A stretch of DNA of 64,000 nucleotides from Chitinophagales bacterium. GTDB lineage: Bacteria; Bacteroidota; Bacteroidia; Chitinophagales; JADIYW01. The notes below the pieces were generated by a model that was not told the origin of the DNA, made no database searches, and saw only the letters and a list, made by a program, of their open reading frames with translations. Shown piece by piece: positions 1 through 64,000 of this stretch. How positions within the stretch are numbered: position 1 is the first letter of the stretch; each line of letters opens with the position of its first letter. Position numbers and translations under genes: made by a program. Where the stretch lies: the NCBI GenBank assembly GCA_046329815.1, contig JAXLTY010000002.1:1198750-1262749 (forward strand), written 5' to 3'.

Positions 1-1
1 T

Positions 2-571
2 GTAGTTTATGGCATTTACAAAGACCAGCAGCAAGCTCTTGAAAGAAGCATGTTAAAAAAAGTAGCTTTTCATCTCGTCAAAAAAATAAATCCGTTAATT
101 GATAAAACTTCTTCTTTTCGTATTTTAAACAGAAATATTGTCAATCAACTAACAGCACATTCAGCACATTTTATAAATATAGATGAAATGGCTCAATGGT
201 ACACGCGTTCTATTTCAACCATATTGGTAGAGCATATTGAACGGCAAAATGGAAAATCCGGCTATACACTTTTTGGATTAATAAAATTATCTGTTTACAT
301 ATTGTTCAATTACTATTCATTTCCATTACAACTCATCACATCAATTGGATTTTATACATCTTTATTTAGCGTTTTATTAGGTTGTTTTTATATTTTCAAG
401 AAAGTATTTTTTGAAGTTGGCATAGAAGGATGGACTTCATTAATGGTTGTGCTTTTGTTTTCAACAGGCATTATTGTATTCAGTATTGGTATTTTAGGAA
501 AATACCTATTGCAGGTTATTTCATCGCAACATGGTAAACCGGCTTACACTATCTCTGAAATACAGGAATAA
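2..571 (+). CDS. Glycosyltransferase family 2, polyprenyl-phosphate sugar transferase type (ArnC/GtrB/DPM1-like), 5'-truncated by the window edge
   Basis: The frame is open from nt 2, with no stop before the listed Met at 50. The C-terminal half has a basic GKSGYT stretch followed by two hydrophobic helices. The layout parallels the C-terminus of ORF 34820-35731. Confidence 0.55.
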   Translation, partial: VVYGIYKDQQQALERSMLKKVAFHLVKKINPLIDKTSSFRILNRNIVNQLTAHSAHFINIDEMAQWYTRSISTILVEHIERQNGKSGYTLFGLIKLSVYILFNYYSFPLQLITSIGFYTSLFSVLLGCFYIFKKVFFEVGIEGWTSLMVVLLFSTGIIVFSIGILGKYLLQVISSQHGKPAYTISEIQE

Positions 572-588
572 ATGTATCTTTATCGGAT

Positions 589-1260
589 ATGGAAATTCAT
601 TTTCTTAATTATTCATTAATAAAAATTCAAAAACATCATCTAGAATTGCTGAGAAACTGGCGCAATAATGAAGTGCGTGAATTTATGATTTATCAAGAGT
701 ATATTTCTGAAACCATGCAGCAAGAATGGTTTGACAGTATTAATAACCAAAACAATTTTTACTTTCTGATTTCAAAAAAAGAAATTCCTGTTGGTTTGAT
801 TGATATAAAAAATATAAACTGGAATGATAATACTGCGGAAACAGGCATCTACATTGCAAACCCTGAATCTCGCCTGAGTGATGTATCATCTATAGCAATT
901 GTAATGAGTGCTGCATTTATAGCTAAAATATTACATTTAAAATCAATTTACGGAAAAGTATTAAGCAGCAATAAACAGGCAATTGCATTTAACCTGGCTT
1001 CTGGCTTTAAGATTATTTCAAAAGAAGATAATATTGTTACGATGGCTATTGAAAGTATTGCTGTCGCTTTTTTAGAAATCATAAAACTGAAACAAAAACT
1101 TTGTGAACTACACAAAAATGAAACAAATACTACTATTGAATTACTAATACAATCAGAAACTCTAAAAGATGACAAAGCACTAAACTGGCTAATAGAAAAT
1201 AAAATAAAAAAACATTTTCCGGAGTTTCAAACAGACAAAAAGCTTTGCATACAATTATAG
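589..1260 (+). CDS. GNAT-family N-acetyltransferase (PseH/RimL-like)
   Basis: The N-terminal LRNWRNNEVREFM motif and the Q/GxG-like core are typical of sugar-nucleotide or RimL-type GNATs. It sits 18 nt after the GT2 gene. Confidence 0.5.
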   Translation: MEIHFLNYSLIKIQKHHLELLRNWRNNEVREFMIYQEYISETMQQEWFDSINNQNNFYFLISKKEIPVGLIDIKNINWNDNTAETGIYIANPESRLSDVSSIAIVMSAAFIAKILHLKSIYGKVLSSNKQAIAFNLASGFKIISKEDNIVTMAIESIAVAFLEIIKLKQKLCELHKNETNTTIELLIQSETLKDDKALNWLIENKIKKHFPEFQTDKKLCIQL

Positions 1261-2019
1261 CTTAATATTTAATTTCATTAAACAACGAAATAACAATTGA
1301 AACACGTTATAAAATATCTTAAAGAATAAGCGTAATACTGCATTTAATTTTTTAAAACCAAATAGTACCAACAAATAATTGATCAGCAAACCACTCAACA
1401 CTTTTGAGCAAACCTTATTTTTATGTTGAATGTTTTCTTCATGCAAAACATCAATAATCATTACCAGTCTGTCTTCATTACTATGATTATAGCCACCATG
1501 AACATGTGCGTCACAAAAGAGCAAGCATTTACCGGTTTCCCAATTTTTACTAATATTATTTACATTAAAAGCTATTTTAGTATTATCAGTTGCAGTGTAT
1601 AAACACAAATGCGTTCTGATGTGCGCATCGGTATCGCCTCTGTGTTTTACTATTTCACCACCTGCTTCCAACATACTGAAAGATGCAGAAACCAATCCAG
1701 GAATCTTATCTAAAATTTGTTTTGTGTTTGGAAAATGTTTTAAATTTTTTCGTGTAATATTCCATGTAATCAACGGCAGCGTTTTCCATTTACCGGTATT
1801 CTTTGCCTGTGCTTTATAAAAATAAGGTTGTAAATGATGCTGCTCATTAAATAGTTCAAATTCTTTCAAGATCTGCTCATAATTTTCTGGCAGCAATGCT
1901 GTCCAACTATAATTTGAAGCATCAAAGTATGCAGGAAACTTACCAGTATAAGATGTACTTACTTTATTAGCAAGAATTTCTTCAACATGAAACCAATTAT
2001 TTTCAGGCATTACTGACAT
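1255..2019 (-). CDS. Aspartyl/asparaginyl beta-hydroxylase family Fe(II)/2OG oxygenase (LpxO/OlsC-like), C-terminal membrane anchor
   Basis: Motifs FSMLEAGGEIVKHRGD..IRTHLCL and LFCDAHVHGGYN...RLVMIIDV match the AspH-family signature (S.L.PG..I.PH.G...R.HL.L ... FDDSF.H.V.N...R). The C-terminus has a hydrophobic tail. Confidence 0.75.
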   Translation of the reverse strand: MSVMPENNWFHVEEILANKVSTSYTGKFPAYFDASNYSWTALLPENYEQILKEFELFNEQHHLQPYFYKAQAKNTGKWKTLPLITWNITRKNLKHFPNTKQILDKIPGLVSASFSMLEAGGEIVKHRGDTDAHIRTHLCLYTATDNTKIAFNVNNISKNWETGKCLLFCDAHVHGGYNHSNEDRLVMIIDVLHEENIQHKNKVCSKVLSGLLINYLLVLFGFKKLNAVLRLFFKIFYNVFQLLFRCLMKLNIKL

Positions 2020-2109
2020 TCATTGAAATAGTTTAAATTGGCTATTTAATGACCAAAATACATTTTAAAATGTAAATTAGTGTAATAATTGCTCTGTAAA
2101 AAACAATAA

Positions 2110-3048
2110 ATGAAATTATTATTCAGGTTTATTGGCTACTTTTTTTTGCATATTTATGTATTTACATTATGTTCAGGCGCAATGTTGTCAATTCCTGTTA
2201 TGGCTTTTTTAATGAATGGATTTTGTGCTTTTATCAGAATTTTCATTGGCAAAAATAGTTCAAGCGCTGTATTTTTTTTATTGCCTTTTAACAACTATGA
2301 AGCGTGGAAAAAATATATTCTTATCATACAATCATTTATCAGAAACACTACTTTTTCAGAAACTTTTTGGATGCTGTATTATAAGTTCAGAGTATTAGAT
2401 CATCATCTTAACAGAGACTTACCATATTTTAAATTTCCTTCTGTAAAAAGTGATTCTATATTTTACGAGCCATCTGATTTTCCTGAATTAAATGAATTAA
2501 GCGATAAAAAAGAGCAAATATTAAAAGAATATTTAGCAGCAACAGATTTATTAAAATATTATGTCAATGAGGCAGGTATTCAACACAATGACTGGCAAAC
2601 TATTTTTCTGTATGGAAACGGTTTATTGAATGAAAAAGTAAAAAATAAATTTCCGGTTACACTGGAAATCATACATAAAATTTCAGGTATTGATTATTCC
2701 ATGATCTTATTTTCTGTTCTAAAACCTGGTGCGCACATACCTATACATACTGGTCCTTTCAATTCATTTTTAAGAGTGCATTTACCTTTAATCATACCAA
2801 AAGACGCAACAAAATGCAGTATAAATGTGGGCACAGAAACGAGAAACTGGAACAATGATGAATTACTCATTTTTGATGATAGCTTTGCTCATGAAGTAAC
2901 AAATGATACCAATGAAACACGTGTCATTTTAATGTTAGCTATTGAAAAACATCATACACCAAACACTGTAAAGCCGTTGATACGTCAATTTATCGCGCAT
3001 TTAAACAGCAGTCCGCCATTTGTGCAATGGATGAATCATAATACATAA
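2110..3048 (+). CDS. Aspartyl/asparaginyl beta-hydroxylase family Fe(II)/2OG oxygenase, N-terminal TM helices
   Basis: FSVLKPGAHIPIHTGPFNSFLRVHLPLIIP and LIFDDSFAHEVTNDTNETRVILMLAI give a near-canonical AspH signature. The N-terminal ~60 aa are strongly hydrophobic. Confidence 0.8.
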   Translation: MKLLFRFIGYFFLHIYVFTLCSGAMLSIPVMAFLMNGFCAFIRIFIGKNSSSAVFFLLPFNNYEAWKKYILIIQSFIRNTTFSETFWMLYYKFRVLDHHLNRDLPYFKFPSVKSDSIFYEPSDFPELNELSDKKEQILKEYLAATDLLKYYVNEAGIQHNDWQTIFLYGNGLLNEKVKNKFPVTLEIIHKISGIDYSMILFSVLKPGAHIPIHTGPFNSFLRVHLPLIIPKDATKCSINVGTETRNWNNDELLIFDDSFAHEVTNDTNETRVILMLAIEKHHTPNTVKPLIRQFIAHLNSSPPFVQWMNHNT

Positions 3049-3060
3049 TTTACATTTTAA

Positions 3061-3825
3061 ATGATAAACCACAATTCTATTCATACAAAGCCATTCATAA
3101 ATATTGGAAATCAACAATATGATGACAGAAAACCTGCGTTTTATGAAACTATAGAATATGGAAATCTTATAGAAACTTTAGAAAAGAATGTTGCTGTTTA
3201 TTTAACGGAATATAATAACTATATAGAACATCAAAAACAAGATCCTAAATTCTTTTTATTGTACAATGAAACCGGCTGGAATACAGTTATGTTGTATAGT
3301 TACGGATTGCGTTATCACAAAAATTGTATTCAATTTACCAACACGTTAAAAACGTTGAAACCATACAATAATATAGTTACTATCTACTTTAGTACACTTG
3401 AACCTGATACAAAATTAAGACCACATTTTGGCGATACCGATGCAACTTATCGTATTCATTTAGGATTAGATATTCCTGCAGGTTTGCCTGAATGTGGAAT
3501 TGAAGTGGGCAACATTCAGAAAGAATGGCAAAATGGCAAAACGATTATCTTTAATGATGCGCATTTTCATACAGCATGGAATTTAACAGACAAAAAAAGA
3601 ACTGTTCTGATTGTTGATATTATCAAACCTGAATTTACAGCAAAACAATGGTTCATCATTCCTAAAATTCTTGGCGCAATGGGTGTTGGAAGAGTATTAT
3701 TTCCATTAAAGCTAATGAATATTTTACCTGAGTTTGCGCTAAAAACACTTCATTTTTTAGCAACCATCGCATTTATGATTTTGTTGCCATTACAAAGAAT
3801 GTTAAAGTATTTCTATAAATACTAA
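3061..3825 (+). CDS. Aspartyl/asparaginyl beta-hydroxylase family Fe(II)/2OG oxygenase, C-terminal membrane anchor
   Basis: Carries FSTLEPDTKLRPHFGDTDATYRIHLGLDIP and IIFNDAHFHTAWNLTDKKRTVLIVDI, plus a hydrophobic C-terminal ~60 aa. Confidence 0.75.
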   Translation: MINHNSIHTKPFINIGNQQYDDRKPAFYETIEYGNLIETLEKNVAVYLTEYNNYIEHQKQDPKFFLLYNETGWNTVMLYSYGLRYHKNCIQFTNTLKTLKPYNNIVTIYFSTLEPDTKLRPHFGDTDATYRIHLGLDIPAGLPECGIEVGNIQKEWQNGKTIIFNDAHFHTAWNLTDKKRTVLIVDIIKPEFTAKQWFIIPKILGAMGVGRVLFPLKLMNILPEFALKTLHFLATIAFMILLPLQRMLKYFYKY

Positions 3826-4877
3826 TACTCAATAACGTCAAAAGTCTTTATTTTATTAATATCCAATAGCATACTTGCCCAGGAAAGTCCGACACCAAAA
3901 CCAGATAAAAGCAATTTATTTTTTCCGGAATTCAAGATAGATTTCATTTGAGAAACAATTGTAAGCGGAACAGATGCTGCGCCGGTGTTGCCATAATAAT
4001 ACATAGAATTTAAAAACTTATTGGGTTCTGTTTTTAATTGTTTTTGTATCGTCTCATTGATCATTTTATTTGCCTGATGTAAAATAAAATAATTTATTTC
4101 AGCTTTATCTATACCTGCAAATTCAATCGTTTCACGAATATTCTTTACTACTTCGCGCATTGAGAATTCAAAGATCTTCAAGCCATTGATATATGCCTGA
4201 TACCCTTTTCTTGAAATGCCATCTTCACCCGTTTTTTCTGTAATCATATCCAAATTCCAAGGTTCTCGAAAGCCGCCAGCAGGCATAATCAGATCATGAT
4301 AACCATTGCCATCACTATACATTGTTGAATAAATTGGTTCAGCATTTTTATCATACTCAATCAAAGTTGCTGTGCCTGCATCGCCAAGCAATGGAAAAAA
4401 AGTTTTATCTTTTGGTGATGCACTTAATGTGCAGGTATCGCCAGCCAAAAGTAATCCTTTTTTTACAGTACCACTTTCCATCAATGCTGTTAAAATAGTA
4501 ATACCGTAAATATAGCCGGAACAACCCAAAGGCACATCAAATGCTAAACATGTTTTAGGTAATTTTAATTTATGTTGCAAAACAGTAGAAGTGCATGGAT
4601 AAATATAATCGCGCGTTTGACATACAAAAACCAATGCATCTATTTCGTTTCTGTTGATGTTATTTTCGGTCAATAATTGATTGGCTGCTGCTTCGCATAA
4701 ATCGGCGGCTGTAGTACCTTCTGCAACGTGTCTTTTTTCATGAATACCAACAAATTCTATAAATTTCGATTTCTCAATGTCAGAGAAATAGTCGTAATCT
4801 TTTATGTAGGAAACAGACTTAGGAACAGCAGCGGTAATTCCTGTGATTTTTGAATTATAAATAATGCGTTTAGCCAT
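3822..4877 (-). CDS. 3-oxoacyl-ACP synthase III (FabH-like KAS III)
   Basis: The Cys-His-Asn triad contexts are present: PLGCSGYIYG, ILHQANKMI and GNTGAASVPL. The 351-aa length fits. Confidence 0.85.
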   Translation of the reverse strand: MAKRIIYNSKITGITAAVPKSVSYIKDYDYFSDIEKSKFIEFVGIHEKRHVAEGTTAADLCEAAANQLLTENNINRNEIDALVFVCQTRDYIYPCTSTVLQHKLKLPKTCLAFDVPLGCSGYIYGITILTALMESGTVKKGLLLAGDTCTLSASPKDKTFFPLLGDAGTATLIEYDKNAEPIYSTMYSDGNGYHDLIMPAGGFREPWNLDMITEKTGEDGISRKGYQAYINGLKIFEFSMREVVKNIRETIEFAGIDKAEINYFILHQANKMINETIQKQLKTEPNKFLNSMYYYGNTGAASVPLTIVSQMKSILNSGKNKLLLSGFGVGLSWASMLLDINKIKTFDVIEY

Positions 4878-5110
4878 TATTCATGTGGTTGAATATATTT
4901 ACTATAAAATTCACCGAATGTAAAATCGGCAAATAAATCTTCAACAATTAAATCAATATTATACTCTGCTTTAATAAAACCTAACAACATCACTGTATTC
5001 ATAGAATTCATTTGTATGACTTCTTTGAAATTTTTATCTGCAGTAATCGTGCCTGGTGGCACTTCTTCGAATTCTCTTTCGAATAATTGAATGAACTTTT
5101 GTAATGACAT
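4877..5110 (-). CDS. Acyl carrier protein-like
   Basis: A 77-aa acidic protein with a candidate phosphopantetheine Ser in QMNSMNTVMLL (a DSL-like position). Its stop overlaps the FabH start (TAATG). Confidence 0.55.
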   Translation of the reverse strand: MSLQKFIQLFEREFEEVPPGTITADKNFKEVIQMNSMNTVMLLGFIKAEYNIDLIVEDLFADFTFGEFYSKYIQPHE

Positions 5111-5114
5111 AATA

Positions 5115-6815
5115 TTAAATTATAGTGATTGCCTGATGGAATAACGGTTGATATTTGCTGACCAATATTTTTCGTTTCAGTTTCATAGTTGGTGTATATT
5201 CTTCGCTTTCAATTGTCCAGTTATCCAAGGTAAAAATAACTTTTTCTATTTTTTCAGAATCTAACATTTTAGCGTTATAGCTCTTTTGAATATACTGAAT
5301 AATATTCTCTTTATCTTCTGTTGTTATAACATCAGAAGTATTTGGACGAATTACAGCAAGCAAAGACATGTTTGCATCTTGCGTAATAAACATATTTTTT
5401 ATCAAATGTGAAGCACATAATTCCTGTTCTATTAATTCAGGATTTAAATACTTTCCATTCATCAATTTAAAAATAGTGCTGGCTCTTCCTTCAATATGCA
5501 AAAAGCCGTCTTCATCAATAAATCCTGTATCACCTGTATGATACCAGCCATCATCATCTAATAAAGCTTTCGTCAGTTTTCCCAATTTGTAATAACCTTT
5601 CATATTACTTTTACTCTTCATCCAAATCTCATCATCATTATTGATCTTTACTTCAGCATATGCTAACGGCAAACCAACTGTTCCGGTTTTATATTTAAAA
5701 TTTTCATGATTCACCGTATGTAACAATGCTTCTGTTGAACCATAACACTCAAACAATGGAATTTTTATAGACCAAAAAAATTGCACTAAATATTCCGGAA
5801 TCATAGCTGCGCCTGTAATGATTTGTTTAAAAGCACCACCTAATTCTTCATTCCACAATTCATAATACTTTTGGTGTTGTTGGTATGCTTCTGACGCAAA
5901 AAAATCTTCTTTTTTCTTATAATCAAAATGAGAAGTGTATTGAATAGCAGCAATAGCTTCTGTATTATTTTCCTGTATATATTTTTGAGTGAGTGCTTTA
6001 TAAAAACCTTCAATGATTAACGGCACACAAACAATCTGATTAGGTTTAACTTCTTTTACTTGTTGCGTTAACAGTGCACTGCTGTCTGCAAAATAGACAG
6101 TTACGCCTTGTTTTAAATAAAAATAGTAATGTAATCTTTCAAACGCATGAGAAATAGACAATACACTCAGCGCAATATCAGCTTCTTTCAAGTAATAATT
6201 ATTTGTCAGATGCTCAGCAAAAGCGCCAAAAGTGGTATGCGTATGAATTGCGCCTTTAGGATTGCCGCCAGTACCTGAAGTGTACAATATAGTTGCAACA
6301 TCATCCGGTTTTATTTGGTCTTTTCGTTCGTTAATTGCAATTTCATCTGATTCAGTAATCGAGGTTGGCAATATGCTATTCCATGATACAATATTTTCAC
6401 CTTCATCAAAGCAATAAATTCCTTTCATAAAAGTTAATTCTTTAAGATGAGGCAAAAGTAGTTTATATAAAATTCTATTACCACAAAAGAAATAATTGAG
6501 TTCTGTTTGTTTTAAAATATAGATGACATCATTTACACTATATGCCGGATGCAAGGAAACATGTATTGCACCAACCTGCAAAATACCAATGTCCAAAAAA
6601 TTCCATTCAGAACGATTGATAGAAATAGAGCCGATCATATCGCCTTTTGATATTCCTAAATCAATTAATGCCTTTGAAACAAGATTTGCTTTTGCTTTAT
6701 AATCCTGAAAGGTGGTCTTAATCCAGTTTCCTTTTTCACGATGTGCTAACGCGTAAGCATTTGGATTGGTAAAAACTTGTGCATCTAAATAATCAAAAAG
6801 GCGGTAGGAAAACAT
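5115..6815 (-). CDS. Acyl-AMP/acyl-CoA ligase (AMP-dependent synthetase, FadD-like)
   Basis: Shows the adenylation motifs YTSGTGGNPKGAIHTH and GDTGFIDEDGFLHIEGR. The likely start is Met19 (MFSYRLFDYL) at 6815. The ORF track's longest start is 6869. Confidence 0.85.
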   Translation of the reverse strand: MFSYRLFDYLDAQVFTNPNAYALAHREKGNWIKTTFQDYKAKANLVSKALIDLGISKGDMIGSISINRSEWNFLDIGILQVGAIHVSLHPAYSVNDVIYILKQTELNYFFCGNRILYKLLLPHLKELTFMKGIYCFDEGENIVSWNSILPTSITESDEIAINERKDQIKPDDVATILYTSGTGGNPKGAIHTHTTFGAFAEHLTNNYYLKEADIALSVLSISHAFERLHYYFYLKQGVTVYFADSSALLTQQVKEVKPNQIVCVPLIIEGFYKALTQKYIQENNTEAIAAIQYTSHFDYKKKEDFFASEAYQQHQKYYELWNEELGGAFKQIITGAAMIPEYLVQFFWSIKIPLFECYGSTEALLHTVNHENFKYKTGTVGLPLAYAEVKINNDDEIWMKSKSNMKGYYKLGKLTKALLDDDGWYHTGDTGFIDEDGFLHIEGRASTIFKLMNGKYLNPELIEQELCASHLIKNMFITQDANMSLLAVIRPNTSDVITTEDKENIIQYIQKSYNAKMLDSEKIEKVIFTLDNWTIESEEYTPTMKLKRKILVSKYQPLFHQAITII

Positions 6816-6883
6816 TTTTAAGCAGGTATTTAATTGTTTATGTAAATTTACACCAATATTCCTAACCAACTAAACAATTGCCT

Positions 6884-9607
6884 ATGAAATTTATCCTTGT
6901 TACCTACATATCATTATGCTCTCTCTTTTGCTTCTCTCAAAAGACAATTAAAGGTAAAATAATCGACAACTCGAATGCACAACCACTTATAGGTGCAACC
7001 ATTTTAGAAGAGAATTCCACAAATGGTACAACTTCCGATACTTCGGGAAATTTCTCCATAGAACTGAAAAATGAAAATTCCAACATACTTATTTCTTATT
7101 TAGGTTATCAGCTAAAAAAAGTAAACACATCCAATGCTACAGATTTTATTATCAAAATGGATGCTGAAGATATCACAAATGATGAAGTAGTAATTTCTGC
7201 TTCGCGTTTTCAGGAAACAATCGCTAAATCACCTGCTAATATTTATAAAATCACATCAAAAGAAATACAAAATACACCAAGCGGTGATTATTATGAAGGA
7301 TTGAAAAAAATTCCAAATGTAGATATCGTTAATAACAGCTTTGCGATGAAGATATTCAATTCTCGCGGTTTTAATACAACATCACCATTTCGTGTTACAC
7401 AAATTATTGATGGCATTGATAATATGTCGCCAGTACTCACCTTTTCACCTGGAACTTTATTTAGTGTTTCAGATATTGATATTGATAATATTGAACTGAT
7501 TTCCGGTCCGGCATCTGCACTTTACGGACCAAATGCTTTACAAGGCGTTATCAGCATCAAAACCAAAGATCCATTTATACGCGAAGGATTGACATTACAA
7601 CTAAAAGGCGGAAGCAGAAAATTTGTCGAAGGTCAGGCACGTTATGCGCAGGCATTTGGTAAAAAGAAAAAAATAGCTTTAAAAATAGCCGGCTCGTATT
7701 TTACTGCTGATGACTGGCGTGCAAATGATGAGACTTTAAATAACTACAGAAAAATTCCATACGCACCACAACGTATTGGCGCCTTATCGCAATCACTCGC
7801 AACAGACATGTCGCTTACGGCAGATCAGCGACAAGCATACACTGATTTCAATAATTATACAGCTTCTAATCCGAATGTAAATCCTGGAAATATTACATTT
7901 ACATTGCCAGGATATGATGAAAAATATTTAGCAAAAAACAGAGCTTATGGTGCAAAAGTATCTGCATCTTTAGATTATAAAATAACCAATACAATTAAAT
8001 TGAGTTATTTATACAAATTTAATAGCGGCTCAGCAGTGTATCAGGGAAACAACCGTGCATACATGGATAATTTCCGATTCAATCAACACAAATTAGAACT
8101 TTCCGGCAAAGATTTTTTCGTTAGAACCTATGTATCGCAAGAAGATCTAGCTAATTCATACGATTTGGTTTTAACAGGCATTAATTTAGGAATTGCAGGC
8201 CTTCCAAATGTGAATAAAACCTTTTTAAATGCTTATTTAGATTCTGTAAAAATCTTATCTAATAACTACACGACAGCTTTAACAAATGCTCAGGTAGCTC
8301 AACTTAAGGCAAGCTCAACGGCTGCCGCACAAAGTGGATGGCTACAACCCGGAACAGAAGCATTTCAGGCCGCTTTTAATAAAATTACTACAAGCGGTAA
8401 CCGGCCAACCGGTTCGAAATATACCAGCCGTTCTTTGATTGTTCATCTAGAAGGCCAATATAACTACACTTACAAAATATTAGATATAAATGCAGGTGCA
8501 TCTTACAGAAGAATCATTCCAAAAACAAAAGGCGAAATATTTAGTGATACATTAATGCCCAATGGAAAATATAAAAACCTTGCTTATAATGAATATGGCG
8601 GCTTTGTACAGTTAACCACTCGGTTATTAAAAAATGATCTAAAACTATTAGCTTCTTTACGCATCGATAAGAGTCAGAACTTTAAAGTACAATTCTCGCC
8701 AAGAGTAGGAATTGTATATAATAAGTCAAACCATTCAATCAGACTTTCCTGGCAAACTGCATTCAGAAGTCCGACTTTGAATGACCAATATTTTTATCTG
8801 AATACAGGTGGTTTTATTTTAAAAGGAAATTTAAGTGGTTATAATAATTTATACACTACCAATTCTTTAAACGCATACAATGCATCACCAACAAAAGACA
8901 GCACATTACTTAAAACGTTTATAGCAAAACCAATAAAACCTGAAAACCTGAACACGATTGAAATCGGTTACCGACTGAATGAATTAAAAGGATTTTCAGC
9001 AGAGTTTACAATGTATTACAATCGTTATTCCAACTTTATCGGAAGCATAAATGTCATTGAACCTAAATCTGGAAATGTAAATGATTCGAGCGGTTTGAAA
9101 GATGTAAAAACAAGAAATTATAATTCATATCGTATTTGGGTAAACTCAACGAATAAAGTAAACACGCTTGGACTTGGAATTAGTTTATCTTATACCATTA
9201 AAAACATTACATCATACATTAATTATACTTACAATAAATTCTTTGACGACCACAAAGAAGATGATTTAATTCCTGGATTTAATACGCCGCCGCATAAACT
9301 GAATATAGGCATAACCGCTAATAAAGTATGGAAAGGACTTGGTTTTGGTGCTAACTTTCACTGGCAAGATAAATTCTACTGGGAAAGTCCTTTCGCTAAT
9401 GGCGATGTAAAACAAATACATACATTGGATTTGGAAGTACACTATGAAATTGAAAAAATCATGTCAACACTTCGTGTAGGTGGTTCTAATATTTACAATA
9501 ATAAAGTAAAATACGCTGCCGGTGCTGCTGAAATTGGTGCTTTCGTATATGGTTCTTGGACATTTGACATGGCATTTACCGGCAAATATTTAAAAAAGAA
9601 AAATTAA
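6884..9607 (+). CDS. TonB-dependent receptor with N-terminal CarboxypepD_reg domain
   Basis: Has a signal peptide, a CarboxypepD_reg-like stretch (KGKIIDNSNAQPLIGATI...ISYLGY), the plug motif IELISGPASALYGPNALQGVISIKTK and a long beta-rich C-terminus. ATG is at 6884; the track start at 6878 is TTG. Confidence 0.8.
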   Translation: MKFILVTYISLCSLFCFSQKTIKGKIIDNSNAQPLIGATILEENSTNGTTSDTSGNFSIELKNENSNILISYLGYQLKKVNTSNATDFIIKMDAEDITNDEVVISASRFQETIAKSPANIYKITSKEIQNTPSGDYYEGLKKIPNVDIVNNSFAMKIFNSRGFNTTSPFRVTQIIDGIDNMSPVLTFSPGTLFSVSDIDIDNIELISGPASALYGPNALQGVISIKTKDPFIREGLTLQLKGGSRKFVEGQARYAQAFGKKKKIALKIAGSYFTADDWRANDETLNNYRKIPYAPQRIGALSQSLATDMSLTADQRQAYTDFNNYTASNPNVNPGNITFTLPGYDEKYLAKNRAYGAKVSASLDYKITNTIKLSYLYKFNSGSAVYQGNNRAYMDNFRFNQHKLELSGKDFFVRTYVSQEDLANSYDLVLTGINLGIAGLPNVNKTFLNAYLDSVKILSNNYTTALTNAQVAQLKASSTAAAQSGWLQPGTEAFQAAFNKITTSGNRPTGSKYTSRSLIVHLEGQYNYTYKILDINAGASYRRIIPKTKGEIFSDTLMPNGKYKNLAYNEYGGFVQLTTRLLKNDLKLLASLRIDKSQNFKVQFSPRVGIVYNKSNHSIRLSWQTAFRSPTLNDQYFYLNTGGFILKGNLSGYNNLYTTNSLNAYNASPTKDSTLLKTFIAKPIKPENLNTIEIGYRLNELKGFSAEFTMYYNRYSNFIGSINVIEPKSGNVNDSSGLKDVKTRNYNSYRIWVNSTNKVNTLGLGISLSYTIKNITSYINYTYNKFFDDHKEDDLIPGFNTPPHKLNIGITANKVWKGLGFGANFHWQDKFYWESPFANGDVKQIHTLDLEVHYEIEKIMSTLRVGGSNIYNNKVKYAAGAAEIGAFVYGSWTFDMAFTGKYLKKKN

Positions 9608-9629
9608 ATTTGGTAATGAAATTATTCAT

Positions 9630-10637
9630 GTGGCTACAATAATTGAGTTAATAAAAAATGGAACTACAGACGAAGCATTCTTAATAAAAGAAATAGATGA
9701 GCGTTTACCAAATGATGATGAAATTGGAATAACTATTGAAGCTTTCGGACTGAATTTTGCAGAAGTATTAGCCAGAACCGGAAATTATCCGGATTGTCCG
9801 CCATTGCCAACTACACTAGGATATGAAGTAGTTGGTCGAATTAAATATATTGGCAAAAACATTACCAATTTAAAAATTGGACAACGCGTTGTTGCAATTA
9901 CAAATTTTAATGGTTACAGTAATTATGTTGTGCAAAAACCTTTCGCTATACATCCAATCGATGAAGATATTAATGCCAGTGTTGCTTTAGCGTTAGTGGT
10001 GCAATATTGCACGGCATATTATTGTACACATATTGCTGCGCGAATATTTGACACTAATAAAATATTGATTCATACTGCAAGCAATGGCGTCGGCATTGCG
10101 TTGATACAATTGTGTACTCTTTTAAATACAGAAATTTATGCTACTGCCAGAAATATAGAAAAGTTAAACACTTTTAAAAACAATGCGAATATTCATCTGA
10201 TTGATTGTTGTGAAGAGAATTGGTTTGAAAACAAACATGAAGAATTTGATTTTATTTTTGACAACACAGGTGGCAGCATTTATAAAAAGTACATAAGCAT
10301 GCTAAAAAAGAGCGGTTCAATAATAAGCTATGGATCAAATGCTTTATACGCCGCAAATGAAACTGATTCAAAGATGAAAACACAAATGCAATATGGAATG
10401 TATCATCCATTATTATTAATTTCAGAATCAAAATCAATTATTGGTGTCAATCTGATTCATATTGGAAAAAACAAACCGGATGTTTTGAATTATTGCTTAG
10501 AAAAAGTATTTGAATTATACAATGAAAAAAAGATACATCCAGTTATGGATCAATCATTTCATGTATCGTCTTTCACTGATGCACAGAAAAAACTTGAAAA
10601 AAGAAATACTATTGGTAAAATTTGTATTTATTGGTAA
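9630..10637 (+). CDS. MDR-superfamily NAD(P)H oxidoreductase (zeta-crystallin/quinone oxidoreductase-like)
   Basis: Has a GroES-like N-terminus (GLNFAEVLARTGNYP), the nucleotide-binding stretch HTASNGVGIALIQL and a C-terminal ...IGKICIYW. It uses a GTG start 22 nt after the receptor gene. Confidence 0.7.
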   Translation: MATIIELIKNGTTDEAFLIKEIDERLPNDDEIGITIEAFGLNFAEVLARTGNYPDCPPLPTTLGYEVVGRIKYIGKNITNLKIGQRVVAITNFNGYSNYVVQKPFAIHPIDEDINASVALALVVQYCTAYYCTHIAARIFDTNKILIHTASNGVGIALIQLCTLLNTEIYATARNIEKLNTFKNNANIHLIDCCEENWFENKHEEFDFIFDNTGGSIYKKYISMLKKSGSIISYGSNALYAANETDSKMKTQMQYGMYHPLLLISESKSIIGVNLIHIGKNKPDVLNYCLEKVFELYNEKKIHPVMDQSFHVSSFTDAQKKLEKRNTIGKICIYW

Positions 10638-10646
10638 CACAAAATA

Positions 10647-11861
10647 ATGGAAACACCATACTCAAAAGAAGGAAAATACTATCAGCATGAATCTGACTAT
10701 AAACAGGATTCATTGTTTGATATTACACCTGATTTTGAACGTTTCAACGGATGCAATGATATTTTTGCACGTGCACAATGGGATCCGAGAATTCAATCCA
10801 TAAAAGCATTAAAATGGTTTAAAGGAATGTTGGGTTATAATGTCAACATTAAAACTACGGATGGTTATACACAAAAAGATTATGCGCTAAGAAATGCCGG
10901 CTGGGTTCTTTCCAATTTAATGATGGAACGCAGTATGCACATGCAGCGCCGCGATGGGTTTTTAGATGACATTCGTGAGTACATGCGTCTTGCCGCTACT
11001 AAAGTAGAAGTTACTTCGACAGCAGATATGTCTGCGGAAATAAAACAAGCCGGAAAGATTTTTGGTGCAGACATGGTCGGCATCACTCCTGTTGACTTAC
11101 GTTGGCATTACACACATCGTTTCGACGCTGATACAAAAAAAGAAAAACCAAATGATTTACCTGAAGGTGTTAACAATTGCATCGTTATCGGAACTGAAAT
11201 GTCTTATGAATTAATTAAAACATATCCATCTGCATTAGCAAGTACCGCACCTGCTTTAGGTTATTCAAAAGATACGTTTATTTTGATGACACTGGCGCAG
11301 TTTATACGAAATTTAGGATATCAGGCAGTTGCATCATTAAATGATTCAGCACAAGCAATACCATATGCTATACAAGCAGGTTTGGCTGAATATGGAAGAA
11401 ATGGATTAGCCATTACTAAAGAATTTGGACCAAGAGTTCGGTTCGGAAAGATTTTTACTGACCTGCCATTAGATTATGATTTGCCTGTAAAATTTGGTGT
11501 AAAAGAATTTTGTGATATTTGCAGCAAATGCGCTGATGCTTGTCCTGCAAAAGCTATTCCATACGGCGAACCAAATGATAAAATATTGAATCAGTCAAAT
11601 ATTATTGGCGTAAAAAAATGGACAGTAGATGCTGAAAAATGTTTTAATATCTGGACAAATCAAGGAACCGAATGTGGTATATGCATTCGCGTTTGTCCAT
11701 ATAATAAAAGTCATAAAACACTTTTTGACAGATTGTATTATCGCTTTTTTAAATGGCTTGCCTTTTCACCGGCAAAAAAATTAGCTTTATACTTAGATAA
11801 TAAATTAGGATTTGGAAAAAGAAAACAACCATCATCGTGGTGGAAAACCAGACCTGAATAA
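10647..11861 (+). CDS. Reductive dehalogenase (RdhA)-family corrinoid/Fe-S protein, no Tat signal
   Basis: Shows an N-terminal FERFNGCNDIFARAQWDP (F.R.D....F.R-type RdhA motif). The central stretch reads GADMVGITPVD...NLGYQAVAS...AGLAEYGRNGLAITKEFGPRVRFGKIFTDLPL. Fe-S motifs are CDICSKCADACP and CFNIWTNQGTECGICIRVCPYN. There is no RR Tat motif. Confidence 0.65.
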   Translation: METPYSKEGKYYQHESDYKQDSLFDITPDFERFNGCNDIFARAQWDPRIQSIKALKWFKGMLGYNVNIKTTDGYTQKDYALRNAGWVLSNLMMERSMHMQRRDGFLDDIREYMRLAATKVEVTSTADMSAEIKQAGKIFGADMVGITPVDLRWHYTHRFDADTKKEKPNDLPEGVNNCIVIGTEMSYELIKTYPSALASTAPALGYSKDTFILMTLAQFIRNLGYQAVASLNDSAQAIPYAIQAGLAEYGRNGLAITKEFGPRVRFGKIFTDLPLDYDLPVKFGVKEFCDICSKCADACPAKAIPYGEPNDKILNQSNIIGVKKWTVDAEKCFNIWTNQGTECGICIRVCPYNKSHKTLFDRLYYRFFKWLAFSPAKKLALYLDNKLGFGKRKQPSSWWKTRPE

Positions 11862-11863
11862 AA

Positions 11864-12721
11864 TTATTTATGCTTCAATTGTTCTTCATATTTTAAATAA
11901 AAATCCACGTCATACTTACTATCAGCCAATTCCACTTCCTCAATGATTTTTCCAATCGGACGCGGCATTTTTTGTTCCATTATACTGTATTTAAAATCCT
12001 GATTCGAGCTTAGTTTAAAAATAAACTCCTGGTCGATTTCATATTTCAGGATTTTATTTGTGAGAATATCATAATGGTAATGATAAACCGGTGCATTTTC
12101 AGGAAGACAATACAAACCTAATGCAAGCCGATTGTTAAACGACCTGTTTGGTAAAGAAGCATGTAACAAAGATTGATTTAAGACTAATATATCGCCTCTT
12201 TCCAGTTCAATATATTGCGCATATTTTTTTTCAAATTCATTTAGTTTTGAGTAATTCAAACCTGATGGAATGTTCGTTCCTCTGATTGCCTGAAAATATT
12301 GATGACTTTTCGGAAGCAACATTATACAACCATTTTGTTTCGTAACTTTTTGCAAAGGCATCCATAAAAAAACCTGTGTGTACTTTTCTTCATCAGTAAA
12401 AGTCCAATCCTGGTGCCAGTTTAATCTATGTGTTAAACTTGGTTTTTTCACTAAAAGATCTGAAAAAAAAGGATGATAATTATTCAGGTATTTATCACAA
12501 ACAGGCGTAAGAATTTCTTTGATTTTGGTATCAACTAAAATCCGGTATTCCTGGTTACTGCTCCAAAGTGATGTATAGAATTTATTATCAACATTGCTTT
12601 CTAAAGAATTAAAGAAACTATAATTTTTATCAAAATCAATGGATATAGCATTTTTTAAAATAATAAAACCATTTTGGATAAATTGTTTATTCCATACATC
12701 ATCAACAAAAACGGAATTCAT
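11864..12721 (-). CDS. PhyH-family Fe(II)/2OG dioxygenase
   Basis: Carries WHQDWTFTDEEKY (HxD), NGCIMLLPKSH and LLHASLPNRS (distal His). Confidence 0.75.
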   Translation of the reverse strand: MNSVFVDDVWNKQFIQNGFIILKNAISIDFDKNYSFFNSLESNVDNKFYTSLWSSNQEYRILVDTKIKEILTPVCDKYLNNYHPFFSDLLVKKPSLTHRLNWHQDWTFTDEEKYTQVFLWMPLQKVTKQNGCIMLLPKSHQYFQAIRGTNIPSGLNYSKLNEFEKKYAQYIELERGDILVLNQSLLHASLPNRSFNNRLALGLYCLPENAPVYHYHYDILTNKILKYEIDQEFIFKLSSNQDFKYSIMEQKMPRPIGKIIEEVELADSKYDVDFYLKYEEQLKHK

Positions 12722-13578
12722 AAAAGCATCTGATGTTTTTCCTGCACAATCGAATCAAACTTATTCTTATTTATTTTTGGATGTGCATATTTAATTATGC
12801 GATGACTCAATTCTCCAACAGGTTTATCTTTAATATTATATTGAAAATTTAAGAAAAAATCCTTATCGACATTCATTTCTTCAATTTCATATCCTAAGAA
12901 TTTTTTCTTCATATAATAATGTTTTGCCTGCGCTTCTTTTGGCTTAGCAATCACTTGAATTACCAATCTATCGTAAGTGCCATTATTTGGTTTCGAATAA
13001 TGAATAATACTGTCATCAAATACCAATACTTCACCTGCTTTCACATCTATAGGCACACAATGGTTTTCTATAATATGTCTTTCATAACCGGTAAAAAACC
13101 AAGGAATGGAAGGACTTCTCAGCACATCGCGAAAAAGACGGTGTGTGTTTGGAACTACTTCAATGGTTCCGTTGATTTCGGCAACATCCACCAAAGGACA
13201 CCAAACAGATACAGAAACATATTTCGTTTCGTCCACAAAATTCCAGTTTTGATGGACAGGCACTTCACCTAAACCAGGTTCTTTTTGTACAAAATTAATA
13301 ATTATAGGTTCGTATCCGGCAAGTGTTTCATCCAATTTTGGCTGAATCTTTGAACTGACAAAATCGAAAACTTTATTTTTGTAATCTTTATTAGTATCTA
13401 AAAATGTAAAATGATATTTGACATTTTTTTCCTGCGTGTTAAAACGGCTGTCAGGATGCTGCGCGTAATAGAATGCTTTTAATTCTTCAATTTCTTCCGG
13501 TGAAAACAACTTGATTTTCACATAACCTTTTTCCCAAAACTCTTTTTGCAGTTGCTCGTCTTTAAATACATTTTTCAT
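12718..13578 (-). CDS. PhyH-family dioxygenase paralog with a variant metal triad (HxN)
   Basis: Aligns with its neighbours but reads VHQNWNFVDETKY (Asn codon AAC where the paralogs have Asp). Also has NGTIEVVPNTH and IIHYSKPNNG. There is an ATGA start/stop overlap with the downstream paralog. Confidence 0.7.
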   Translation of the reverse strand: MKNVFKDEQLQKEFWEKGYVKIKLFSPEEIEELKAFYYAQHPDSRFNTQEKNVKYHFTFLDTNKDYKNKVFDFVSSKIQPKLDETLAGYEPIIINFVQKEPGLGEVPVHQNWNFVDETKYVSVSVWCPLVDVAEINGTIEVVPNTHRLFRDVLRSPSIPWFFTGYERHIIENHCVPIDVKAGEVLVFDDSIIHYSKPNNGTYDRLVIQVIAKPKEAQAKHYYMKKKFLGYEIEEMNVDKDFFLNFQYNIKDKPVGELSHRIIKYAHPKINKNKFDSIVQEKHQMLL

Positions 13579-13618
13579 AATACATTAAATTTAATAAAAA
13601 AACAGAAAAAAATACTAC

Positions 13619-14506
13619 CTAAAATTTATTAAACCAACTAACAATTTTAGCAAGAAAACTGCCTGTAAAACGATTAATTTTTTCAGTATAAATTTTATTC
13701 AATAGCATTTCTTTCGTCACAATATATTTTGTTGATTCCGGAATTGTACGAATAACATTCAATTCCACATTCTGTTGCGAAGCAATTTCCTGAAAATTAA
13801 ATGCATAATTATACAAGAATTTTCTGTCACAATGAATAACATCTATATCATCATTTTTATTCTTTACATACAAATTAAAATCTGCTTTTTCATCAATGAC
13901 AGTTAAAGTTATCGCCGGTCGAACTGCATTCGTATTATTGGTTTTTGAACCATGAAATAATTTCATGTAAAAAATAGCTGCTGCACCTTGTTTCATTGGC
14001 AGTGCTTTCAAAAAAGGATTTACCAAATAATTTAATTTCAGGAAAATTGATTTTACTGAAGATGAACGTATGGAATAAAACCAATGATGAGAATTTGGTA
14101 TAACCTGCAGGCAGCCATTATTTTCATCAACATCTACTAAAGGAATCCAAATCAATGCAGATCTGTATTTTTTTTCATCCACAATGCTCCAATCCTGATG
14201 CAGCATTGATTCACTTTTGTCACCAATACCTTTTAACAAAAAAGTAGCTCCTACAATTTTATAATACTGAAGATATTTTTTTATCGACTTTTCGCATATT
14301 CTAACAATTTCATTTTCTATCAACAAACTTTCATCATAAGACAAATCTTGTATATTTGTATATAAACCGCCATTTGTGTCGCCTAATTTACTATTCTTGT
14401 AAAATTCTTTTAACTGAAGTAACTGCTCCGTATCCAAAAAATTATCGAATTTCAAAAAACCACTTTCCTGAAACTGTTTATCTTTGAATGAATCAATTAA
14501 CTGCAT
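13619..14506 (-). CDS. PhyH-family Fe(II)/2OG dioxygenase
   Basis: Carries LHQDWSIVDEKKY, NGCLQVIPNSHH and LFHGSKTNNT. Confidence 0.75.
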   Translation of the reverse strand: MQLIDSFKDKQFQESGFLKFDNFLDTEQLLQLKEFYKNSKLGDTNGGLYTNIQDLSYDESLLIENEIVRICEKSIKKYLQYYKIVGATFLLKGIGDKSESMLHQDWSIVDEKKYRSALIWIPLVDVDENNGCLQVIPNSHHWFYSIRSSSVKSIFLKLNYLVNPFLKALPMKQGAAAIFYMKLFHGSKTNNTNAVRPAITLTVIDEKADFNLYVKNKNDDIDVIHCDRKFLYNYAFNFQEIASQQNVELNVIRTIPESTKYIVTKEMLLNKIYTEKINRFTGSFLAKIVSWFNKF

Positions 14507-14512
14507 AATTTA

Positions 14513-15415
14513 TTAAGATAAAAATATGGATTTTAGTTCTTTCAATGTGTAATGCTGATTCGTATTTTCTACTACACTCAACAATGGATAGCCATTCGGC
14601 CGCTCAATTATATTTTCATTATAATAAAACGAAGGATTGATTTTATAGAGTTCAATTAATTTAAAATCACTTGCTGCATCTGAATAAAAATGGATCATAT
14701 CTGCCTGTTTGGGTTTGATCATACAATTCGCGGCAATCCTGATTTTGTCGCTTTTATTCAAGCCCGATGCATGAATCAAACGGGAATCAAAGACAACTGC
14801 CTGACCGGCTTCTAAATGAACTTTCTGCATAAATTTCCACAACGTTTTTTCATGTTCTCTTAAAGCCCATGGTATATTTAAAGAACGGTACGGAATATTT
14901 AATTTATGACTGAATGGAATCACTTCTAATGTTCCAAAATCGCGCGACGGCGGTGTAATTGGAATCCATAAATGAAAACTGTTAAAAGTATGTTCATCTA
15001 CATGAGAACTATCCTGATGTGGATTTAACATACCGTCTTTATTATTTTCTTTCAGCAAATGGGTGCCGAATCCTACTTCATACCATTCAGGATCAAAGAA
15101 ACTATAAATAGCATCTGAAAGATGTTTTTCAATAATATCTTTAGAATCGTTGATTATTTTATGATCTTCACATCTTCCTAATGAAAGAAAATTAATCTGT
15201 TGAATTTTATTCATTATCGATCCAATAAAAGATTCACTTTCTTTATAAAGCAACTGATGTTTTTCTATATCTAACAAAGGAATTACAGCAAAACCAATCT
15301 CATTAATTGTATCAAGAGCGTCTTGTGCATTTTGGACAAACGCTTTTTGTACTAAAGCATTTTGTTTCGATGCAAACAGATTTTCTAAAAAAAACATATC
15401 AATGTAATTACACAA
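14513..15415 (-). CDS. PhyH-family Fe(II)/2OG dioxygenase
   Basis: Carries PHQDSSHVDEH, FGTLEVIPFSHK and LIHASGLNKSD. Confidence 0.7.
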   Translation of the reverse strand: MCNYIDMFFLENLFASKQNALVQKAFVQNAQDALDTINEIGFAVIPLLDIEKHQLLYKESESFIGSIMNKIQQINFLSLGRCEDHKIINDSKDIIEKHLSDAIYSFFDPEWYEVGFGTHLLKENNKDGMLNPHQDSSHVDEHTFNSFHLWIPITPPSRDFGTLEVIPFSHKLNIPYRSLNIPWALREHEKTLWKFMQKVHLEAGQAVVFDSRLIHASGLNKSDKIRIAANCMIKPKQADMIHFYSDAASDFKLIELYKINPSFYYNENIIERPNGYPLLSVVENTNQHYTLKELKSIFLS

Positions 15416-15466
15416 TAAATAATTGGTTTGAAATGATACAAATCTGTTATTAATTGCATCATGCTG

Positions 15467-15492
15467 CTTGCAAAATAAGCATTATTTGCAAG
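15467..15492. promoter_or_regulatory. Imperfect palindrome in the divergent promoter region between the PhyH operon and the oxygenase/MT operon
   Basis: CTTGCAAAATAA-GC-ATTATTTGCAAG has one extra A in the left arm. It lies in the 196-bp divergent gap 15416-15611. Confidence 0.25.
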
Positions 15493-15611
15493 ATTCTCAA
15501 CTAATTAATATCATCATAAAAACTGATTATAATCATAAACCAATGAAGAAATAGCATGATAAAGAATTTTATTTCTATTTTTACCTTTACCATAAATTTT
15601 GTCCTATTTTC

Positions 15612-16490
15612 ATGTTTAATACAGGTTCCATATTAAAATCAATTCCTTTTTTTAAAAAGAATAAAAGGAAGCAAAATATTAAACAGGTAACATTTTCCGA
15701 ATTACAAAAATCGCCAAAAAATGAACTATTTGATGCAATTTATAATGACTCGCTGGATGTTTTAATTATTGATAATTTTATTTCTGCTGCTGAACTCAGT
15801 TACTTTCATTCAAACTTTATCGAAGCAACAAAAAAATATCCTGAATTAATCGACAAGAAATACAGTGGTTACACTTTTGGAAAAACTCTTTTCGATACAA
15901 AAGATTTGTCAGTTTATAAAGCAATGACACCAAAGTATGAAGCCATTCAAAGTGAAATATTCGGTTTTTCAATGCACGACAGACTAATTGAATTATTAAA
16001 GCTGATAACAAAAAACATTCCTGTCACTGTTGCAAAACATACTGACAATAAAAATTATTTATCTAACAGTATTCGTATTTTAGAACCGGAAAAAGATGGA
16101 ATATTTGTACATGCTGATTTGCATTTACATCAAACCTTTAATGAAGCAAGTGAAATAACATCATTGATCAATAATCAAGCATTTTTAGGTTTATTCTTAA
16201 AACTTCAAAATCCTGAAGCAGGCGGCAATTTATTTTTGTATAATGTTTCCTATAAAGAAACACCTGAAAAAGTTTACAAAACTGATAAGAATATTTTTGA
16301 AAGTATTTACAAATATGTTTCAAATTTTGAACGGCACATCATTCATGTTGATGAAGGATCATTAATTTTGTTTAATGCAGGACAGCGATGGCATGCCATT
16401 GAGCCGATTAAAGGAAAGAAAGAAAGAATTACAGTCGGCTGCTTCGCAGGTTATACGAAATCGAATGACACAATTTACATATGGACATAA
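15612..16490 (+). CDS. 2OG-Fe(II) oxygenase, prolyl-4-hydroxylase-like cupin
   Basis: Has an HxD in GIFVHADLH, a distal His in GQRWHAIEPIKGKKERITV (H...R.T 2OG-binding context), and a predicted beta-rich C-terminal half. Confidence 0.5.
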   Translation: MFNTGSILKSIPFFKKNKRKQNIKQVTFSELQKSPKNELFDAIYNDSLDVLIIDNFISAAELSYFHSNFIEATKKYPELIDKKYSGYTFGKTLFDTKDLSVYKAMTPKYEAIQSEIFGFSMHDRLIELLKLITKNIPVTVAKHTDNKNYLSNSIRILEPEKDGIFVHADLHLHQTFNEASEITSLINNQAFLGLFLKLQNPEAGGNLFLYNVSYKETPEKVYKTDKNIFESIYKYVSNFERHIIHVDEGSLILFNAGQRWHAIEPIKGKKERITVGCFAGYTKSNDTIYIWT

Positions 16491-16499
16491 ACCACACCA

Positions 16500-17285
16500 T
16501 TGAAAGCAGTTAAATCATATCAGCATGTTTTTGAAAACAAATCCATTGATGATTTATTTAATGAAGAAGGTTATGTAACAATGCCATTGTTAAATGAATC
16601 TGACATTGAAACTATTACAAGATTATTAAACGATGTAAATATGCCATTTACTGATAGTATTTTTCACTCTCATATTCATAGCAACTATTCAGTAAACATA
16701 AAAGTACACGAGATCGTAAGTAAATTTTTTGAACCATTTTTGAAGAAAATTTCTCTTAGTAATCCATACAAAATTGCAGCAGCAGTTTATATTGACAAAA
16801 AACCTTCACAGGATTCAGTTTTTGATATACATAGCGATGATTCGCTTTGCGATGAACGTTATTTCGTTCCAATAAATATTTGGATACCTTTGGTTGATGT
16901 TGATTATGACTCAGGTACTATGTGTATATGCAAGCGCTCACACAAAAACACACTGATTATTAGAAGTAATTCTATCAGAGATCCATTTATAGAAAATAAC
17001 AAGCAGTCTCTTTTAAATGATTATTCTGTTATAAAACTACAAAAAGGAAATGCACTTATTTATAGTCCGTCATGCGTACATTTTTCGCCGCCAAACAAAA
17101 GCAGTTCCAATCGACCGGTTATAGCTATTACATTAATTCCGGAAAATTCAGTATTATGCATCTTCGAACAAAAAAGAAAAATATTGGGCAGAAATTATTT
17201 CTTAAAATACAACATCACACGAGAGCAATTATTAAAAAGAATAAAACCATCTGAATTATCACCATCTGAAAAGATCTATTTATGA
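16500..17285 (+). CDS. PhyH-family Fe(II)/2OG dioxygenase
   Basis: Carries IHSDDSLCDERYF...NIWIPLVDVDYDSGTMCICKRSHK and VHFSPPNKSS. The start is TTG. Confidence 0.65.
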   Translation: MKAVKSYQHVFENKSIDDLFNEEGYVTMPLLNESDIETITRLLNDVNMPFTDSIFHSHIHSNYSVNIKVHEIVSKFFEPFLKKISLSNPYKIAAAVYIDKKPSQDSVFDIHSDDSLCDERYFVPINIWIPLVDVDYDSGTMCICKRSHKNTLIIRSNSIRDPFIENNKQSLLNDYSVIKLQKGNALIYSPSCVHFSPPNKSSSNRPVIAITLIPENSVLCIFEQKRKILGRNYFLKYNITREQLLKRIKPSELSPSEKIYL

Positions 17286-18091
17286 ATTTACGCAACAATT
17301 ATTTTGCAAATTATTCCGACAAAATAATCAGAGGTTATAATTTAATTTCTTTTATGGTTTTGTATGGAAAATGGAGTGACCTTAATTTTTTAAATTTGGG
17401 TTATACCGGAAATACGTTGCCATTTCCACTTGAAACACAAGACGAAAAAGACATTCATTTTATTTCTTTATATGCAAAAGCATTAGAAGGTTTACCTGAC
17501 AATACGAAATCAATAATAGAAATTGGTTCAGGGTTAGGTGGTGGCTGTTATTTGCTAAAAAAATACTATAAAATTCCTGTGGTTAATGGCATTGATTACG
17601 GAAAATTAAATGTAAAATACAGTAATAAAAAACTCAATCCGCTTGGCATAACCATATTTGAAAGTGCTGCCGAAGAAGCATGGAAAATCAATAAAAAATA
17701 TGATGTTGTGTTATCACTGGAAGCATCTTTACTTTTTTACAATTGGGAACTTTTTTTAAAAAGTGTCTATTCATTGCTAAATGAAGATGGTGTATTTTTA
17801 TACTCAGATATTTTCCTGAAAAAAGATATTTCAGTTATTGAAAACCTCTTAGAAAAATGTGGTTTTGTTATAACATTTAAAGAAGATATTACAAGTGGTG
17901 TTAAAGAAGCGGTAAAAAAATCTGTTATTCCGGACAGTGAAACATTCTCTTTTAAATTAATCAAGAAAATATTAGGCCTTGACAGTTTAGATAAATTTAT
18001 AACCAACAAAGCAGGCACGGAAATGTATAATAAAATAATGAGTGATGATTTTGTGTATATTAAATACATCATACACAAAAAAGCGAATTAG
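17282..18091 (+). CDS. Class I SAM-dependent methyltransferase
   Basis: Has motif I IIEIGSGLGGGCYLL, an NLGY motif upstream and motif post-II VVLSLEAS. There is an ATGA overlap with the upstream gene. Confidence 0.75.
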   Translation: MNLRNNYFANYSDKIIRGYNLISFMVLYGKWSDLNFLNLGYTGNTLPFPLETQDEKDIHFISLYAKALEGLPDNTKSIIEIGSGLGGGCYLLKKYYKIPVVNGIDYGKLNVKYSNKKLNPLGITIFESAAEEAWKINKKYDVVLSLEASLLFYNWELFLKSVYSLLNEDGVFLYSDIFLKKDISVIENLLEKCGFVITFKEDITSGVKEAVKKSVIPDSETFSFKLIKKILGLDSLDKFITNKAGTEMYNKIMSDDFVYIKYIIHKKAN

Positions 18092-19698
18092 AGATTCAAA
18101 ACAGTTCTGCCATATCTTTCAAAGAAAGCATCATTTATATTTTCTAACTTCATATTTTGTATAGACGCTATCTGATTCAATACCGAATTTTCAGTCAACT
18201 CATAGACAAACTGCTGCTGCTTATCAATTCCAGGAAATACGTTCTGTATCAACTTAATTTTCGCCTCAAATAATTCATCTGTATTACCATCATTTAACTG
18301 CTTATTTAAAAAATTCAGCACATTCAGAAATGCTTTATTAAACGCCGAACTACCTTTTATTCTGATAATTGTAACCAACCAGGTCTTAAAATCTTTGTAA
18401 TCATGCAGATTCAAACTTAATTGAAGCGATTGCGTAAACCGCGATGAATATTCAATGTAATTAAAATATACAAAACCGCTGATTATTAGCAGAAAGGTTT
18501 CATCTTGAAATTCATGATCAGAAAAATCAGTTTGCGATATCCATTTTTTTATTTTTTCTTGATTTTGTGTTGCTTCAGCATTTGTTTCCTTTTCATGCAG
18601 CCAGAATTTAATTGTTTCAATCAAATCCAAATAGGCGTTTCTGTTTTTTATAGCAGTTGTATTCGTTTGAAAAAGCGTTGGTGTTTCCTTTTCATAGATT
18701 GCAATAATTTCTCGTAGTTTTTCTTTGGAAAAACTTTTGATCGATAAATTTTCAGGATTCCAAACCACATTATAATGCAGTGAAATTTCTTCTTTATTAC
18801 AAAAAGAAAGTAATTCCGGAATATCTTGCCAATTCATCGTCATTGGGCAAGCAGCAATAGATAAGTAAGTATTTTTTTCTTTAGTAATTTTCTGAAAATA
18901 ACGAAGATGTTCCATCACACGATCAAAATTTGCACCAAGCCGAATCTTACTGTATGTTTCCTGGTTTATCGAATCAACAGACAGAATAATTCCAACATTT
19001 AATTGCTCCAGTATTCGCTTACCACGCTCGTTCAACACCGTTCCATTTGTCGTGATATGTACTTTTGTATTCGGATTAACTTCAATGATCTTTTCCCAAA
19101 TATCATAGTAAATATCAATCAAAAAAGGTTCGCCGCCAAGAAATTTCATATCAGTCAGCGTTGGCATAAAAACACTTAATTGCTCTACAAAATTCGCATC
19201 ATACACGAATGGAAATGGCTCTGATTTTTCCCTGTTTTTGCGAATGCTCGACGAAAAAAAACCGGAACACATCACGCATTCCAAATTGCAGGTATTCGAT
19301 AATTCCAATTCAAAAACACGCGGCATTGAATTGTCTTTTTTCAGCTTATTCTTAATAAAATCAGGCAATACAGAATGCGAAGCATATTCATCGTAAAAAC
19401 GTGCTTTAGTACCTGAAAAATTTTCCGCTTCAATCAGTTCTCGACACAAAGAACAACCACCTTGCAAATCATTTTTTTTTATAGTTGATCTTAATTTTTC
19501 AGCAGCATTTCCTGTCCATGCAGACAAAATAGTATCATCCGGATATTTTCCTAAAATCTCTTTGCGATTGTAGCAGCAAGCTGTCATGTTTCCGTTTTGC
19601 TCAAAATTCAAATTCACAAACGGCGCATGACAAATCAATGATTTATCGGTGTTTTTTCTGAACTGATTATATTTCGCTATTGCTTTTCGTGACAACAT
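18088..19698 (-). CDS. Radical SAM enzyme with N-terminal Cys-rich (twitch/SPASM-like) module
   Basis: The CX3CX2C motif lies in SNTCNLECVMCSG. It is preceded by CHAPFVNLNFEQNGNMTACC ... GGCSLC. The core GGEPFL motif is present. Confidence 0.8.
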   Translation of the reverse strand: MLSRKAIAKYNQFRKNTDKSLICHAPFVNLNFEQNGNMTACCYNRKEILGKYPDDTILSAWTGNAAEKLRSTIKKNDLQGGCSLCRELIEAENFSGTKARFYDEYASHSVLPDFIKNKLKKDNSMPRVFELELSNTCNLECVMCSGFFSSSIRKNREKSEPFPFVYDANFVEQLSVFMPTLTDMKFLGGEPFLIDIYYDIWEKIIEVNPNTKVHITTNGTVLNERGKRILEQLNVGIILSVDSINQETYSKIRLGANFDRVMEHLRYFQKITKEKNTYLSIAACPMTMNWQDIPELLSFCNKEEISLHYNVVWNPENLSIKSFSKEKLREIIAIYEKETPTLFQTNTTAIKNRNAYLDLIETIKFWLHEKETNAEATQNQEKIKKWISQTDFSDHEFQDETFLLIISGFVYFNYIEYSSRFTQSLQLSLNLHDYKDFKTWLVTIIRIKGSSAFNKAFLNVLNFLNKQLNDGNTDELFEAKIKLIQNVFPGIDKQQQFVYELTENSVLNQIASIQNMKLENINDAFFERYGRTVLNL

Positions 19699-19774
19699 TT
19701 GTCAATATTTAAGTAAACATTGCAATTGTGAAAATAGTTGTTTATTTTTATATGTCACTAACAAGTAAATTAAA

Positions 19775-21028
19775 TTGGAAAAAATTTACAACGCAATCCA
19801 TTCTGTCAAAAAAAAACTAAACGGAGTTCCTGATCCGAGAACTACTAATTTTTGTTATTATCCGTTTTTTGAAGTGTTAATGACTTCTGACGGAAGATAT
19901 AAACCTTGTTCCAAACATTTAGATTGCATCACACATCAAGGAAAAGAATTGCGTGTAAAAGACGCGTCGATACAAGAAGCATGGACTTCTGATTACATGT
20001 TGGATATTCGCGAAAAAATGCTAAACAACGAACGTCATGCCGGCTGTATAGAATGCTGGCGCGAACAGGACAACGGCGTTATTCCGATGCGTTTTGATTC
20101 TTTTGATTATGTTGTTCCAAAAACACAGGTAGAAAATCCAAAATATCCAATTAAGATTGAAATTAACGCAAGCAATGTTTGTAATTTAAAATGCAGAATT
20201 TGCACGTCGTTCGCTTCTACCAAATGGATGGCCGAAGAAAAAGCGTTGTATGGTTCAGCACAAGAAAAACATATCAATCTTACACAAGATAATTTACCGC
20301 AAATCATTGAGTTGTTGCCAACCATGAAAGAAATCAGTTTCTTTGGCGGCGAGCCCTTTTTATCGGAAGAAAATCTGGATTTATTGCGTTACTGCGTAAA
20401 AAGTGGTGATGCTAAACATATCCAAATCTTAGTGAATACCAACACTACTGTTTACACAGACGAAATTGCCGATTTACTGAAGAAATTTAAAAAAGTGTAC
20501 TTAAATTTTTCAATCGATGATATTGGAAAAAGATTTGAATACCAGCGCAAAGGTGCTGATTGGAATGAAGTGGTAGAAAATATGAAAAAGTATATAGCAC
20601 ATGGCGGCTATCATGGTTATAATAAAATTGAATGTAAAATTTGCTGCACCGTAACCAACATGAATATTTTTTATTTTCCGGAATATTTTGCGTTCATGAA
20701 TAAATACTTTCCTGGTTTGCCTGTATATTGGAATTTATTGTACAATCCTGAAGAATTCTCGGTTCAGATCTTACCGAAAGAAGTAAAAGACATAATTAAA
20801 GAACGATTGAAAAAAGAAGTAACTACTACTTACAAGATGGATTTGCATCGTACTAAAACCATTGATACGCTTATCACCTATCTGGAATTTGAGCAAGTTG
20901 GAAACTTTGATGATTTTTTCAAATTAGTAAACAGACACGATAAATACAGAAATGAAAAATTTGCAGAGATATTTCCTGAACTTTGGAATTTGATTGAAAA
21001 ATACGAACCACAAGAAATCTTAGTTTAA
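19775..21028 (+). CDS. Radical SAM enzyme with N-terminal Cys-rich (twitch/SPASM-like) module
   Basis: The CX3CX2C motif lies in NVCNLKCRICTS. It is preceded by CYYPFFEVLMTSDGRYKPC ... AGCIECW. GGEPFL is present. A TTG start is required to keep the Cys-rich module. Confidence 0.8.
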   Translation: MEKIYNAIHSVKKKLNGVPDPRTTNFCYYPFFEVLMTSDGRYKPCSKHLDCITHQGKELRVKDASIQEAWTSDYMLDIREKMLNNERHAGCIECWREQDNGVIPMRFDSFDYVVPKTQVENPKYPIKIEINASNVCNLKCRICTSFASTKWMAEEKALYGSAQEKHINLTQDNLPQIIELLPTMKEISFFGGEPFLSEENLDLLRYCVKSGDAKHIQILVNTNTTVYTDEIADLLKKFKKVYLNFSIDDIGKRFEYQRKGADWNEVVENMKKYIAHGGYHGYNKIECKICCTVTNMNIFYFPEYFAFMNKYFPGLPVYWNLLYNPEEFSVQILPKEVKDIIKERLKKEVTTTYKMDLHRTKTIDTLITYLEFEQVGNFDDFFKLVNRHDKYRNEKFAEIFPELWNLIEKYEPQEILV

Positions 21029-21041
21029 TTTATTTCACAGA

Positions 21042-22085
21042 ATGCCAGTATTTAAAGCTAATAAAAACATCGTTTATATTCTGTATGTTTTATTGGCAAC
21101 CTCATTTCTTTTTTTAGTTGGTGAATGCATTGCATATAAAATTTTAAAAAGCAGCAATCAATCATTTTCTTTATTTTATTTAAAAGAAAAGAAAGATAAC
21201 AACTCCATTGATTTCCTCAATGAATGCTGTGGTTACAACGAAGCCGATCCGTTATTAGGTTGGGCAATGACGAAAGAACAATTGGCAAAACGAAACCTGA
21301 AAACAAAAAACAACTGTGTTTATTTCGAAAATATTTTACCTGACAGCAAAGACACATTGATCATTTATATTTCAGGTGGTTCTACTTCTGATGTTGGTTT
21401 AATGCCTGATAATTGGCCTGTTGCTTTATTTAACATTTTAAAAGAAAAAAAGATATGCTGTCAATTGTATGTTGGTGCAATTGGTGCTTACAGTTCGAGC
21501 CAGGAATTACTAAAGTTCATTCGTGATGGTTTGCCGGTAAAACCAGATATTCATATTAGTTATTGTGGCGCAAATGAGTATGAAAATCCATATTTTGTTT
21601 CATCTTTTGAGCAAAATTTTTACGAAAAATCATTTGCAAAAACGAGTAAATTATTTCCAAATCTGGTGTATTGGGTTAAAACAAAATTCCACTTGAATCA
21701 AAGATCAATGACATTAAAACCACCACCAACTGCTGATGCGATTGGACAATGGAAAAAAAATATGGAAACCATGAAATCACTGGCAGATGGAAATCATTAC
21801 ACCTTTTGCGGAATTTTACAACCGGTTGCAGGCATTGGAAACATCAATAAATATAGCCAAGATGTAGGCACATTAGAATTTGTAAAACACTACAGAATAT
21901 TTTATCCATTGGCATTAGAACACATTAAAGAAACTGAATACCTGACTAATTTTACAAATATATTTAACAATGTTCAAGAGCCATTTTTTGATGATTGTCA
22001 TGTAAAAAAGCAATATCAAAAAATAATTGCTGATTCTGTTTATTCATTAATTGAAAAGAAAATGAAAATTAGTGACTTCCAATGA
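21042..22085 (+). CDS. Membrane-anchored SGNH/GDSL-like hydrolase or acyltransferase
   Basis: Has an N-terminal TM helix and candidate SGNH blocks ISGGSTSD (I), GAIGAYSS (II), YCGANEY (III) and FFDDCHV (V, DxxH). Confidence 0.45.
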   Translation: MPVFKANKNIVYILYVLLATSFLFLVGECIAYKILKSSNQSFSLFYLKEKKDNNSIDFLNECCGYNEADPLLGWAMTKEQLAKRNLKTKNNCVYFENILPDSKDTLIIYISGGSTSDVGLMPDNWPVALFNILKEKKICCQLYVGAIGAYSSSQELLKFIRDGLPVKPDIHISYCGANEYENPYFVSSFEQNFYEKSFAKTSKLFPNLVYWVKTKFHLNQRSMTLKPPPTADAIGQWKKNMETMKSLADGNHYTFCGILQPVAGIGNINKYSQDVGTLEFVKHYRIFYPLALEHIKETEYLTNFTNIFNNVQEPFFDDCHVKKQYQKIIADSVYSLIEKKMKISDFQ

Positions 22086-22325
22086 AAATAAATTTATAGA
22101 ATACATGCTTAGCACATTTTAATCTTGTATAATACATCCTTAATTTCTGATTTGTTACCTATAAACATGGATCATATAATATTAATTGACAATTTGAATT
22201 ATTAGTAGCATATTGTAATATAATTACATTACAATATAAATACATGAATTATCTCAAGTTCAATCGCCCACCATAAGTTTATTATGCAATGGTATTAATT
22301 ATTCTTTAAACAAAAAAACTATTTT

Positions 22326-24854
22326 ATGAAAAATCTAACAATAAAATTAATATGCTTAGTATTATTTTATAATATTTTAATTACTAAAGCACAAACACAA
22401 AACCCTCTTGATGACTGTATTTATACAGGCACACCACCATTAGTACTAGAAGGATACAATAGTGGAACAACTGCAGCTACCGGACAAATTGATTTTAACA
22501 CGACTCCTTCAGCGCCTAATCTTTTCTATAGAAATAGAATAATAGTTGGAGATCCAAATGGATCAACTAGTATTGGTTCTGAACCAACAAATCTTTCTGA
22601 TTTATACAATAGCATACCATTTGGCACAAAATTATTACCTTATCAAAGGTCTATGTTCCAATCTTATGGTGGTGTGGTTCATGATATCTCTGATGGGCGA
22701 AATGCAATATCAAGTTTAATACGTTTAAATGGCTTAGGTGTTTCATTTGGTACAATTTCTGAAGCCAGATACGATCAATTTCCTGATGGATCTGGCGGAA
22801 CAATAAAAGCAGCATATAATTTTGGTGTTCATGGTCAACATTCATTTTCAGACTATGCTGGTGGTACACTACCAGGTGGTGCTACTGATTATCAGACAGC
22901 AGGCGGTTATTTTATAAATTATCTTGCAGATAGTAAGGCTGTTTTTGGTCCTGTATTAAGGTTTCATGCTGGAGTTATTGGTGCGATACAAAATCAAGAA
23001 GGCAGTACAAGTTCTGCAGGCAATGCTGCTGTAATGGCAATTGACGATACAAAAGGAGAAGATCTAAATAATAATGGACTAAACTACGCCGGTTTATTTT
23101 CAGGCAGAGGATTATTTACCAGCCGAGTACGAATAGGATTGGTTGGTATCTCGCCCGCATCATCTGGTGTTACAACGGCTCTGCTGCATATTGATGGTAC
23201 TGGTATTACGGACGATGTTACCGGAGTTGTTGGCAGAAATGTATTACGTGTTGTTGGATTAACTGACAATAAAGAAAAGAGAGTGTTAGTATTAGATGAC
23301 GAAGATTATGTTCGAACCCAACCTTTTATATCATCCTGTACAGACAATTCATATAATTTAAATCATATAAATGGTACAAAGGATGACTTGGAATGTGGCA
23401 GAATTTGGGACAATGGCACTAATTCAAGCTCCGGTCAGGTTGGTATCAACTTTCCTACATTTGCATCAATAAACGCAACAATTAATTATACCGGCACAGC
23501 TCAGGACAATACAGGTGTAGATATAGTAACAACCGGTAGATTCAGAGCAATGAATATCACGCCACAATCGACTCCAACGCCTTCAATTGTTGGTATGGAT
23601 GATAAGAATGAATTAATTAAAATACCTTTTATATCATCATGCACAGACAATTCGTACAATCTAAACCATATAAATCTTGCAAAAGATGGCTTAGAATGTG
23701 GTAGAATTTGGGACAATGGTACTAATTCAACCTCTGGTCAGATCGGTATTAACTTCCCTACATTTGCATCGATAAACGCAACAGTTAATTATAGTGGCGC
23801 AGATCAGGATAATACAGGTGTAGATATAGTAACAACCGGTAGATTCAGAGCAATGAATATCACGCCACAATCGACTCCAACGCTTTCAATTGTTGGTATG
23901 GATGACAAGAATGAATTAATTAAAATACCGTATCCATCTACAGGATCATCTTATATTACAGCTAATTGCACTACTAGAAATCGTGTACCTAAAATACTGG
24001 CGAACGGTTCGCCAAATATGACATGCAGTCAAATATTTGATAATGGCACAAGCGTTGGTATTGGTACAACAACTGGTTTTGGTTATTTTGCAACACCTTA
24101 CAATGTCATTCATCCATGGCAACCATTGGTTCCGATAATAGGCAACCTAAAATTAAAAGTTAATGGTGTTACAATGAGCACCGGATATTTACTTGCTTCT
24201 GATTTAAGGTATAAAAAAAATATCAAGCCAATTGTAAATGCATTAGACAGAATAAAACTATTAAATGGAGTAACATATGAATGGAAAAAAGATGAATTTA
24301 AAGATAAAGATTTTGACGCATCAAGTCAGATAGGTTTTATTGCTCAAGAGGTAGAAAAAGTAATACCACAAGCAGTAATAAAAGATGATGAAGGTTATTA
24401 CGCAATGAATTATACGATGTTAATTCCTGTTCTTACGGAAGCTATTAAAGAACAACAATCTATAATAGATAAACAACAAAAAGCAATGGAAGATTTAAAA
24501 ACTAAATTATCTGCTTTAGAAAATAATGTTGATAGATGTTGCTTAAAATCTATTGGCAATGTTTCTATGGATCAAATACCATTGAATAAAGAAATTAAAC
24601 TCTATCAAAATATTCCAAACCCCTTTACCGAAGTAACAGAAATTAAATTTTATTTACCGGAAACAATTAAACAAGCAAGTCTAATTATTTATGACCTTCA
24701 AGGAAAGGAAATACTAAAAATGGATGTTACCGAACGTAATAATGCTTCAATAAAAATTAATGGGAAAGAATTAGCAGCAGGAATGTATATTTATTCTTTA
24801 ATTGCAGAGAATAAAGAAATAGACAGCAAACGAATGATCTTAACGAGTAAATAG
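22326..24854 (+). CDS. Secreted tail-fiber-like protein: signal peptide, 2 x 101-aa repeat, peptidase S74 intramolecular-chaperone-like domain, coiled coil, T9SS type-A C-terminal sorting domain
   Basis: Has a signal peptide (MKNLTIKLICLVLFYNILITKAQ). An S74-like block runs from about nt 24198 (SDLRYKKNIKPI...LLNGVTYEWK...QIGFIAQEVEKVIPQAV...YAMNYTMLIPVLTEAIKEQQ). The CTD reads LYQNIPNPFTE...LIIYDLQGKE...GMYIYSL. Confidence 0.7.
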   Translation: MKNLTIKLICLVLFYNILITKAQTQNPLDDCIYTGTPPLVLEGYNSGTTAATGQIDFNTTPSAPNLFYRNRIIVGDPNGSTSIGSEPTNLSDLYNSIPFGTKLLPYQRSMFQSYGGVVHDISDGRNAISSLIRLNGLGVSFGTISEARYDQFPDGSGGTIKAAYNFGVHGQHSFSDYAGGTLPGGATDYQTAGGYFINYLADSKAVFGPVLRFHAGVIGAIQNQEGSTSSAGNAAVMAIDDTKGEDLNNNGLNYAGLFSGRGLFTSRVRIGLVGISPASSGVTTALLHIDGTGITDDVTGVVGRNVLRVVGLTDNKEKRVLVLDDEDYVRTQPFISSCTDNSYNLNHINGTKDDLECGRIWDNGTNSSSGQVGINFPTFASINATINYTGTAQDNTGVDIVTTGRFRAMNITPQSTPTPSIVGMDDKNELIKIPFISSCTDNSYNLNHINLAKDGLECGRIWDNGTNSTSGQIGINFPTFASINATVNYSGADQDNTGVDIVTTGRFRAMNITPQSTPTLSIVGMDDKNELIKIPYPSTGSSYITANCTTRNRVPKILANGSPNMTCSQIFDNGTSVGIGTTTGFGYFATPYNVIHPWQPLVPIIGNLKLKVNGVTMSTGYLLASDLRYKKNIKPIVNALDRIKLLNGVTYEWKKDEFKDKDFDASSQIGFIAQEVEKVIPQAVIKDDEGYYAMNYTMLIPVLTEAIKEQQSIIDKQQKAMEDLKTKLSALENNVDRCCLKSIGNVSMDQIPLNKEIKLYQNIPNPFTEVTEIKFYLPETIKQASLIIYDLQGKEILKMDVTERNNASIKINGKELAAGMYIYSLIAENKEIDSKRMILTSK
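23322..23927 (+). repeat. In-frame tandem duplication, 2 x 303 bp (101 aa), inside the tail-fiber-like gene
   Basis: Units 23322-23624 and 23625-23927 both start PFISSCTDNSYNLNHIN. The distal ~119 bp (23508-23626 vs 23811-23929) differ at only 2 positions. The proximal part is clearly more diverged. Confidence 0.9.
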
Positions 24855-24866
24855 TTACTTATTTTA

Positions 24867-24903
24867 AATGCTGTAAGTGTTAATGATTAACACTTACAGC
24901 ATT
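24867..24903. terminator. Bidirectional terminator-like 17-bp perfect palindrome between convergent genes
   Basis: aatgctgtaagtgttaa-tga-ttaacacttacagcatt, flanked by A/T runs. The right arm overlaps the last codons of ORF 24880-26019. Confidence 0.55.
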
Positions 24904-26019
24904 GCTATTTTTATTTATAATTGGAAACATATAATCAGCAATACAATTTGCTACTTTTTCACAACCTTTATTGTTGTAATGTACTTCATCTTCAAAATAT
25001 TTTATTTCAGTTATAGCTGTATCCAGGTCAATTAAATAACAACTATTTTCTTGAGCTATTTCTTTAATAGCTATATTAAATGATTTTAACATGCAGGTAA
25101 ATTTTTCAAAATATATTTGTTGTCCGGAACCTAACTCATCAAAATTGATTTTGTTATTCTTTTCAAACCATGTATAATCCAAGGCATCAAAGTTATTTGC
25201 CTGTGTCATTAATATTGGAACTATATTATGAATTTTACAGGTAGCAACAAACATTTGCAGATTCTGTTTAAATTCAGTTATTATTATAGCAGAGTCTATC
25301 TGATTTGAAATGAGTTTATTTCTTAGACCTTTGAACTGATCTTGAACCCTGATGTTATCTTTGTTCAATAAAAAACGCAAATTTGGAAGCAATATATTGT
25401 TTTTAGGGTTTGGCAAAAAATCTTCCAAATAATATCCATAACTATTAATATTTGCTCTAACATTATTCTCTGTCCAATATGAACCTAAATAACAAAGCGT
25501 TACCAAATCATTGATGTTATGCATTAAAAAAGCATAATCAGGATGTTGTGGTACAACTTTATTAATTAATATATTCAATGAATGCAGCGAATTACTTCCA
25601 CCTGTTCCGCAGTTATATGAATTAATTTTTTTATTTATTTTTTTTTCTAAAATTCTTGCTGTTAATTCCGGAAATCTTTTATTTTCATCATTATACAAGC
25701 ATTCTGTAGTTGAACCACCCAAAAAAAATAATTTTATATCAGACGATGAAGAATTATTTTTACTAACTATAAATCCATTTTCATCTGTTCTTAAAACAGT
25801 ATGTAATGTATCTGATTTTATAAATGGAAATGGTTCAGGTGGTAATGGTTCAATATCAATTATAGAATTAGGTTTATGTTCTCTAAGACAAATGTATCTT
25901 TCATTTTGTGCTACTTTTCGAAATTTTCTGAAAGTAATTATTTCTGCCATTTTCTCTACCGCTATAACTAAGAAGAGACACACCAATATATTAGTAAATA
26001 TTACTGTATACTTTTTCAT
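24880..26019 (-). CDS. Membrane-anchored SGNH/GDSL-like hydrolase or acyltransferase
   Basis: Has an N-terminal TM helix and blocks FFLGGSTTE (I), CGTGGSNS (II), MHNINDL (III) and EDEVHYN (V, DxxH). Confidence 0.5.
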   Translation of the reverse strand: MKKYTVIFTNILVCLFLVIAVEKMAEIITFRKFRKVAQNERYICLREHKPNSIIDIEPLPPEPFPFIKSDTLHTVLRTDENGFIVSKNNSSSSDIKLFFLGGSTTECLYNDENKRFPELTARILEKKINKKINSYNCGTGGSNSLHSLNILINKVVPQHPDYAFLMHNINDLVTLCYLGSYWTENNVRANINSYGYYLEDFLPNPKNNILLPNLRFLLNKDNIRVQDQFKGLRNKLISNQIDSAIIITEFKQNLQMFVATCKIHNIVPILMTQANNFDALDYTWFEKNNKINFDELGSGQQIYFEKFTCMLKSFNIAIKEIAQENSCYLIDLDTAITEIKYFEDEVHYNNKGCEKVANCIADYMFPIINKNSNAVSVNH

Positions 26020-26106
26020 TTTATTTAATTTGCAAAATTAGTAATCTATAATTTATTATTTAAAGTGCAGGATTATTTCAAAGATAGAAGATAATTAAAA
26101 TTTAAA

Positions 26107-26216
26107 TAAAAGAGGTATTTCAAAAAGAAAAAAATCAAAAAATCATTGCTGATTCTGTTTTTGCATTGTTTGAAAAGGAATTCAATATTAAAGCATATGA
26201 AGTGATTAAAATGTAA
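26107..26216 (+). pseudogene. Relic of the 3' end of a paralog of gene 21042-22085
   Basis: 26136-26177 matches 22017-22058 at 37/42 nt, including a 16-nt exact run attgctgattctgttt. In the same frame it reads QKIIADSVFALFEK vs QKIIADSVYSLIEK. There is a stop 10 codons upstream and at 26214-26216, and no upstream body. Confidence 0.5.
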
Positions 26217-26269
26217 AAAACGTATTGTAACTTAGAGTTACGCATGTATTAACATTTTAATGTATATTT

Positions 26270-27832
26270 ATGCAAAATAAAGCAAAAGTTTTATTAATAA
26301 ATGCACCGGTAGTTTCCGTGATGGAACCATGGTTTGATGCACCAAAATTTGTACGAACTTCATTAGCCATTTTAGCCGCTTATTTAAGAAAATACAGTGA
26401 TGTAGAAATTGTATGTTTAGACGCAAAATTTGAGAAACTGACTTTTAACGAAACCGTAGAACGCGTCAAAAATATTGCTCCTGATATTATTGGATTTACA
26501 GCATTTACCAATGAAATAAAACCGAGTGCCTACTTAGCCGGTTTGATAAAAAAACAATTACCTAATGTTATTACTATTATTGGCGGCGCGCATATTACAG
26601 CAATACCGGTTTCTACCATGAAAGAATTTCCAACGTTCGATTTTGGTGTTTTTGGTGAAGGCGAAATTACTCTAAAAGAATTGATTGACGCCATCATACA
26701 AAATGAACATAATTTTGACACCATTAATGGTGTGGTGTTTCGTAAAGACAATTTAATTATAAAAAATAAAGAACGCGAACGGATTATTGAACAAGACGAA
26801 TTACCAATGCCTGCCTGGGATTTGCTGCCACCTGCAGAAGAATATTACATTCAAACTGTTAGAGGTTGTCCTTTTGCATGCGTATTTTGTTTAAATCATA
26901 ATGGAAAAGTGGCGCGCAAACGTGGTGTGGAAATTACGGTGGAAGAAATGGAATGGCTAATCAATTATGCAAAGCCAAAACGCATTTCATTTGGCGATGA
27001 ATTGTTCAGCATTGATATGAGAAGAACGGAAGAATTACTGGATCTGATGATTGAAAGAAAAATTGGCGAGCGCGTAAAATGGGACATTCAGACGCACGTT
27101 GCTTATGTGAACGATAATTTATTAAAAAAAATGAAAGCAGCGCATATCGATAAATGTGAAATGGGTGTGGAAGCCGGCGATGAAATTGCTTTGAAAAAAA
27201 TGGGAAAAGGCACTAATATTCAAATGATAAAAAAAGCATTTGATGGTGCGAAAAAATATGGCATAAAAACCGGTTCATTCTTATTGCTAGGTCAACCTAA
27301 TGAAACGCATAAATCTATCCTGAATACTATTTTAATTGGTATAAAAATAAATCCTACAGAACCGATTATCGGCACTATGGTTCCGTATCCAGGAACTGAA
27401 GTCGCCAAATTAGCTGCACAAGGCGAAGCCGGTTATCAATTAATTACCACAGATTGGGACGAATACCGAAAACAATTGAACGGTTCATTGGAATTAAAAA
27501 ATATTTCGAGAAGAGCATTAGAATTTTACCAGGTTTTAGGATATGTAATTATTTTTTTAGCAAATTTTAGATTTATAGATTTTGCAAAATTTGTGTATGA
27601 ATATTTTGGCGGTGCGATCTTATTGCTCAAAAAAATGCTGGTTGGAAATAAAAATACAAGTCAAAAAATTAATTATCCAAGTGATTATGATGAGATAATA
27701 AACAGTCCGGGAAAGATCAGTTTGGAAGAAATTATTGATTCCAGAACATACTGGAAAAATGTGCAGCAAGAAGAACTGAAAAGAACGAAAAAGATAAAAC
27801 CAAATTTAATTGATGAACAAATGCCCGTTTGA
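26270..27832 (+). CDS. Class B (cobalamin-binding domain) radical SAM enzyme
   Basis: Has an N-terminal B12-binding-like Rossmann domain (KVLLINAP...PDIIGFTAFT...IIGGAHITAIP) followed by RGCPFACVFC (CX3CX2C). Confidence 0.85.
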   Translation: MQNKAKVLLINAPVVSVMEPWFDAPKFVRTSLAILAAYLRKYSDVEIVCLDAKFEKLTFNETVERVKNIAPDIIGFTAFTNEIKPSAYLAGLIKKQLPNVITIIGGAHITAIPVSTMKEFPTFDFGVFGEGEITLKELIDAIIQNEHNFDTINGVVFRKDNLIIKNKERERIIEQDELPMPAWDLLPPAEEYYIQTVRGCPFACVFCLNHNGKVARKRGVEITVEEMEWLINYAKPKRISFGDELFSIDMRRTEELLDLMIERKIGERVKWDIQTHVAYVNDNLLKKMKAAHIDKCEMGVEAGDEIALKKMGKGTNIQMIKKAFDGAKKYGIKTGSFLLLGQPNETHKSILNTILIGIKINPTEPIIGTMVPYPGTEVAKLAAQGEAGYQLITTDWDEYRKQLNGSLELKNISRRALEFYQVLGYVIIFLANFRFIDFAKFVYEYFGGAILLLKKMLVGNKNTSQKINYPSDYDEIINSPGKISLEEIIDSRTYWKNVQQEELKRTKKIKPNLIDEQMPV

Positions 27833-29314
27833 TCACATATTGATATTCAACAAACGCAACGCGCCTTTTACTTTTGATTTTAACTCGTAAGCCGTAGTTG
27901 TTTTTTTCAAGCTGTTCCAAATATATTTCGGTCGGAAATAAAAGCGTTTATAAGATTCGCGCTGCAAGTCGATCAGTTCTTTTTCCGTCATAAATTCTGT
28001 CCAGTGTTCTACTTTAAAATCAGAATTCAACGGATCCAACGAAAACTTTTCCCATTTTCCGGGTTCTGCCAAACCAATTTTCATGGCATCTTTATGCACT
28101 TGCGTATGCGGATACAAACTCAAAATATTGAACTGCGCATAATCAGGATTTAGCTTAATTAAAAAATCGACATTATCGCGTACATCTTGTTTTGATTTTT
28201 CGTGCGGCAAACCAATCATGTAATTAGCAATTGTTTTTATATTGAGCTCTTTACACCATTCAAAAACGCGTTGTACTTGTGCAATGTTCGTTCCTTTTTT
28301 CAATGTCTTCATACCAATATCAGAACCGGTTTCCACACCAAAAGAAATCATACGCAAACCTGTTTTTTTTGCATATACTAATGATTCTTTGGTAACACCA
28401 TTTACACGACCACGAAAATCCCAAACAATATTGATATTTCTGCGTTCTAATGCAGCACAAAAATCAATTATTTTTTGCGGTGTTATATTGAATAAGTCAT
28501 CGTAAAAATGAAATTCTTTATAACCTAAATCAATACATTCCTGAATTTCATCCATTACTAAATCCAAATTCCGTTGCCGGTAGGTTTTGTAAGGCACATC
28601 ACAAAACGTACATTTATACGGACAGCCGCGTGTTGTGATCATGGTTGCCAGTTTTCCGGTCAAACCAACAATGCTGCTGTAATTGATATGTTTGATATAA
28701 CTTCTGTCAGGTGCCGGAATATCGTCCACATTTTCCACATACGCAGGCGGTACATTCATGTGTGCTAAAAAACGTCTGTCACGAAATTCATGTTCAGCAA
28801 AACGCATAATAGATGCTTTTGTATAAACGCCTAAAATGTTTGTAAAATCGAATTGATTCGCGATACAGTTAATTAATTCTGCAAAAGCATATTCACCTTC
28901 GCCGACTACAATAGAATCGAACTGATCCAACTGAGCTGCTTCATACGCAAACGCAGTCGGATGATGGCCACCTAAACACAGGTGTACATTTGGCATTACT
29001 TTTCTTACTACATCAGCAGACAAAACAACATCAATCATAGAAATGGTGAAGCTGGTAATACCAACAATATCTGGTTGCATTGCAGTAATTCTTTCTTCTA
29101 ATTGCTTGTAAGAAATTTCTTCACCAACACAATCCAGGAAGAAATAATCATGTTCAGGATATTTTTTTTTCGCATACGACAATACATACAAAGCACCTAA
29201 CGGCGGAAAATAACCGTAATCATCGGCTTCGACATAACCTTCGCCTTTTTCATCGGCAAATTCAGGTACTGTATTTTCGTTTGGCGGATTTAGTAAAAGT
29301 ATCTTCATGCTCAA
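27833..29314 (-). CDS. Class B (cobalamin-binding domain) radical SAM enzyme
   Basis: Shows KILLLNPP...PDIVGITSFT...LCLGGHHPTAF followed by TRGCPYKCTFCDV. Its stop abuts the stop of the convergent paralog (tga|tca). Confidence 0.85.
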   Translation of the reverse strand: MSMKILLLNPPNENTVPEFADEKGEGYVEADDYGYFPPLGALYVLSYAKKKYPEHDYFFLDCVGEEISYKQLEERITAMQPDIVGITSFTISMIDVVLSADVVRKVMPNVHLCLGGHHPTAFAYEAAQLDQFDSIVVGEGEYAFAELINCIANQFDFTNILGVYTKASIMRFAEHEFRDRRFLAHMNVPPAYVENVDDIPAPDRSYIKHINYSSIVGLTGKLATMITTRGCPYKCTFCDVPYKTYRQRNLDLVMDEIQECIDLGYKEFHFYDDLFNITPQKIIDFCAALERRNINIVWDFRGRVNGVTKESLVYAKKTGLRMISFGVETGSDIGMKTLKKGTNIAQVQRVFEWCKELNIKTIANYMIGLPHEKSKQDVRDNVDFLIKLNPDYAQFNILSLYPHTQVHKDAMKIGLAEPGKWEKFSLDPLNSDFKVEHWTEFMTEKELIDLQRESYKRFYFRPKYIWNSLKKTTTAYELKSKVKGALRLLNINM

Positions 29315-29440
29315 AATTAATCCTATTCAAATATACATTATAATTCAGTGATACGGTTGTTTTAAGCGAATTAAACACTTTGCCGTTATTCAAAAACTAA
29401 GATATTTATTGTAAATTTATCCAAATTCGACCAGATAAAT

Positions 29441-30769
29441 ATGGATAAAAACAGCACTATTTCTGATTTTGAATCAAAAAGCTATTTGTTGCTGTTTTTT
29501 AGTATTTGTGTTTTCCCATTCGCCTATCTTGCACAATATAATTTGCCGCTTTCTGATGAATTTACAGCAATGTATCTAAGACCCAAAATAGGTTTTATTG
29601 CGTATCAGAAATATCTGCTGCATGCGTGGTCAGGAAGATACTTTGGTAATTTTTTAGAATTCATCTATCCGTTAAAAATCCAACCTGTTTTTTATATTTT
29701 ATCTGTATTTATTACGCTTTTTTTACTTTTTTTTTGCATTCGTCTTTTAGCACGAAAAATAATTTCAGATAGAGAAAATTCAACATTAACAGTATTCCTC
29801 TTTGTGATAATTTTAAATTTTAGTCCGTCTATTGGAGATTTGATTTATTATGTTCCTGCTATTATTATTTACACTGTTTCTTTACTTTTGTTTTTAGTTT
29901 ACATTTGGCTTTTTTTAGCTGAAATAAAGCCAGTTTACAAATTTTCAGTTTTCATTTTATTGAATATCTTATTACTTGGAACTTCCGAATTATTTATACC
30001 AATCATTGCGTTTACATCTGTTTTATTTTTGTTTAAATCCATTCAACAAAAATCAGGAATCGGCATTAGCAGTTTAAATCTAATGATTGTATTGTCTGTT
30101 ATTATTTTTTTAATTCATTCTTCAGGCAATAATAACCGATTTGATGAACAAGGAAATAAGTTTGACTGGGTTTTTGGCATTAATAATTGCATACTGGAGT
30201 TTTTATATTGGACAAAGAAATTCATTTTTGCGTTGCCTGTTTTGGCTTTAATGCTTTTGTTTCTAAAATCAAGAATTTTGCCTGACAGTTTTAATTCCAA
30301 ACTAAGTTTTAATGTCTTGTTATACTTTTTATTTATTTATTTACTGGCCTTTGCACCACTGTTTTTAATAAAACTAAGCATGTACAAAAGATTAGGCAAC
30401 ATCTTTTTATTTCTTTTTTTAATACTTTCAGTTGCAACATTATTAAAGTACCTGCCAAAGCTTAAAATAAATGCTATTTACCAAAGATTATTATTATTTT
30501 TGATTACAATAATTATATTGTTTTCAGGCAATATAAAAGCTGCTTACGAAGATATTTATTTTGGTTACACAAAAAATTATTCGGCTGCATTGATTGAAAG
30601 ATATGACATCCTGGAAAAAAATAAAAATAAAGAACATCTTGAATTGTCAAAAATACCAATTACACGATATATCAATAATATACAAGACGTAAACGATAAA
30701 CCGAGCAACGATTTAATATACGATATGTACAAAAGATACTATAATATTGACAGCATAAGCATCCGATAA
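29441..30769 (+). CDS. Polytopic inner-membrane protein (about 10-12 TM), candidate GT-C-like glycosyltransferase or polymerase
   Basis: Extremely hydrophobic, F/L/I-rich sequence with a ~80-aa soluble C-terminus. It lies in context with Und-P sugar GT2 genes. I recognise no diagnostic motif. Confidence 0.35.
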   Translation: MDKNSTISDFESKSYLLLFFSICVFPFAYLAQYNLPLSDEFTAMYLRPKIGFIAYQKYLLHAWSGRYFGNFLEFIYPLKIQPVFYILSVFITLFLLFFCIRLLARKIISDRENSTLTVFLFVIILNFSPSIGDLIYYVPAIIIYTVSLLLFLVYIWLFLAEIKPVYKFSVFILLNILLLGTSELFIPIIAFTSVLFLFKSIQQKSGIGISSLNLMIVLSVIIFLIHSSGNNNRFDEQGNKFDWVFGINNCILEFLYWTKKFIFALPVLALMLLFLKSRILPDSFNSKLSFNVLLYFLFIYLLAFAPLFLIKLSMYKRLGNIFLFLFLILSVATLLKYLPKLKINAIYQRLLLFLITIIILFSGNIKAAYEDIYFGYTKNYSAALIERYDILEKNKNKEHLELSKIPITRYINNIQDVNDKPSNDLIYDMYKRYYNIDSISIR

Positions 30770-30770
30770 T

Positions 30771-31178
30771 ATGAACAAAGATTTACCTCAACTTATTACC
30801 TACAACTCTATACAACCTTTTGAAGGAAAATCGATTACTGTCAATGAAAAAGAAGCATTGAATATCTTTCCTGTCAAACGTATTTATTGGATAAAATATT
30901 TTGCAGATGAGATTACATACAGTGAACATGCACATAAATCATTACGGCAAATCATTATAGCTATTGAAGGAAAAGTCGATATTCAGTTAAAAAGCATCGA
31001 TGAGGCAACGTATCATTTTACGCTGGATGACAGTTCGAAAGGTTTATATATTCCACCTATGTTCTGGAAAAAAATTGAATATATAAAGCCATGCAACCTG
31101 ATGTGCTTAGCATCTAAAGAATTTGATGAATATGATTACATTCGTAACTACGAAGACTTTAAAAATTTTCAAAAGTAA
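30771..31178 (+). CDS. FdtA/WxcM-like sugar 3,4-ketoisomerase (cupin)
   Basis: Carries VKRIYWI...HAHKSLRQIIIAIEGKV...GLYIPPMFW...DEYDYIR, characteristic of TDP-4-keto-6-deoxyhexose 3,4-isomerases. Confidence 0.7.
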   Translation: MNKDLPQLITYNSIQPFEGKSITVNEKEALNIFPVKRIYWIKYFADEITYSEHAHKSLRQIIIAIEGKVDIQLKSIDEATYHFTLDDSSKGLYIPPMFWKKIEYIKPCNLMCLASKEFDEYDYIRNYEDFKNFQK

Positions 31179-31183
31179 GCAGC

Positions 31184-32008
31184 ATGCGCTTAGCATTAGG
31201 ACAACTATTGGTAGAAGGTGGTGAACCTGAACGTAACTTCGAGCGCGCTGAAAAAATGATTCAGCAAGCTGCTGAACAAAAAGCAGATTTTATATTATTG
31301 CCTGAAACGATTGATTTTGCATGGACACATCCGTCTTCAGTAAATGAAGCACAAACCATTCCCGGAAATTTCAGCGATTTATTTTGTGATTTGGCAAAAA
31401 AATATGCTATTCATATTGGTGTTGGCCTGACAGAAAAAGTACAAACTCATCATTTTAATTCAGCTATTTTAATTAATGAAAAAGGTGAAATATATGGCAA
31501 GCATCACAAAATAAATTTATTAGAAGTTGAGTTTCCTTTTTACAAAATTGGTCAGAAGTTGGAAGTATTTGACACACCTTTTGGCAAGATCGGTTTAAAT
31601 ATTTGTGCTGATAACTATTATGATGCATTACATATCGGACACACATTAGCGCGAATGGGCGCACAAATTATTTTATCACCATCATCGTGGACGGTTGATT
31701 ATCACATTACAGAAAACGATGACCCTTATTACGACAAATGGTTCAAGCCGTTTCATACTTTGGCATCATATTATGATATTATCGTAGCGAGTACAACTAG
31801 CGTTGGTTATATTGTTGGCGGTCCTTATGAAGGCAAAAAAATGATCGGCTGTTCTTTGGTTGTTGGAAAAGATGGTGTCATTGCACAAGGTAAAAAAAAT
31901 GAATTTGCAGGTGATTTAATTATTGTTGATATTGATATACCTGTCAGAAATGAAAAAGGCACGCAAATAGGAAAAATGTTATCACAAAAAGGTTATAAAT
32001 TTGACTGA
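31184..32008 (+). CDS. Carbon-nitrogen hydrolase (nitrilase superfamily)
   Basis: The Glu-Lys-Cys triad contexts are present: LLPETIDF, KHHKINLL and IGLNICADNYY. Confidence 0.8.
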   Translation: MRLALGQLLVEGGEPERNFERAEKMIQQAAEQKADFILLPETIDFAWTHPSSVNEAQTIPGNFSDLFCDLAKKYAIHIGVGLTEKVQTHHFNSAILINEKGEIYGKHHKINLLEVEFPFYKIGQKLEVFDTPFGKIGLNICADNYYDALHIGHTLARMGAQIILSPSSWTVDYHITENDDPYYDKWFKPFHTLASYYDIIVASTTSVGYIVGGPYEGKKMIGCSLVVGKDGVIAQGKKNEFAGDLIIVDIDIPVRNEKGTQIGKMLSQKGYKFD

Positions 32009-32015
32009 ATTTTAC

Positions 32016-33191
32016 ATGCATCCAGCTCCATCAGATAATTTTACAGAATGTACAAGATGTGTACAAGACACAACCGTTCCCGGAATTGAATTTGATAAAA
32101 ATGGCGTTTGTAATTTTTGTCATGGTCATGATGAGTTGTGTAAAATTTTTCCAAATGAAGAACGCGGTCAAAAATTTCTTTCCAACCTTTTCTATAAAAT
32201 TAAAAAAGATGGAAAAGATAAACCGTATGATTGTATAGTTGGTATCAGTGGTGGCCGCGATAGCACTTATTTGTTATGGTGTTGTGTAAAATTATGGAAA
32301 CTTCGTCCTTTGGCAGTTCACTTCAATGATGGTTTCGACAATCCTGTTGCAGGCGAAAATATGCTGAAAGCTGTAGAAAAATTAGGTGTAAAATTAATCA
32401 CGATTACTTCTGACTGGCGCGAAGCAAAAGACCTGAAAATAACTTTTTTAAAAGCATCCACACCGGATTTAAATTTAGGAACTGATATTGGCATTGCTTC
32501 CAGCTTGTATTCAGTTGCGCACAAAGAAAACATCAAACATATCTTAATTGGTCAATCTTTCAGAACAGAAGGCATCAAACCGCTTTCCTGGGCATTTTTT
32601 GATGGTGATTATTTACGAAATGTTCAGCAAAAATTAGGAACCATTGCATTGCGAAAATGGCAGCCAAATGACGCAGGTTTTAATTTTGGTATTAAAGAAT
32701 TATTCTATTATTCAGTTATCAAAAATATCAAGACATACACGCCATTTTATTATTTTCCTTACATCCGAAAAGAAGGGCAAGCTATTATAGAAAAGGAATT
32801 GGATTGGGTTTATCCTGGTGCACATTACTTTGATGATTTGTATCACAGCTTAATAAAATATATTCATCGCGTAAAATTCAATATCGACATGAACATGAAC
32901 AGTGATTCAGGAATGGTGCGTTCTGGTCAGTTAGCAAGGCAAGTTGCATTGCAAAGAAAACATGGAATCTATGCGATTGAAGATCCAAAAGTCATTGACC
33001 TTTGTATTAAACGACTGGCTTTAACAAAAGAAGAATTTGATAGTTATATGCAACTGCCTGTTAAAACATTTCTTGATTACAAAACATCATATCCAATTAT
33101 ACGTTTGATGCGATTACCGATTTATATTTTAAGCCAATTGCATCTGATTCCTAAGATTACTTACTATAAATATTTTATATTTGGGAAATAA
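32016..33191 (+). CDS. N-acetyl sugar amidotransferase (PP-loop ATP pyrophosphatase, WbuX/PseA-like)
   Basis: Has an N-terminal Zn-ribbon (CTRCVQDTTVPGIEFDKNGVCNFC) and the PP-loop ISGGRDSTYL. ATG is at 32016; the track's TTG at 32001 overlaps the upstream stop. Confidence 0.8.
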   Translation: MHPAPSDNFTECTRCVQDTTVPGIEFDKNGVCNFCHGHDELCKIFPNEERGQKFLSNLFYKIKKDGKDKPYDCIVGISGGRDSTYLLWCCVKLWKLRPLAVHFNDGFDNPVAGENMLKAVEKLGVKLITITSDWREAKDLKITFLKASTPDLNLGTDIGIASSLYSVAHKENIKHILIGQSFRTEGIKPLSWAFFDGDYLRNVQQKLGTIALRKWQPNDAGFNFGIKELFYYSVIKNIKTYTPFYYFPYIRKEGQAIIEKELDWVYPGAHYFDDLYHSLIKYIHRVKFNIDMNMNSDSGMVRSGQLARQVALQRKHGIYAIEDPKVIDLCIKRLALTKEEFDSYMQLPVKTFLDYKTSYPIIRLMRLPIYILSQLHLIPKITYYKYFIFGK

Positions 33192-34819
33192 TGTACATAC
33201 TCGGAATTAACGGCGGATTTGGTGGCGGCTATCAGGATGGATGCGCATGCTTATATGCAGATGGAAAAATCATGGCTGCAGTTGAAGAAGAACGCTTAAA
33301 TAAAATAAAATTTTCTACCGGAATTTTTCCTTTGTTGTCGATAAAAGAAGTTTTATCGCTGGCGAATATTTCCATGCAAGATATCAGTATTGTTGCATTT
33401 CATGGCGTGACATGGCAAGGAAATATTGAAGAAGATATTCGTAATTTTTTGTTGCATCATTTTGGTTATTGTCCAACTATAAAACGTTTTCACCATCACA
33501 ACGCGCATGCAGCAAGTAGTTTTTATTTATCCGGTTTTGACGAAGCATTGGTTTTTACAATGGATAATTCCGGCGATGGAATTTCATCGCAAATTATGCT
33601 TGGAAAGAATGGCAAATTAGAATTAGTAAAAAACTGGGAACGACCAATAAGTTTTGGTGCTTTTTATTCTGCTATTACACAATTGGCAGGTTTTAATCGC
33701 GATGCCGATGAATATAAATTAATGGGCCTGGCTCCTTTCGGAAATCCTGACGCTTATGATTTTTCTGATTTTCTGTTTTATACAACAGATGGAAACTATG
33801 AACTGAATAAAAATTATATTTATCCTGTTGAACAAGGGAAATCGTTTCCGAATAAGCAAATTCCATTATACAGTGATGCTCTTTTGCAAAAACTGGAAAT
33901 TGAAAATTCCTGTGCAATCAGAAATACGCAAATTCAAAAAGATTTAGCAGCATCAGCACAAAAACAATTAGAAAAGACAGTTATTGAATGGATCAACTTC
34001 TGGATCAAAAAAACAGGCGTAAAAAATATTTGCCTTGCTGGAGGCGTTGCCATGAATTGTGTATTGAATCAAAAAATTGCTGAAAACACTGAAACAGAAC
34101 AATTATTTATTACACCATTTTCCGGCGATCAGGGTGTGAGTATCGGAAATGCTTTTCTTGCCGGAATTGAAAATAATATTGTACCAAACAACAAAAGTTT
34201 TGCTGCCTACTCAGGAAGATGTTATTCGGTTGAAGAAGTGGAAATCATTTTAGAACAAAATAAAATTTCATTCAGAAAAACAGACAATCATATTGACTTA
34301 GCTGCACGATATATTGCAGATGGAAAAATAATCGGCTGGTTTCAAGGTAACTCTGAAATTGGAGCTCGGGCACTTGGAAACCGCAGCATTTTAGCCAATC
34401 CGGCAATTAAAGGCATGAAAGATAAGATCAATAAATCTATAAAATTCAGAGCATCATTTCGTCCGTTTTGTCCAAGCGTTTTAGAAGAAGATTTTGCTGT
34501 TTATTTTGAATCAAAATTACCTGATTTACCGTATATGAATCGCACGGTAAACTGTAAAGAAATTACTCAAAAAGAGCTGACAGAAATTGTGCACATCGAT
34601 AAAACTGCGCGCATACAAACGGTTTCTTCTGAAAATAATGCTATCTTTCATCAATTATTGATACAACTAAAAAAGCATACTGGTCACGGAGTCGTATTAA
34701 ACACGAGTTTAAATATTCGTAACCAACCGATGGCTTATGATATAAATGATGCGCTGACTGCCTTATTTACAAGCGGTTTGGACGCTTTGTTTATTGAACA
34801 TATTTTGATTGAAAAATAA
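33191..34819 (+). CDS. Carbamoyltransferase (NodU/CmcH/TobZ family)
   Basis: Has the N-terminal ILGINGG...DGCACLYADGKIMAAVEEERLNKIK, which is ASKHA/Kae1-like. The C-terminal YrdC-like half contains GNRSILANP. Confidence 0.85.
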   Translation: MYILGINGGFGGGYQDGCACLYADGKIMAAVEEERLNKIKFSTGIFPLLSIKEVLSLANISMQDISIVAFHGVTWQGNIEEDIRNFLLHHFGYCPTIKRFHHHNAHAASSFYLSGFDEALVFTMDNSGDGISSQIMLGKNGKLELVKNWERPISFGAFYSAITQLAGFNRDADEYKLMGLAPFGNPDAYDFSDFLFYTTDGNYELNKNYIYPVEQGKSFPNKQIPLYSDALLQKLEIENSCAIRNTQIQKDLAASAQKQLEKTVIEWINFWIKKTGVKNICLAGGVAMNCVLNQKIAENTETEQLFITPFSGDQGVSIGNAFLAGIENNIVPNNKSFAAYSGRCYSVEEVEIILEQNKISFRKTDNHIDLAARYIADGKIIGWFQGNSEIGARALGNRSILANPAIKGMKDKINKSIKFRASFRPFCPSVLEEDFAVYFESKLPDLPYMNRTVNCKEITQKELTEIVHIDKTARIQTVSSENNAIFHQLLIQLKKHTGHGVVLNTSLNIRNQPMAYDINDALTALFTSGLDALFIEHILIEK

Positions 34820-35731
34820 ATGCCTGTTTTATCGATTGTCATACCATGTTATAATAGTGCGGAAAATATTGCCGACTTGCAAATTGCATTGGAAGCATTA
34901 GCCAAACAAATCAATAATTATTCTTTGGAAATTATTCTGGTAGATGATGGTTCTAAAGATGATACTTACAATAAATTAATTCAGTTTTCAGAAACAACTG
35001 ATTTAAAAATCATTATTGTAAAATTGACCGGAAATTTTGGTTCGTATAATACTTTCTTAGCCGGTTTGAGTTATGGCACCGGTGATGTCTATGCGCATAT
35101 GCATCCTGATATGCAAGATCCGCCTGAACATTTAGTAGAGATGCTAAATTATTATGAAAAAGGTATAAAGTTTGTAATTGGCCAGCGCGTTGAAAGAGAA
35201 GATAAAAACTTCAACCAGTTGTTTGCGCATTTTTATCATTGGCTGATAAAAAAAATTGGATTGACGCATATTCCTGAAGGTGGTTACGATCTGATTTTAT
35301 TTGACAAAGCATTGCGTAATCATGTTGTCAATATGAATGAAAAGAATGCCAATTTAGTGTATTTAATTTCATGGCTGCAATATCCGTTTGTTACGGTTCC
35401 AATTACACGCATCAGCAGAAAAAAAGGTAAATCACAATGGACATTCAGCAAAAAATCAAAGTTGCTATTTGATTCAATAGTCGCATTTTCTTACACACCA
35501 ATACGTTGGATGACTTATACATCTATGTTTGTGTTCATTGCATCTATAGTATTTTTTATTTACTTATTATTTTCTAACAAGCTATCTATCTATTTAAGTT
35601 TGATTTTATTTTTTGGCAACCTGATATTGATATTTATGAGCATTGTTGGCGAATATTTATGGCGCACATTAGATGCTGCAAGAAACCGTCCGAATTTCGT
35701 TGTTGATAAGGTTCAATCTAATAAATCTTAA
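34820..35731 (+). CDS. Glycosyltransferase family 2, polyprenyl-phosphate sugar transferase type (ArnC/GtrB-like)
   Basis: Shows LSIVIPCYNSAENI, VDDGSKDDT and a DxD-like PDMQDPPE. The tail reads RISRKKGKSQWTF and is followed by two C-terminal TM helices. Confidence 0.8.
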   Translation: MPVLSIVIPCYNSAENIADLQIALEALAKQINNYSLEIILVDDGSKDDTYNKLIQFSETTDLKIIIVKLTGNFGSYNTFLAGLSYGTGDVYAHMHPDMQDPPEHLVEMLNYYEKGIKFVIGQRVEREDKNFNQLFAHFYHWLIKKIGLTHIPEGGYDLILFDKALRNHVVNMNEKNANLVYLISWLQYPFVTVPITRISRKKGKSQWTFSKKSKLLFDSIVAFSYTPIRWMTYTSMFVFIASIVFFIYLLFSNKLSIYLSLILFFGNLILIFMSIVGEYLWRTLDAARNRPNFVVDKVQSNKS

Positions 35732-36938
35732 TACTATTTTCTTTCAAAGAAGTTGCTTTCAGATTTTCAGCAACAATTTCTGCCATCATATTATAACCTT
35801 TTGGCGTATGATGATGATCGTTATAGTAATAATATTCGTAAATCTTTTTACTATTATCAGGAATGATTTTTTTATAATCTGGCGTTAAATCCACAAATGG
35901 CATTTTACTATTACTTAAGCTATCTTTCAATGCATCTGAAAAAACATAATGATATCTTGTCGTATTTATTTCCGGAAGCAATGGTAAATAAACAACTAAA
36001 AAATGTGTATTATTTTTCAATAAATCCTGTTGGAAAGCATTAAGATGCTGCATCATTTTATTGATTTCTACAGTTCGTTTTTTTGCATTACTTTTAGATG
36101 TATTTTGCAGTATCATATTTTTCATCAACAAACCATTATCCAATATTCTATAAATATGGCTGATAGCTAAGAAATATTCTTTAATTGGCATTTTCCCTTG
36201 ATTGGAAGCAATTTCAAACTCAGCAATATCACAAATATTAACTTCCATAATCACTAAGTCTGCATTCCATTTTTTCAAAACATTTTTGTATAATGTAGTT
36301 TCAAACATAGGATTGCTGCCGCATTTTCCACCATTTATAATTGTTACTTTTTTTACAGTATTATCCAGTTTCGCTTGTAATAACTTTGGGAAAGTAGAAT
36401 CTTCTCCGGCGCCAAAACCTTCCATAAATGAATCGCCTAAAGTAACGATCCTGAATTCGGTACTATCTTTTTTTAAAGTCGGCAACTCGCCTCTTAATCC
36501 AATTGAATTATATTTTACAGGTATTTTAAAATCCATTGTTTCATAAAAAAATTCCTGATATGGCTTTGCACCATTTTCCCAATTATTCACCGGTGGCTTT
36601 AAACCAATCAGCGTAAAAACCTTAACCTGCTTGTCACGCATATATTCTGAAAAATAAACACCGCGTTCATTTTCCATATAATTATTCATTTTCTTAAATA
36701 CAAATGTGAACGCAAATTCTGACAAAACAAGCAAAGAAAGTAAGATCATTAAATTGTACTTAATAATCGTAGTGATTTTTTTATTCTTAATAAATCGGAG
36801 AAAAAATACTGCAACAAAATAAACAAGCAAATAAAATAAAACTGTAGTAGTAAAAAATGAAATACCGTAAGAATACAATATTAAGAAGTGTATTGTGTAA
36901 ATTAAGACAAGCACCAATGTATATAATTTATTAAACAT
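35718..36938 (-). CDS. Membrane-anchored SGNH/GDSL hydrolase or acyltransferase
   Basis: Has N-terminal TM helices and blocks IVTLGDSFMEGFG (I), NGGKCGSNP (II) and NDHHHTPKGY (V). Met24 at 36938 is preferred because it removes the 61-nt overlap with the upstream gene. Confidence 0.55.
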   Translation of the reverse strand: MFNKLYTLVLVLIYTIHFLILYSYGISFFTTTVLFYLLVYFVAVFFLRFIKNKKITTIIKYNLMILLSLLVLSEFAFTFVFKKMNNYMENERGVYFSEYMRDKQVKVFTLIGLKPPVNNWENGAKPYQEFFYETMDFKIPVKYNSIGLRGELPTLKKDSTEFRIVTLGDSFMEGFGAGEDSTFPKLLQAKLDNTVKKVTIINGGKCGSNPMFETTLYKNVLKKWNADLVIMEVNICDIAEFEIASNQGKMPIKEYFLAISHIYRILDNGLLMKNMILQNTSKSNAKKRTVEINKMMQHLNAFQQDLLKNNTHFLVVYLPLLPEINTTRYHYVFSDALKDSLSNSKMPFVDLTPDYKKIIPDNSKKIYEYYYYNDHHHTPKGYNMMAEIVAENLKATSLKENSIKIY

Positions 36939-36946
36939 ATAAACAC

Positions 36947-37966
36947 TTAAATACCAGAAACAAATAACTTCAATACTTCTACGCAAACAGAAGTAGTAAT
37001 AACACAATTAACATCATACGCTTGCCAGATATCATTCTTGTCATCGTGAAATTGCCAAATAACCTGGTTTGAATTCCAACTTCCATTTTTTGAAAGATTA
37101 GCAACTATAAAACTAATTCCTTTCTGAATAGCATCACTATTCTTTTTATCTAAGCATAGCGTTTTCAAAGCCAATGCTGTTGAATATACATCTTCATTTT
37201 TACTCCAGGAACCATTACTATTTTGTTCCTGCTTAACATATGACATGCCTTTTTCATAACAGGTATGTAATAGTTTTTTTTTATGCAGCAAACTCATAAA
37301 CTGAAATATAGAATAATACTGATCAGGATAAAAAAAAGAACTCCAACTTCCGTCTTGTTGCTGCGATGCTTTAATTAACTGTTCACTAATTAAGTGTTCA
37401 TTATTACTATCTAATAAAACGTGATAAATATTTGCATTTACTTCAGGATGTATTTGTAAATTATTTTGAGAAGAAGGAACTGTCTCCATTTTCTTTCCTT
37501 TCATATCAGTTATAAATGTAACAAATGCAGGAAAATAGACATCATTATATCTGCATATCCGCTTGTAATTCGTTAGCACATCATTAGATCGATATATATC
37601 CAGAGCTCTCAATGTTCTTAAAGCAAAAGCCGTATCATCAGCATCTACAAAAAACGGATTATTACCGGTTTCGTTATAGTAACCTCTTGGTGAGTAGCCC
37701 CATTGTCCGTTATATTCTTCTGAAAGAATTCTCATCAAAATGATAGTGCGCTCCATTTCATTCAAATCATCTGATAGCGCATCAACAATATGAAAAGCTG
37801 AAAATAAATGTCCTTTATCATGTGAAAATTTAGGATTGCCATCTTTTCCAAGACACGAAAGACCATAATTACCTGACAATAATTGTTTGCGAATAAAATC
37901 TGTTCCTGATCTGATCGCACTTAAAATATTTTCTTTTTCCGTATCGCTCATCATTTGGTTAAACAC
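36947..37966 (-). CDS. Prenyltransferase/squalene-cyclase-repeat (alpha/alpha toroid) protein with a DxDDTA motif
   Basis: Shows repeated QW-like motifs (NGQWGYSP, DGSWSSFF, NGSWSKNE, NGSWNSNQ) and FFVDADDTAFALRTL. Confidence 0.5.
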   Translation of the reverse strand: MFNQMMSDTEKENILSAIRSGTDFIRKQLLSGNYGLSCLGKDGNPKFSHDKGHLFSAFHIVDALSDDLNEMERTIILMRILSEEYNGQWGYSPRGYYNETGNNPFFVDADDTAFALRTLRALDIYRSNDVLTNYKRICRYNDVYFPAFVTFITDMKGKKMETVPSSQNNLQIHPEVNANIYHVLLDSNNEHLISEQLIKASQQQDGSWSSFFYPDQYYSIFQFMSLLHKKKLLHTCYEKGMSYVKQEQNSNGSWSKNEDVYSTALALKTLCLDKKNSDAIQKGISFIVANLSKNGSWNSNQVIWQFHDDKNDIWQAYDVNCVITTSVCVEVLKLFVSGI

Positions 37967-38065
37967 TTGTAAATATAGTATTATTTCATCTTTAGAATAA
38001 TTATAAAAAATCCTGACCAGCTTATAAACTTACCAATCAGGAATACAAAAGATAATTATCGAATT

Positions 38066-38419
38066 TTAATAAAAGAATTGCTCTGAAATGATTTTACAAT
38101 CTCTTACACCATACAAACCAATTTCTTCCATATTGGTTCTTGGTCCGCCTTTTGGTGTAAAATCCATAGTCATGTAAGTTGTAAAGTAATTTCCGGCAAC
38201 TACTGGTTTTTCTGTAGTGCCGCCATGCATTTCTGCTATAGATTCATTCCATTTCTTTCCTTTCTCGTGAATCGCAGCCATACCATGAGCATCCGGCCAA
38301 TCAGAACCAGGTGCTTCTTTGCTCACGCAATCATTGCTGTATAATTCAGCATAAATTTTATCAAAAGCACCTTGCTGCATATACTCGTAAAATTTGTCGG
38401 CTACTTGTTGTGTTGTCAT
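38066..38419 (-). CDS. SnoaL-like/NTF2-fold protein
   Basis: About 117 aa from MTTQQVADKFYEYMQQGAFDKIYAELYS..., a typical SnoaL-like N-terminal helix and cone pattern. The internal Met is preferred over the track start at 38476. Confidence 0.4.
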   Translation of the reverse strand: MTTQQVADKFYEYMQQGAFDKIYAELYSNDCVSKEAPGSDWPDAHGMAAIHEKGKKWNESIAEMHGGTTEKPVVAGNYFTTYMTMDFTPKGGPRTNMEEIGLYGVRDCKIISEQFFY

Positions 38420-38603
38420 ACTGTTTTTTTTAAAAGAGTGAATTATAAAGTTATTCAAAAAAACGAATACTATCAATCTTTGTTTTTACGATTATATTTT
38501 AAAAATTAACACATATAATTGTTAAATCAATTTAATAACATTGATTTAATTTATTTTCTGAATATTACAATTAAGTTTAAAAGTACAACTAAATTTAACG
38601 GTT

Positions 38604-41600
38604 ATGAAGAAGGTTTTATTTAGTATAGTATTTTGCTATACATGCAGTATTTTATTTGCTCAACAGACAATTGCTACTTTGACAGCAAGCGATGCTGAAA
38701 AAGAAATTTACCTGAAAGATTGGGACATCGACATCAAGATAGCTGGCAATATTGCTGTCACTACTCAAAAGCTGGTTTTTCATAATCCGAATGACAGAGT
38801 TTTGGAAGGCGAATTTAATTTTCCGTTGAATTATGGACAAACGGTATCACGATTTGCGATGGATTTTAATGGCGTACTTCGCGAAGGCAGTATCGTTGAT
38901 AAAGAAAAAGGCAGAAAAACTTTTGAAAGAATAGTACGACAAAACGTAGATCCTGGCTTACTGGAAATGACCAAAGGAAATAATTTCAGAGCAAGAGTTT
39001 ATCCGATTCCGGCAAAAGGAACAAAAACAATTGTTGTTGCTTACGAACAGGAATTGCCAATACTTTCAGGAAGTGCTTCTTATTTTCTTCCTTTAGATTT
39101 GAAAGACTCTATACCATTCTTTCATTTGAAAGTAAATGTGATAAAAAACGAGATACAACCAAAATGGATTGAGAACAGTATTACCAATCTTACATTTGAT
39201 AAAATAGAAGAAAGTTTTATTGCCGAAAAGAAAATAGAAAACTTCAAAGCAACATCCAATTTATCGTTTGATATACCTATTGAAAATACTGCTGTAAATT
39301 TTGTACAAACGACAAAGTCTGAAAGTTATTTTTATGCTTATCAGAATTACACCGCAACACTATATGCCAGAAAACCTGCTAAAACATTAGTAATATTATA
39401 TGACGTTTCCAGTTCCAGGCAAAATGCAGACCGAGTTAAAGAAATAATTTTCCTTACTGATTATTTACAGCATTTAAAAAATGTAACAGTAGAATTGATA
39501 CCATTTAGCAATGCTGTTCATACTACTGAAAAATATATTATCCAGAATGGAAATTCATCAGCACTGATTAAACAACTTACAAAACAAACATTTGATGGCG
39601 GAACACAATATGGAAATATTCATTTATCAGATTATAATTATGCTGATGAAGTGCTTTTATTTACGGATGGTATCAGCAATTTTGGTAAGCAAAAATTTAC
39701 AGAAGAAAATTTCAAGAAGCCATTATTTGTCATTAATTCATCATCTGTTTCCAATCATGATTATTTACATAATCTTGCAAAAAGAAATAACGGAACATAC
39801 ATTCAATTATTGAATTGCACCATGCAAGATGCTACTAATAAGATAACCATAACCTATCCAAAAATAATAAATATAGAATGCATCGACGGAAACGTAAAAG
39901 AAATTTATCCAAAAACACCTGTCAATATCTATAACGGCATCAGTATAACCGGTATTTTAAAAAGTGCATCTGCTAAATTAAAAGTATCGATCAATACCGG
40001 TGACAGCATAGAACAAAAGATCATTACCATAACTAATGATAAAAAGAATACCGAATTTGTTCAGCGTCTCTGGGCAAATAAAAAGATTGCGGATTTAATG
40101 TCAGATCCTGAAAAAAATGAATCTTTAATTAAAGAAACCGGTTTAAAATACAGTATAGTTACGCCAAGTACATCACTAATTGTGCTAGACAATATTGATG
40201 ACTACATTCGTTATGAAATTGCACCGCCTGCAGAAATGCAAAAGGAATATTTGGAAAGATTAGCAGAAAAAAAAGAAGAAGACAAAGAAACCAGAGAAGA
40301 AGACAAAGAAGAATTAAAAGACCAAATAGATGTTGCTTATGAAGATATGCAAGACAGAATTGATTGGTGGAACACGTCATTTCCTAAAAAAGAAAAGAAA
40401 GTAAAACCTAAAAAACCAGTTACAACTACAACATCCAATACTTCAACAAGCGCATCCAACAATACAGCTAACAACACAACACCGGTTGTCAATAATTCTG
40501 TTTCGCAAAAACCTGTAACAATTATTACTGACAGTATGAAACACGATACAGTTCACTTCAGATACATCAGTGGTGTAGTGAAAGACAAAAAAAATGGTGA
40601 ACCATTGATTGGTGTAAATGTAACAGGCAAAGGAACAACTCTTGGAACTGTGACTGACATTGACGGAAAGTATGAACTGCTGTTGCCAAAAGATGTCACA
40701 ACGCTTGTTTTTATGTATATCGGTTATGCTAATCTTGAAAAACCAATCATATCGTTGGTAATAAATGCATTATTAGAAGAAGAAAGCAGTAGATTAGATG
40801 AACTTGTAGTGACCTCTAGCAGAAGCGGTAGAATACCAACTTATTCTATTCAATCTATCAATATAGAAGAAATAAATAGCATTGGCACATCAAATTATTT
40901 TTCTGCTATACAAGCAAAAACGCCCGGCGTACGAATAAATATTGCTGCACCAGGCGCATCAACCAGAATAGTAGTTTCAGAATCTTTGGCTAAGAATGAA
41001 AACGCAAAAATAATTATAGATGGTATTGTTGTTAATGATGGTAAACAACTAAATCCTGCGTTTGCAAACAACAAGAACATTATAGATCCTGATGACATAA
41101 AAGATATAAAAGTAATTAAAGACAGTAACACTATACTAATTACAACTAACACAAAAGCTATAAAAGCTATCGACACCACAACTAACTACATTCTGGATTC
41201 TGATATTCAATTGCAAAATTTCATGTCTAAATTAAAAGCGGAATCATCCGAAAATCAATACGCACTCTATTTAAAAACTAAAAAAGACAATCCGACTAAT
41301 TTTGCTTTTTATATAGACGTTGCCAATTACTTCTATACTACTGACCGCAAAGATAAAGCTATACAGATCTTATCTAACATTGCTGAGATCGACCTGGAAA
41401 ATCATGAACTGATGCGTGCGATGGCGTACGTTTTAGAATCATGGAAAGAGATAGATTTGGCATTAGATGCTTACACGGAAATTCTTAAAATAAAAGGCGA
41501 AGAACCGCAAAGTCATCGTGATTATGCATTAGCATTAGCAGAAAAAGGCGATTATCAGCAAGCTGTCAATCTGTTATATGATATCCTGAATAAAACGTGG

Positions 41601-42119
41601 GAAGACAGTGAAGATCGTTTCGAAGGTATTGAAGGCGTTATCATTAATGAAATTAACCAGATCATTGCAGCATCTGATAAACATATCAATACTTCAAAAA
41701 TTCAGAAACGCTTTTTGAAAAAAATGCCGGTTGATATGCGTGTTATTATTGACTGGAATAAAGATGAAACCGATATAGACTTACATGTTACGGAGCCAAA
41801 CGGCGAAGAATGTTTTTATGAAAATAATGAAACCGAAAATGGCGGCAGAATTTCAAATGATTTTACAGAAGGTTATGGTCCGGAAGAATACCAAATTAAA
41901 AAAGCTAAGAAAGGAAAATACGAAATCATGATCGACTACTACAATGATAATTTACAAACGATCAAGACGCCGTGTATAGTAAAAGTTACTACATTCAAAA
42001 ACTATCAAAGCAAAAAACCGGTAATAGAAACTAAAATAATGCGCATCGAAGATGATAATGCTGATGAAAATACAAACGATGGCAAAGATGATATTAAAGT
42101 AGGTACCTTAATTTTTTAA
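38604..42119 (+). CDS. Large secreted VIT - vWA - CarboxypepD_reg-like - TPR - DUF2135 protein
   Basis: Domain order: signal peptide, then a VIT-like N-terminus, then the vWA MIDAS motif (LYDVSSSR ... DGGTQYG ... LLFTDGISN). Next come a K/E-rich and T/N/S-rich linker, a CarboxypepD_reg-like block (ISGVVKDKKNGEPLIGVNVTGKG...FMYIGY) and TPR-like helices. The C-terminus reads DIDLHVTEPNGEECFY...GGRISNDFTEGYGPEEY (YfaP/DUF2135-like). Confidence 0.65.
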   Translation: MKKVLFSIVFCYTCSILFAQQTIATLTASDAEKEIYLKDWDIDIKIAGNIAVTTQKLVFHNPNDRVLEGEFNFPLNYGQTVSRFAMDFNGVLREGSIVDKEKGRKTFERIVRQNVDPGLLEMTKGNNFRARVYPIPAKGTKTIVVAYEQELPILSGSASYFLPLDLKDSIPFFHLKVNVIKNEIQPKWIENSITNLTFDKIEESFIAEKKIENFKATSNLSFDIPIENTAVNFVQTTKSESYFYAYQNYTATLYARKPAKTLVILYDVSSSRQNADRVKEIIFLTDYLQHLKNVTVELIPFSNAVHTTEKYIIQNGNSSALIKQLTKQTFDGGTQYGNIHLSDYNYADEVLLFTDGISNFGKQKFTEENFKKPLFVINSSSVSNHDYLHNLAKRNNGTYIQLLNCTMQDATNKITITYPKIINIECIDGNVKEIYPKTPVNIYNGISITGILKSASAKLKVSINTGDSIEQKIITITNDKKNTEFVQRLWANKKIADLMSDPEKNESLIKETGLKYSIVTPSTSLIVLDNIDDYIRYEIAPPAEMQKEYLERLAEKKEEDKETREEDKEELKDQIDVAYEDMQDRIDWWNTSFPKKEKKVKPKKPVTTTTSNTSTSASNNTANNTTPVVNNSVSQKPVTIITDSMKHDTVHFRYISGVVKDKKNGEPLIGVNVTGKGTTLGTVTDIDGKYELLLPKDVTTLVFMYIGYANLEKPIISLVINALLEEESSRLDELVVTSSRSGRIPTYSIQSINIEEINSIGTSNYFSAIQAKTPGVRINIAAPGASTRIVVSESLAKNENAKIIIDGIVVNDGKQLNPAFANNKNIIDPDDIKDIKVIKDSNTILITTNTKAIKAIDTTTNYILDSDIQLQNFMSKLKAESSENQYALYLKTKKDNPTNFAFYIDVANYFYTTDRKDKAIQILSNIAEIDLENHELMRAMAYVLESWKEIDLALDAYTEILKIKGEEPQSHRDYALALAEKGDYQQAVNLLYDILNKTWEDSEDRFEGIEGVIINEINQIIAASDKHINTSKIQKRFLKKMPVDMRVIIDWNKDETDIDLHVTEPNGEECFYENNETENGGRISNDFTEGYGPEEYQIKKAKKGKYEIMIDYYNDNLQTIKTPCIVKVTTFKNYQSKKPVIETKIMRIEDDNADENTNDGKDDIKVGTLIF

Positions 42120-42239
42120 TAGTAAAATCAACGAATTCTAAACCAAACAAACCACATACTAACTAATTACATTGAAATTTTGATTTTCGTTCTAAGTTTG
42201 AATTGTAAAAAATATACAGCTAAAATTAAAAACAAAACA

Positions 42240-42833
42240 ATGAAAACAACAACTTCAAACTTCATCTACGCAATCTTATTCGTATTAATTGCAGCATTAC
42301 CAATGGCTTGTAAGAAAGCAGAAAGCAACGATCCAAACATTGACGACAGAACAATCAACAAAACCATCAACGCAGTAGTTGCAGGTTCCGGTTTCGGCTA
42401 CACTGATTCTTTAGATATCGACAACGATGGATTCATCGACTTTAAATTCCAATGTACCGGAAACGATTCAACTCAGGTACTTATATTAGTCACTAAGAAC
42501 GCTAATATATTAACCGAAAATGTGAATGTCAATGGCGATGTAATACCAACGAATAAAACCATATCTTCTGGCGATGTATTAGATGCTAGTTCATTAACTT
42601 GGGTAAACGCTGCTTATATTTCTTTTAAGTCCATAGAAGTTGGAAATAGTTTTGATGGCGGAATTCACGGCAAAGGCGATAAATTCTTTGGTTTCCAGCT
42701 AAATAAATCTGCTGGTAATTATTTATACGCATGGGTGAAAGTAAACTTAAGCGACGACCACAAAACATTGACTATTAAAGAAGTTGCCGTGCAAAAGGTA
42801 ATCAACAAAGCAATTAAAGTCGGCGAAAAATAA
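42240..42833 (+). CDS. Hypothetical lipoprotein
   Basis: The lipobox is ALPMAC|KK. ATG at 42240 is preferred over the upstream TTG at 42180. Confidence 0.45.
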   Translation: MKTTTSNFIYAILFVLIAALPMACKKAESNDPNIDDRTINKTINAVVAGSGFGYTDSLDIDNDGFIDFKFQCTGNDSTQVLILVTKNANILTENVNVNGDVIPTNKTISSGDVLDASSLTWVNAAYISFKSIEVGNSFDGGIHGKGDKFFGFQLNKSAGNYLYAWVKVNLSDDHKTLTIKEVAVQKVINKAIKVGEK

Positions 42834-42855
42834 ATCATAAATCTTATTAAACTAA

Positions 42856-42881
42856 AAGCGCGCAACTTTCGTTGCGCGCTT
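42856..42881. terminator. Bidirectional rho-independent terminator
   Basis: aagcgcgcaac-tttc-gttgcgcgctt is a GC-rich 11-bp stem with T/A runs on both sides. It lies between convergent genes. Confidence 0.65.
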
Positions 42882-42917
42882 CTTTTATATAGATGCTGAA
42901 ATGAATTCAGCATGACA

Positions 42918-44201
42918 TCAATGAAATTGTTCCGTTTCTGTAGAACCAGCTAATGCTGTAGTAGAAGATTGTCCTTGCTGACAAACTTGCTGAATCGCAT
43001 CGAAGTAACCAGTACCAACAAACGATTGGTGTTTGATTGCCTGGAATCCGGCAGATTCTAAAGCAAATTCTCTTTGTTGTAACTCAGAGTAGCCAGCCAT
43101 GCCACGTTCCATATATGCTTTGCTTAATTCAAACATAACGGTGTTGTTTGCGTGGAAACCAGCTAATGTAATGAATTGGAATTTGTAACCCATTGCCGCT
43201 AAATCTTCACGGAAAGAAGCCATCGCTTTTACATCCATATATTTTGCCCAGTTGAATGATGGTGAACAGTTGTAAGCCAACATTTTGCCCGGATATTGAG
43301 CATGAATACCTTGTGCAAATTCTCTTGCCATACCTAAATCAGGATTTCCTGTTTCCATCCAGATCAAGTCAGCATATGGTGCATACGATAAACCTCTGTC
43401 GATACCTTGCTCTAAACCGTTTTTAACATAGTAAAAACCTTCAGGAGCACGTTTGCCATCAATGATAAATTTCTGGTCACGCGGATCGATATCAGAAGTG
43501 ATTAAGTTGGCAGCTTCAGCATCTGTACGAGCGATTACCAATGTAGATACACCGCAGACATCGGCAGCTAAACGAGCAGCCGATAATTTATTGATAGCTT
43601 CCTGAGTAGGTACTAATACTTTACCGCCTAAGTGACCGCATTTTTTAGCAGAAGCTAATTGGTCTTCCCAGTGTACACCGGCAGCACCAGCTTCAATCAT
43701 TTGTTTCATTAATTCAAAAGCGTTCAGGTTACCACCGAAACCAGCTTCAGCATCAGCAACGATAGGAACCATCCAGTCGCGTGTTGGTTCGCCATCCATA
43801 TATTCGATTTGGTCACGACGCATCAAAGAGTTGTTGATACGTTTAACTACCATAGGAACAGAGTTTGCAGGATACAAAGATTGATCCGGATACATTTCTG
43901 CTGAAAGATTAGCATCAGCAGCTACTTGCCAGCCAGAAAGATAAATAGCTTTCATACCTGCAGTAACTTCCTGAATCGCCTGATTACCATTAAAAGCACC
44001 TAAACCGGCAACCCAGTCATCCGTGTGTAATTTATTCCATAATTTTTCAGCACCATTTTTAGCTAAAGTGTACTCGATTTGCACTGAACCGCTAACATTT
44101 ATTACTTCTTCAGCCGTGTAATCTCTTTTAACGTCTTTCCAACGCGGATTGCTTGCCCAATCTTTTTTCAGAGCATCCGCTCTTTCTTGTTTTGTTGCCA
44201 T
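42918..44201 (-). CDS. aceA: Isocitrate lyase
   Basis: Carries the signature [15 protein letters not shown]. The 427-aa length is typical of ICL, and the C-terminus ends ...TETEQFH. Confidence 0.95.
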
Positions 44202-44249
44202 TTTTTTATTTGATTTGAAATTTGAAAATTATTTAGATTTAAAATTTAT

Positions 44250-45065
44250 TTAGATAGTTGATTTAATATAAACATCGCCAAACGTTGTTGAAGTAAACGC
44301 TTCTGTTTCCACAAACGCTTTCATTTCCGTAGCTGTTTTCCACGTTGGCAAAACATATTCCATCTTCTCACCTACACAATAATTACATTCAATATTTGGA
44401 TTCACGCGCTCCAATTGTTCAATGCATTCTATCACTTTGTTGACAAACTCAGGTACAGTATATTCAAACGAAATTAATTTTATTGGTGTTGACAAACCTT
44501 TCAATACTTCCGGTTCAAAACCTTCTACATCAATTTTGATAAAATCAGGTTTGCCGTATTTAGCGATAAGAATATCTAATGTTGTAATTGGAATGATCTC
44601 TTTTTCATTCCAAGAATAGTTAGCGAACTTTGTATCTTTTAAAGTATCTACCTGTTCTTTGGAAAATGTAGAAAGCGTTGATGCATCTGAAATAAAAAAC
44701 TCCAACTCACCTTCCTGTGCACCTAAACCTTTTGGAACGATGGTGATTGCGTTTCCAAATTTTTCTTCTAATATTTTAATACATTTTTTTTGCGGCTCAA
44801 CTGCAATGACTTTCGCGCCAATTTGCAACACCGGCTCGATGCGATTGCCGACATTCGCGCCAACATCAAAGTATAAACTATCGCGTGTTAAGAATGTAGA
44901 GAAAAACGCGAGGCGTTCTTTTTTCCAAACCGATTCCTGATAGTTATGAACTGCTGTATTTTTTTTATCTACTAAAAACCGGTACAACTTGTCGCCAAGA
45001 AGTTTGTTTGCCAGTGATTTATTTTTAGTAGCTACCATTTTTTGTGTTGATCTATTTTTCTTCAA
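44250..45065 (-). CDS. FkbM-family SAM-dependent methyltransferase
   Basis: Carries FDVGANVGN...VIAVEPQ...ISFEYT, typical of FkbM-type methyltransferases. Confidence 0.65.
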   Translation of the reverse strand: MKKNRSTQKMVATKNKSLANKLLGDKLYRFLVDKKNTAVHNYQESVWKKERLAFFSTFLTRDSLYFDVGANVGNRIEPVLQIGAKVIAVEPQKKCIKILEEKFGNAITIVPKGLGAQEGELEFFISDASTLSTFSKEQVDTLKDTKFANYSWNEKEIIPITTLDILIAKYGKPDFIKIDVEGFEPEVLKGLSTPIKLISFEYTVPEFVNKVIECIEQLERVNPNIECNYCVGEKMEYVLPTWKTATEMKAFVETEAFTSTTFGDVYIKSTI

Positions 45066-45480
45066 AAACCGTTTTGCCTGCTTTGTCGGTTATTTTAATT
45101 CCGTCTTTATCATTAAACGTAAATTCTTCGTTCGAATACGTTCTGCCATCTGGCATCGGCACATCCGATACTTTTTCTTTTGATGTTAATACGATATGTT
45201 TTCCGTTTAAATCAAAAGCAACAGTTGAAGCGTTGTTATCATATGTAAACGAAACAGTTTTACCATCTTTTCCTACTACTTCATCCGTTGCTGTTGCAGC
45301 TAATTTTCCTTTCGGTTGTTCGTGAACAGGCATTGTATCTATTTGCTGTACTGTATCAACAACTGCAATTAAACTATCAATTGTATCAACAACAGATGTT
45401 GTATCTTCTTCTCTTTGCTTACATTCAGTAAAAAAACATCCAACGATTAATATGATAATAATTTTCTGCATATTAGTCAA
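45052..45480 (-). CDS. Hypothetical lipoprotein
   Basis: The lipobox is ILIVGC. It overlaps both neighbouring genes by a few codons. Confidence 0.4.
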   Translation of the reverse strand: MTNMQKIIIILIVGCFFTECKQREEDTTSVVDTIDSLIAVVDTVQQIDTMPVHEQPKGKLAATATDEVVGKDGKTVSFTYDNNASTVAFDLNGKHIVLTSKEKVSDVPMPDGRTYSNEEFTFNDKDGIKITDKAGKTVFEEK

Positions 45481-47065
45481 TGTAATTATATGCTTCCAGC
45501 GTTAAAAATTCTTCCAATGTATCTTCTAAAGACATCTTTGTAAACAATTCGGTTGCTAAGTCAAATTTAGATGCGGCATATTTATCGCCTAATGTTGCTT
45601 TATACGCTGCAACTTGCTCGTTAATTAATTGCTGCACTAATTCTGCTGTTACTTTCGTTCCATCATCTAATTTTGCATCTTCATGATGTACCCATTGCCA
45701 AACTTGTGTACGTGAAATTTCAGCAGTTGCAGCATCTTCCATCAAGTTATGAATTGGAACGCAACCATTGCCACGCAACCACGCTTCTAAGTATTGAATA
45801 CCAACATCAATATTGTTTTTCAAACCCGCTAATGTAATTGTACCTGTCGGAACTTGTAATAAATCAGCAGCAGTTACGTTTACATCTTCACGTTTCACAT
45901 GAATCTGATTTGGCGTTGGCATGTATTTATTGAACTCATCCATTGCAATTTGCACTAAACCAGGATGTGCTACCCAAGTGCCATCGTGACCTGCTTTTGC
46001 TTCGCGTTCTTTATCAGCACGCACTTTTGCTAATGCAGCGTTATTTGCTTCTTCATCATTTTTGATTGGAATTTGTGCAGCCATGCCGCCCATTGCAAAC
46101 GCGTTACGTTTGTGACAAGTCTGGATTACCAACTCAGAATACGATTTCAAGAAATGCGTCGTCATTGTTACCTGCATTCTGTCTGGTACTAAAAATTGTT
46201 TGTTTTTTACCGTACGTTTAATGAACGAGAAAATATAGTCCCAGCGACCGCAGTTCAAACCTGCACTGTGTTCTTTTAATTCAAATAAGATTTCATTTAA
46301 TTCAAATGTAGCCACAATCGTTTCGATTAACACTGTTGCTTTGATAGAACCTTGCGGAATGCCTAATTCATTTTGCGCATCCACAAAAATATCATTCCAC
46401 AAACGCGCTTCGAGATGGCTTTCCATCTTTGGCAGATAGAAATACACACCGCTGCCACCTGCAAAACGTTGTTTTGCATTATGGAAAAAATATAAAGCAA
46501 AATCCCAGATAGAACCGCTTGCTACTTCACCATCAACCAAAACGTGTTTTTCCAACAAATGCCAGCCACGCGGACGCACGAACAAGGCAGCAATCGTATC
46601 GTTCAGTTTGTACGATTTCCCATTTTGTTCTAATGAAATGGTTTTGTTGTTGGCATCTCTTAAATTAATTTGACCAGAAATATTATTTTCCCAAGTTGGT
46701 GCATTTGAATCTTCAAAATCTGCCATAAACACTTTTGCACCGGAATTCAGTGCGTTGATAATCATTTTACGGTCAACAGGACCTGTGATTTCCACGCGTC
46801 TGTCTTGAATATCAGCCGGACAAGGTGCAACCGTCCAGTCGCTTTCACGGATTTCTTTGGTTTCCGGTAAAAAATCAGGTAATTCACCTGCATCTAATCT
46901 AACTTGTCGTTCTACGCGTTTTTGCAGTAATTCTTTGCGTCTTGCGTTGTGTTTGCGTTGCAATTTCGCGAAAAAAGCTAACGCTTCAGGCGTCAGGATT
47001 TCAGCGTATTCAGGTGTAAATTTTCCTTTAATTTCAATTCCTTCAGGTGTTTGGTAAGCTGACAT
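45473..47065 (-). CDS. aceB: Malate synthase A
   Basis: The 530-aa length fits. It carries MADFEDSNAPTW, GRWDYIFS and other MSA-type blocks. Confidence 0.95.
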   Translation of the reverse strand: MSAYQTPEGIEIKGKFTPEYAEILTPEALAFFAKLQRKHNARRKELLQKRVERQVRLDAGELPDFLPETKEIRESDWTVAPCPADIQDRRVEITGPVDRKMIINALNSGAKVFMADFEDSNAPTWENNISGQINLRDANNKTISLEQNGKSYKLNDTIAALFVRPRGWHLLEKHVLVDGEVASGSIWDFALYFFHNAKQRFAGGSGVYFYLPKMESHLEARLWNDIFVDAQNELGIPQGSIKATVLIETIVATFELNEILFELKEHSAGLNCGRWDYIFSFIKRTVKNKQFLVPDRMQVTMTTHFLKSYSELVIQTCHKRNAFAMGGMAAQIPIKNDEEANNAALAKVRADKEREAKAGHDGTWVAHPGLVQIAMDEFNKYMPTPNQIHVKREDVNVTAADLLQVPTGTITLAGLKNNIDVGIQYLEAWLRGNGCVPIHNLMEDAATAEISRTQVWQWVHHEDAKLDDGTKVTAELVQQLINEQVAAYKATLGDKYAASKFDLATELFTKMSLEDTLEEFLTLEAYNYID

Positions 47066-47187
47066 GTCGTATAATGTGATTTTGTGTGCGAAAGATACGA
47101 AATTGCTAAAAATTGCATGGAGTTTGTCATGTTACCTAAAGTTTACTATAAAGTTGTGAACGCTATGCATGCATTGGAAATCTGAAA

Positions 47188-48324
47188 TTATTTTGATTTC
47201 TCAATATAATCATTCGTGATTTTCAGAAATTGATCGATATAACTTTCCCAAGTGAAGCTTTTTACGGCTGCATGTGTGTGCCGGCAGATTTCTGTGTAAT
47301 TCGGATGATTATATAAAGTTATGATGTCGTTTGCCAAAATTTCGGCATTATTGTCTGAACTGTAGTTTACAAAATCATTAGTTTCGCCAAAGGTTTGCGA
47401 AAATTCATCGTAAGGTGAAATTAGAATCGGATTATAGAAATACATAGCTTCGATCGTTGCGGAAAAAGCGCTCCATTTTGACGTAGTGTTTACATACATT
47501 TTTGCAGATTCCAGTAAATCGTAATACAATTTGCGTTCACTTTCTGTAGCTTTGTTCAGGTAACCATGACAAAAAACATGTTGCGGCAAATGGTCAAAAT
47601 CCGAATCTTTCAATCCGATAAAATGCAATTCTAAGTCAGGATTTTTCTGCTGCGCAATGACAAACGCTTTCAGCAATACATCAGCGCCGCTTTTGTATTT
47701 GCTACTGCCGATAAACAGAATTTTATTAGATTTTTTCTTCTTTGCCAAGATCTCGCTTTCATCAGAATGGATCTTAGAATTAATAACGTTGCCTATATAG
47801 TAAATATTTGAATTTTTATACTTAACTTTCATATATTCAGCTACTTTTGGAAACAGCACGAATACCAAATCTGCCTTTTCAATATGTTCATTTTCTCTTT
47901 CCACAAACTCGTTTTCCAGCGAACCAGGTTTCCTGTTCTTGAAATAATTGAAATAATGATCAAATGTCCAGTCGCCAAACAAAATGGTTGGTTTTGAAGA
48001 ATACTTCTTCGCGGAAAAGCTGAACGACAAAAACAGGAATGCATCCGAGTGCGGATACTTTTTCACTGCATTTTTTATCTTGAAGTTGATATGCCAGTCA
48101 TGAATCTTTGTACGATAATATTCGTAAGCATCATGTTTTTTTGTGCGTTTTAGTATTTGCCAGATACTGATTCTGTACAGCGTTTTCAGTATTTTAGATG
48201 TTCTGATATTAACACGGTTGACTTTCACGCCTTTGGAAATCAGTGTTTCAGTGAAAAAATACGGCACATTCGACCAGGTGCTAATGTCTGCCGAATCGCC
48301 GTTTGTGAATACCGTAATTTCCAT
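47188..48324 (-). CDS. GT-B fold glycosyltransferase (GT4/GT1-like)
   Basis: The C-terminal half shows ILFIGSSKYKSGADVLL...HFIG...SATIEAMYFYNPILISP, resembling the GT4 EX7E region. Confidence 0.5.
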   Translation of the reverse strand: MEITVFTNGDSADISTWSNVPYFFTETLISKGVKVNRVNIRTSKILKTLYRISIWQILKRTKKHDAYEYYRTKIHDWHINFKIKNAVKKYPHSDAFLFLSFSFSAKKYSSKPTILFGDWTFDHYFNYFKNRKPGSLENEFVERENEHIEKADLVFVLFPKVAEYMKVKYKNSNIYYIGNVINSKIHSDESEILAKKKKSNKILFIGSSKYKSGADVLLKAFVIAQQKNPDLELHFIGLKDSDFDHLPQHVFCHGYLNKATESERKLYYDLLESAKMYVNTTSKWSAFSATIEAMYFYNPILISPYDEFSQTFGETNDFVNYSSDNNAEILANDIITLYNHPNYTEICRHTHAAVKSFTWESYIDQFLKITNDYIEKSK

Positions 48325-48395
48325 TTTGCCGTAAAAATAGACTGTTTTTAACGGAAAATAAACTAAAATGAGCAGAAGATATTTGTATTAATAAT

Positions 48396-48426
48396 TTTGT
48401 AGTAACATAAAAAGTGCTTATCTTTG
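48396..48426 (+). promoter_or_regulatory. Bacteroidota-type promoter candidate for rpsO (-33 TTTG / -7 TAnnTTTG)
   Basis: TTTG sits at 48396-48399, followed by a 19-nt spacer and TATCTTTG at 48419-48426. This is about 39 nt upstream of the rpsO ATG. Confidence 0.45.
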
Positions 48427-48464
48427 CACTTCAAATTTTGGATGACAATTATATTTTAATCAAG

Positions 48465-48728
48465 ATGACAACACAACAAAAACAAGACATTTTCAAAGAA
48501 TTCGGCGGCTCAGCTACAAACACAGGTTCAGTAGAATCACAAGTGGCGTTGATTTCACACAGAATCAATCACATTTCAGGCCACTTAAAAACGAACAGAA
48601 AAGACCATTCTTCTACTCGTTCTTTATATAAATTAGTAGGTCAAAGAAAACGATTATTGAAATATTTAGCGCATAAAGACATTCTTCAATACAGAGCGTT
48701 AATTGAAAAATTGGGTTTAAGAAAATAA
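48465..48728 (+). CDS. rpsO: 30S ribosomal protein S15
   Basis: Carries HLKTNRKDHSSTRSLYKLVGQRKRLLKYL. It is 87 aa from the internal Met (MTTQQKQDIF). Confidence 0.9.
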   Translation: MTTQQKQDIFKEFGGSATNTGSVESQVALISHRINHISGHLKTNRKDHSSTRSLYKLVGQRKRLLKYLAHKDILQYRALIEKLGLRK

Positions 48729-48742
48729 ACCTTACTTTCCAC

Positions 48743-48766
48743 AGCGAGGCATTGCCTCGCTTTTTT
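48743..48766 (+). terminator. rpsO terminator/attenuator hairpin upstream of pnp
   Basis: gcgaggc-att-gcctcgc followed by TTTTTT. The position matches the classic rpsO-pnp intergenic hairpin. Confidence 0.7.
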
Positions 48767-48791
48767 ATTTTTTACACATAAATTTTATTAG

Positions 48792-50927
48792 ATGCAATTT
48801 AATATTCATACTCAAACAGTAGATATTGGAAATGGTAGAACTGCTACCATTGAAACCGGAAAAATGGCGCGTCAGGCAGACGGCGCTGTAGTCTTAAAAG
48901 TAGGTAACTGCATGATCTTAGCCACTGCAGTAGCGGCTGAATCGGCAAAAGAAGGCGTTGACTTCTTTCCTTTAACGGTAGAATACCAGGAAAAATTTGC
49001 GGCAGCAGGTCGTATTCCAGGCAGTTTCCACCGTCGCGAAGGCAGAGCAACCGATTACGAAATCTTAATTTGCCGTATCGTTGACCGTGCGATTCGTCCG
49101 ATGTTTGCGGATAATTTCAGAAACGAAACACAAGTATTGCTGTACTTAATTTCGAGCGATGACAACGTAGCTCCTGACGCACTAGTTGGCTTAGCTGCTT
49201 CTGCTGCTTTATCTATCTCAACTATTCCGTTCTTGGAACCGATCTCTGAAGTTCGCGTAGCTAAGATCGATGGAAACTATATCGTGAATCCATCACCGAA
49301 AGATATTGAAAGAGCAACTTTAAACATTATTCTGGCAGGTACTTCTGAAAACATCTTGATGGTGGAAGGTGAAGCGAAAGAAGCACAGGAATCAGAATTA
49401 ATCGAAGCAATCAAAGTTGGTCACGATATTATTAAAAAACACTGCACGGCAATCTTAGAATTAAAAGCAAAATGCGGTAAAGAAAAATCAGCAGTTGCAG
49501 AACCGGAAGAAGACACGGAATTATACGAAAAAATTAAAGCATTTGCAGAACCGAAAGTTATAGAAATAGCAAAATCGGCGTCTGCAAAACACGAACGTAA
49601 AGCTGCTTTCAAACAAGTAAAAGAAGATTTCTTAGCAACGATTCCTGAAGAAGAACTGGAAACATTCAATAAAGGTTTGTTCTCAGAATACTTACATAAA
49701 ATTGAAAAGAACGCAATCAGAAATACGGTTTTAAACGACAGAGTTCGTTTAGATGGCAGAAAAACAGATGAGATTCGTCCGTTAATTATGGAAGTGGATA
49801 TTTTACCATCTGCACATGGTTCTGCATTATTCACACGTGGCGAAACGCAATCATTGACTACAGTTACTTTAGGTTCTAAAACCGATGAGCAAATGATTGA
49901 TAAAGCGGAAGAATTAACGTATAGCAAATTTATGTTGCATTATAATTTTCCACCATTTTCAACAGGCGAAGTAAAAGCATTGCGCGGAACTTCACGTCGT
50001 GAAGTTGGACACGGAAATTTAGCGCAGCGTTCATTAAAACAAATGTTACCATCCGAAGACACGAATCCATACACGATCCGTGTGGTTTCTGATATTTTGG
50101 AATCCAACGGTTCGTCTTCTATGGCAACGGTTTGCGCAGGTTCATTAGCATTAATGGATTCAGGTATTCCGTTCAAAAAATTAGTTTCAGGTATTGCAAT
50201 GGGTATGATTGCTGAAGGTGGCAAATACGCTATTTTATCAGACATCTTAGGTGATGAAGATCATTTAGGTGATATGGATTTCAAAGTAACCGGAACGCGT
50301 GATGGTATTTGCGGTGTTCAAATGGACTTGAAAGTAGATGGTCTTTCTTATGAAGTTTTGTCGGAAGCATTAGAGCAGGCAAAACGCGGTCGTTTACATA
50401 TTTTAAGTGCGATGGAACAATGCATGCCTGCACCGCGCGCTGATTTGAAACCACATACACCACGCGCTGAAAGCATTAATATTCCGAAAGAATTTATCGG
50501 TGCTGTGATTGGACCAGGTGGAAAAATCATCCAGGAAATTCAGGAAAAAACAAATACAGTTATCACGATCGAAGAAGATAAAGAAAAAGGTATTGGTAAA
50601 GTAACGGTATTGTCGAACAATAAAGACAACATGTTGGCTGCATGGAAACGCATCAAAGGTATTGTTGCCGTTCCGGAAGTTGGTGAAGTATATGAAGCAG
50701 AAGTAAAATCAATTATGCCTTACGGTGCATTCGTTGAGTTCATGCCTGGCAAACAAGGTTTATTGCATATTTCCGAAGTATCACATTCACGTTTAGATTC
50801 ATTAGAAGGCGTTTTAACGGAAGGCGAAAACATCAAAGTAAAATTATTAGGCGTTGATGCGAAAACAGGCAAATTCAAATTAAGCAGAAAAGTATTAATG
50901 CCGAAAACGGAAGAGCAAGCAAATTAA
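48792..50927 (+). CDS. pnp: Polyribonucleotide nucleotidyltransferase (PNPase)
   Basis: Has two RNase PH domains, the motif GDEDHLGDMDFKV, a KH domain (IGPGGKIIQEI) and a C-terminal S1 domain (GEVYEAEVKSIMPYGAFVEF). Confidence 0.97.
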   Translation: MQFNIHTQTVDIGNGRTATIETGKMARQADGAVVLKVGNCMILATAVAAESAKEGVDFFPLTVEYQEKFAAAGRIPGSFHRREGRATDYEILICRIVDRAIRPMFADNFRNETQVLLYLISSDDNVAPDALVGLAASAALSISTIPFLEPISEVRVAKIDGNYIVNPSPKDIERATLNIILAGTSENILMVEGEAKEAQESELIEAIKVGHDIIKKHCTAILELKAKCGKEKSAVAEPEEDTELYEKIKAFAEPKVIEIAKSASAKHERKAAFKQVKEDFLATIPEEELETFNKGLFSEYLHKIEKNAIRNTVLNDRVRLDGRKTDEIRPLIMEVDILPSAHGSALFTRGETQSLTTVTLGSKTDEQMIDKAEELTYSKFMLHYNFPPFSTGEVKALRGTSRREVGHGNLAQRSLKQMLPSEDTNPYTIRVVSDILESNGSSSMATVCAGSLALMDSGIPFKKLVSGIAMGMIAEGGKYAILSDILGDEDHLGDMDFKVTGTRDGICGVQMDLKVDGLSYEVLSEALEQAKRGRLHILSAMEQCMPAPRADLKPHTPRAESINIPKEFIGAVIGPGGKIIQEIQEKTNTVITIEEDKEKGIGKVTVLSNNKDNMLAAWKRIKGIVAVPEVGEVYEAEVKSIMPYGAFVEFMPGKQGLLHISEVSHSRLDSLEGVLTEGENIKVKLLGVDAKTGKFKLSRKVLMPKTEEQAN

Positions 50928-50952
50928 TCGTATTATTCTTTAGATAAAATAA

Positions 50953-50982
50953 AAACGCGTTTCAATCGAAACGCGTTTTTTT
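50953..50982. terminator. Bidirectional rho-independent terminator
   Basis: aaacgcgtttc-aatc-gaaacgcgttt followed by a T-run. An A-run upstream serves the convergent minus-strand gene. Confidence 0.75.
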
Positions 50983-51000
50983 ATAAAAAATAACAATGTA

Positions 51001-51711
51001 TTACAGCAACTGCTTCACTACGGTAATACTTACAATGTCGCTCCAGTGACCTACAATTTTATCATCCATACGGTAAATACTTTTGTATTTCCACAATTCT
51101 GCTTTTACAGGCAACGAATGATTGTCAATGTAATTTGGTTTAGTATCAATGTCGCATCTTACAAAATCATTGCCATCGCCTCTGTCCACCCAAATTTCCA
51201 AAGCATCCATACCATTCTTGCTCCAGATAATTTCCGGCTGACCGCCTTCAATTAAATGTACTTTAATGGTTGGTTTGATAGTATCTAAATTAGGTTTCGC
51301 TTTTTTTACAGTTGATACTTCAATACCCAAATCCAAGCCATCAGACTCTGTGTAATTGATATGACTTTTAATGCGGTTAGCAAATGCTTTAACGCGTTTA
51401 AAAATACCAGCAGAAACAGCAGGCGGAGCAGCCGTCAAAGTTGGCGCAACTGGAGCAACACTTGCCGTAACGCCTGCCGGCAAGCCGTCTTTAATTTCTT
51501 TGATATAGGCATTTAGTTTTTTCAAATACTCACCGTATTGTGTTTTGTAATTGAGATGATAACTAAAGTACAATAACGATGCTAATATATCAGCTACTTC
51601 AGCAGCAGTAATATTGTATTTGGCGCTGTACTGTGCAATTTTGTTCGCAAAGTTCCTCAGCCAGGTTTCTTTTTCAGAATCCGTTCTTGGTAAAAATCCA
51701 TTCTTTTTCAT
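51001..51711 (-). CDS. Hypothetical protein
   Basis: A 236-aa ORF with good coding appearance, an A/P/V-rich linker and a beta-rich C-terminus. I recognise no motif. Confidence 0.5.
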   Translation of the reverse strand: MKKNGFLPRTDSEKETWLRNFANKIAQYSAKYNITAAEVADILASLLYFSYHLNYKTQYGEYLKKLNAYIKEIKDGLPAGVTASVAPVAPTLTAAPPAVSAGIFKRVKAFANRIKSHINYTESDGLDLGIEVSTVKKAKPNLDTIKPTIKVHLIEGGQPEIIWSKNGMDALEIWVDRGDGNDFVRCDIDTKPNYIDNHSLPVKAELWKYKSIYRMDDKIVGHWSDIVSITVVKQLL

Positions 51712-51824
51712 AATGTTAAAATTTAAAGATTAATAAATAATTTTTGTGTGCACATAAAATAAACAACGAAAAACAATGCCAACTATTTCATATTTAACCC
51801 AGATAAAATTATTTTTAATACATT

Positions 51825-52097
51825 TTAACATTTGCGCACTATACAATGCGCACAGAGCACAACCACATGTTTGTTGCGCACTAATACATGCGCATCGCGC
51901 GCGGTAGTATGCGCGATGCGCACAAGAATATGCGCACTGCGCAGTTAATCATGCGTAACATACATAATGCCATGCGCCACACGCAACAAGCAATGCACAT
52001 GGCACATAAAAGTTTGCGCAATGCGCATGATGATATGCAGAGGTCGCCAATTATGTTGCGCGATGCATATAAGACAATGCGCATTGCGCATGTATAA
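51825..52097. repeat. Array of 13 directly repeated, exactly phased 21-bp units with core palindrome TGCGCA-N-TGCGCA
   Basis: Units start at 51825, 51846, 51867, 51888 and so on to 52077. Examples are atgcgcgatgcgcacaagaat, atgcgcactgcgcagttaatc, ttgcgcaatgcgcatgatgat and atgcgcattgcgcatgtataa. Positions 2-7 and 9-14 are conserved and the last ~7 nt are variable and A/T-rich. Confidence 0.85.
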
Positions 52098-52113
52098 TCG
52101 TGGCGAGATAATT

Positions 52114-52213
52114 ACGCTTCGCGTCATGGCGAGGTACGAAGCCATCTATAATTTAGATTGCTTCAGTGCGTTCGCCATGACGCGAAGCGTGTATTAACTG
52201 AATTTCGCAAGAG
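52114..52213 (+). repeat. REP/MITE-like element copy A (19-bp perfect inverted repeat)
   Basis: acgcttcgcgtcatggcga (52114-52132) pairs perfectly with tcgccatgacgcgaagcgt (52172-52190). The element ends in aatttcgcaagag. It is homologous to 56256-56367. Confidence 0.7.
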
Positions 52214-52232
52214 CATTTTCATTAATCTTGAT

Positions 52233-52261
52233 AAAAAATCCTGCGTGTAGCAGGATTTTTT
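52233..52261. terminator. Terminator hairpin (serves the minus-strand protease gene; also T-run on plus)
   Basis: aatcctgc-gtgta-gcaggatt, flanked by A6 and T6. Confidence 0.7.
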
Positions 52262-52285
52262 AGTTAAACTGTATAAAACCGAAGA

Positions 52286-55200
52286 TTAATGTGTAATGAC
52301 AATTTCTTTGGTAACCGTATTATTGCCATCCGAAATTTTTATCAGGTATAAGCCATTCGATAAATTGCTGATATCAATAGTAGCTGAATTAGCACTGAAA
52401 GCATTTTTAAATACTTCCGTTCCATTGCTTTTGAATATACTTATGGATTGGATATTTTTTGCATCATTCAGGTTGATGGTAATGGCATTGCTGCCCGGAT
52501 TTGGATAAACAGTTGCTTTAAGCGCTGACTTAGCCGTTGAATTTCCCTGGTTTGGCGAACCAGGTGCAAAACCGGTTGGGTTTACAGTGAGTTTGGCAGC
52601 AGCAGAATAACCTATACAACCTGCTGTATTCGTTCCTTTACAACGGAAATAACTTTGATCAAAACTATATGGTGTATTAGTGATAGATAAAACTTGTGTT
52701 GTTGTGCCACTAAAATAGCCGCCGTTGTTAATATCATTGTAAACAGAAGAGCCGGCTAATTTTTGCTGCCATTTGTATTGTAATGTTGAATCTGTTGATT
52801 GTGCAGGAAAATTAAAACTGCCATGTTCATTTACCGTTCCGTTTGTTGGATTTGCATAAAAAGATGGTGTGTTAAATGTTAAAACTGCCACTTGTGTATA
52901 AAGTGTACAACCATCTACATTTGATATTTTACATCTAAATGATTTTCCATTTAAACCTGCTACTGTGGTTGGAATGGTCATAGTTCCGGTCGTTGTTCCA
53001 CTAACGCTTGTACCTAAAACAATTGGAGTAACATTTACCCAACTACTGATATTATATACTTCCCATTGATACGTTGGAGCAGGACTGCCGCTTAATTGTT
53101 CGCAATAAGCTGTAAAAGAAACTGATGAGCCAACACATGCTACTTTACTTTGTGGACTGGAAAATTCGCGGATAGGTTTTAAAAATGAACAACTAGGCAT
53201 AACTTTACTTGTATCTCTAATATATAAACTTGCTTTTTTATCCATTTGACGACCTGTACCAATATAGCTTCGTTGTGCAGGTGTTTTAGATATGTTTAAT
53301 GTTTCATTCCAAAACATTAATTCTAATTCATGCATGGAATTTGTAGTTGCATTTGGATTAATAATGTGCATTAATCCAAGTGCATGTCCTAGTTCATGTA
53401 AAATATCTGAGTAGAAATCATATTTCCCACTTGGTTTGGTATCATTGATGCCATAATGCCAAATTATTCCCGTCATTTTAATACCTATGTCTGAAGCTTG
53501 CCTTCGTGGAATGCCACCACATGTAGCGACACATGAAGTAGTTTCCATTAGTGTACCATTTGCTAAAGTATTATCTATGTATAGCATGCTTATAGTATCG
53601 AGATTGTTTATCGAGCCATCTGCAAAATATTGATAATTGTTATAATCATCTTTTTGCAGTCGTAGATCAATTCTTAAAAATCTTGCCCATACATTTATAG
53701 CGCTGTCTATAACAGCAATGGCTTGTGGATATGGCTGTAGAGAATTTCCGAGTTTGAAAATAAATGATGAATTTTGGCAATTTCGAAATGCCCATACTAC
53801 TTTTTTCTTAGTAGATGAATTCTCTATTCCAAACTCTACATCTAAATTTGTAGTGGTGCTATCTCTAAATCCTATATCATTTACTACCTTAAATTTACCA
53901 CTGCCTGCAGTCACATCTTTTGTAAAATTTGAATTTACAATTGTTGATGGAACTTTAACCTTTATTTCAGAATCATTCCAACTTACATAATCTAATGTAT
54001 CACATCCCTGCATATATCTACTGAAGCTATCCGCATCTGGAAATAACACTTGCCCTTTTCCTCTCGTAGTCCCAAAATTAGTTCCGGTAATTGTTAAAAC
54101 CTCATTAGTACCTGCTCGTATAACCGATGGTGAAAAACCGGTTATTTTTGGTATTGGGCAAAGTGCAATGGGTGAATTATCTGTGCGGAATACATTATCA
54201 TACGATTGTATCGGACCTGCTATAGAATCGTTGCTATGGAGTTTATAACCGGTTAAAATATCGCATATCACAGGATCTACAAATTTCATTTTAGCGGTTG
54301 CCTGGCAGTTTTTTATTCTGAATTTTATATGCATCAGTTGCAAAGGTGTAGTGCCTACTGCTATGCGAGTTGGCACATATAACGAATCGTTGGTGCTTAA
54401 ATTGATGCCCACCACTGTATCTGAGATGTAGCCGGGTCCATATATTTTGTAGTTTATATTATTGAACGATGTTCCCTTTGTAGCTGTTAAATAATTTTTT
54501 ACATAGAGAGAATCGCCGAAAGCAGCTTTATCAAAATTGAGACGTACAAGTGTGCCCTCAAAATAGGTGGCCTGTGTGCCCCACACATAAATATCAAAAT
54601 CGAGATAATTAACACCGGCAGCCGTAGAATAAGCAATATTCCTGATATCAAGGTTTAGGTTTCCGCCGCTTGCAAGTTTTAGATTTGGATTTGCTTTTTT
54701 TTTTGCTTCCTGCTCTGCTTTTGCCAATTCTTTTCCTTTTATAAATAATGCTTCTCGTTTTTGTGTTTCTATTTTTATTTTTTGCAATTCTGCGTCTTTA
54801 GCTTCCTGTTCGGCTTTCTCTTTTTTTAATTGTATTTGCTGTAAGCTATCTTCTACAATATCTGTTCTATCTATAAAGTCAGTTTGTAGATTAAAGCTTT
54901 TTATAGATTTTCGCAATTCTTTTGCATTTCCAAAGTCTCCTGCCCAAGGTGCAAAGTATTTATTATCCCAACAATCTTGACAATATATAATAGCCCTATC
55001 ATGCTCAATTACCATTGTGTTTTCCATCTTTTTGTCCCACACACACCCTTTACTATTAGATACATTTTTGCCAAAAACAATACCTCTATTACCTTTCTGT
55101 GTAAAAACTGGTGGATGATTACCATGTGATGGTTTGACAGTGCTAATTGTAATCTCATCATCATCAAGAGAAGGTGCTTCACCGCCTTTTACAATTACCT

Positions 55201-55456
55201 GTACAAAGCCAAGTTTCATGCCATTGCCTTTAAAAACATTAGTTACTTCTACTAAAAGAGAAGTATAAATAGTATTTATACCTCTCTCATCTTTTACCCA
55301 ATACCCTTTGCTATCCACAACAGTACCTTCAAAAACATAATCTGCGTTTTGCAGCATGTCAGGTACTTTGGCAGGTGTTTGTTTTTCGGTTTGTGCATTC
55401 AGGTTGGCTGTAATTATTAATGCAGCAATCGCAATCAAAAATTTTAAATTTTTCAT
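52286..55456 (-). CDS. Secreted multidomain zinc metalloprotease with IPT/TIG, Ig-like repeats and T9SS type-A CTD
   Basis: Domain order: signal peptide, then a ~200-aa N-terminal domain with a CQDCW motif, then a K/E coiled coil. These are followed by an IPT-like block (ITGFSPSVIRAGTNEVLTITGTNFG) and HExxH (ILHELGHALGLMH). Two Ig-like units follow (YQWEV...FRCKISN and YKWQQ...YFRCKGTN), then the CTD VYPNPGSNAITINL...GLYLIKISDG. Confidence 0.75.
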   Translation of the reverse strand: MKNLKFLIAIAALIITANLNAQTEKQTPAKVPDMLQNADYVFEGTVVDSKGYWVKDERGINTIYTSLLVEVTNVFKGNGMKLGFVQVIVKGGEAPSLDDDEITISTVKPSHGNHPPVFTQKGNRGIVFGKNVSNSKGCVWDKKMENTMVIEHDRAIIYCQDCWDNKYFAPWAGDFGNAKELRKSIKSFNLQTDFIDRTDIVEDSLQQIQLKKEKAEQEAKDAELQKIKIETQKREALFIKGKELAKAEQEAKKKANPNLKLASGGNLNLDIRNIAYSTAAGVNYLDFDIYVWGTQATYFEGTLVRLNFDKAAFGDSLYVKNYLTATKGTSFNNINYKIYGPGYISDTVVGINLSTNDSLYVPTRIAVGTTPLQLMHIKFRIKNCQATAKMKFVDPVICDILTGYKLHSNDSIAGPIQSYDNVFRTDNSPIALCPIPKITGFSPSVIRAGTNEVLTITGTNFGTTRGKGQVLFPDADSFSRYMQGCDTLDYVSWNDSEIKVKVPSTIVNSNFTKDVTAGSGKFKVVNDIGFRDSTTTNLDVEFGIENSSTKKKVVWAFRNCQNSSFIFKLGNSLQPYPQAIAVIDSAINVWARFLRIDLRLQKDDYNNYQYFADGSINNLDTISMLYIDNTLANGTLMETTSCVATCGGIPRRQASDIGIKMTGIIWHYGINDTKPSGKYDFYSDILHELGHALGLMHIINPNATTNSMHELELMFWNETLNISKTPAQRSYIGTGRQMDKKASLYIRDTSKVMPSCSFLKPIREFSSPQSKVACVGSSVSFTAYCEQLSGSPAPTYQWEVYNISSWVNVTPIVLGTSVSGTTTGTMTIPTTVAGLNGKSFRCKISNVDGCTLYTQVAVLTFNTPSFYANPTNGTVNEHGSFNFPAQSTDSTLQYKWQQKLAGSSVYNDINNGGYFSGTTTQVLSITNTPYSFDQSYFRCKGTNTAGCIGYSAAAKLTVNPTGFAPGSPNQGNSTAKSALKATVYPNPGSNAITINLNDAKNIQSISIFKSNGTEVFKNAFSANSATIDISNLSNGLYLIKISDGNNTVTKEIVITH

Positions 55457-55474
55457 GTTATATGTTTTTTAGGT

Positions 55475-56138
55475 TTAATTTTTTATTGTAGCAATACTAT
55501 CTTCAACAATATCCGTTCTATCTACAAAATCCGTCTTTAGATTAAAACGTCTAATAGATTTACCCAATTCCTTTGCATTAGAAAAGTCTCCAGCCCAAGG
55601 TGCAAAAAATCTACGGCTTCCACATTCTTCACAAAATATAATAGCTTCTATTTGATCAAGAATCATTATATTTTCAAGTTTATTATTCCATTTTATTCCT
55701 TTATCAGCACCAACTACTTTTCCTGCAACAATACCTTTTTTGACCAATTCTATTGAATTTTGGTATATGTATATCATCCTCTAAATAAAAAGGAACTTCT
55801 ATTAGTTGATTTTTATCCGTTTCAGATGGTGCAGTTCCACCTTCTACTATAATTTGAACTAATCCTTGTTTCATTCCAATGCCTTTAAATACAATTTCTA
55901 CCTGTACCAATAAAGATGTAAATATTGTTTTTTTTGTAACACCATTACTTAGTTCTAATGTAACAGGGAAACCTTTACTATCCACAACCGTACCTTCAAA
56001 AACATAATCTGCATTTTGCAGCATATCAGGTACTTTTGGTGTGGTGGTTTGTTTTTCGGTTTGTGAATTGGCTGTATTAACCAAACAAGAAGTTAAAAAT
56101 AGTACGATTAACAAAGCGTTTTTAAGTAAGTTTTTCAT
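55475..56138 (-). pseudogene. Frameshifted, truncated tandem paralog of the N-terminal domain of the adjacent metalloprotease
   Basis: ORFs 55704-56138 and 55475-55777 together align with residues ~1-215 of ORF 52286-55456 (QTEKQT..KVPDMLQNADYVFEGTVVDSKG; FAPWAGDF.NAKEL.KSI..FNL.TDF.DRTDIVEDS). The frame switches near 55760-55780. The copy ends where the coiled coil starts in the full-length gene. Confidence 0.7.
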
Positions 56139-56255
56139 TTATGGTATATTTTAATATTTTGTAAATGTAGGTATTTATTTTAATCTTTGTTTCTTTTTTA
56201 ACTCAACTCTTACATTTTTTACAAAACCAGTTTAAAATTATTCAAAACTATATTC

Positions 56256-56367
56256 ACGCTTTGCGTCATGGCAAGGCACGAAGTCATCTTTAAATTAGAT
56301 TGCTTCACTGCTTCCGAAGTTTCGGAACGCAAGGACGCGATGCGCTGAACAATAAATTTCGCAAGAG
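56256..56367 (+). repeat. REP/MITE-like element copy B
   Basis: acgctttgcgtcatggcaaggcacgaagtcatctttaaattagattgcttcac... is ~85-90 percent identical to copy A over the first ~55 nt. It has the same terminal aatttcgcaagag. Confidence 0.7.
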
Positions 56368-56381
56368 TTTTTTTTTATAAA

Positions 56382-56420
56382 ATCCAAATACTGTTTTTCA
56401 GGTATTTGGATTTTTTTTTG
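56382..56420 (+). terminator. Terminator-like hairpin plus T9 on the plus strand with no upstream plus-strand CDS
   Basis: atccaaatac-(10 nt)-gtatttggat followed by ttttttttt. It sits in the same position relative to repeat copy B as the hairpin at 52233-52261 does relative to copy A. Confidence 0.4.
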
Positions 56421-56571
56421 CGCTTACAGAAACAATTGTCATTATTTAGCGTATATTAGTATTGAACTATTTAATGCTGGCTATGACATTTAATCTACAA
56501 AAAAATCTTTTATTATTTTTTTTGGTTCATGTTCGGTTTAGCATAACTACATATTTAAACCTAAACATCTC

Positions 56572-57438
56572 ATGAAACAATTAAAAATCACTACCAAGAT
56601 CACCTCGCGTGACAGCTTCTCGATTGACAAGTATTTAAACGAGATTTCTAAACTTCCAATGCTTTCGGAAGAAGAAGAAGTAATTGTTGCAAAAAAAATT
56701 CGCGAAGGCGATCAGGAAGCGATGGAAAAACTCATTCAATCTAATTTACGTTTTGTCGTGTCTGTTGCCAAACAGTATCAAAATCAAGGACTGGCACTGA
56801 ACGACTTAATCAACGAAGGAAATATCGGCCTGATAAAAGCAGCTACCAAATTCGATGAAACCAAAGGTTTTAAATTTATTTCGTATGCAGTCTGGTGGAT
56901 TCGTCAGTCTATTTTACAAGCATTGATTGAGCAGCCGCGTGTGGTGCGTTTACCAATGAACAAAGCTACTATCTACAATAAAATACAACGTGCTATAGTT
57001 GAGTTTGAACAAAAAAACCAACGCGAACCATCGAACGATGAGCTGGCTGAAATACTGGAAATGAAACCGGACGAGTTAGCTATCTTGCGCGCTACTCTTT
57101 CTTATCACCTATCTATAGATACGCCTGTTGGCGATGATGATGAAACTACGAGTTTAGATTTGATGACGGACGATTCGATGGAAAAACCGGACACGCATTT
57201 AATGGATGAATCGCTGCATGATGAACTGGAACATGCGCTACATTCTTTATCTGACAGAGAAGTGGAAATCATTAAGTATTATTTTGGTTTAAATGAATTC
57301 AATCAATCGTATTCGCTGGATGAGATCGGCATCAAAATGAATCTTACGCGTGAGCGTGTGCGCCAGGTGAAAGACAAAGCATTACGCAAAATGCGCCGCT
57401 TTGCTATTTCTAAAGAATTGAAGTCGTATTTAAATTAA
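56572..57438 (+). CDS. rpoD: RNA polymerase primary sigma factor (Bacteroidota SigA)
   Basis: Shows NLRFVVSVAKQYQNQGL, FKFISYAVWWIRQSI (region 2.4) and LTRERVRQVKDKALRKMR (region 4.2). The 288-aa short form is typical of Bacteroidota. Confidence 0.95.
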   Translation: MKQLKITTKITSRDSFSIDKYLNEISKLPMLSEEEEVIVAKKIREGDQEAMEKLIQSNLRFVVSVAKQYQNQGLALNDLINEGNIGLIKAATKFDETKGFKFISYAVWWIRQSILQALIEQPRVVRLPMNKATIYNKIQRAIVEFEQKNQREPSNDELAEILEMKPDELAILRATLSYHLSIDTPVGDDDETTSLDLMTDDSMEKPDTHLMDESLHDELEHALHSLSDREVEIIKYYFGLNEFNQSYSLDEIGIKMNLTRERVRQVKDKALRKMRRFAISKELKSYLN

Positions 57439-57493
57439 TGATTATCGATTAACAATTGACGATTATTTTCTTATAATATTCTTTATAATTTAG

Positions 57494-57528
57494 CGTTACA
57501 AGAATCAATACCTTGTAACGTTTTTTTT
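57494..57528 (+). terminator. rpoD rho-independent terminator
   Basis: cgttacaag-aatcaatac-cttgtaacg followed by T8. Confidence 0.75.
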
Positions 57529-57627
57529 ATGTAGAATATTGCATGAAAGCTGATGGCAATTATCAAATTTCTAAAATCCTCATTAATCATACATCGTTAA
57601 TCGCTAATTATCTTTATCTTTATTTCC

Positions 57628-58284
57628 ATGAACAAACCGATTATTGCACCATCCGTTTTATCGGCAAACTTTGCCAATTTGCAGCAAGACATGGAAATGC
57701 TGCACAACAGCGAAGCTGAATATATTCATATCGATGTGATGGACGGCGTTTTTGTTCCGAATATTTCTTTTGGTTTTCCTGTAATACAAGCGATTCGTAA
57801 ATACAGCACTAAATTCTTTGATGTGCATTTAATGATCGTTGAACCTGATCAATATATCGATGCATTTAAAAATGCCGGCGCTGATGGTTTAACCGTTCAC
57901 CTGGAAGCGTGTACCCATTTGCATCGAACCATACAAAAAATGCGCAGCGTTGGATTGAAAGCTGGTGTTGCTATCAATCCGCATACCAGTGTTCATTTGC
58001 TGGAAGATACTATTGCTGATATCGATTTAGTTTGTTTAATGAGTGTGAATCCTGGTTTTGGCGGACAACAATTTATTGAAAATACATTTGATAAAACAGC
58101 GCGTTTAAAAGATTTGATTTTGAAAAAAAGCTCTAATGCTTTAATTGAAATTGACGGCGGCGTTTCTTTGCAAAATGCCAAACAACTCATTGAAAGCGGC
58201 GCTGATGTTTTGGTTGCAGGCAATACTGTTTTCAGTTCAGCGAATCCAACAGATACTATTCATCAATTAAAAAATATATCTTAG
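57628..58284 (+). CDS. rpe: Ribulose-phosphate 3-epimerase
   Basis: Carries IAPSVLSANFANL, HIDVMDGVFVPN and MSVNPGFGGQQF. The 218-aa length fits. Confidence 0.95.
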   Translation: MNKPIIAPSVLSANFANLQQDMEMLHNSEAEYIHIDVMDGVFVPNISFGFPVIQAIRKYSTKFFDVHLMIVEPDQYIDAFKNAGADGLTVHLEACTHLHRTIQKMRSVGLKAGVAINPHTSVHLLEDTIADIDLVCLMSVNPGFGGQQFIENTFDKTARLKDLILKKSSNALIEIDGGVSLQNAKQLIESGADVLVAGNTVFSSANPTDTIHQLKNIS

Positions 58285-58305
58285 CGTTTAGCGTTATATA
58301 GCAAG

Positions 58306-60879
58306 ATGATGAAAAAAATAATCACTACACTTATTATCCTGTTTTTTATTTCTATCGCATTTGCACAAAATCGCTTAGTGATATCAGGAAAAGTTACCGA
58401 TGCTAAAAACCACGGAATTCCTAATGTTTCTGTCATTCAGATTGGTGCAAACAATGCAACTACCACCAATAAAAATGGTATTTATAATTTAGATGTAGAA
58501 TACGAAGACTCTTGCGTTGTTGAAGTCTCTGACCTGGAATACGGCAAAAAAACATTCGTGATTTATTCTACCAATAAAGCACACATTTATAAAGATATAC
58601 AACTCGAAACCAAAGAAAATCTGCTTGACACGGTCGAAATTAAAGCGAATAAAGACAGAGTTGGCATGTCAGAAATTAAAGGAAAAGATGTAGAGCTTTT
58701 TCCAAATGTTACCAATGATGCAGGCGCTGTAGTTAAAACATTAGGACAAGGCGTACAATCTAATAATGAATTGAGTGGCCAATACAATGTGCGCGGCGGC
58801 AACTACGATGAGAATTTAGTGTATGTCAATGATTTTGAAATTTACCGACCGTTTTTAATTTCCAGTGGTCAACAGGAAGGTTTGAGTTTTACTAATTTGG
58901 ACTTAACAGATAAGTTATCGTTTTCAGGTGGTGGCTTTGAAGCAAAATATGGCGACAAAATGTCTTCTGTTTTAGATGTAAAATACAAAACACCAAAAGC
59001 ATTTCATGGTTCCGTAATGGCAAGTATATTAGGTGTTCAGGCACATGTTGAAGGTATCGCGAAATCAAAAAAAGATACACTGAACGATGCTGCAAAATTT
59101 ACTTATTTGGTAGGTGTTCGTTATAAATCGAACGGATATTTATTAGGTACTTTAGACAGAGCCGGCGAATACAATCCAAACTTTTTTGATTTACAAGGTG
59201 ATTTTCATATCAAACCCAATACGAAACACGACATTGAATTTATTGTCAATCATTCTTTCAACGATTATAAATTTGTTCCAACTACACAGGAAACACGCGC
59301 AGGAACTTTTGATAAACTGATACGCTTTTCGGTAGATTTTGACGGAAATGAAAAAGACCGTTTTGAAAATACGATGGCAGGCATGGCTTATAAGTTTATT
59401 CCAAACAATAAGCTGAGCTTGAAATTCATGAGTGCGTTCTGGAAAATGCGCGAAAGCGAAACCTACAATATTACCGGCTATTATTCATTGGATGAAATTG
59501 AGATCGATCCGTCGAGTGATAATTTCGGCAACGTAAAAGAGAAACTAGGTATTGGTGTTTTCCAGGATTGGGCGCGTAATAAACTGGATGCAACTGTTGC
59601 TAATTTCGCTTTTCACGGGAAATATAATTTCAGAAAAAAATACATCAACAACGGCGATACTACTTCTGTTGACAAACATTTGCTTGAATTTGGTTCAACA
59701 TTTCAATATGAAAAAATCAATGATGAATTAAGTGAATGGCAGCGCATTGATTCTGCCGGTTATTCTATTCCATATTCAGGCAGTTCTATTGAATTTCCTT
59801 ATCGCTTAAAATCGAAAAATAACCTGGAATCGTTTCGTGTACATGGTTATCTGCAAGATACCTGGAACATCATCAAAACAGATTCATCTTACTTAACATT
59901 AACACTTGGCGTTCGATATAATTACTGGAATGTCAATAACCAGTTTTTAGTTTCGCCTCGTATGCAATTATTGTATCATCCGAAATTAAAAAGCAAAAGC
60001 GATGTTACCTTTCGACTGGCTGGTGGAATGTATGTGCAACCGCCATTTTACAGAGAGTTGCGCAGCTTTGACGGAAGTATCAACAGAAATGTAAAAGCGC
60101 AGGAATCGTATCAGGTGGTGATTGGCGCTGACTATAATTTCAAAATAAAAAAACGTCAGTTCAAGTTTACGGCTGAAGCATATTATAAGTATATCAATCA
60201 CCTGAATCCGTATGAAATACAGGATGTGCGTATTCGTTATTTCGCTGATAACAATGCAACCGGTTATGCGACAGGTATTGATTTGCGTTTGTTTGGCGAA
60301 ATGATAAAAGGTGCTGATTCATGGATCACCTTATCTTATTTAAACACCAAAGAAAACCTGAAAAATGATTTTTATTATACCTATTATGACAGCTTAGGCA
60401 ACAGCTATTCAACACCAGAACAATCTGTAAATCCAATTGTTGACACGGCAACGAATTATCCGGGTTTTATTCGTCGTCCTACTGACCAGGCAATTTTTGT
60501 CAGTTTATTTTTCCAGGATTATTTAGAAAAACATAAACGCTTTAAAGTGCATTTAAATTTAGTGATCGGTACCGGTTTGCCTTTTGGTCCGCCGGACAGA
60601 AACCGTTATAAAGATGTTTTAAAAATACCACCATACAGACGATTAGATATTGGCTTTTCTGCTTTGCTGATGAATGGCGAAACCCGAGCGAAGAAGAAAC
60701 CGAACAGTTTCGGTGCTAAGTTCGATAAGATATGGGCAAGTTTTGAAGTGTTTAATATCTTAGGTATCAAAAATACACTTTCCTATCGCTGGATAAAAGA
60801 TACTCAAAACCAGCAATGGGCAATTCCGAACTACTTAACGAACAGGCGTTTTAATTTCAAGATGCAGATCACATGGTAA
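58306..60879 (+). CDS. TonB-dependent receptor-like outer-membrane protein with CarboxypepD_reg N-terminus
   Basis: Has a signal peptide, ISGKVTDAKNHGIPNVSV...NGIYNL, a plug-like VRGGNYDENLVYVNDFEIYRP and a long beta-barrel-like remainder. Confidence 0.7.
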   Translation: MMKKIITTLIILFFISIAFAQNRLVISGKVTDAKNHGIPNVSVIQIGANNATTTNKNGIYNLDVEYEDSCVVEVSDLEYGKKTFVIYSTNKAHIYKDIQLETKENLLDTVEIKANKDRVGMSEIKGKDVELFPNVTNDAGAVVKTLGQGVQSNNELSGQYNVRGGNYDENLVYVNDFEIYRPFLISSGQQEGLSFTNLDLTDKLSFSGGGFEAKYGDKMSSVLDVKYKTPKAFHGSVMASILGVQAHVEGIAKSKKDTLNDAAKFTYLVGVRYKSNGYLLGTLDRAGEYNPNFFDLQGDFHIKPNTKHDIEFIVNHSFNDYKFVPTTQETRAGTFDKLIRFSVDFDGNEKDRFENTMAGMAYKFIPNNKLSLKFMSAFWKMRESETYNITGYYSLDEIEIDPSSDNFGNVKEKLGIGVFQDWARNKLDATVANFAFHGKYNFRKKYINNGDTTSVDKHLLEFGSTFQYEKINDELSEWQRIDSAGYSIPYSGSSIEFPYRLKSKNNLESFRVHGYLQDTWNIIKTDSSYLTLTLGVRYNYWNVNNQFLVSPRMQLLYHPKLKSKSDVTFRLAGGMYVQPPFYRELRSFDGSINRNVKAQESYQVVIGADYNFKIKKRQFKFTAEAYYKYINHLNPYEIQDVRIRYFADNNATGYATGIDLRLFGEMIKGADSWITLSYLNTKENLKNDFYYTYYDSLGNSYSTPEQSVNPIVDTATNYPGFIRRPTDQAIFVSLFFQDYLEKHKRFKVHLNLVIGTGLPFGPPDRNRYKDVLKIPPYRRLDIGFSALLMNGETRAKKKPNSFGAKFDKIWASFEVFNILGIKNTLSYRWIKDTQNQQWAIPNYLTNRRFNFKMQITW

Positions 60880-61023
60880 AAACATCGCTTGGTTATTTCA
60901 TTAAATAGTAAATCACAAATCTTTACATATTAAAACATTGACTAATATCAAATAAAATGGGCATTTACGCTTGACAAATTGATTTTATTTATACAATTTG
61001 CAGTGTACATTTAAACCCTGTAA

Positions 61024-61473
61024 ATGAAAAAATCATTCTTTTCACTTATTATTTTATTGAGTTTCATTCAAACTTTAAACGCATCTTCTCTTTATGAAAA
61101 AGATGGAATTATTTTAGAGCATTTCGTTACAAAAGAAAAAACCATTTTCATTCCGTTTTATAACAGGAATGTAATCATTTGGAAAAGTAAAATGGATTTA
61201 ATCAATACGAATAAAATAGCGATTGCTGTGCGTATTCCTTGTTACTTAAGCTATACATATTCTTATCTAAATCCTGCCGAAATCTCTACCATTCAGGATT
61301 ATGTTTCGGATTTTACATTATCTGATGTTTATAAAAATTATGTGGCTCCGAAACCGGTTATGGTGAATGCAAAACAAACCATCACCAGCGAAAAATATTT
61401 TGCAACTTTTGATGACATTGACCTTCGTTCTGCAGTATTAACCTGGAATTTTAAATATTCTTTCTGGCAATAA
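61024..61473 (+). CDS. Hypothetical secreted protein
   Basis: Has a signal peptide (MKKSFFSLIILLSFIQTLNA). I recognise no motif. Confidence 0.4.
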   Translation: MKKSFFSLIILLSFIQTLNASSLYEKDGIILEHFVTKEKTIFIPFYNRNVIIWKSKMDLINTNKIAIAVRIPCYLSYTYSYLNPAEISTIQDYVSDFTLSDVYKNYVAPKPVMVNAKQTITSEKYFATFDDIDLRSAVLTWNFKYSFWQ

Positions 61474-61475
61474 AA

Positions 61476-63665
61476 CTATTGCACTTCAAATGGAATAATA
61501 ATCGCGTTTGCATCTTGCGAACTATTTGCAATTTCAAGTTTGTATTTTATTTTCTCAACCTGCATTTGTTTTGTAATTGTATCATAATAATTCAATGCAG
61601 CAACTGGAATTCTAATCTGCGCTTTTTTTGTTTCACCTTGTTGCAAGTACACTTTTGTAAAACCTTTCAGTAATTTTTTTGCATGTTCTTTTTGTGTGGA
61701 ATTTTCAAAATGAATGTATGCCTGTATTATATCAGCGCCATTTTGCGCACCGGTATTTTTAATGTCTATTTCAATTTTTATCGTATCATTTTCTGAATAG
61801 CTTTTCTTATTGATGTTCGCATTCGAATATTGGAATTGCGTATAACTCAAACCAAAACCGAAAGAAAAAGCCGGTGTCTCATTCAATTTATCCATCAAAG
61901 TATAGCCATGAAAATAATCGTACTCAATAGTTTTAACTAAGTTTGGCAATGCAGGCAATTGTTTTAAATCGCTTGGAATCGTGAATGGCAGTTTTCCTGA
62001 TGGATTTATTTTTCCAAATAAGACATCTGGTATTGTTGCAGCGCCGTTTGCGCCATAATAACCTGAAAAAACAATAGCAGGAATTTGTTTCCTGAATTCT
62101 TCCATCATAATAGCACTGCCACCGATAATATATGCAACAACATTCTTATTGATTGCAGCAATTTTCAGCATCATATCTGTTTCTTCTTTTGGCAAATTCA
62201 GTTGATAACGATCACCACCGCGACCTAACATCTTAAAAATGCCGTTCGCTGGTTTAGAAGCATCGGTTCTGTCCTCGCCTTTCATAGAAATAAATTCGCC
62301 TTCTTCTATTTTTTTTGTTCCGGAAATAAATATTACTGCATCTGCCTGTTTCGCATAAGCCATCAGGTTTTTATCGTTATAATCTTTTACAGTTAATATT
62401 CGAATATTGTTTTGTTTTCCGAACTGTTTAAACGCATCTATTGGCTTCTGTACTTTTGTTTTTACAATACTGCTTCCGTTATCACCATCATTTTTTTCAT
62501 CAATCAATCTTCCAATTAATAAGATCGTTTTTATTTTTTCTGTATTGAATGGCAATAACTGATTTTCATTCTTTAATAAAACCGTTGCTTCTTCGCATAC
62601 TTTTTTTGCCAATAAACTATTCGCGTTATAATCAGGAGTTGGTGTCGTATGATTTTTATACGCGTATTGAAACAGAAAACGTGTAAACAAAATATCGTAA
62701 ACAAGATCATCAATATTCGTTTCTGAAAGTTCTTTATTATCAATAGCCATTTTCACTTTTTTGTATGCATACAATCTTGGATATGGCATTTCGACATTCA
62801 TACCAGCCAATAAACCAGGTGCTGTGCTGCGTGTTCCGAAATCCCAATCCGACTGAACAAATCCTTTAAAGTTCAGTTGTGTGCGTAAAATGTCTGTCAG
62901 TAAAATTTTGTTTTCACCACAATATTTTCCATTCACTTTATTATATGCAGACATAATTGATGCTGCGCCAACATCTACACATGCTTTGAAATGCGGTAGA
63001 TAGATTTCATTCAATATTTTATCGGTAATTTTCACATCAACTGTATAACGAGTATTTTCGATGCTGTTCAGCACAAAATGTTTTACACAAGCCATCACGC
63101 CTTCTCGCTGAATACCACGTACCATTGCTGTTCCAAATTGAGTTAACAAAAAAGGATCTTCACCATAGCTTTCCTGTGCTCGTCCATTTGCAGGATGGCG
63201 TAACAGATTGATACACGGCGCGCCTAGTAAATTTGCACCTATATGTTTTGCTTCTGTAGCCATTGCATTGCCAACCTGTTCTTCCAAATCAGGATTCCAC
63301 ATACACGCTCGCGTGATTGGTGCAGGAAAATTAGTTTGCGGATGCGTTACGACACCACGCGGTCCGTCTGTAAAAACCAAATCAGGCAGATTGTATTTTT
63401 TTATTTTTTTCTGAATAATTGCATTTACCAAATGACCTTTGAAAATAAACGGCAATCCAGTTTTCAATTTAAAGTATTTATCGCCGGCAAGCATCGTAAT
63501 TTTTTCTTTTAAAGATATTTCAGCAATCACTATTTTTGCCATGCTGTCTGCATATTGCGTAGCAGCATTATCTAAGAACGGATTTTGGTATGCATTCATT
63601 TTTGATGAAATTAAAAGTGCAAAAAAGGAGAAACAAAAAATCTTGCGAAAAACAATTAACTGCAT
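61476..63665 (-). CDS. Glycoside hydrolase family 3 beta-glucosidase (BglX-like)
   Basis: Carries KHFVLNS, the nucleophile context GFVQSDWD, and a C-terminal Fn3-like domain. A signal peptide is present. Confidence 0.9.
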   Translation of the reverse strand: MQLIVFRKIFCFSFFALLISSKMNAYQNPFLDNAATQYADSMAKIVIAEISLKEKITMLAGDKYFKLKTGLPFIFKGHLVNAIIQKKIKKYNLPDLVFTDGPRGVVTHPQTNFPAPITRACMWNPDLEEQVGNAMATEAKHIGANLLGAPCINLLRHPANGRAQESYGEDPFLLTQFGTAMVRGIQREGVMACVKHFVLNSIENTRYTVDVKITDKILNEIYLPHFKACVDVGAASIMSAYNKVNGKYCGENKILLTDILRTQLNFKGFVQSDWDFGTRSTAPGLLAGMNVEMPYPRLYAYKKVKMAIDNKELSETNIDDLVYDILFTRFLFQYAYKNHTTPTPDYNANSLLAKKVCEEATVLLKNENQLLPFNTEKIKTILLIGRLIDEKNDGDNGSSIVKTKVQKPIDAFKQFGKQNNIRILTVKDYNDKNLMAYAKQADAVIFISGTKKIEEGEFISMKGEDRTDASKPANGIFKMLGRGGDRYQLNLPKEETDMMLKIAAINKNVVAYIIGGSAIMMEEFRKQIPAIVFSGYYGANGAATIPDVLFGKINPSGKLPFTIPSDLKQLPALPNLVKTIEYDYFHGYTLMDKLNETPAFSFGFGLSYTQFQYSNANINKKSYSENDTIKIEIDIKNTGAQNGADIIQAYIHFENSTQKEHAKKLLKGFTKVYLQQGETKKAQIRIPVAALNYYDTITKQMQVEKIKYKLEIANSSQDANAIIIPFEVQ

Positions 63666-63704
63666 TTTGTAAATGTACGAATATTTGTGGTGTTCTATTA
63701 AAAC

Positions 63705-63740
63705 AAAAAAGCTGTCTCGATTAAAAAGAGACAGCTTTTT
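63705..63740 (-). terminator. Rho-independent terminator for the partial minus-strand gene at the right edge
   Basis: aaaagctgtctc-(9 nt)-gagacagctttt. On the minus strand it is followed by ttttttgttt. Confidence 0.7.
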
Positions 63741-63760
63741 ATATGATCAGCAGCAGAAAA

Positions 63761-64000
63761 TTATTCGCCTAATGCTTTTGCTTTATCCAGCATATTTAAT
63801 GTAGCATATACCTTTTTTAAGCTTGATTTATAATCCGGATTCTTAGTATTTGTTGCATATGCTTTTTCAAGATATGGTAATGCCTTGCCCAATGCTGCAT
63901 CACGTTCAACTTTAAGTGCCGCATACTTTTTTCCATCTTTATCATCTTTGTCATCAATAACATTCATTTGTTTATTAAACTCTACACCTTGATTAAAGAA
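63761..64000 (-). CDS. Hypothetical TPR-like protein, 3' end only (5' end beyond the window)
   Basis: The frame stays open to nt 64000 upstream of the listed Met. The C-terminus is helical and Lys/Ala-rich (LGKALPYLEKAYATN...LKKVYATLNMLDKAKALGE). Confidence 0.4.
   Translation of the reverse strand, partial: FFNQGVEFNKQMNVIDDKDDKDGKKYAALKVERDAALGKALPYLEKAYATNTKNPDYKSSLKKVYATLNMLDKAKALGE

Follow-up and report, generated by a model that had tools for sequence, protein, structure and literature searches.

A recurrent and hypervariable Chitinophagales locus that may build and tailor a polyprenyl-phosphate-linked cell-envelope glycan or glycolipid

The analysed stretch of DNA (64,000 nucleotides, hereafter the window) contains most of one Chitinophagales-type Bacteroidota locus that is composed of four modules shuffling between genomes. 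On balance we lean towards the explanation that this coherent, recurrent and hypervariable locus builds and tailors a polyprenyl-phosphate-linked cell-envelope glycan or glycolipid. As surface-sugar genes are joined here to oxygenases, radical-SAM (rSAM) enzymes and a B12 reductase, the product is probably a heavily decorated surface glycan or glycolipid of undescribed kind. An initial annotation had proposed a dedicated surface glycan or glycolipid locus supplied through Und-P-linked sugars, and had not recognised the combination as a described pathway. The latter agrees with our literature searches, which found no publication describing this gene combination. The former is backed by co-conservation of the genes, by a PgfS/ArnC-like GT2 and by the chromosomal site, but domain scans of positions 1-48 kb revealed no initiating phosphoglycosyltransferase, Wzx, Wzy, Wzz, Wza or GtrA-type flippase; RmlA/RmlB and an aminotransferase are also absent from the window. 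The evidence is computational throughout, and the organisms are uncultured.

Pfam and NCBIfam scans upheld the gene inventory of positions 1255-37966 with four corrections (Table 1). Four genes had been missed, encoding the TonB-dependent receptor (TBDR), the MDR/enoyl-reductase-like protein, the CN-hydrolase and the SQHop_cyclase_C-like (terpene-cyclase-like) protein. The GNAT, correctly identified, lies outside this range, and of the two GT2 genes said to bracket the locus, both of which were confirmed, as was the 11-TM protein, one is located inside it. The region had been called an AT-rich island; its GC content is indeed below that of positions 42-64 kb, but the difference is modest (0.319 vs 0.359). 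As noted initially, no NRPS or PKS domains were detected in the island, and the nine intergenic gaps of more than 40 bp (largest 250 bp) held neither a precursor peptide nor any coding signal shared with related loci. To the left, the locus extends at least 6 kb past the window edge; this flank encodes an ACP, a ketoreductase and a second KASIII, besides a methyltransferase and a polytopic protein of 551 aa.

Table 1. Features of the locus within the window.
Feature	Position	Strand	Evidence
ArnC/GtrB-type GT2, 3' part	50-571	+	NCBIfam ArnC, E 1.5e-11, profile positions 156-310
GNAT N-acyltransferase	589-1260	+	PF13420, PF13302
AspH-family Fe/2OG oxygenase	1255-2019	-	PF05118, 111-134 bits (all three)
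AspH-family Fe/2OG oxygenase	2110-3048	+	PF05118
AspH-family Fe/2OG oxygenase	3061-3825	+	PF05118
KASIII (FabH), 77-aa acyl carrier protein, acyl-AMP ligase	3822-6869	-	Pfam, NCBIfam
TonB-dependent receptor, CarboxypepD_reg N-terminus	6878-9607	+	Pfam
MDR-family reductase (PIG3/enoyl-reductase-like)	9630-10637	+	Pfam
Cytoplasmic RdhA-family corrinoid/2x[4Fe-4S] reductase	10647-11861	+	TIGR02486, 186 bits (cut-off 160)
Oxygenase module, oxygenase genes	11864-17285		
Four PhyH-family oxygenases	11864-12721, 12718-13578, 13619-14506, 14513-15415	-	Pfam, metal motifs
WelO5-family oxygenase	15612-16490	+	PF22814, 144 bits
PhyH5	16500-17285	+	Pfam, metal motifs
Class I SAM methyltransferase	17282-18091	+	Pfam; weak CMAS-like match
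N-terminal-twitch rSAM	18088-19698	-	NF033640
N-terminal-twitch rSAM	19775-21028	+	NF033640
TM-anchored SGNH-like protein, 347 aa	21042-22085	+	GGSTS and DDCH motifs (direct reading); no Pfam match
T9SS cargo, 842 aa	22326-24854	+	Pfam: Peptidase_S74 chaperone domain, Por_Secre_tail
TM-anchored GDSL/SGNH protein	24880-26019	-	PF00657, PF13472
B12-binding rSAM	26270-27832	+	PF02310, PF04055
B12-binding rSAM	27833-29314	-	PF02310, PF04055
11-TM membrane protein (memb442)	29441-30769	+	rare family
Sugar module, five genes	30771-35731	+	Pfam, NCBIfam
CN-hydrolase	31184-32008	+	Pfam
Multi-TM SGNH/AlgX-like protein	35718-37007	-	PF16822, PF13472
SQHop_cyclase_C-like alpha/alpha-toroid protein	36947-37966	-	PF13243, 32 bits

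The same families recur jointly in 6 independent metagenomic loci (30-87% protein identity, gene order shuffled), so that the combination is more than chance, and at least five independent loci combine all four modules, although the order is reshuffled. In the comparison suggested by the initial annotation, the oxygenase, rSAM and RdhA genes and the sugar genes turned out to be conserved jointly in other genomes; the outcome named there as refuting did therefore not occur. One 122-kb contig (L008 and L096) carries genes for three PhyH enzymes, DegT, a methyltransferase, four twitch rSAM enzymes, an SGNH protein, three B12-rSAM enzymes, a memb442 homolog, a WbpB-like GFO/IDH/MocA protein, four GT2, two AspH enzymes, a hexapeptide acyltransferase and a DprE1/DprE2-like fusion, and the genes for CN-hydrolase, WbuX and carbamoyltransferase in the window's order (69-87% identity). 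L011 combines AspH, PhyH, two B12-rSAM, methyltransferase, WelO5-like, SGNH, two twitch rSAM, memb442-like, 347-aa SGNH-like, FdtA and carbamoyltransferase genes, while L098 is syntenic to positions 1-17 kb of the window (58-83% identity), RdhA, TBDR and AMP-ligase included. Nine PhyH and four twitch rSAM genes accompany WelO5-like, GT2, RdhA-AMP-ligase-TBDR and separate DprE1- and DprE2-like genes in L100 and L101; in known systems, DprE1/DprE2 use lipid-linked sugars as substrate. In L099, an isocitrate lyase gene 94% identical to that of the window directly adjoins GT2-carbamoyltransferase-WbuX-CN-hydrolase-FdtA, followed by TBDR-AMP-ligase-RdhA-AspH-GNAT-GT2-DegT and four polytopic proteins; the chromosomal site is that of the window, the content differs. 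A close relative harbors a shorter version of the locus at this site beside isocitrate lyase, which is the behavior of a hypervariable surface locus.

This co-occurrence, together with the tight packing of the genes and the restriction of the rare memb442 family to this locus type, makes it improbable that the region is a hypervariable "junkyard" in which unrelated glycan, catabolic (RdhA/AMP-ligase/TBDR), twitch-rSAM/SGNH and oxygenase units merely lie side by side. Such a composition would nevertheless fit the 13 strand blocks, which also leave a single regulon unproven, the IS1595 transposase within L011 and the non-conserved T9SS gene inserted in the window locus. It would likewise fit two observations that count against the envelope-glycan reading: twitch-rSAM and SGNH genes form arrays beside defence-type genes without any sugar gene in L004 and L013, and the RdhA and AMP-ligase pair is present in Alphaproteobacteria, in one case by itself, without glycan genes.

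The envelope-glycan reading draws on the sugar module, which consists of an FdtA-like cupin, a CN-hydrolase, a WbuX amidotransferase (206 bits vs cut-off 203), a NodU-type carbamoyltransferase and an ArnC/PgfS-like GT2. The profile scans bore out the sugar-tailoring genes listed initially, among which the CN-hydrolase had not figured. The module is the most conserved block of the locus, with gene order kept in L099 and L096 (69-87% identity). Its GT2 can be aligned over the full length to PgfS and ArnC, both of them polyprenyl-phosphate glycosyltransferases, and carries two TM helices at the C-terminus. The left GT2, whose start lies beyond the window, is encoded by a whole gene of 304 aa on L093-L095 and has three TM-like segments.

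The acyl module comprises this left GT2, the GNAT, three AspH enzymes, the FabH/ACP/acyl-AMP-ligase triad (confirmed by Pfam and NCBIfam), the TBDR, the MDR protein and RdhA. The GNAT ortholog in L098 (62% identity) likewise adjoins GT2 and AspH genes, and the 77-aa carrier protein, in which an NSM serine motif was read directly, has an ortholog there with a weak PP-binding match. The MDR protein scored 144 bits against TIGR02824, under the cut-off (L098 ortholog 58% identical). The RdhA-like protein announced by the initial annotation passed the family cut-off; it matches PceA (E 1e-50) and contains two Fe-S motifs, but has no TAT signal and no RdhB partner. Its orthologs, 71-73% identical, are found within the same locus type. 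The TBDR has an 82% identical ortholog at the equivalent position in L098, and adjoins AMP-ligase and RdhA in L099 and L100 as well. Receptors of this type are commoner in uptake or metallophore systems than within biosynthetic loci, and their strict retention beside AMP-ligase and RdhA in all three loci raises the unlikely, though not negligible, prospect that the locus makes no surface polymer but a small molecule that diffuses or is secreted, for example a metallophore-like compound or an acylated, oxidised glycolipid; the TBDR would then import this product or a precursor acid. AMP-ligase, ACP, KASIII and many hydroxylases are akin to natural-product logic, sets of PhyH paralogs are reminiscent of orthosomycin oxygenases, and polymerisation and export genes were not found by domain scans. 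However, these scans also detected no NRPS, PKS, NIS synthetase, efflux pump or resistance gene in the locus; the GT2 is of the membrane-bound polyprenyl-phosphate type, the polytopic proteins, TM-anchored SGNH proteins and DprE1/2-like genes suggest membrane-linked intermediates, and content varies at a single chromosomal site as in surface-antigen loci.

The locus encodes nine iron oxygenases, as first counted: the three AspH-family and five PhyH-family assignments stood, while the "P4H-like" gene was rejected as such and belongs to the WelO5 family. Five PhyH-family enzymes, the WelO5-family hydroxylase and the methyltransferase (orthologs 44-45% identical in L008 and L011) make up the oxygenase module. 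The H-A-D motif (HxD) indicates that the WelO5-family enzyme is of the hydroxylase type, whereas in PhyH2 and its orthologs H-Q-N replaces HxD; PhyH2 also weakly matches the "sporadic carbohydrate cluster 2OG-Fe(II) oxygenase" family. Each AspH enzyme has a hydrophobic membrane anchor and an HxG two-His motif, the nearest relatives being OlsC (107 bits) and LpxO (76 bits), both under the equivalog cut-offs. This relationship would suit a membrane lipid rather than a sugar as main target, be it lipid A, an ornithine lipid, another aminolipid or a long acyl chain. In this reading, to which we give a small probability, the oxygenases, B12-rSAM enzymes and methyltransferase would act on acyl chains by hydroxylation and C-methylation. 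The name PhyH derives from a fatty-acyl hydroxylase; HpnJ, HpnR and a "lipid biosynthesis B12/rSAM" family are among the top B12-rSAM relatives, CMAS-like methyltransferases occur in the window and in related loci, the locus holds a KASIII, ACP and ER/KR set, and a fatty-acid desaturase gene adjoins L009. NCBIfam scores for these lipid families are, however, far under the cut-offs, no synthase for lipid A or for aminolipids turned up in the locus, and the best-conserved block is the sugar module. Moreover, sugar-nucleotide enzymes accompany distant twitch-rSAM arrays, whose neighbors include carbamoyltransferase, DegT, NDP-sugar epimerase and FkbM methyltransferase genes.

The radical module combines N-terminal-twitch rSAM enzymes and B12-rSAM enzymes, two of each, with TM-anchored SGNH proteins and the 11-TM membrane protein. 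Consistent with the initial description of two rSAM enzymes with B12-binding domains and two with an N-terminal Cys module, CxxxCxxC is present in all four genes, and the twitch pair, with four invariant Cys in the N-terminal module, exceeds the 170-bit cut-off of NF033640 ("twitch domain-containing radical SAM protein") at 190 and 337 bits. The twitch-rSAM core is nearest to the nucleotide-using enzymes MoaA and viperin. The top named relatives of the B12-rSAM pair are BchE and HpnJ, with scores far under cut-off; for the second enzyme (27833-29314), L008, L011 and L097 contain orthologs of 74-84% identity. These enzyme classes mirror polytheonamide-type tailoring, and a proteusin-like RiPP system, whose target would be the embedded T9SS protein or else a ribosomally made peptide or protein from a gene elsewhere, had been put forward as an alternative. 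We consider it very improbable. An AF2 model of a twitch rSAM (pLDDT 91) has no close neighbor in the PDB, and although the peptide maturases CteB, SkfB, anSME and SuiB lead its Foldseek matches, these cover the generic core only (TM about 0.37). Scores against the RiPP family TIGR03975 (99 and 92 bits vs cut-off 282) fall about 3-fold short. A gene for a 33-36-aa basic peptide is conserved in distant twitch-rSAM arrays but missing from the window locus; neither the window nor close loci contain a precursor-like ORF, nor did a leader peptidase, an RRE or a transporter turn up. The T9SS protein, which has two 101-aa repeats (23325-23930, 90% identical), lacks a D(S/T)(A/I/L/V/M/T) sequon and has no relative in any related locus; its gene is probably an insertion outside the system. 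Finally, a RiPP system would leave the co-conserved sugar-nucleotide genes without explanation.

For the envelope glycan or glycolipid, we infer substrates, order of steps and acceptor as follows. A carboxylic acid would be activated by the AMP-ligase, loaded onto the ACP and then extended or reduced, and the GNAT would move the acyl group onto an amino sugar made by the sugar module and its partners. The WbuX PP-loop amidotransferase and the CN-hydrolase, the latter supplying ammonia, may install an acetamidino or amide group, and the GT2 would transfer the sugar to polyprenyl phosphate. The sugar, its acyl chain or both could then undergo hydroxylation, methylation or rearrangement by cytoplasmic oxygenases and rSAM enzymes before polytopic membrane proteins, putatively in a GT-C role, pass the product to an envelope acceptor; periplasmic SGNH proteins may add or remove O-acyl groups. 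The memb442 protein, which may be a GT-C-like transferase, has no match in Pfam, NCBIfam or the PDB, and the polytopic proteins resemble neither GT-C families nor one another detectably, which counts against this role; a structure model had a pLDDT of 51, too low for use. In a 5.8-billion-sequence protein database clustered at 90%, memb442 has only five cluster representatives including the window's own; all sit in this locus type, with LSDEF invariant downstream of TM1.

At the right end, membership of the SQHop_cyclase_C-like protein in the locus is doubtful, as relatives are missing from the related loci. The methyltransferase and three TM-anchored SGNH-like proteins of the initial annotation were recovered, two of the latter by Pfam and the 347-aa one from its motifs. 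In L011 and L097, orthologs of this protein (46-58% identical) adjoin the genes for twitch rSAM and B12-rSAM enzymes, and relatives of the SGNH/AlgX-like protein occur with twitch-rSAM arrays in L004, L005, L013, L011 and L097.

All open reading frames of at least 100 aa in 1-64 kb of the window were scanned against Pfam, and key ones also against NCBIfam. The gene content first listed was largely borne out: four radical-SAM (rSAM) genes (two B12-binding, two with an N-terminal Cys module and both above the NF033640 cut-off), an RdhA-like gene passing the TIGR02486 cut-off, a methyltransferase, three TM-anchored SGNH-like proteins, a KASIII, carrier protein and AMP-ligase triad, the sugar-tailoring genes (FdtA, WbuX, NodU-type carbamoyltransferase, GNAT) and a polytopic membrane protein with 11 TM segments. 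Two entries had to be amended. Nine Fe/2OG oxygenases had been counted, and the three AspH and five PhyH members were recovered as claimed, but the ninth belongs to the WelO5 family and is not P4H-like. Both GT2 genes said to bracket the locus exist, but the second, a 304-aa gene of which the window has only the 3' piece, lies outside the interval they were said to enclose (1255-37966). Missing from the initial annotation were a TonB-dependent receptor (TBDR), an enoyl-reductase-like MDR protein, a CN-hydrolase and a SQHop_cyclase_C-like protein. Left of the window the locus goes on with a methyltransferase, a 551-aa polytopic protein, an ACP, a second KASIII and a ketoreductase.

The island has a GC content of 0.319, compared with 0.359 for the right flank, whose distal part (48-64 kb) is housekeeping by Pfam (PNPase, sigma-70 factor, Rpe, GH3 enzyme). 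Among markers of mobile islands, neither tRNA nor integrase nor IS element was found in the window, and no Rfam family matched there. Between the island and the isocitrate lyase gene lies a protein of unusual architecture, with no counterpart at the equivalent place in L099, a related locus from another genome. Isocitrate lyase and malate synthase share 90%-identity clusters with proteins of Chitinophagales MAGs; the isocitrate lyase cluster also has a member recorded under 'Rotaria sp. Silwood2' (rotifer), probably a bacterial contamination of that eukaryotic assembly. An FkbM-family methyltransferase and a 142-aa protein sit between these two genes, and malate synthase is followed by a GT1 glycosyltransferase; with these, glycan-type gene content extends beyond the island.

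Positions of the features discussed, in the window and in related loci (L-numbers; loci or contigs from other genomes or metagenomes)
Feature	Sequence	Position (strand)	Remark
GT2, 3' piece	window	50-571	
TBDR	window	6878-9607 (+)	
RdhA	window	10647-11861 (+)	404 aa
PhyH2	window	12718-13578 (-)	H-Q-N variant
PhyH2 orthologs	L009; L098	2860-3720; 8307-9170	77-81% identical
WelO5-family gene	window	15612-16490 (+)	
Twitch rSAM genes	window	18088-19698 (-); 19775-21028 (+)	
T9SS protein	window	22326-24854 (+)	842 aa
Tandem repeats of T9SS protein	window	23325-23930	two of 101 aa, 90% identical
11-TM membrane protein	window	29441-30769 (+)	442 aa
GT2	window	34820-35731	
1171-aa protein	window	38604-42119	VIT, CarboxypepD_reg, TBDR Plug, TPR, DUF2135-like region
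Isocitrate lyase	window	42918-44201	
FkbM methyltransferase and 142-aa protein	window	44250-45480	
GT1 glycosyltransferase	window	47188-48324	
IS1595-family transposase	L011	6204-6983	
FAD_binding_4 and short-chain-dehydrogenase genes	L096; L100	5583-7586; 17593-19797	fused; separate
RdhA and two AMP-binding ligases	L102	8001-13772	Rhodospirillaceae-type contig
33-36-aa basic peptide gene (examples)	L017; L049; L041	2839-2943; 11959-12072; 15440-15568	
Stand-alone twitch-rSAM and SGNH arrays with adjoining defence-island-type genes	L004; L013	6485-7483; 2835-4501	Chitinophagales MAGs

Related loci were gathered by exact-sequence look-ups and homolog searches and mapped with tblastn and blastp. 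Six independent relatives of the locus carry the same families in different order at 30-87% identity, so that the co-occurrence check proposed initially, carried out by comparative genomics, came out in favor of a link between the oxygenase, rSAM and RdhA families and the sugar families. A scan of the contigs of GTDB representatives, which do not include the species of the window, returned only four loci. The gene content resolves into four modules. The sugar module (FdtA, CN-hydrolase, WbuX, carbamoyltransferase, GT2) keeps its order in L099; so does that of L096, apart from the GT2. The acyl module (GT2, GNAT, AspH, KASIII, ACP, AMP-ligase, TBDR, MDR protein, RdhA) is syntenic between L098 and the window. 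The oxygenase module (PhyH array, WelO5-like genes, methyltransferase) occurs in L009, L011, L012, L098 and L101, and the radical module (twitch rSAM genes, a 347-aa SGNH-like protein, B12-rSAM and the 442-aa membrane protein) in L008/L096 (one contig), L011 and L097. In L099 the sugar module is directly abutted by an isocitrate lyase 94% identical to that of the window, so that a close relative carries, at this very place in the chromosome, a shorter variant with other content. Sugar-nucleotide genes added in related loci encode DegT, a WbpB-like GFO/IDH/MocA protein and hexapeptide acyltransferases. An IS1595-family transposase lies amid L011, between its oxygenase and radical modules, which fits module shuffling. 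Accretion of unrelated units, a rival explanation, would be compatible with such reordering; the recurrence of the same families in six independent loci speaks for a single locus. Modular variation tied to one site points to selection for diversity at the cell surface, with phage as one conceivable cause.

The best-supported reading is that this hypervariable locus serves to make an envelope glycan or glycolipid by way of polyprenyl-phosphate-linked sugars. The initial annotation had proposed tailoring of a surface glycan or glycolipid through Und-P-linked sugars; gene families, co-occurrence and a variable site, the only direct observations, are in line with this, and from them we infer substrates, order of steps and acceptor. 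A custom N-acyl chain would be attached to an amino, acetamidino or carbamoyl sugar, the acylated sugar would then undergo cytoplasmic oxygenase and radical tailoring, the product would be transferred by the membrane proteins, and O-acyl groups may be handled by the periplasmic SGNH enzymes.

The locus works like surface-sugar systems of the Gtr/Arn/Pgf type and of the Wbp/WbuX type. It shares with GtrABC, ArnC-ArnT and S. mutans PgfS-PgfM a membrane GT2, polytopic membrane proteins and sugar-nucleotide tailoring enzymes. The GT2 within the island aligns end to end with PgfS (residues 4-298, 150 bits) and ArnC (residues 4-302, 117 bits), both scores under the equivalog cut-offs, so that it is a relative rather than an ortholog, and it has the two C-terminal TM segments asked of a polyprenyl-phosphate glycosyltransferase. 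Unlike in those systems, no 4-TM flippase (GtrA, ArnE/F) was seen in the window: the island holds no unassigned free-standing ORF of 100-140 aa and no GtrA/EamA Pfam match. Nor are the polytopic proteins recognisable as GT-C. The 11-TM protein and a ~550-aa family, which recurs in related loci with up to four members in a row and has no Pfam match, both carry an acidic motif after TM1, but sequence searches aimed at a GT-C assignment gave no Pfam, NCBIfam or PDB match (hhalign between the two families, 4.6% probability; AF2 pLDDT 51). The locus is also about 10 times larger, with oxygenase, rSAM and RdhA modules not known there.

Similarly, O-antigen and capsule loci for acetamidino, carbamoyl and N-acyl amino sugars (WbuX/WbpG, the Wbp pathway, the V. 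cholerae O1 rfbKLMNO tetronate arm) resemble the locus in its WbuX gene (TIGR03573, 205.7 bits against a cut-off of 203.2, full-length alignment), in FdtA and the DegT, WbpB-like and hexapeptide acyltransferase genes of related loci, in an ACP and acyl-AMP ligase that would make the N-acyl substituent, and in content that varies at a fixed chromosomal site. They differ in that a CN-hydrolase here takes the place of the WbuY/WbuZ ammonia supply and in the nine Fe/2OG, four rSAM and one RdhA genes. For the part of the locus inside the window, a classical Wzx/Wzy- or ABC-type cluster was rejected: among ORFs of at least 100 aa in 1-48 kb no match was obtained to Bac_transf, Glycos_transf_4, Polysacc_synt, Wzy_C, Wzz or Poly_export. 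That initiating, flippase, polymerase and export genes were not seen in the window is a weakness of the glycan reading. In L096 and L100, genes with the DprE1/DprE2 architecture of lipid-linked sugar 2'-epimerases have GT2 genes and several polytopic proteins as neighbours, as in the DprE1/DprE2 and GT-C systems of mycobacterial arabinan and of P. aeruginosa TfpW pilin arabinosylation. This likeness is one of domain architecture only; no DprE1/2-like gene is present in the window and no phosphoribosyltransferase was identified.

A RiPP system, in which the same enzymes would modify a peptide, was the alternative raised initially, since proteusin (polytheonamide-type) clusters likewise combine B12-rSAM, rSAM, Fe/2OG and methyltransferase genes. 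It did not withstand the precursor search, in which small ORFs were clustered across 92 sequences and the intergenic gaps of the island were compared by tblastx and blastn. The island is tightly packed (gaps of at most 250 bp) and no small ORF is common to the window and close loci, in agreement with the earlier remark that no precursor peptide is visible. Unlike proteusin clusters, the locus also lacks leader peptidase and transporter, its sugar genes are co-conserved, and RiPP rSAM thresholds are missed: TIGR03975, the B12-rSAM C-methyltransferase family, has its cut-off at 281.85 bits, and the scores are 98.7 and 91.5. The T9SS protein had been named as a possible substrate, which was not upheld: it has a relative in none of the related loci and contains no D(S/T)(A/I/L/V/M/T) at all, the Bacteroidota O-glycosylation sequon. 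We read it as a putative inserted passenger gene; it has a Por tail, and its tandem repeats precede a Peptidase_S74 intramolecular-chaperone domain. Among distant twitch-rSAM loci, 48 share a conserved gene for a 33-36-aa basic peptide, which (consensus ..W[IL]K..I..KIK.EI.YRK[RK]LKEL[KR]K[KR]DPFIYK) occurs once per locus near the rSAM array; it was found neither in the window nor in close Chitinophagales loci, and its product may serve as a precursor or partner or form a membrane helix.

The WelO5-family gene (PF22814, 144 bits) has H-A-D where WelO5 has H-V-G, and its four relatives all have HxD/E, so that these proteins are of hydroxylase type and a halogenase (HxG/A) was ruled out. Conversely, PhyH2 and its orthologs have H-Q-N in place of the iron-binding HxD of the other PhyH paralogs while keeping the distal His and Arg; in two loci a PhyH2-type gene lies one gene from RdhA. 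Lipid tailoring, another rival explanation, would account for AspH and B12-rSAM genes as lipid-modifying enzymes. The AspH genes do fall in the PF05118 superfamily, but score 107 bits against 450 for OlsC and 76 against 500 for LpxO, and the B12-rSAM genes miss both hopanoid side-chain equivalogs (HpnJ, 127 and 142 bits against 578; HpnR, 67 and 80 against 650).

RdhA scores 186.2 bits with TIGR02486 (cut-off 160.35), and its best solved relative is PceA (E 1e-50). Like the non-respiratory, cytoplasmic NpRdhA, it has the core and two Fe-S motifs (CDICSKCADACP and CGICIRVCP), an N-terminus (METPYSKEGKYY) without twin-arginine motif and no small RdhB anchor gene adjacent. Unlike the 704-aa NpRdhA it is much shorter, and it lies within a biosynthetic-looking locus, always near an acyl-AMP ligase. 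Since its closest homologs (71-73% identity) sit in such loci, always near AMP-ligase and TBDR, we conclude that RdhA belongs to the locus. On an alphaproteobacterial contig (L102) an RdhA of 61% identity is directly followed by two AMP-binding ligases, with a GNAT nearby; the RdhA-acyl-AMP-ligase link is thus conserved across phyla and older than the glycan locus. That this pair occurs there without glycan genes, and that a TBDR stands at the core of the locus, are weaknesses of the glycan reading. The TBDR leaves room for a diffusible glycolipid or metallophore-like product; the polyprenyl-phosphate type of the GT2 and the variable site favor the envelope. Corrinoid uptake was considered by way of a B12 riboswitch upstream of the TBDR; no Rfam match was obtained, and the divergent intergenic region (at most ~70 bp) is too short.

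The two twitch rSAM genes score 190.1 and 337 bits with NF033640 (cut-off 170). Across 36 sequences the N-terminal C27, C45, C91 and C94 do not vary, and CxxxCxxC is present as CNLKCRIC and CNLECVMC. An AF2 model is confident (pLDDT 91) without a close solved neighbour, and a fold search with it returned only generic, non-discriminating rSAM-core matches (TM ~0.37). After NF033640, the top NCBIfam and PADLOC matches include the nucleotide-using MoaA and viperin, several other rSAM families scoring similarly. Prokaryotic viperin was rejected (NF038283, 42.6 bits against 180; PADLOC pVip model, 50.6 bits, core similarity only), as was a defence system, PADLOC giving just weak pVip and PDC-M51A core matches. 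An alignment-guided metagenome scan yielded 80 twitch-rSAM loci, nearly all tandem arrays of 3-9 paralogs, whose annotatable neighbours included carbamoyltransferase (27), FkbM methyltransferase (17), DegT (15) and NDP-sugar epimerase/dehydratase (15). In the Chitinophagales genomes of L004, L005 and L013 the arrays are accompanied by SGNH-like proteins only, implying that the radical module can act on a pre-existing cell component.

Going further, the locus may encode an undescribed envelope glycolipid or glycan route in which NDP- or polyprenyl-phosphate-linked sugars and an N-acyl chain are remodelled by radical and oxygenase chemistry, a reading that, taken jointly with its three new parts, we consider rather unlikely. 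In the first, the twitch rSAM enzymes would represent a novel class of radical catalysts for sugar tailoring, one shared with large viruses; in the second, an acyl-AMP ligase would be the obligate partner of an RdhA-type B12 reductase; the third is the conserved PhyH variant (H-Q-N) without metal-binding carboxylate, which leaves open cryptic halogenation with reductive dehalogenation, or another B12-dependent reductive step, in biosynthesis. The initial view that the combination is not a described pathway agrees with the literature searched, where no published description was found. The locus appears to be of real interest, on a wholly computational basis and from uncultured organisms. Were the glycan reading to hold, surface-glycan loci of a widespread uncultured Bacteroidota lineage would employ Fe/2OG oxygenase arrays, B12- and twitch-type rSAM enzymes and an RdhA, enzyme classes until now associated with antibiotics, RiPPs and organohalide respiration, and the chemistry known from bacterial envelope glycans would be widened. 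This would also hint that a large, highly conserved cytoplasmic RdhA clade works in biosynthesis and not in catabolism, and give the uncharacterised N_Twi_rSAM family (thousands of members, many on viral contigs) its first functional context.

The stand-alone arrays of L004 and L013 adjoin defence-island-type genes (WYL/WCX regulator; AAA_15/AAA_21 ATPase with DUF1016 protein). About 78 aquatic metagenome loci (L014-L091) carry twitch-rSAM tandem arrays among many proteins without Pfam match, often in the company of carbamoyltransferase, DegT, NDP-sugar epimerase and FkbM methyltransferase genes. Relatives in cultured phages are only 22-25% identical, in KVP40-like Vibrio phages, and 192 others come from contigs predicted to be viral, the longest of 525 kb (IMG/VR, L103-L182).

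Follow-up and report, generated by a model that had tools for sequence, protein, structure and literature searches.

N-acetyl sugar amidotransferases (NASATs), the family that includes WbuX, WbpG, PseA and LfnA, are recognized by two motifs: a PP-loop SGGxDS and a tetracysteine CxxC...[GN]xCxxC (PMC10607449). The structural paper on one member, LpNASAT (8WEX), does not discuss the source of its ammonia. In the classical system the PP-loop enzyme is accompanied by WbuY and WbuZ, a HisH-like glutaminase and a HisF-like barrel.

Among amidotransferases, NAD synthetase alone is known, as far as we are aware, to use ammonia from a nitrilase-fold glutaminase. In Thermus thermophilus this enzyme has two subunits: the nitrilase-like glutaminase TTC1539 is tightly complexed with the PP-loop synthetase TTC1538, the two co-purify, and the nitrilase-like subunit confers the use of glutamine (PMC3376133). 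Nit2 and PH0642 (1j31, 6ypa, 3ivz, 2w1v) belong to the same superfamily and act on short amides resembling the glutamine side chain; for Nit2 and for the Pyrococcus horikoshii amidase with bound glutaramide (6ypa), these are five-carbon, glutamine-like amides.

The locus described here lies in a stretch of 64,000 nucleotides (“the window”) from a Chitinophagales bacterium (contig JAXLTY010000002.1 of GCA_046329815.1, an assembly of 4.01 Mb rated 100% complete), and it resembles each of these systems in part. As in Thermus, a stand-alone gene for a nitrilase-fold protein sits beside a gene for a PP-loop ATP pyrophosphatase, but the acceptor subunit here is a NASAT rather than NadE, and the pair is known from its genes and from prediction. 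The PP-loop enzyme shares its family and its SGGxDS and tetracysteine motifs with that of the classical acetamidino system; however, the genome lacks WbuY and WbuZ and has a nitrilase-fold hydrolase in their place. Judging from gene content and a modeled complex, we consider it rather probable that the two proteins form a two-subunit amidotransferase, with the WbuX-type enzyme (hereafter WbuX) as acceptor subunit and the hydrolase as ammonia donor.

The two genes belong to an operon of six genes on the same strand, with intergenic gaps of -1 to 7 nt (Table 1). The original prediction had placed the end of the hydrolase gene 7 nt before the WbuX ATG and noted an overlap with an alternative TTG start, and the coordinates agree on both points. 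The gene for the membrane protein at the head of the operon stops 1 nt ahead of the next gene; its product matched nothing in Pfam or NCBIfam, and an orthologue was found in one related locus (L012). The cupin gene also lies directly 5' of the hydrolase gene in two related loci (L012 and L013). On the other side of the pair, the start of the carbamoyltransferase gene and the WbuX stop share 1 nt. Of 14 genome loci, 7 have a carbamoyltransferase next to the pair, as do 20 of 52 adjacent metagenome pairs, and about half of the pairs have none nearby. The final gene product reaches 150 bits with NF047588 and 117 bits with NF007986, both under the respective cut-offs, and GT2 genes are present in 7 of the 14 hydrolase loci.

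Table 1. Genes of the operon and sequence elements of the hydrolase/WbuX pair, numbered from the first nucleotide of the window.
Feature	Position	Strand	Details
Polytopic membrane protein, 442 aa, first operon gene	29441..30769	+	~10 hydrophobic segments
FdtA/WxcM-C-like cupin, family of sugar 3,4-ketoisomerases	30771..31178	+	PF05523, 100.4 bits
CN hydrolase (nitrilase superfamily amidase), 274 aa, putative ammonia-generating subunit	31184..32008	+	PF00795
Hydrolase E41 codon	31304-31306	+	catalytic
Hydrolase K109 codon	31508-31510	+	catalytic
Hydrolase C141 codon	31604-31606	+	catalytic
WbuX alternative start	32001	+	TTG, overlaps hydrolase 3' end
Hydrolase stop	32006-32008	+	TGA
WbuX/PseA/WbpG-type N-acetyl sugar amidotransferase (NASAT), 391 aa from ATG	32016..33191	+	TIGR03573; ATG at 32016
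WbuX Zn-ribbon codons	32049-32120	+	C12/C15/C32/C35
WbuX PP-loop codons	32247-32264	+	S78-G-G-R-D-S83
NodU/CmcH-type carbamoyltransferase	33191..34819	+	PF16861, 200 bits; PF02543, 160 bits
GT2 polyprenyl-phosphate glycosyltransferase (ArnC/PgfS-like), last operon gene	34820..35731	+	PF00535, 87 bits

DegT-type sugar aminotransferases occur in 6 of the 14 related loci, which also encode GFO/IDH/MocA oxidoreductases, GT2 and GT4 transferases, UbiA-type prenyltransferases and B12-radical SAM enzymes. The aminotransferases, oxidoreductases and glycosyltransferases make the setting similar to the glycan clusters of the classical acetamidino system, and as far as gene content can tell, this is the setting that would be expected for amino-sugar tailoring. 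When the operon was scanned for promoters and terminators, promoter-like sites were fewer than in shuffles, an uninformative outcome that is expected for a Bacteroidota-type genome.

The hydrolase is a member of the nitrilase superfamily by profile, fold and catalytic residues. It matches the CN_hydrolase family PF00795 with 122.4 bits (cut-off 23.2), and its AF2 model (pLDDT 88, pTM 0.90) aligns in Foldseek with 5h8k, 3ivz, 2w1v and 6ypa at a probability of 1.00 and TM 0.76-0.80. The Glu-Lys-Cys triad had been called intact; E41, K109 and C141 are indeed present and, together with E116, invariant in 58 hydrolase homologues, giving the same catalytic tetrad as in Nit2 and PH0642, which are free-standing metabolic enzymes without a partner. 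The best Foldseek matches also include N-carbamoylputrescine amidohydrolase, and the profile matches include N-carbamoyl-D-amino-acid hydrolases, so that the substrate of the hydrolase could be something other than glutamine. A homologue search returned 1,695 proteins, the best 120 of which are all at least 65% identical. Those proteins of this family that have a name at all are called simply “carbon-nitrogen hydrolase” or “predicted amidohydrolase.”

In both sequence and fold, the nearest relatives of the hydrolase are the Pyrococcus PH0642 amidase, the Nit2 omega-amidase and N-carbamoylputrescine amidase. A PDB search gave 92 bits to 3ivz against 35.7 bits to NadE (5kha), and the NAD+ synthase model NF010588 reached 48.5 bits (cut-off 479), ranking under the archaeal nitrilase and AguB models; by these scores the hydrolase is placed outside the NadE glutaminase-domain branch. 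The pair had been likened to a split NadE, and this description holds for the logic of the donor but not for its ancestry: since the hydrolase is nearer to PH0642 and Nit2 than to NadE, the likeness appears to be one of logic rather than descent, and the low NadE scores combined with that closeness point to independent recruitment. We also considered the hydrolase as a spare glutaminase subunit for the organism's own NadE; that enzyme, at 556 aa, already has a CN-hydrolase domain fused to it, and the hydrolase is therefore not a stray NadE subunit.

The assignment of the partner as a WbuX/PseA-type enzyme is upheld by both profile and motifs. It passes TIGR03573 narrowly (205.8 bits, cut-off 203.2), with the orthologue in a second Bacteroidota genome (G147) slightly under the cut-off at 199 bits, and it matches 8WEX with 84 bits in a profile comparison. 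The SGGRDS PP-loop and the tetracysteine Zn motif (with G30-V-C32) are both present, as predicted, and conserved in the alignment.

The complete genome has a single WbuX gene. A search of the window and the whole genome with PF00977 and PF00117 found no HisH/HisF-like gene beyond the housekeeping copies, the histidine-operon HisA and HisF (G000:C2:241516-243394) and HisH (C2:236549-237103), about 990 kb from the pair. Since the histidine-operon HisH, HisA and HisF are the only ones, there is no WbuY/WbuZ pair in this genome, either in the island, as had been noted from the window, or just outside it. As candidates for WbuY, the other stand-alone glutaminases were identified as TrpG/PabA, PurQ and HisH, and the remaining PF00117 matches are larger fused enzymes of GuaA/CarA/PyrG size; as candidates for WbuZ, the two weak PF00977 matches turned out to be one GGGP synthase and one unrelated TIM barrel.

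We examined 12 genome loci and 80 metagenome loci carrying hydrolase orthologues. The genome loci (60-89% hydrolase identity) come from Chitinophagales, Sphingobacteriales, Flavobacteriaceae, Chryseobacterium, Omnitrophota and one Woesearchaeota MAG, and in 10 of them WbuX is directly adjacent to the hydrolase: seven in the order hydrolase-WbuX and three in the order WbuX-hydrolase. One exception is a locus at a contig end, in an assembly that has a WbuX orthologue (86% identical) and a carbamoyltransferase on another short contig; in the other (G401), the WbuX orthologue and a carbamoyltransferase lie ~36 kb off, apparently on the same contig. Among the metagenome loci, WbuX is adjacent on the same strand in 52 and within 0.7-3.6 kb in a further 10; 12 loci are too short to judge, and six have no WbuX within 4-5 kb of the hydrolase. 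The pair is thus kept in 62 of 68 judgeable metagenome loci, and the co-occurrence proposed as a check on the pairing amounts to WbuX within 3.6 kb in ~90% of all judgeable loci. This constancy suggests that the hydrolase most likely supplies ammonia to WbuX. HisH/HisF genes were found in none of the flanks of the hydrolase-linked loci, genome or metagenome, and the remaining gene neighborhood varies from locus to locus around the pair. Hydrolase and WbuX distances are correlated (Mantel r = 0.64; 0 of 2000 permutations as high), which fits co-inheritance; because functional coupling and linkage could each produce such a correlation, we give it little weight.

A wider survey of 401 Bacteroidota genomes placed these enzymes among their relatives. 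TIGR03573 matches occur in 70 of the genomes, and 52 WbuX genes, most of the WbuX genes other than those paired with the hydrolase, have a paralogue of HisH as well as one of HisF within 3 kb. A hydrolase orthologue is present in three genomes (G000, G147 and G331), each time directly 5' of WbuX, and the WbuX proteins so paired score near the bottom of the TIGR03573 range. The G401 genome has both kinds of WbuX, and there HisH/HisF adjoin the classical copy only. In a tree of 106 WbuX sequences, all 12 hydrolase-linked proteins and one database representative form one clade (SH-aLRT 98), whose sister group of 50 entries is mostly HisH/HisF-linked (SH-aLRT 96). Unlike classical WbuX, members of the pair thus form a separate clade, in which the segment 103-116 is rewritten and there is an insertion at residues ~216-228. 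The simplest reading of the tree would be one partner swap in one WbuX lineage, followed by spread across phyla.

WbuX domains are also found fused to other ammonia donors. The best 150 WbuX representatives include HisF-WbuX fusions (P0149, P0193, P0195, P0211 and P0249) and an AsnB-WbuX fusion (P0231); other extra domains in this set are GT4, GT2, LPG_synthase_TM or of a family that is not known. A more distant Bacteroidota relative of 678 aa (L086), the one scanned member of a clade of similar ~680-aa forms, has an N-terminal Ntn-type glutaminase domain joined to a WbuX-like domain. The fusion of WbuX-like domains to several glutaminases argues that a dedicated donor is normally needed, and the range of ammonia suppliers joined to this domain raises the likelihood that the hydrolase plays the equivalent part. 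No fusion of the hydrolase itself to WbuX turned up: a hydrolase-family HMM matched none of the best 150 WbuX representatives, and the one longer protein that a homologue search with the hydrolase returned, of 723 aa, was unrelated.

Modeling of the complex, suggested in the original prediction as a check, gave a result in favor of the pairing. With alignments for both chains, the three runs scored a median of 0.62 (0.54, 0.62 and 0.69) against 0.16 for the best of three controls. This passes the mark set for the method, which in calibration 58 of 80 solved complexes reached, as did 2 of 110 mismatched pairs. At least 88% of contacts are common to the runs, and the partner pLDDT is at least 91. 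The hydrolase and WbuX are accordingly modeled, or predicted, to bind each other, although solved structures of fused NadE may have helped this prediction.

The predicted contacts of WbuX (residues 102-117, 126-135, 219 and 329-335) lie just past the PP-loop strand. Conservation, a check made apart from the score, agrees with the predicted interface on both sides. Conserved positions specific to the hydrolase-linked clade, and different in the HisH/HisF clade, make up 10 of 23 interface positions of WbuX but 35 of its 368 other positions (Fisher p 6e-5), and invariant positions of the hydrolase make up 14 of 23 vs. 59 of 251 (p 3e-4); both p-values overstate the case because neighboring residues, like related sequences, depend on one another. 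The hydrolase side takes in the loops at ~171-180 and 211-220, which are invariant and of low confidence in the monomer model, and the invariant C-terminal motifs of the family (205-219 and 239-243) fall in this interface as well. The predicted WbuX surface aligns with the homodimer interface of the LpNASAT crystal (8WEX; residues 152, 157 and 166-181 in the paper), which its authors describe as not conserved across the family (PMC10607449). The overlap fits the docking of a partner at this surface; it might also mean that the patch is generally sticky.

In the two-subunit amidotransferase that we favor, the WbuX subunit would activate an N-acyl (probably N-acetyl) amino sugar by ATP-dependent adenylation of its carbonyl oxygen. 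Its nitrilase-fold partner would hydrolyse an amide, most likely glutamine, via a Cys141 thioester, and the ammonia would be passed to the activated sugar to yield an amidine (acetamidino) group. The hydrolase would thereby do the job that the HisH-like glutaminase and the HisF-like barrel do together for most WbuX enzymes. That it replaces WbuY and WbuZ as ammonia donor was the core of the original prediction, and this proposal is supported by how consistently the two genes stay linked, by the lack of HisH/HisF and by the predicted complex. We infer glutamine as the amide donor, an ammonia tunnel, the sugar substrate and the acetamidino product. In a variant that we think very improbable, the pair and the carbamoyltransferase may together build a guanidino-type or isourea-type sugar instead: the carbamoyltransferase would equip the sugar with a ureido or carbamoyl substituent, whose carbonyl the WbuX-clade enzyme would adenylate before adding ammonia derived from the hydrolase. 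Adenylation of such a carbonyl has a parallel in argininosuccinate synthetase, which adenylates the carbonyl of citrulline.

The hydrolase might instead be a pathway enzyme that acts on the sugar or its substituent, for example by removing an N-acyl or carbamoyl group or by hydrolysing the amidine to the amide again, and WbuX would then use free ammonia. PP-loop synthetases are capable of this, as the S-subunit of the T. thermophilus enzyme alone demonstrates (PMC3376133), and both the failure of our searches to find a hydrolase-WbuX fusion and the N-carbamoyl amidases among the fold and profile matches fit such a role. We keep this explanation because some fold neighbors are of that kind and because the carbamoyltransferase recurs, following the pair here and found in about half of the loci; the other half, however, make the pairing independent of the carbamoyltransferase and so weaken the case. 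A pathway role also leaves unexplained why HisH/HisF have been lost in this WbuX clade alone and why the clade-specific WbuX residues cluster where the hydrolase is predicted to make contact, and on balance we regard it as unlikely.

The hydrolase could also be an ammonia donor that works on an amide other than glutamine, such as asparagine, alpha-ketoglutaramate, a ureido or carbamoyl compound or another small amide. Its position in the Nit2/PH0642-like part of the superfamily, outside the NadE glutaminase branch, would suit this, but the loci show no sign of another amide source, and all well-studied dedicated ammonia-donor subunits of amidotransferases that we know of use glutamine; a different amide therefore seems to us improbable. 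Finally, glycan clusters are mosaics of tailoring genes, and a Mantel correlation of the size observed is also expected from plain co-inheritance, so the two genes could be functionally unconnected passengers of shared glycan islands. Against this, the pair has been retained while its surroundings vary, across phyla and in both gene orders, in the great majority of genome and metagenome loci described above, and a passenger effect is exceedingly improbable.

We found no paper linking an N-acetyl sugar amidotransferase or acetamidino sugars with a nitrilase or carbon-nitrogen hydrolase. If the hydrolase is indeed the ammonia donor of this WbuX clade, it would give a second amidotransferase family, after NAD synthetase, with a nitrilase-fold ammonia donor, and a new acceptor family for such donors. 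An independent second recruitment would mean that the nitrilase fold is a reusable ammonia-donor module, and the exchange of HisH/HisF for a nitrilase fold on one acceptor would be a natural partner swap, useful for understanding the evolution of ammonia tunnels. It would also provide a function for a hydrolase family of ~1,700 proteins, and the pair marks glycan clusters, in Bacteroidota and in other phyla, that probably make amidine-bearing sugars.

The operon of six genes that contains the CN hydrolase and the adjoining NASAT-type PP-loop amidotransferase, WbuX, lies downstream of a 27-kb stretch that is rich in tailoring enzymes and has a GC content of 0.28-0.34, versus 0.35-0.38 beyond 42 kb in the window; this stretch looks like an island for lipid or natural-product tailoring. 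A gene pair converges on the 3' end of the operon, and at another locus (L017) the hydrolase-WbuX pair is likewise flanked by SGNH homologues. Type IX secretion C-terminal sorting domains occur in two large proteins of the window, as fits a Bacteroidota host; one of the two also has a Peptidase_S74 intramolecular chaperone domain. The complete genome (G000) also encodes a geranylgeranylglyceryl/heptaprenylglyceryl phosphate synthase homologue, which surfaced as a weak HisF-like match.

Coordinates of features in the window, the complete genome (G000) and other fetched loci (L-numbers)
Feature	Location	Strand	Remarks
Asp/Arg beta-hydroxylase-like proteins (two); KAS III; AMP-binding enzyme; reductive-dehalogenase-like Fe-S protein; PhyH-family dioxygenases (six); WelO5-like halogenase; methyltransferase; radical SAM enzymes (two); B12-radical SAM enzymes (two)	within window 2110-29314		one radical SAM enzyme with SPASM domain
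Large proteins with type IX sorting domain	window 22326-24854; 52286-55456	+; -	
Predicted hydrolase-binding surface of WbuX	window 32319-32420		residues 102-135
SGNH/AlgX-like esterase or acyltransferase	within window 35718-37966	-	429 aa
339-aa protein	within window 35718-37966	-	weak similarity to squalene-hopene cyclase C-terminal domain
Geranylgeranylglyceryl/heptaprenylglyceryl phosphate synthase homologue	G000:C1:1695115-1695843 (L004:976-1704)		NF003198, 274 bits, above cut-off
~680-aa WbuX-like protein	L086:7041-9077	+	similar-length ORFs in L080, L084, L088, L089, L090
NRPS module with PP-loop insert	L083:7095-11120; L085:7521-11540	-; -	Condensation, AMP-binding, PP-loop, PP-binding
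Distant WbuX-like gene and carbamoyltransferase homologue	L093:7995-10885		

The surface through which WbuX is predicted to bind the hydrolase aligns with the crystal homodimer interface of LpNASAT (8WEX), a classical member of the family, where the interface residues are Tyr152, Trp157 and 166-181 in the numbering of its paper.

WbuX-like domains are also found joined to other domains. In six Bacteroidota genomes, proteins of ~680 aa form a single clade with the WbuX-like PP-loop part at the C-terminus; in the L086 protein, the sole member scanned, the N-terminal part is an Ntn-type glutaminase domain (GATase_7/GATase_6), and neither HisH/HisF nor a CN hydrolase was found near these genes at the six loci. 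Among the 150 best WbuX family representatives, fusions (P0149, P0193, P0195, P0211, P0249, P0231, P0136) join WbuX to HisF as the N-terminal part, to an entire asparagine synthetase in P0231 (996 aa), to an LPG_synthase_TM membrane domain in P0136, or to GT4 or GT2 glycosyltransferases. Finally, two loci encode an NRPS module of 1,341 aa in which an inserted WbuX-like PP-loop domain separates the adenylation domain from the carrier domain, an arrangement that hints at amide chemistry on a substrate bound to the carrier.

At yet another locus (L093), which has neither the hydrolase nor HisH/HisF, the gene immediately after a distant WbuX-like gene (361 aa) encodes a carbamoyltransferase homologue; thus, the link between WbuX-like proteins and carbamoyltransferases recurs beyond the hydrolase-linked clade.

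Follow-up and report, generated by a model that had tools for sequence, protein, structure and literature searches.

Organization of the repeat array and its surroundings

The window herein analysed, the whole stretch of 64,000 nucleotides from a Chitinophagales bacterium, carries at positions 51825-52097 an array of 13 phased units of 21 bp (no strand assigned), with the consensus (A/T)TGCGCA-N-TGCGCA followed by 7 variable A/T-rich bases. The array precedes a minus-strand open reading frame for a protein of 236 amino acids (51001-51711), which is the only gene conserved together with the array. Two boundary elements lie on the other side, a REP/MITE-like hairpin outside the array with perfect 19-bp arms (52114-52190, no strand; fold z = -12) and a bidirectional intrinsic terminator (52232-52262, no strand), which ends the upstream minus-strand gene (52286-55456) for a 1056-amino-acid T9SS-sorted protein with the Por_Secre_tail domain.

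After the sequence was set from 51825 in a 21-base register, all the units were found to begin with (A/T)TGC. The autocorrelation of positions 51780-52130 was 0.47 at lags 21, 42 and 63 against a background of about 0.22, with a weaker sub-period of 7 bases, and the top 210-nucleotide segment for lag 21 in the 64-kb window starts at 51790 (0.514; mean 0.292, sd 0.037), about 6 sd above the mean. The thirteen in-register units described in an earlier note on this DNA are thus borne out, including the first three (51825-51887), each of which retains a single half-site in register (at 51833, 51847 and 51875). The other ten units had been taken as consecutive and unambiguous; they are indeed in register, but several (51951, 51993 and 52035) are quite degenerate. 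Autocorrelation and Tandem Repeats Finder had both been proposed as checks; the former shows the array, but the latter does not report it at the lowest threshold (minimum score 30), because the units are degenerate, with a mean pairwise identity of only 54%.

As indicated by the per-position information, the conserved part of the unit comprises positions 2-7 and 10-14, and positions 15-21 are near random. This unevenness is significant (P=0.001), the conserved positions are clustered (P=0.006), and the dyad arm of 8 bp exceeds the mean of 3.6 for shuffled sequences (P=0.007), in good agreement with the proposal that conservation sits in the dyad core. The array also coincides with the GC-enriched patch pointed out before (0.45-0.48, against 0.29-0.40 in the flanks). 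The identical array was recovered in contigs of four independent sludge/wastewater metagenome studies, and the comparison of array length, which had been recommended, gave no variation in unit number between strains in these contigs. Rfam search of 51600-52400 (E<=10) yielded only sub-threshold miRNA-like noise, strongest on the REP hairpin and weaker inside the array.

The hairpin at 52114-52190 is found at 5-10x depth and with many different flanks in metagenome contigs, a further copy of its arm being located at 56256; it is a dispersed palindrome of the REP/MITE type, as supposed for the element neighbouring the array. The array itself was also considered as a dispersed palindrome (REP/BIME or MITE), and this was rejected: it is at single-copy depth in metagenomes, and all three perfect TGCGCA-N-TGCGCA cores in the 64 kb (51931, 52015 and 52078) are inside the array, together with 11 of the 28 TGCGCA sites.

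Several elements were recognized between the array and the gene. An A/T-rich box at the gene-proximal end of the array (51804-51832, minus strand; AATGTTAAAATGTATTAAAAATAATTTTA, clade consensus TGTTAAAATATATTAAAAA) is conserved in 7 of 8 aligned close relatives despite their differing array motifs, and is absent in locus L004. A conserved block at 51764-51772 (minus strand; TTTTCGTTG, clade consensus TTGCGTTG), of which the CGT-T columns are invariant in the alignment of close relatives, is a candidate -33 region of the gene promoter, and a start-proximal A/T box at 51728-51743 (minus strand; AAATTATTTATTAATC), also conserved in the alignment, is a candidate -7 region. This latter box and the box at 51804-51832 form an inverted pair in the window and also in L009. 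The putative promoter spacer carries a single palindrome of alternating purines and pyrimidines (51747-51754, no strand; TGTGCACA), a candidate operator, the place of which is occupied in relatives by TATGCGCATA, ATACGCGTAT, TGTGTACACA or TGTGTATACA; in both L009 and L011, TATGCGCA is common to the promoter-spacer palindrome and the array units. The 8-mers of a locus's own array are about 3.5-fold enriched on both sides beside the array, an enrichment that is confounded by the degenerate array edges. Between array and gene of L069 and L063, no canonical sigma-70 promoter was found by a scan that does not cover the Bacteroidota promoter type.

Absence of a coding function in the array

The ten best units (51888-52097) form an open frame of 69 codons on the plus strand. 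That this frame encodes a real small protein, a heptad-repeat peptide with M-R-x-A-H-x-x repeated ten times, is hardly credible, even though the frame runs open through all ten units from ATG to TAA, was predicted by a gene caller in one assembly (L003), and shows some synonymous third-position changes (GCG/GCA, CAT/CAC). The peptide has no homologue among 5.8 billion proteins, and a codon-phase pattern in the unit variation is absent in the window (P=0.49) and is detected at P<0.05 in 2 of 33 arrays, the level expected by chance. An in-frame TAA at 51882 separates the upstream units from the frame, and an array of the same motif at locus L129 contains in-frame stops and a register slip. For units of 21 nucleotides at least one of the six frames is open by chance; three of five related arrays with 22- or 43-bp periods are closed in all six frames, and the strand of the called open reading frame relative to the gene is opposite in different loci. 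The array stretch is therefore confirmed to be non-coding, and the open reading frames over it are by-products of the repeat, as the earlier note had maintained.

Linkage of phased arrays to a widespread gene family

In the 236-amino-acid protein, residues about 1-130 form a helical N-terminal domain, the fold of which is unknown, and the C-terminal part is a fibronectin-III (FN3) beta-sandwich; a signal peptide is not apparent by eye. The AF2 model (pLDDT 90) matches FN3 only, and the N-terminal domain modelled alone (pLDDT 91, pTM 0.78) has no match in PDB. Sequence searches against Pfam (E<=1), NCBIfam, PHROGs, PADLOC and PDB gave no match, and the models contain no recognizable DNA-binding fold such as winged-helix, RHH or HTH. 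In the clade of the window the N-terminal domain is basic (+6 to +8, pI 9.5), with a basic helix at residues 103-115 on visual inspection of the alignment; many distant relatives have a neutral or acidic N-terminal half and nevertheless carry arrays.

The gene belongs to a large unannotated family of 3,313 clusters at 50% identity, ranging over Bacteroidota, Verrucomicrobiota and Methylococcales, the loci of which were gathered from GTDB genomes using the family alignment, a single-protein query having returned nothing. The loci are chromosomal; the contigs reach 2.9 Mb, and tgt, aroQ and infB are among the housekeeping genes found next to the loci. Several gene copies are present per chromosome. 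The upstream neighbours are heterogeneous (72 loci), and there is no second conserved gene, no family of flanking open reading frames recurring in more than 5 of 87 loci. Inverted repeats on both sides, which would point to an invertible or MITE cassette, occur in L076 (43 nt, 93%) and are not general.

An array was identified in front of the gene in 62 of 81 loci, and in 77 of 81 by a sensitive measure. Lag identity within 700 bp upstream of the family gene was at least 0.5 in 61 of 74 loci, with periods of 21 (29 loci), 42 (28 loci), 22 (3 loci) and 41 bp (1 locus), and periods of 43 bp were seen in L006, L009 and L011; in the downstream control only 5 of 68 loci gave a signal, with unrelated periods. 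In total, 62 signals in 56,700 bp of upstream sequence against 5 in 317,740 bp of flanking background correspond to an enrichment of about 70-fold. The arrays consist of 5-14 units, and the median distance from their proximal edge to the start codon is 101 bp, 17 loci having 40 bp or less. The 21-bp spacing, noted before as two helical turns, is a constrained property because homologous loci in three phyla keep the 21/42 period. The window array is one case of a pairing, across at least three phyla, of phased locus-specific repeats with a following gene for a small uncharacterized protein, and no description of such a module was found in the literature. We consider it very probable that the array functions as a cis element linked to this family of genes, and control of the adjacent gene is its most likely role.

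A near-identical array of 21-bp units, ATGCGCA-N-TGCGCA, was also found at L129. It precedes an unrelated gene of the DctP-like type, and a member of the FN3 family is not found within 14 kb. This array had escaped the earlier note, as had the gene-linked class with its per-locus motif and the transcription of the array with the gene in L064 (see below).

Divergence of array motifs under a constant period

The array motif differs from locus to locus while the period stays. Even within single genomes, 12 of 13 pairs of paralogues with proteins 50-77% identical are without common repeated 7-mers, and thus the reader of the array should not be a single host factor. Motif similarity tracks protein similarity among the loci, which shared descent would predict equally. 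Of 38 arrays, 10 show uneven conservation along the unit at P<0.01, and about 17 do so at P<0.05, the conserved block being the dyad in the window array and in L007, and significantly long perfect dyads were detected in 11 of 35 non-redundant consensus units, about a third.

The constancy of period with free sequence between loci would also fit sequence-independent architectural DNA, in which in-phase bends give a curved or wrapped promoter, or neutral tandem expansion at a slippage-prone site. Some arrays are recent and near-identical expansions (L019, 13 x 22 bp at 96%), and neutral turnover could account for the parallel between motif and protein similarity. A shape-only or neutral model, however, does not predict that conservation is concentrated at particular positions of the unit or that dyads are enriched. 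The window array, moreover, is old, as its low unit identity indicates, still phased and unchanged between independent metagenomes, and without function the 70-fold enrichment at one family in three phyla is hard to explain. We therefore regard this explanation as unlikely.

Many of the cores (TGCGCA, GGTACC, CCGCGG etc.) are classic type II-like palindromes, and motifs vary between genomes as restriction-modification specificities do, so that the arrays might be clusters of restriction/methylation sites, methylated by host methyltransferases to switch the gene. Restriction-modification genes abut 3 of the 6 closest loci. This association, striking in the first six loci, was lost across 72, among which a DNA methyltransferase is the upstream neighbour in only about 4. 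Paralogous loci in one genome carry different motifs, about two thirds of the arrays are without a clear palindrome, and any 6-bp palindrome is the site of some enzyme. The methylation of clustered sites is accordingly a very improbable basis for the arrays.

Predicted recognition at the level of duplex DNA or RNA

In one relative, L064, the array is transcribed contiguously with the gene. In two metatranscriptomes from different studies, the array region and the gene are of equal depth (about 6-13) within a locus of which the rest ranges from 0.1 to 878, and a single RNA contig spans the start codon from -176 to +229. Since the L064 array is co-transcribed with the gene, a role at the RNA level is possible, in which the array forms a long 5' mRNA leader. 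An RNA-binding protein, perhaps the product of the FN3-family gene, would bind the 21-nucleotide repeats, and the gene would be autoregulated post-transcriptionally or controlled through transcript stability or termination. The extension of the 21-nucleotide periodicity to the ribosome-binding site in L064, the 17 loci with the array so close to the start codon, and the lack of a DNA-binding fold in the 236-amino-acid protein all agree with such a leader. So does a modest excess of C over G in the arrays, read on the sense strand of the gene (mean skew -0.065, p about 0.001, for loci that are not fully independent), which hints at some orientation dependence.

Other properties argue against RNA as the recognized form. 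The periods of 21 and 42 bp, with 22 and 43 as variants, correspond to two or four turns of B-DNA, for which RNA recognition has no obvious need. Among dyad-arm mismatches, 102 G·T were counted vs 121 A·C, without G·U bias on either strand, and these counts support recognition of duplex DNA rather than RNA pairing; compensatory changes numbered 46 among 1,478 pair cells. In F. restrictum, L076 and L083 encode proteins 97.7% identical. The arrays of the two loci are homologous, with 73-76% identity, and face opposite ways with respect to the gene, a single instance of orientation independence, in which the transcripts would be complementary RNAs. The Rfam search was empty, and the RNA data come from one locus, with strandless contigs and a low even coverage that could be read-through. 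Of the four loci compared with RNA data, L065, L044 and L074 were uncovered, and searches for RNA data from the window organism and from Methylobacter returned nothing. An RNA-level element is on balance rather unlikely, less so than the architectural or neutral explanation.

Comparison with iterons and partition centromeres

The array could be taken as plasmid-type iterons or as the partition centromere of an integrated replicon, bound by a Rep or a ParB/ParR-like protein. The iterons of theta plasmids are Rep-bound repeats of 17-22 bp with a spacing of about 22 bp, accompanied by an inverted-repeat operator at the rep promoter. The arrays herein identified likewise consist of direct repeats two helical turns apart (21/22/42/43 bp) with locus-specific motifs, and in the clade of the window an additional promoter-near palindrome partly resembles the array unit; they differ in that the adjacent protein is not a winged-helix Rep, the context is not plasmid, and the 10-14 units exceed most iteron sets. 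As to centromeres, parC of R1 (10 x 11 bp) and parC of pSK41 (20-bp repeats) are both bound by ParR and located upstream of their own operon. In sopC of F, SopB binds a 16-bp inverted repeat that is present in each of 12 direct repeats of 43 bp (PMC3177203), and this centromere is thus close to the 43-bp arrays in period. Tandem phased repeats, often with a dyad, and system-specific, fast-diverging motifs are common to partition centromeres and the present arrays, and in type Ib/II partition the array is placed upstream of the operon that it autoregulates, as the array is before the possibly autoregulated gene here.

In contrast to these systems, the loci are chromosomal, single-gene and multi-copy, with no NTPase and no ParB, RHH or HTH protein. 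The family gene gave no match in 72,556 plasmids (PLSDB, tblastn), 50,697 phage genomes or IMG/VR, and Rep, ParA, ParM, TubZ and cas genes are not recurrent in the flanks of the 87 loci. An origin as iterons or a centromere is thus largely refuted and highly unlikely to be the explanation. The earlier note had listed the iteron, the centromere and the operator together for cooperative binding of a dimeric protein; the operator-type array is the best supported of these, its binding being predicted, and the other two find no support.

Prediction of a self-contained regulatory module

For the array as phased protein-binding sites on duplex DNA, coating the promoter or leader of the gene, we estimate an even chance. 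Under this prediction, the array and the 236-amino-acid gene would constitute a self-contained two-part module with the array as its cis-acting control region. With a length of two helical turns, the 21-bp units would all expose their single dyad core (TGCGCA-N-TGCGCA in the window array) on the same side of the DNA, and therefore a sequence-specific, probably dimeric protein could bind cooperatively. The bound protein would coat 200-400 bp abutting, overlapping or just downstream of the gene promoter and would set the expression of the gene, most likely by repression or autoregulation. The linkage, the period kept with a free motif, the conservation of the core, the dyads, the sole conserved gene, the proximity of the array to the start codon and the basic N-terminal domain in the clade of the window all argue for duplex sites. 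Against them stand the lack of a recognizable DNA-binding fold and the neutral or acidic N-terminal half of distant array-bearing relatives, the TGCGCA array before an unrelated gene in L129, the transcription of the array in L064, the C>G skew, and the detection of clear dyads in only about a third of the arrays.

The private motif of each locus, paralogues in one genome included, implies that the reader is locus-specific, and since the adjacent gene is the only locus-specific gene, its product is favoured as the binder. We propose the product of 51001-51711 only tentatively as this candidate; the binding would be through the N-terminal helical domain with its basic helix. Equally tentative is a wider form of the same proposal, in which a hitherto unseen helical DNA- (or RNA-) binding domain joined to FN3 binds its own phased array, the specificity diverging at such a rate that paralogues of a single genome become orthogonal. 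In this case the marked part of the chromosome could be tethered or reported through the FN3 domain, and the module might serve as a chromosomal 'address label' or represent a new class of autoregulatory circuit, horizontally spread through Bacteroidota, Verrucomicrobiota and Methylococcales.

If the duplex-site prediction is true, the family, in which clustering at 50% identity gives over 3,000 clusters, would represent a widespread and undescribed regulatory architecture with a new nucleic-acid-binding fold. It would also offer synthetic biology a natural library of orthogonal protein/site pairs, and would allow the co-evolution of binding specificity and repeat arrays to be studied in a clean system. 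If the binder is another protein, the strict period of two helical turns with free sequence would still be an unexplained constraint.

Relation to other arrays of short repeats

The omega protein of pSM19035 recognizes 7-10 contiguous 7-bp repeats upstream of promoters. The window unit, which consists of two TGCGCAN heptads and a spacer of 7 bp, resembles these in its sub-period of 7 bp, and cooperative promoter-proximal coating is proposed in both; the sub-period is, however, peculiar to the TGCGCA type and missing in most other arrays, and no RHH protein is present here. The sites of LytTR regulators are 9-bp direct repeats 12 bp apart, with a 21-bp period, located some 10 bp ahead of the -35 element in the regulator's own operon (PMC6193735). 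They share with the present arrays the exact 21-bp period, the direct repeats just upstream of or at the promoter, which is putative here, of the adjacent gene and a proposed autoregulation, but they are pairs instead of 5-14 units, with a consensus conserved across taxa instead of a per-locus motif, and the Pfam search (E<=1) detected no LytTR domain in the 236-amino-acid protein.

Direct repeats of the heptamer TAACTGA form unexplained arrays in 5' intergenic regions of Beggiatoaceae and cyanobacteria, for which a regulatory role was proposed (PMC4679880). They are like the present arrays in being short direct repeats of 5' intergenic regions common to distant lineages, and differ as one genome-wide heptamer at many genes, proposed to act post-transcriptionally, from 21-bp repeats with a per-locus motif at one family. 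A pattern scan of metagenomes yielded for the most part brief runs of the heptamer (TGCGCAN)n in GC-rich contigs. These runs are a separate phenomenon and may be closer to that of TAACTGA.

The arrays of 42-43 bp in L009, L037 and L059 are made of alternating unit types and have a repeat-spacer look to a naive CRISPR detector. Unlike CRISPR, their 'spacers' are repeated or only 7-8 bp long (in the window, a 13-bp core and an 8-bp spacer), and there are no leader, no unique spacers and no conserved cas genes nearby. For genome annotation, the arrays generate spurious small open reading frames, probably spurious N-terminal extensions of genes, and potentially false CRISPR calls.

Phased 21-bp array in the window

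The array at 51825-52097 comprises 13 units in a 21-base register set from 51825, every line of which opens with (A/T)TGC, while the better units have ATGCGCA-N-TGCGCA and then seven variable bases rich in A/T. Between 51780 and 52130, the autocorrelation at lags 21, 42 and 63 was 0.47 against a background of about 0.22, and a 7-base sub-period was weaker than the 21-base one. The top lag-21 score for 210-nt segments of the entire 64 kb (0.514; mean 0.292, sd 0.037) was found at start 51790, about 6 sd above the mean. Inside the array fall 11 of the 28 TGCGCA sites and all 3 perfect 13-mers of the window, and its GC content is 0.45-0.48 versus 0.29-0.40 in the flanks. The phased array, described in an earlier note on this DNA, is thus confirmed, and that description was accurate. 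Tandem Repeats Finder, proposed there as a check together with autocorrelation, did not report the array because its units are only 54% identical pairwise. A comparison between strains had also been proposed: the array was identical across contigs of independent metagenome studies, and is therefore no hypervariable contingency locus.

The gene-free stretch holding the array is 574 bp long. On one side are pnp (48792-50927, plus strand) and a gene for a 236-aa protein (51001-51711, minus strand), separated from the array by about 114 bp of A/T-rich DNA, as the note had it (~115 bp). On the other side are a hairpin with perfect 19-bp arms (52114-52190), a bidirectional terminator (52232-52262) and the gene for a 1056-aa T9SS-sorted protein (52286-55456, minus strand), whose end faces the array stretch. 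The hairpin, which the note took for an abutting REP-like element, folds very stably (z = -12), has a second arm copy at 56256-56274, and appears in sludge metagenome contigs at 5-10 times the depth of its surroundings with many differing flanks; it is a separate, dispersed REP/MITE-like repeat family of the organism or community. Two other repeats were observed in the window: a 303-bp unit in two tandem copies at 90% identity (23321-23929; TRF score 1015), and an A-rich 21-bp tandem repeat, AGAAAAAAAAGAAGAAGACAA, of 2.2-2.7 copies (40265-40321), whose lag-21 signal ranks third in the window and whose sequence is not related to that of the array.

Linkage of phased arrays to one gene family

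In the first six relatives of the 236-aa gene the neighbouring genes were all different, yet each carried 475-650 bp of gene-free DNA upstream, and in five of the six a phased array was clear, with a motif different from that of the window: TGTAG-N3-CTACA in L007 and L013, GGTGACAT-N6-ATGTCACC in L006, TGCGCAGGGGCA alternating with TGTCCC-AA-GGGGCA in L009, and TGTCCG-NN-CGGACA in L011. A scan of GTDB species genomes found 236 relatives, of which 80 were fetched for context, from Chitinophagales, Saprospiraceae, Flavobacterium, Hymenobacter, Cyclobacteriaceae, Verrucomicrobiota and Methylococcales/Crenothrix, several copies per genome being common. A lag identity of at least 0.5 within 700 bp upstream of the family gene was detected in 61 of 74 loci, with best periods of 21 (29 loci), 42 (28), 22 (3) and 41 (1), while a downstream control of equal size gave 5 of 68 loci with periods of 15, 18 and 24. 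In total, 62 signals occurred in 56,700 bp of upstream zones versus 5 in 317,740 bp of other flanks, an approximately 70-fold enrichment, and a more sensitive local measure revealed periodicity in 77 of 81 loci. Since no other ORF family recurred in more than 5 of 87 loci, the conserved unit is the array plus the family gene alone. The upstream neighbours were heterogeneous, including tgt, aroQ, infB and ECF sigma factors. This link between phased arrays and one uncharacterised family, spanning phyla, is the wider finding and, as far as we can tell, new: no description of the module was found in the available literature. The array very probably has a function in cis that is bound up with the neighbouring gene family, and the module can be tested directly in cultured strains of Flavobacterium and Chitinophagaceae.

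Among eight close relatives, the interval between array and start codon holds common conserved blocks while the array motifs differ. One, an A/T box next to the array (TGTTAAAATATATTAAAAA, 51804-51832), is found in every relative of the eight except L004. The others are the block TTGCGTTG (51764-51772), one palindrome in which purines and pyrimidines alternate (TGTGCACA, 51747-51754), replaced in relatives by TATGCGCATA, ATACGCGTAT, TGTGTACACA or TGTGTATACA, and a start-proximal A/T box (51728-51743), which forms an inverted pair with the array-side box. The middle blocks represent a putative promoter of the gene, with a possible operator in its spacer.

Evaluation of a repeat-encoded peptide

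The plus-strand frame 51888-52097 spells M-R-x-A-H-x-x ten times, and the earlier note dismissed such ORFs as artefacts of the repeat. This judgement was borne out: among 5.8 billion proteins no relative sharing words with the heptad peptide was found, and variation between units lacked a codon-phase pattern (P=0.49 in the window; P<0.05 in 2 of 33 related arrays, the chance level). An in-frame TAA at 51882 cuts off three upstream units, in which the DNA motif is still kept; three of five related arrays with 22- or 43-bp periods are closed in all six frames; and an independent array of the same motif, L129, contains in-frame stops and a one-base register slip. For 21-nt units, at least one of six frames is expected to be open by chance. 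The frame was thus rejected as a peptide gene, and a real encoded heptad peptide is extremely unlikely. Gene callers have annotated ORFs within arrays (L003:362-571, 69 aa; L013:2724-2891, 55 aa), and some family members (P0093, P0106, P0131, P0174 and others) carry N-terminal extensions of 40-77 residues, probably because their start codons were placed too far upstream, within the array or past it; together these would be a systematic annotation artefact.

Possible action of the array at the DNA or RNA level

In the 36 strongest arrays, measured on their best-conserved cores, the size ranged from 81 to 308 bp (median about 185 bp). From the start codon to the proximal edge of periodicity the median distance was 101 bp (quartiles 53 and 177), with 17 loci at no more than 40 bp; rather than keeping a fixed enhancer-like distance, the arrays adjoin the promoter, overlap it or sit downstream of it. 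Of 35 non-redundant consensus units, 11 had perfect dyads of significant length, among them the window's with an 8-bp arm (P=0.007), and about half had none, so that phased direct repeats define the class and the palindrome is a frequent variant. Conservation varied along the unit in 10 of the 38 arrays at P<0.01 and in about 17 at P<0.05, the conserved block being the dyad in the window and L007, and particular bases are therefore read by something. Architectural or neutral DNA fits poorly with this uneven conservation and is held to be quite unlikely.

In dyad arms, 102 mismatches were G·T, 121 were A·C and 217 were transversions; 46 compensatory doubles were counted, and neither strand bore an RNA-hairpin signature. 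Two paralogues of Flavobacterium restrictum (L076 and L083), with proteins 97.7% identical, have arrays that are homologous (73-76% identity) but point in opposite directions, the DNA homology of the two loci beginning at -110. Because of the B-DNA period, the dyads, the symmetric mismatch spectrum and this inverted paralogue, we lean, at even odds or slightly better, towards an array acting as duplex DNA, and the operator-type array suggested in the earlier note is the best available reading. The units would be sites on one helix face, bound cooperatively by a putative sequence-specific, often dimeric protein, which might cover the promoter or leader and thereby control the family gene.

The main rival is a role at the RNA level as a repetitive 5' leader. 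In the Crenothrix locus L064, array region and gene showed equal depth (~6-13) in two metatranscriptomes of different studies, a single RNA contig spans -176 to +229, and the 21-nt periodicity extends to the ribosome-binding site; the depth of the remaining locus, 0.1 to 878, argues against DNA carry-over. The array is transcribed with its gene there, but the contigs are strandless and read-through is possible. Taken in gene orientation, 56 arrays showed a modest excess of C over G (mean -0.065, negative in 38, p ~0.001; loci not fully independent), which is awkward for a purely orientation-free DNA element, and no AT skew. The leader role is considered improbable, and an array of operator or roadblock sites lying downstream of a promoter could be transcribed as well.

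Two further observations concern these loci. Short regions just downstream of the L064 family gene (2497-2808 and 3589-3744) reach an RNA contig depth of ~800-2,100 versus ~10 for the gene, with many alternative joints and flanks, suggesting an abundant repeated small RNA or a mobile element. In L076 a 43-nt inverted repeat (93%; 1925-1967 and 2301-2343) encloses the whole array, the other paralogue's array being inverted, and might be the sign of a cassette that inverts or moves, but such flanking repeats are no general feature of the arrays.

Candidate binding protein and comparison with known systems

For pairs of paralogues within one genome, with proteins 50-77% identical, motif overlap was zero in 12 of 13, which excludes a single host factor per genome. 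Overlap was 0.70 at protein identities of 90% or more, 0.12 at 70-90% and ~0.01 below, a trend also predicted by shared descent. Since each locus, even within a genome, has its own motif and no second gene is conserved, the family product is the most economical candidate binder, albeit a tentative one. Against it stand the lack of a known DNA-binding fold, its variable charge and the L129 array. Homologues of the 236-aa protein range from 82% to ~30% identity. A profile search gave 3,313 cluster representatives at E<=0.001 and 533 at E<=1e-30, and almost all of the 150 matches listed are 225-236 aa long; no Pfam, NCBIfam, PHROG or PADLOC model matched it. Its AlphaFold model is confident (pLDDT 90), with helices at 11-28, 36-75, 103-115 and 122-128 followed by a beta-sandwich, and fold searches returned fibronectin-III domains only. 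The N-terminal half, modelled alone (pLDDT 91, pTM 0.78), had no fold match in PDB; its charge is +6 to +8 in the window's clade, and neutral or acidic in many distant relatives.

Restriction-modification genes adjoin three of the six closest relatives (L004, L006 and L011: type III methylase, C5 methylase, MmeI), but DNA methylases were the upstream neighbour in only ~4 of 72 loci of the wider sample. The association was rejected, and we give clusters of methylation sites very little credence. A TIR-domain gene adjoins one of the six.

Partition centromeres and iterons are closest to the array in architecture, R1 parC, pSK41 parC and iterons spaced at 22 bp resembling F sopC. The last contains 12 repeats of 43 bp, each with a 16-bp inverted repeat (PMC3177203). 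The 21-bp period is shared by LytTR autoregulatory sites, 9-bp repeats 12 bp apart (PMC6193735). From all of these the array differs in defining proteins and genomic context, and membership was rejected; the family gene was not found in PLSDB plasmids, GenBank phages or IMG/VR. The iteron and centromere options of the earlier note are hence unsupported, and such a plasmid function is highly improbable. Among unexplained phenomena, the TAACTGA heptamer repeats of Beggiatoaceae come nearest (PMC4679880).

Arrays outside the gene family

Scanning metagenomes for two TGCGCA cores in phase yielded more than 120 matches, and none of the 80 contigs fetched carried the family gene. One, L129 (7678-7960; GC 0.33), contains a true 21-bp ATGCGCA-N-TGCGCA array with a unit almost identical to that of the window, ~180-460 bp upstream of an unrelated gene for a secreted DctP-like solute-binding protein, with no family-gene remnant and no flanks in common; L172 holds an identical array. 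Such arrays are therefore not exclusive to the family. Most matches were short (TGCGCAN)n heptamer runs in GC-rich DNA, a separate and apparently widespread phenomenon differing in kind from the 21-bp arrays. These runs (L095-L174) have 4-13 heptamers each (e.g. L139:4469-4516, L142:50-118, L150:5492-5560, L171:3007-3040), and many stand directly at starts of long open frames, probably in promoter or 5' regions. Finally, L163 has two TGCGCA-rich 21-bp arrays (1270-1430 and 2400-2700; 20 TGCGCA sites in 500 bp), the stretch between which presumably resembles eukaryotic 18S rRNA (…AAACTTAAAGGAATTGACGGAAGGGCACCACC), and these may be rDNA spacer repeats or belong to a chimeric contig.
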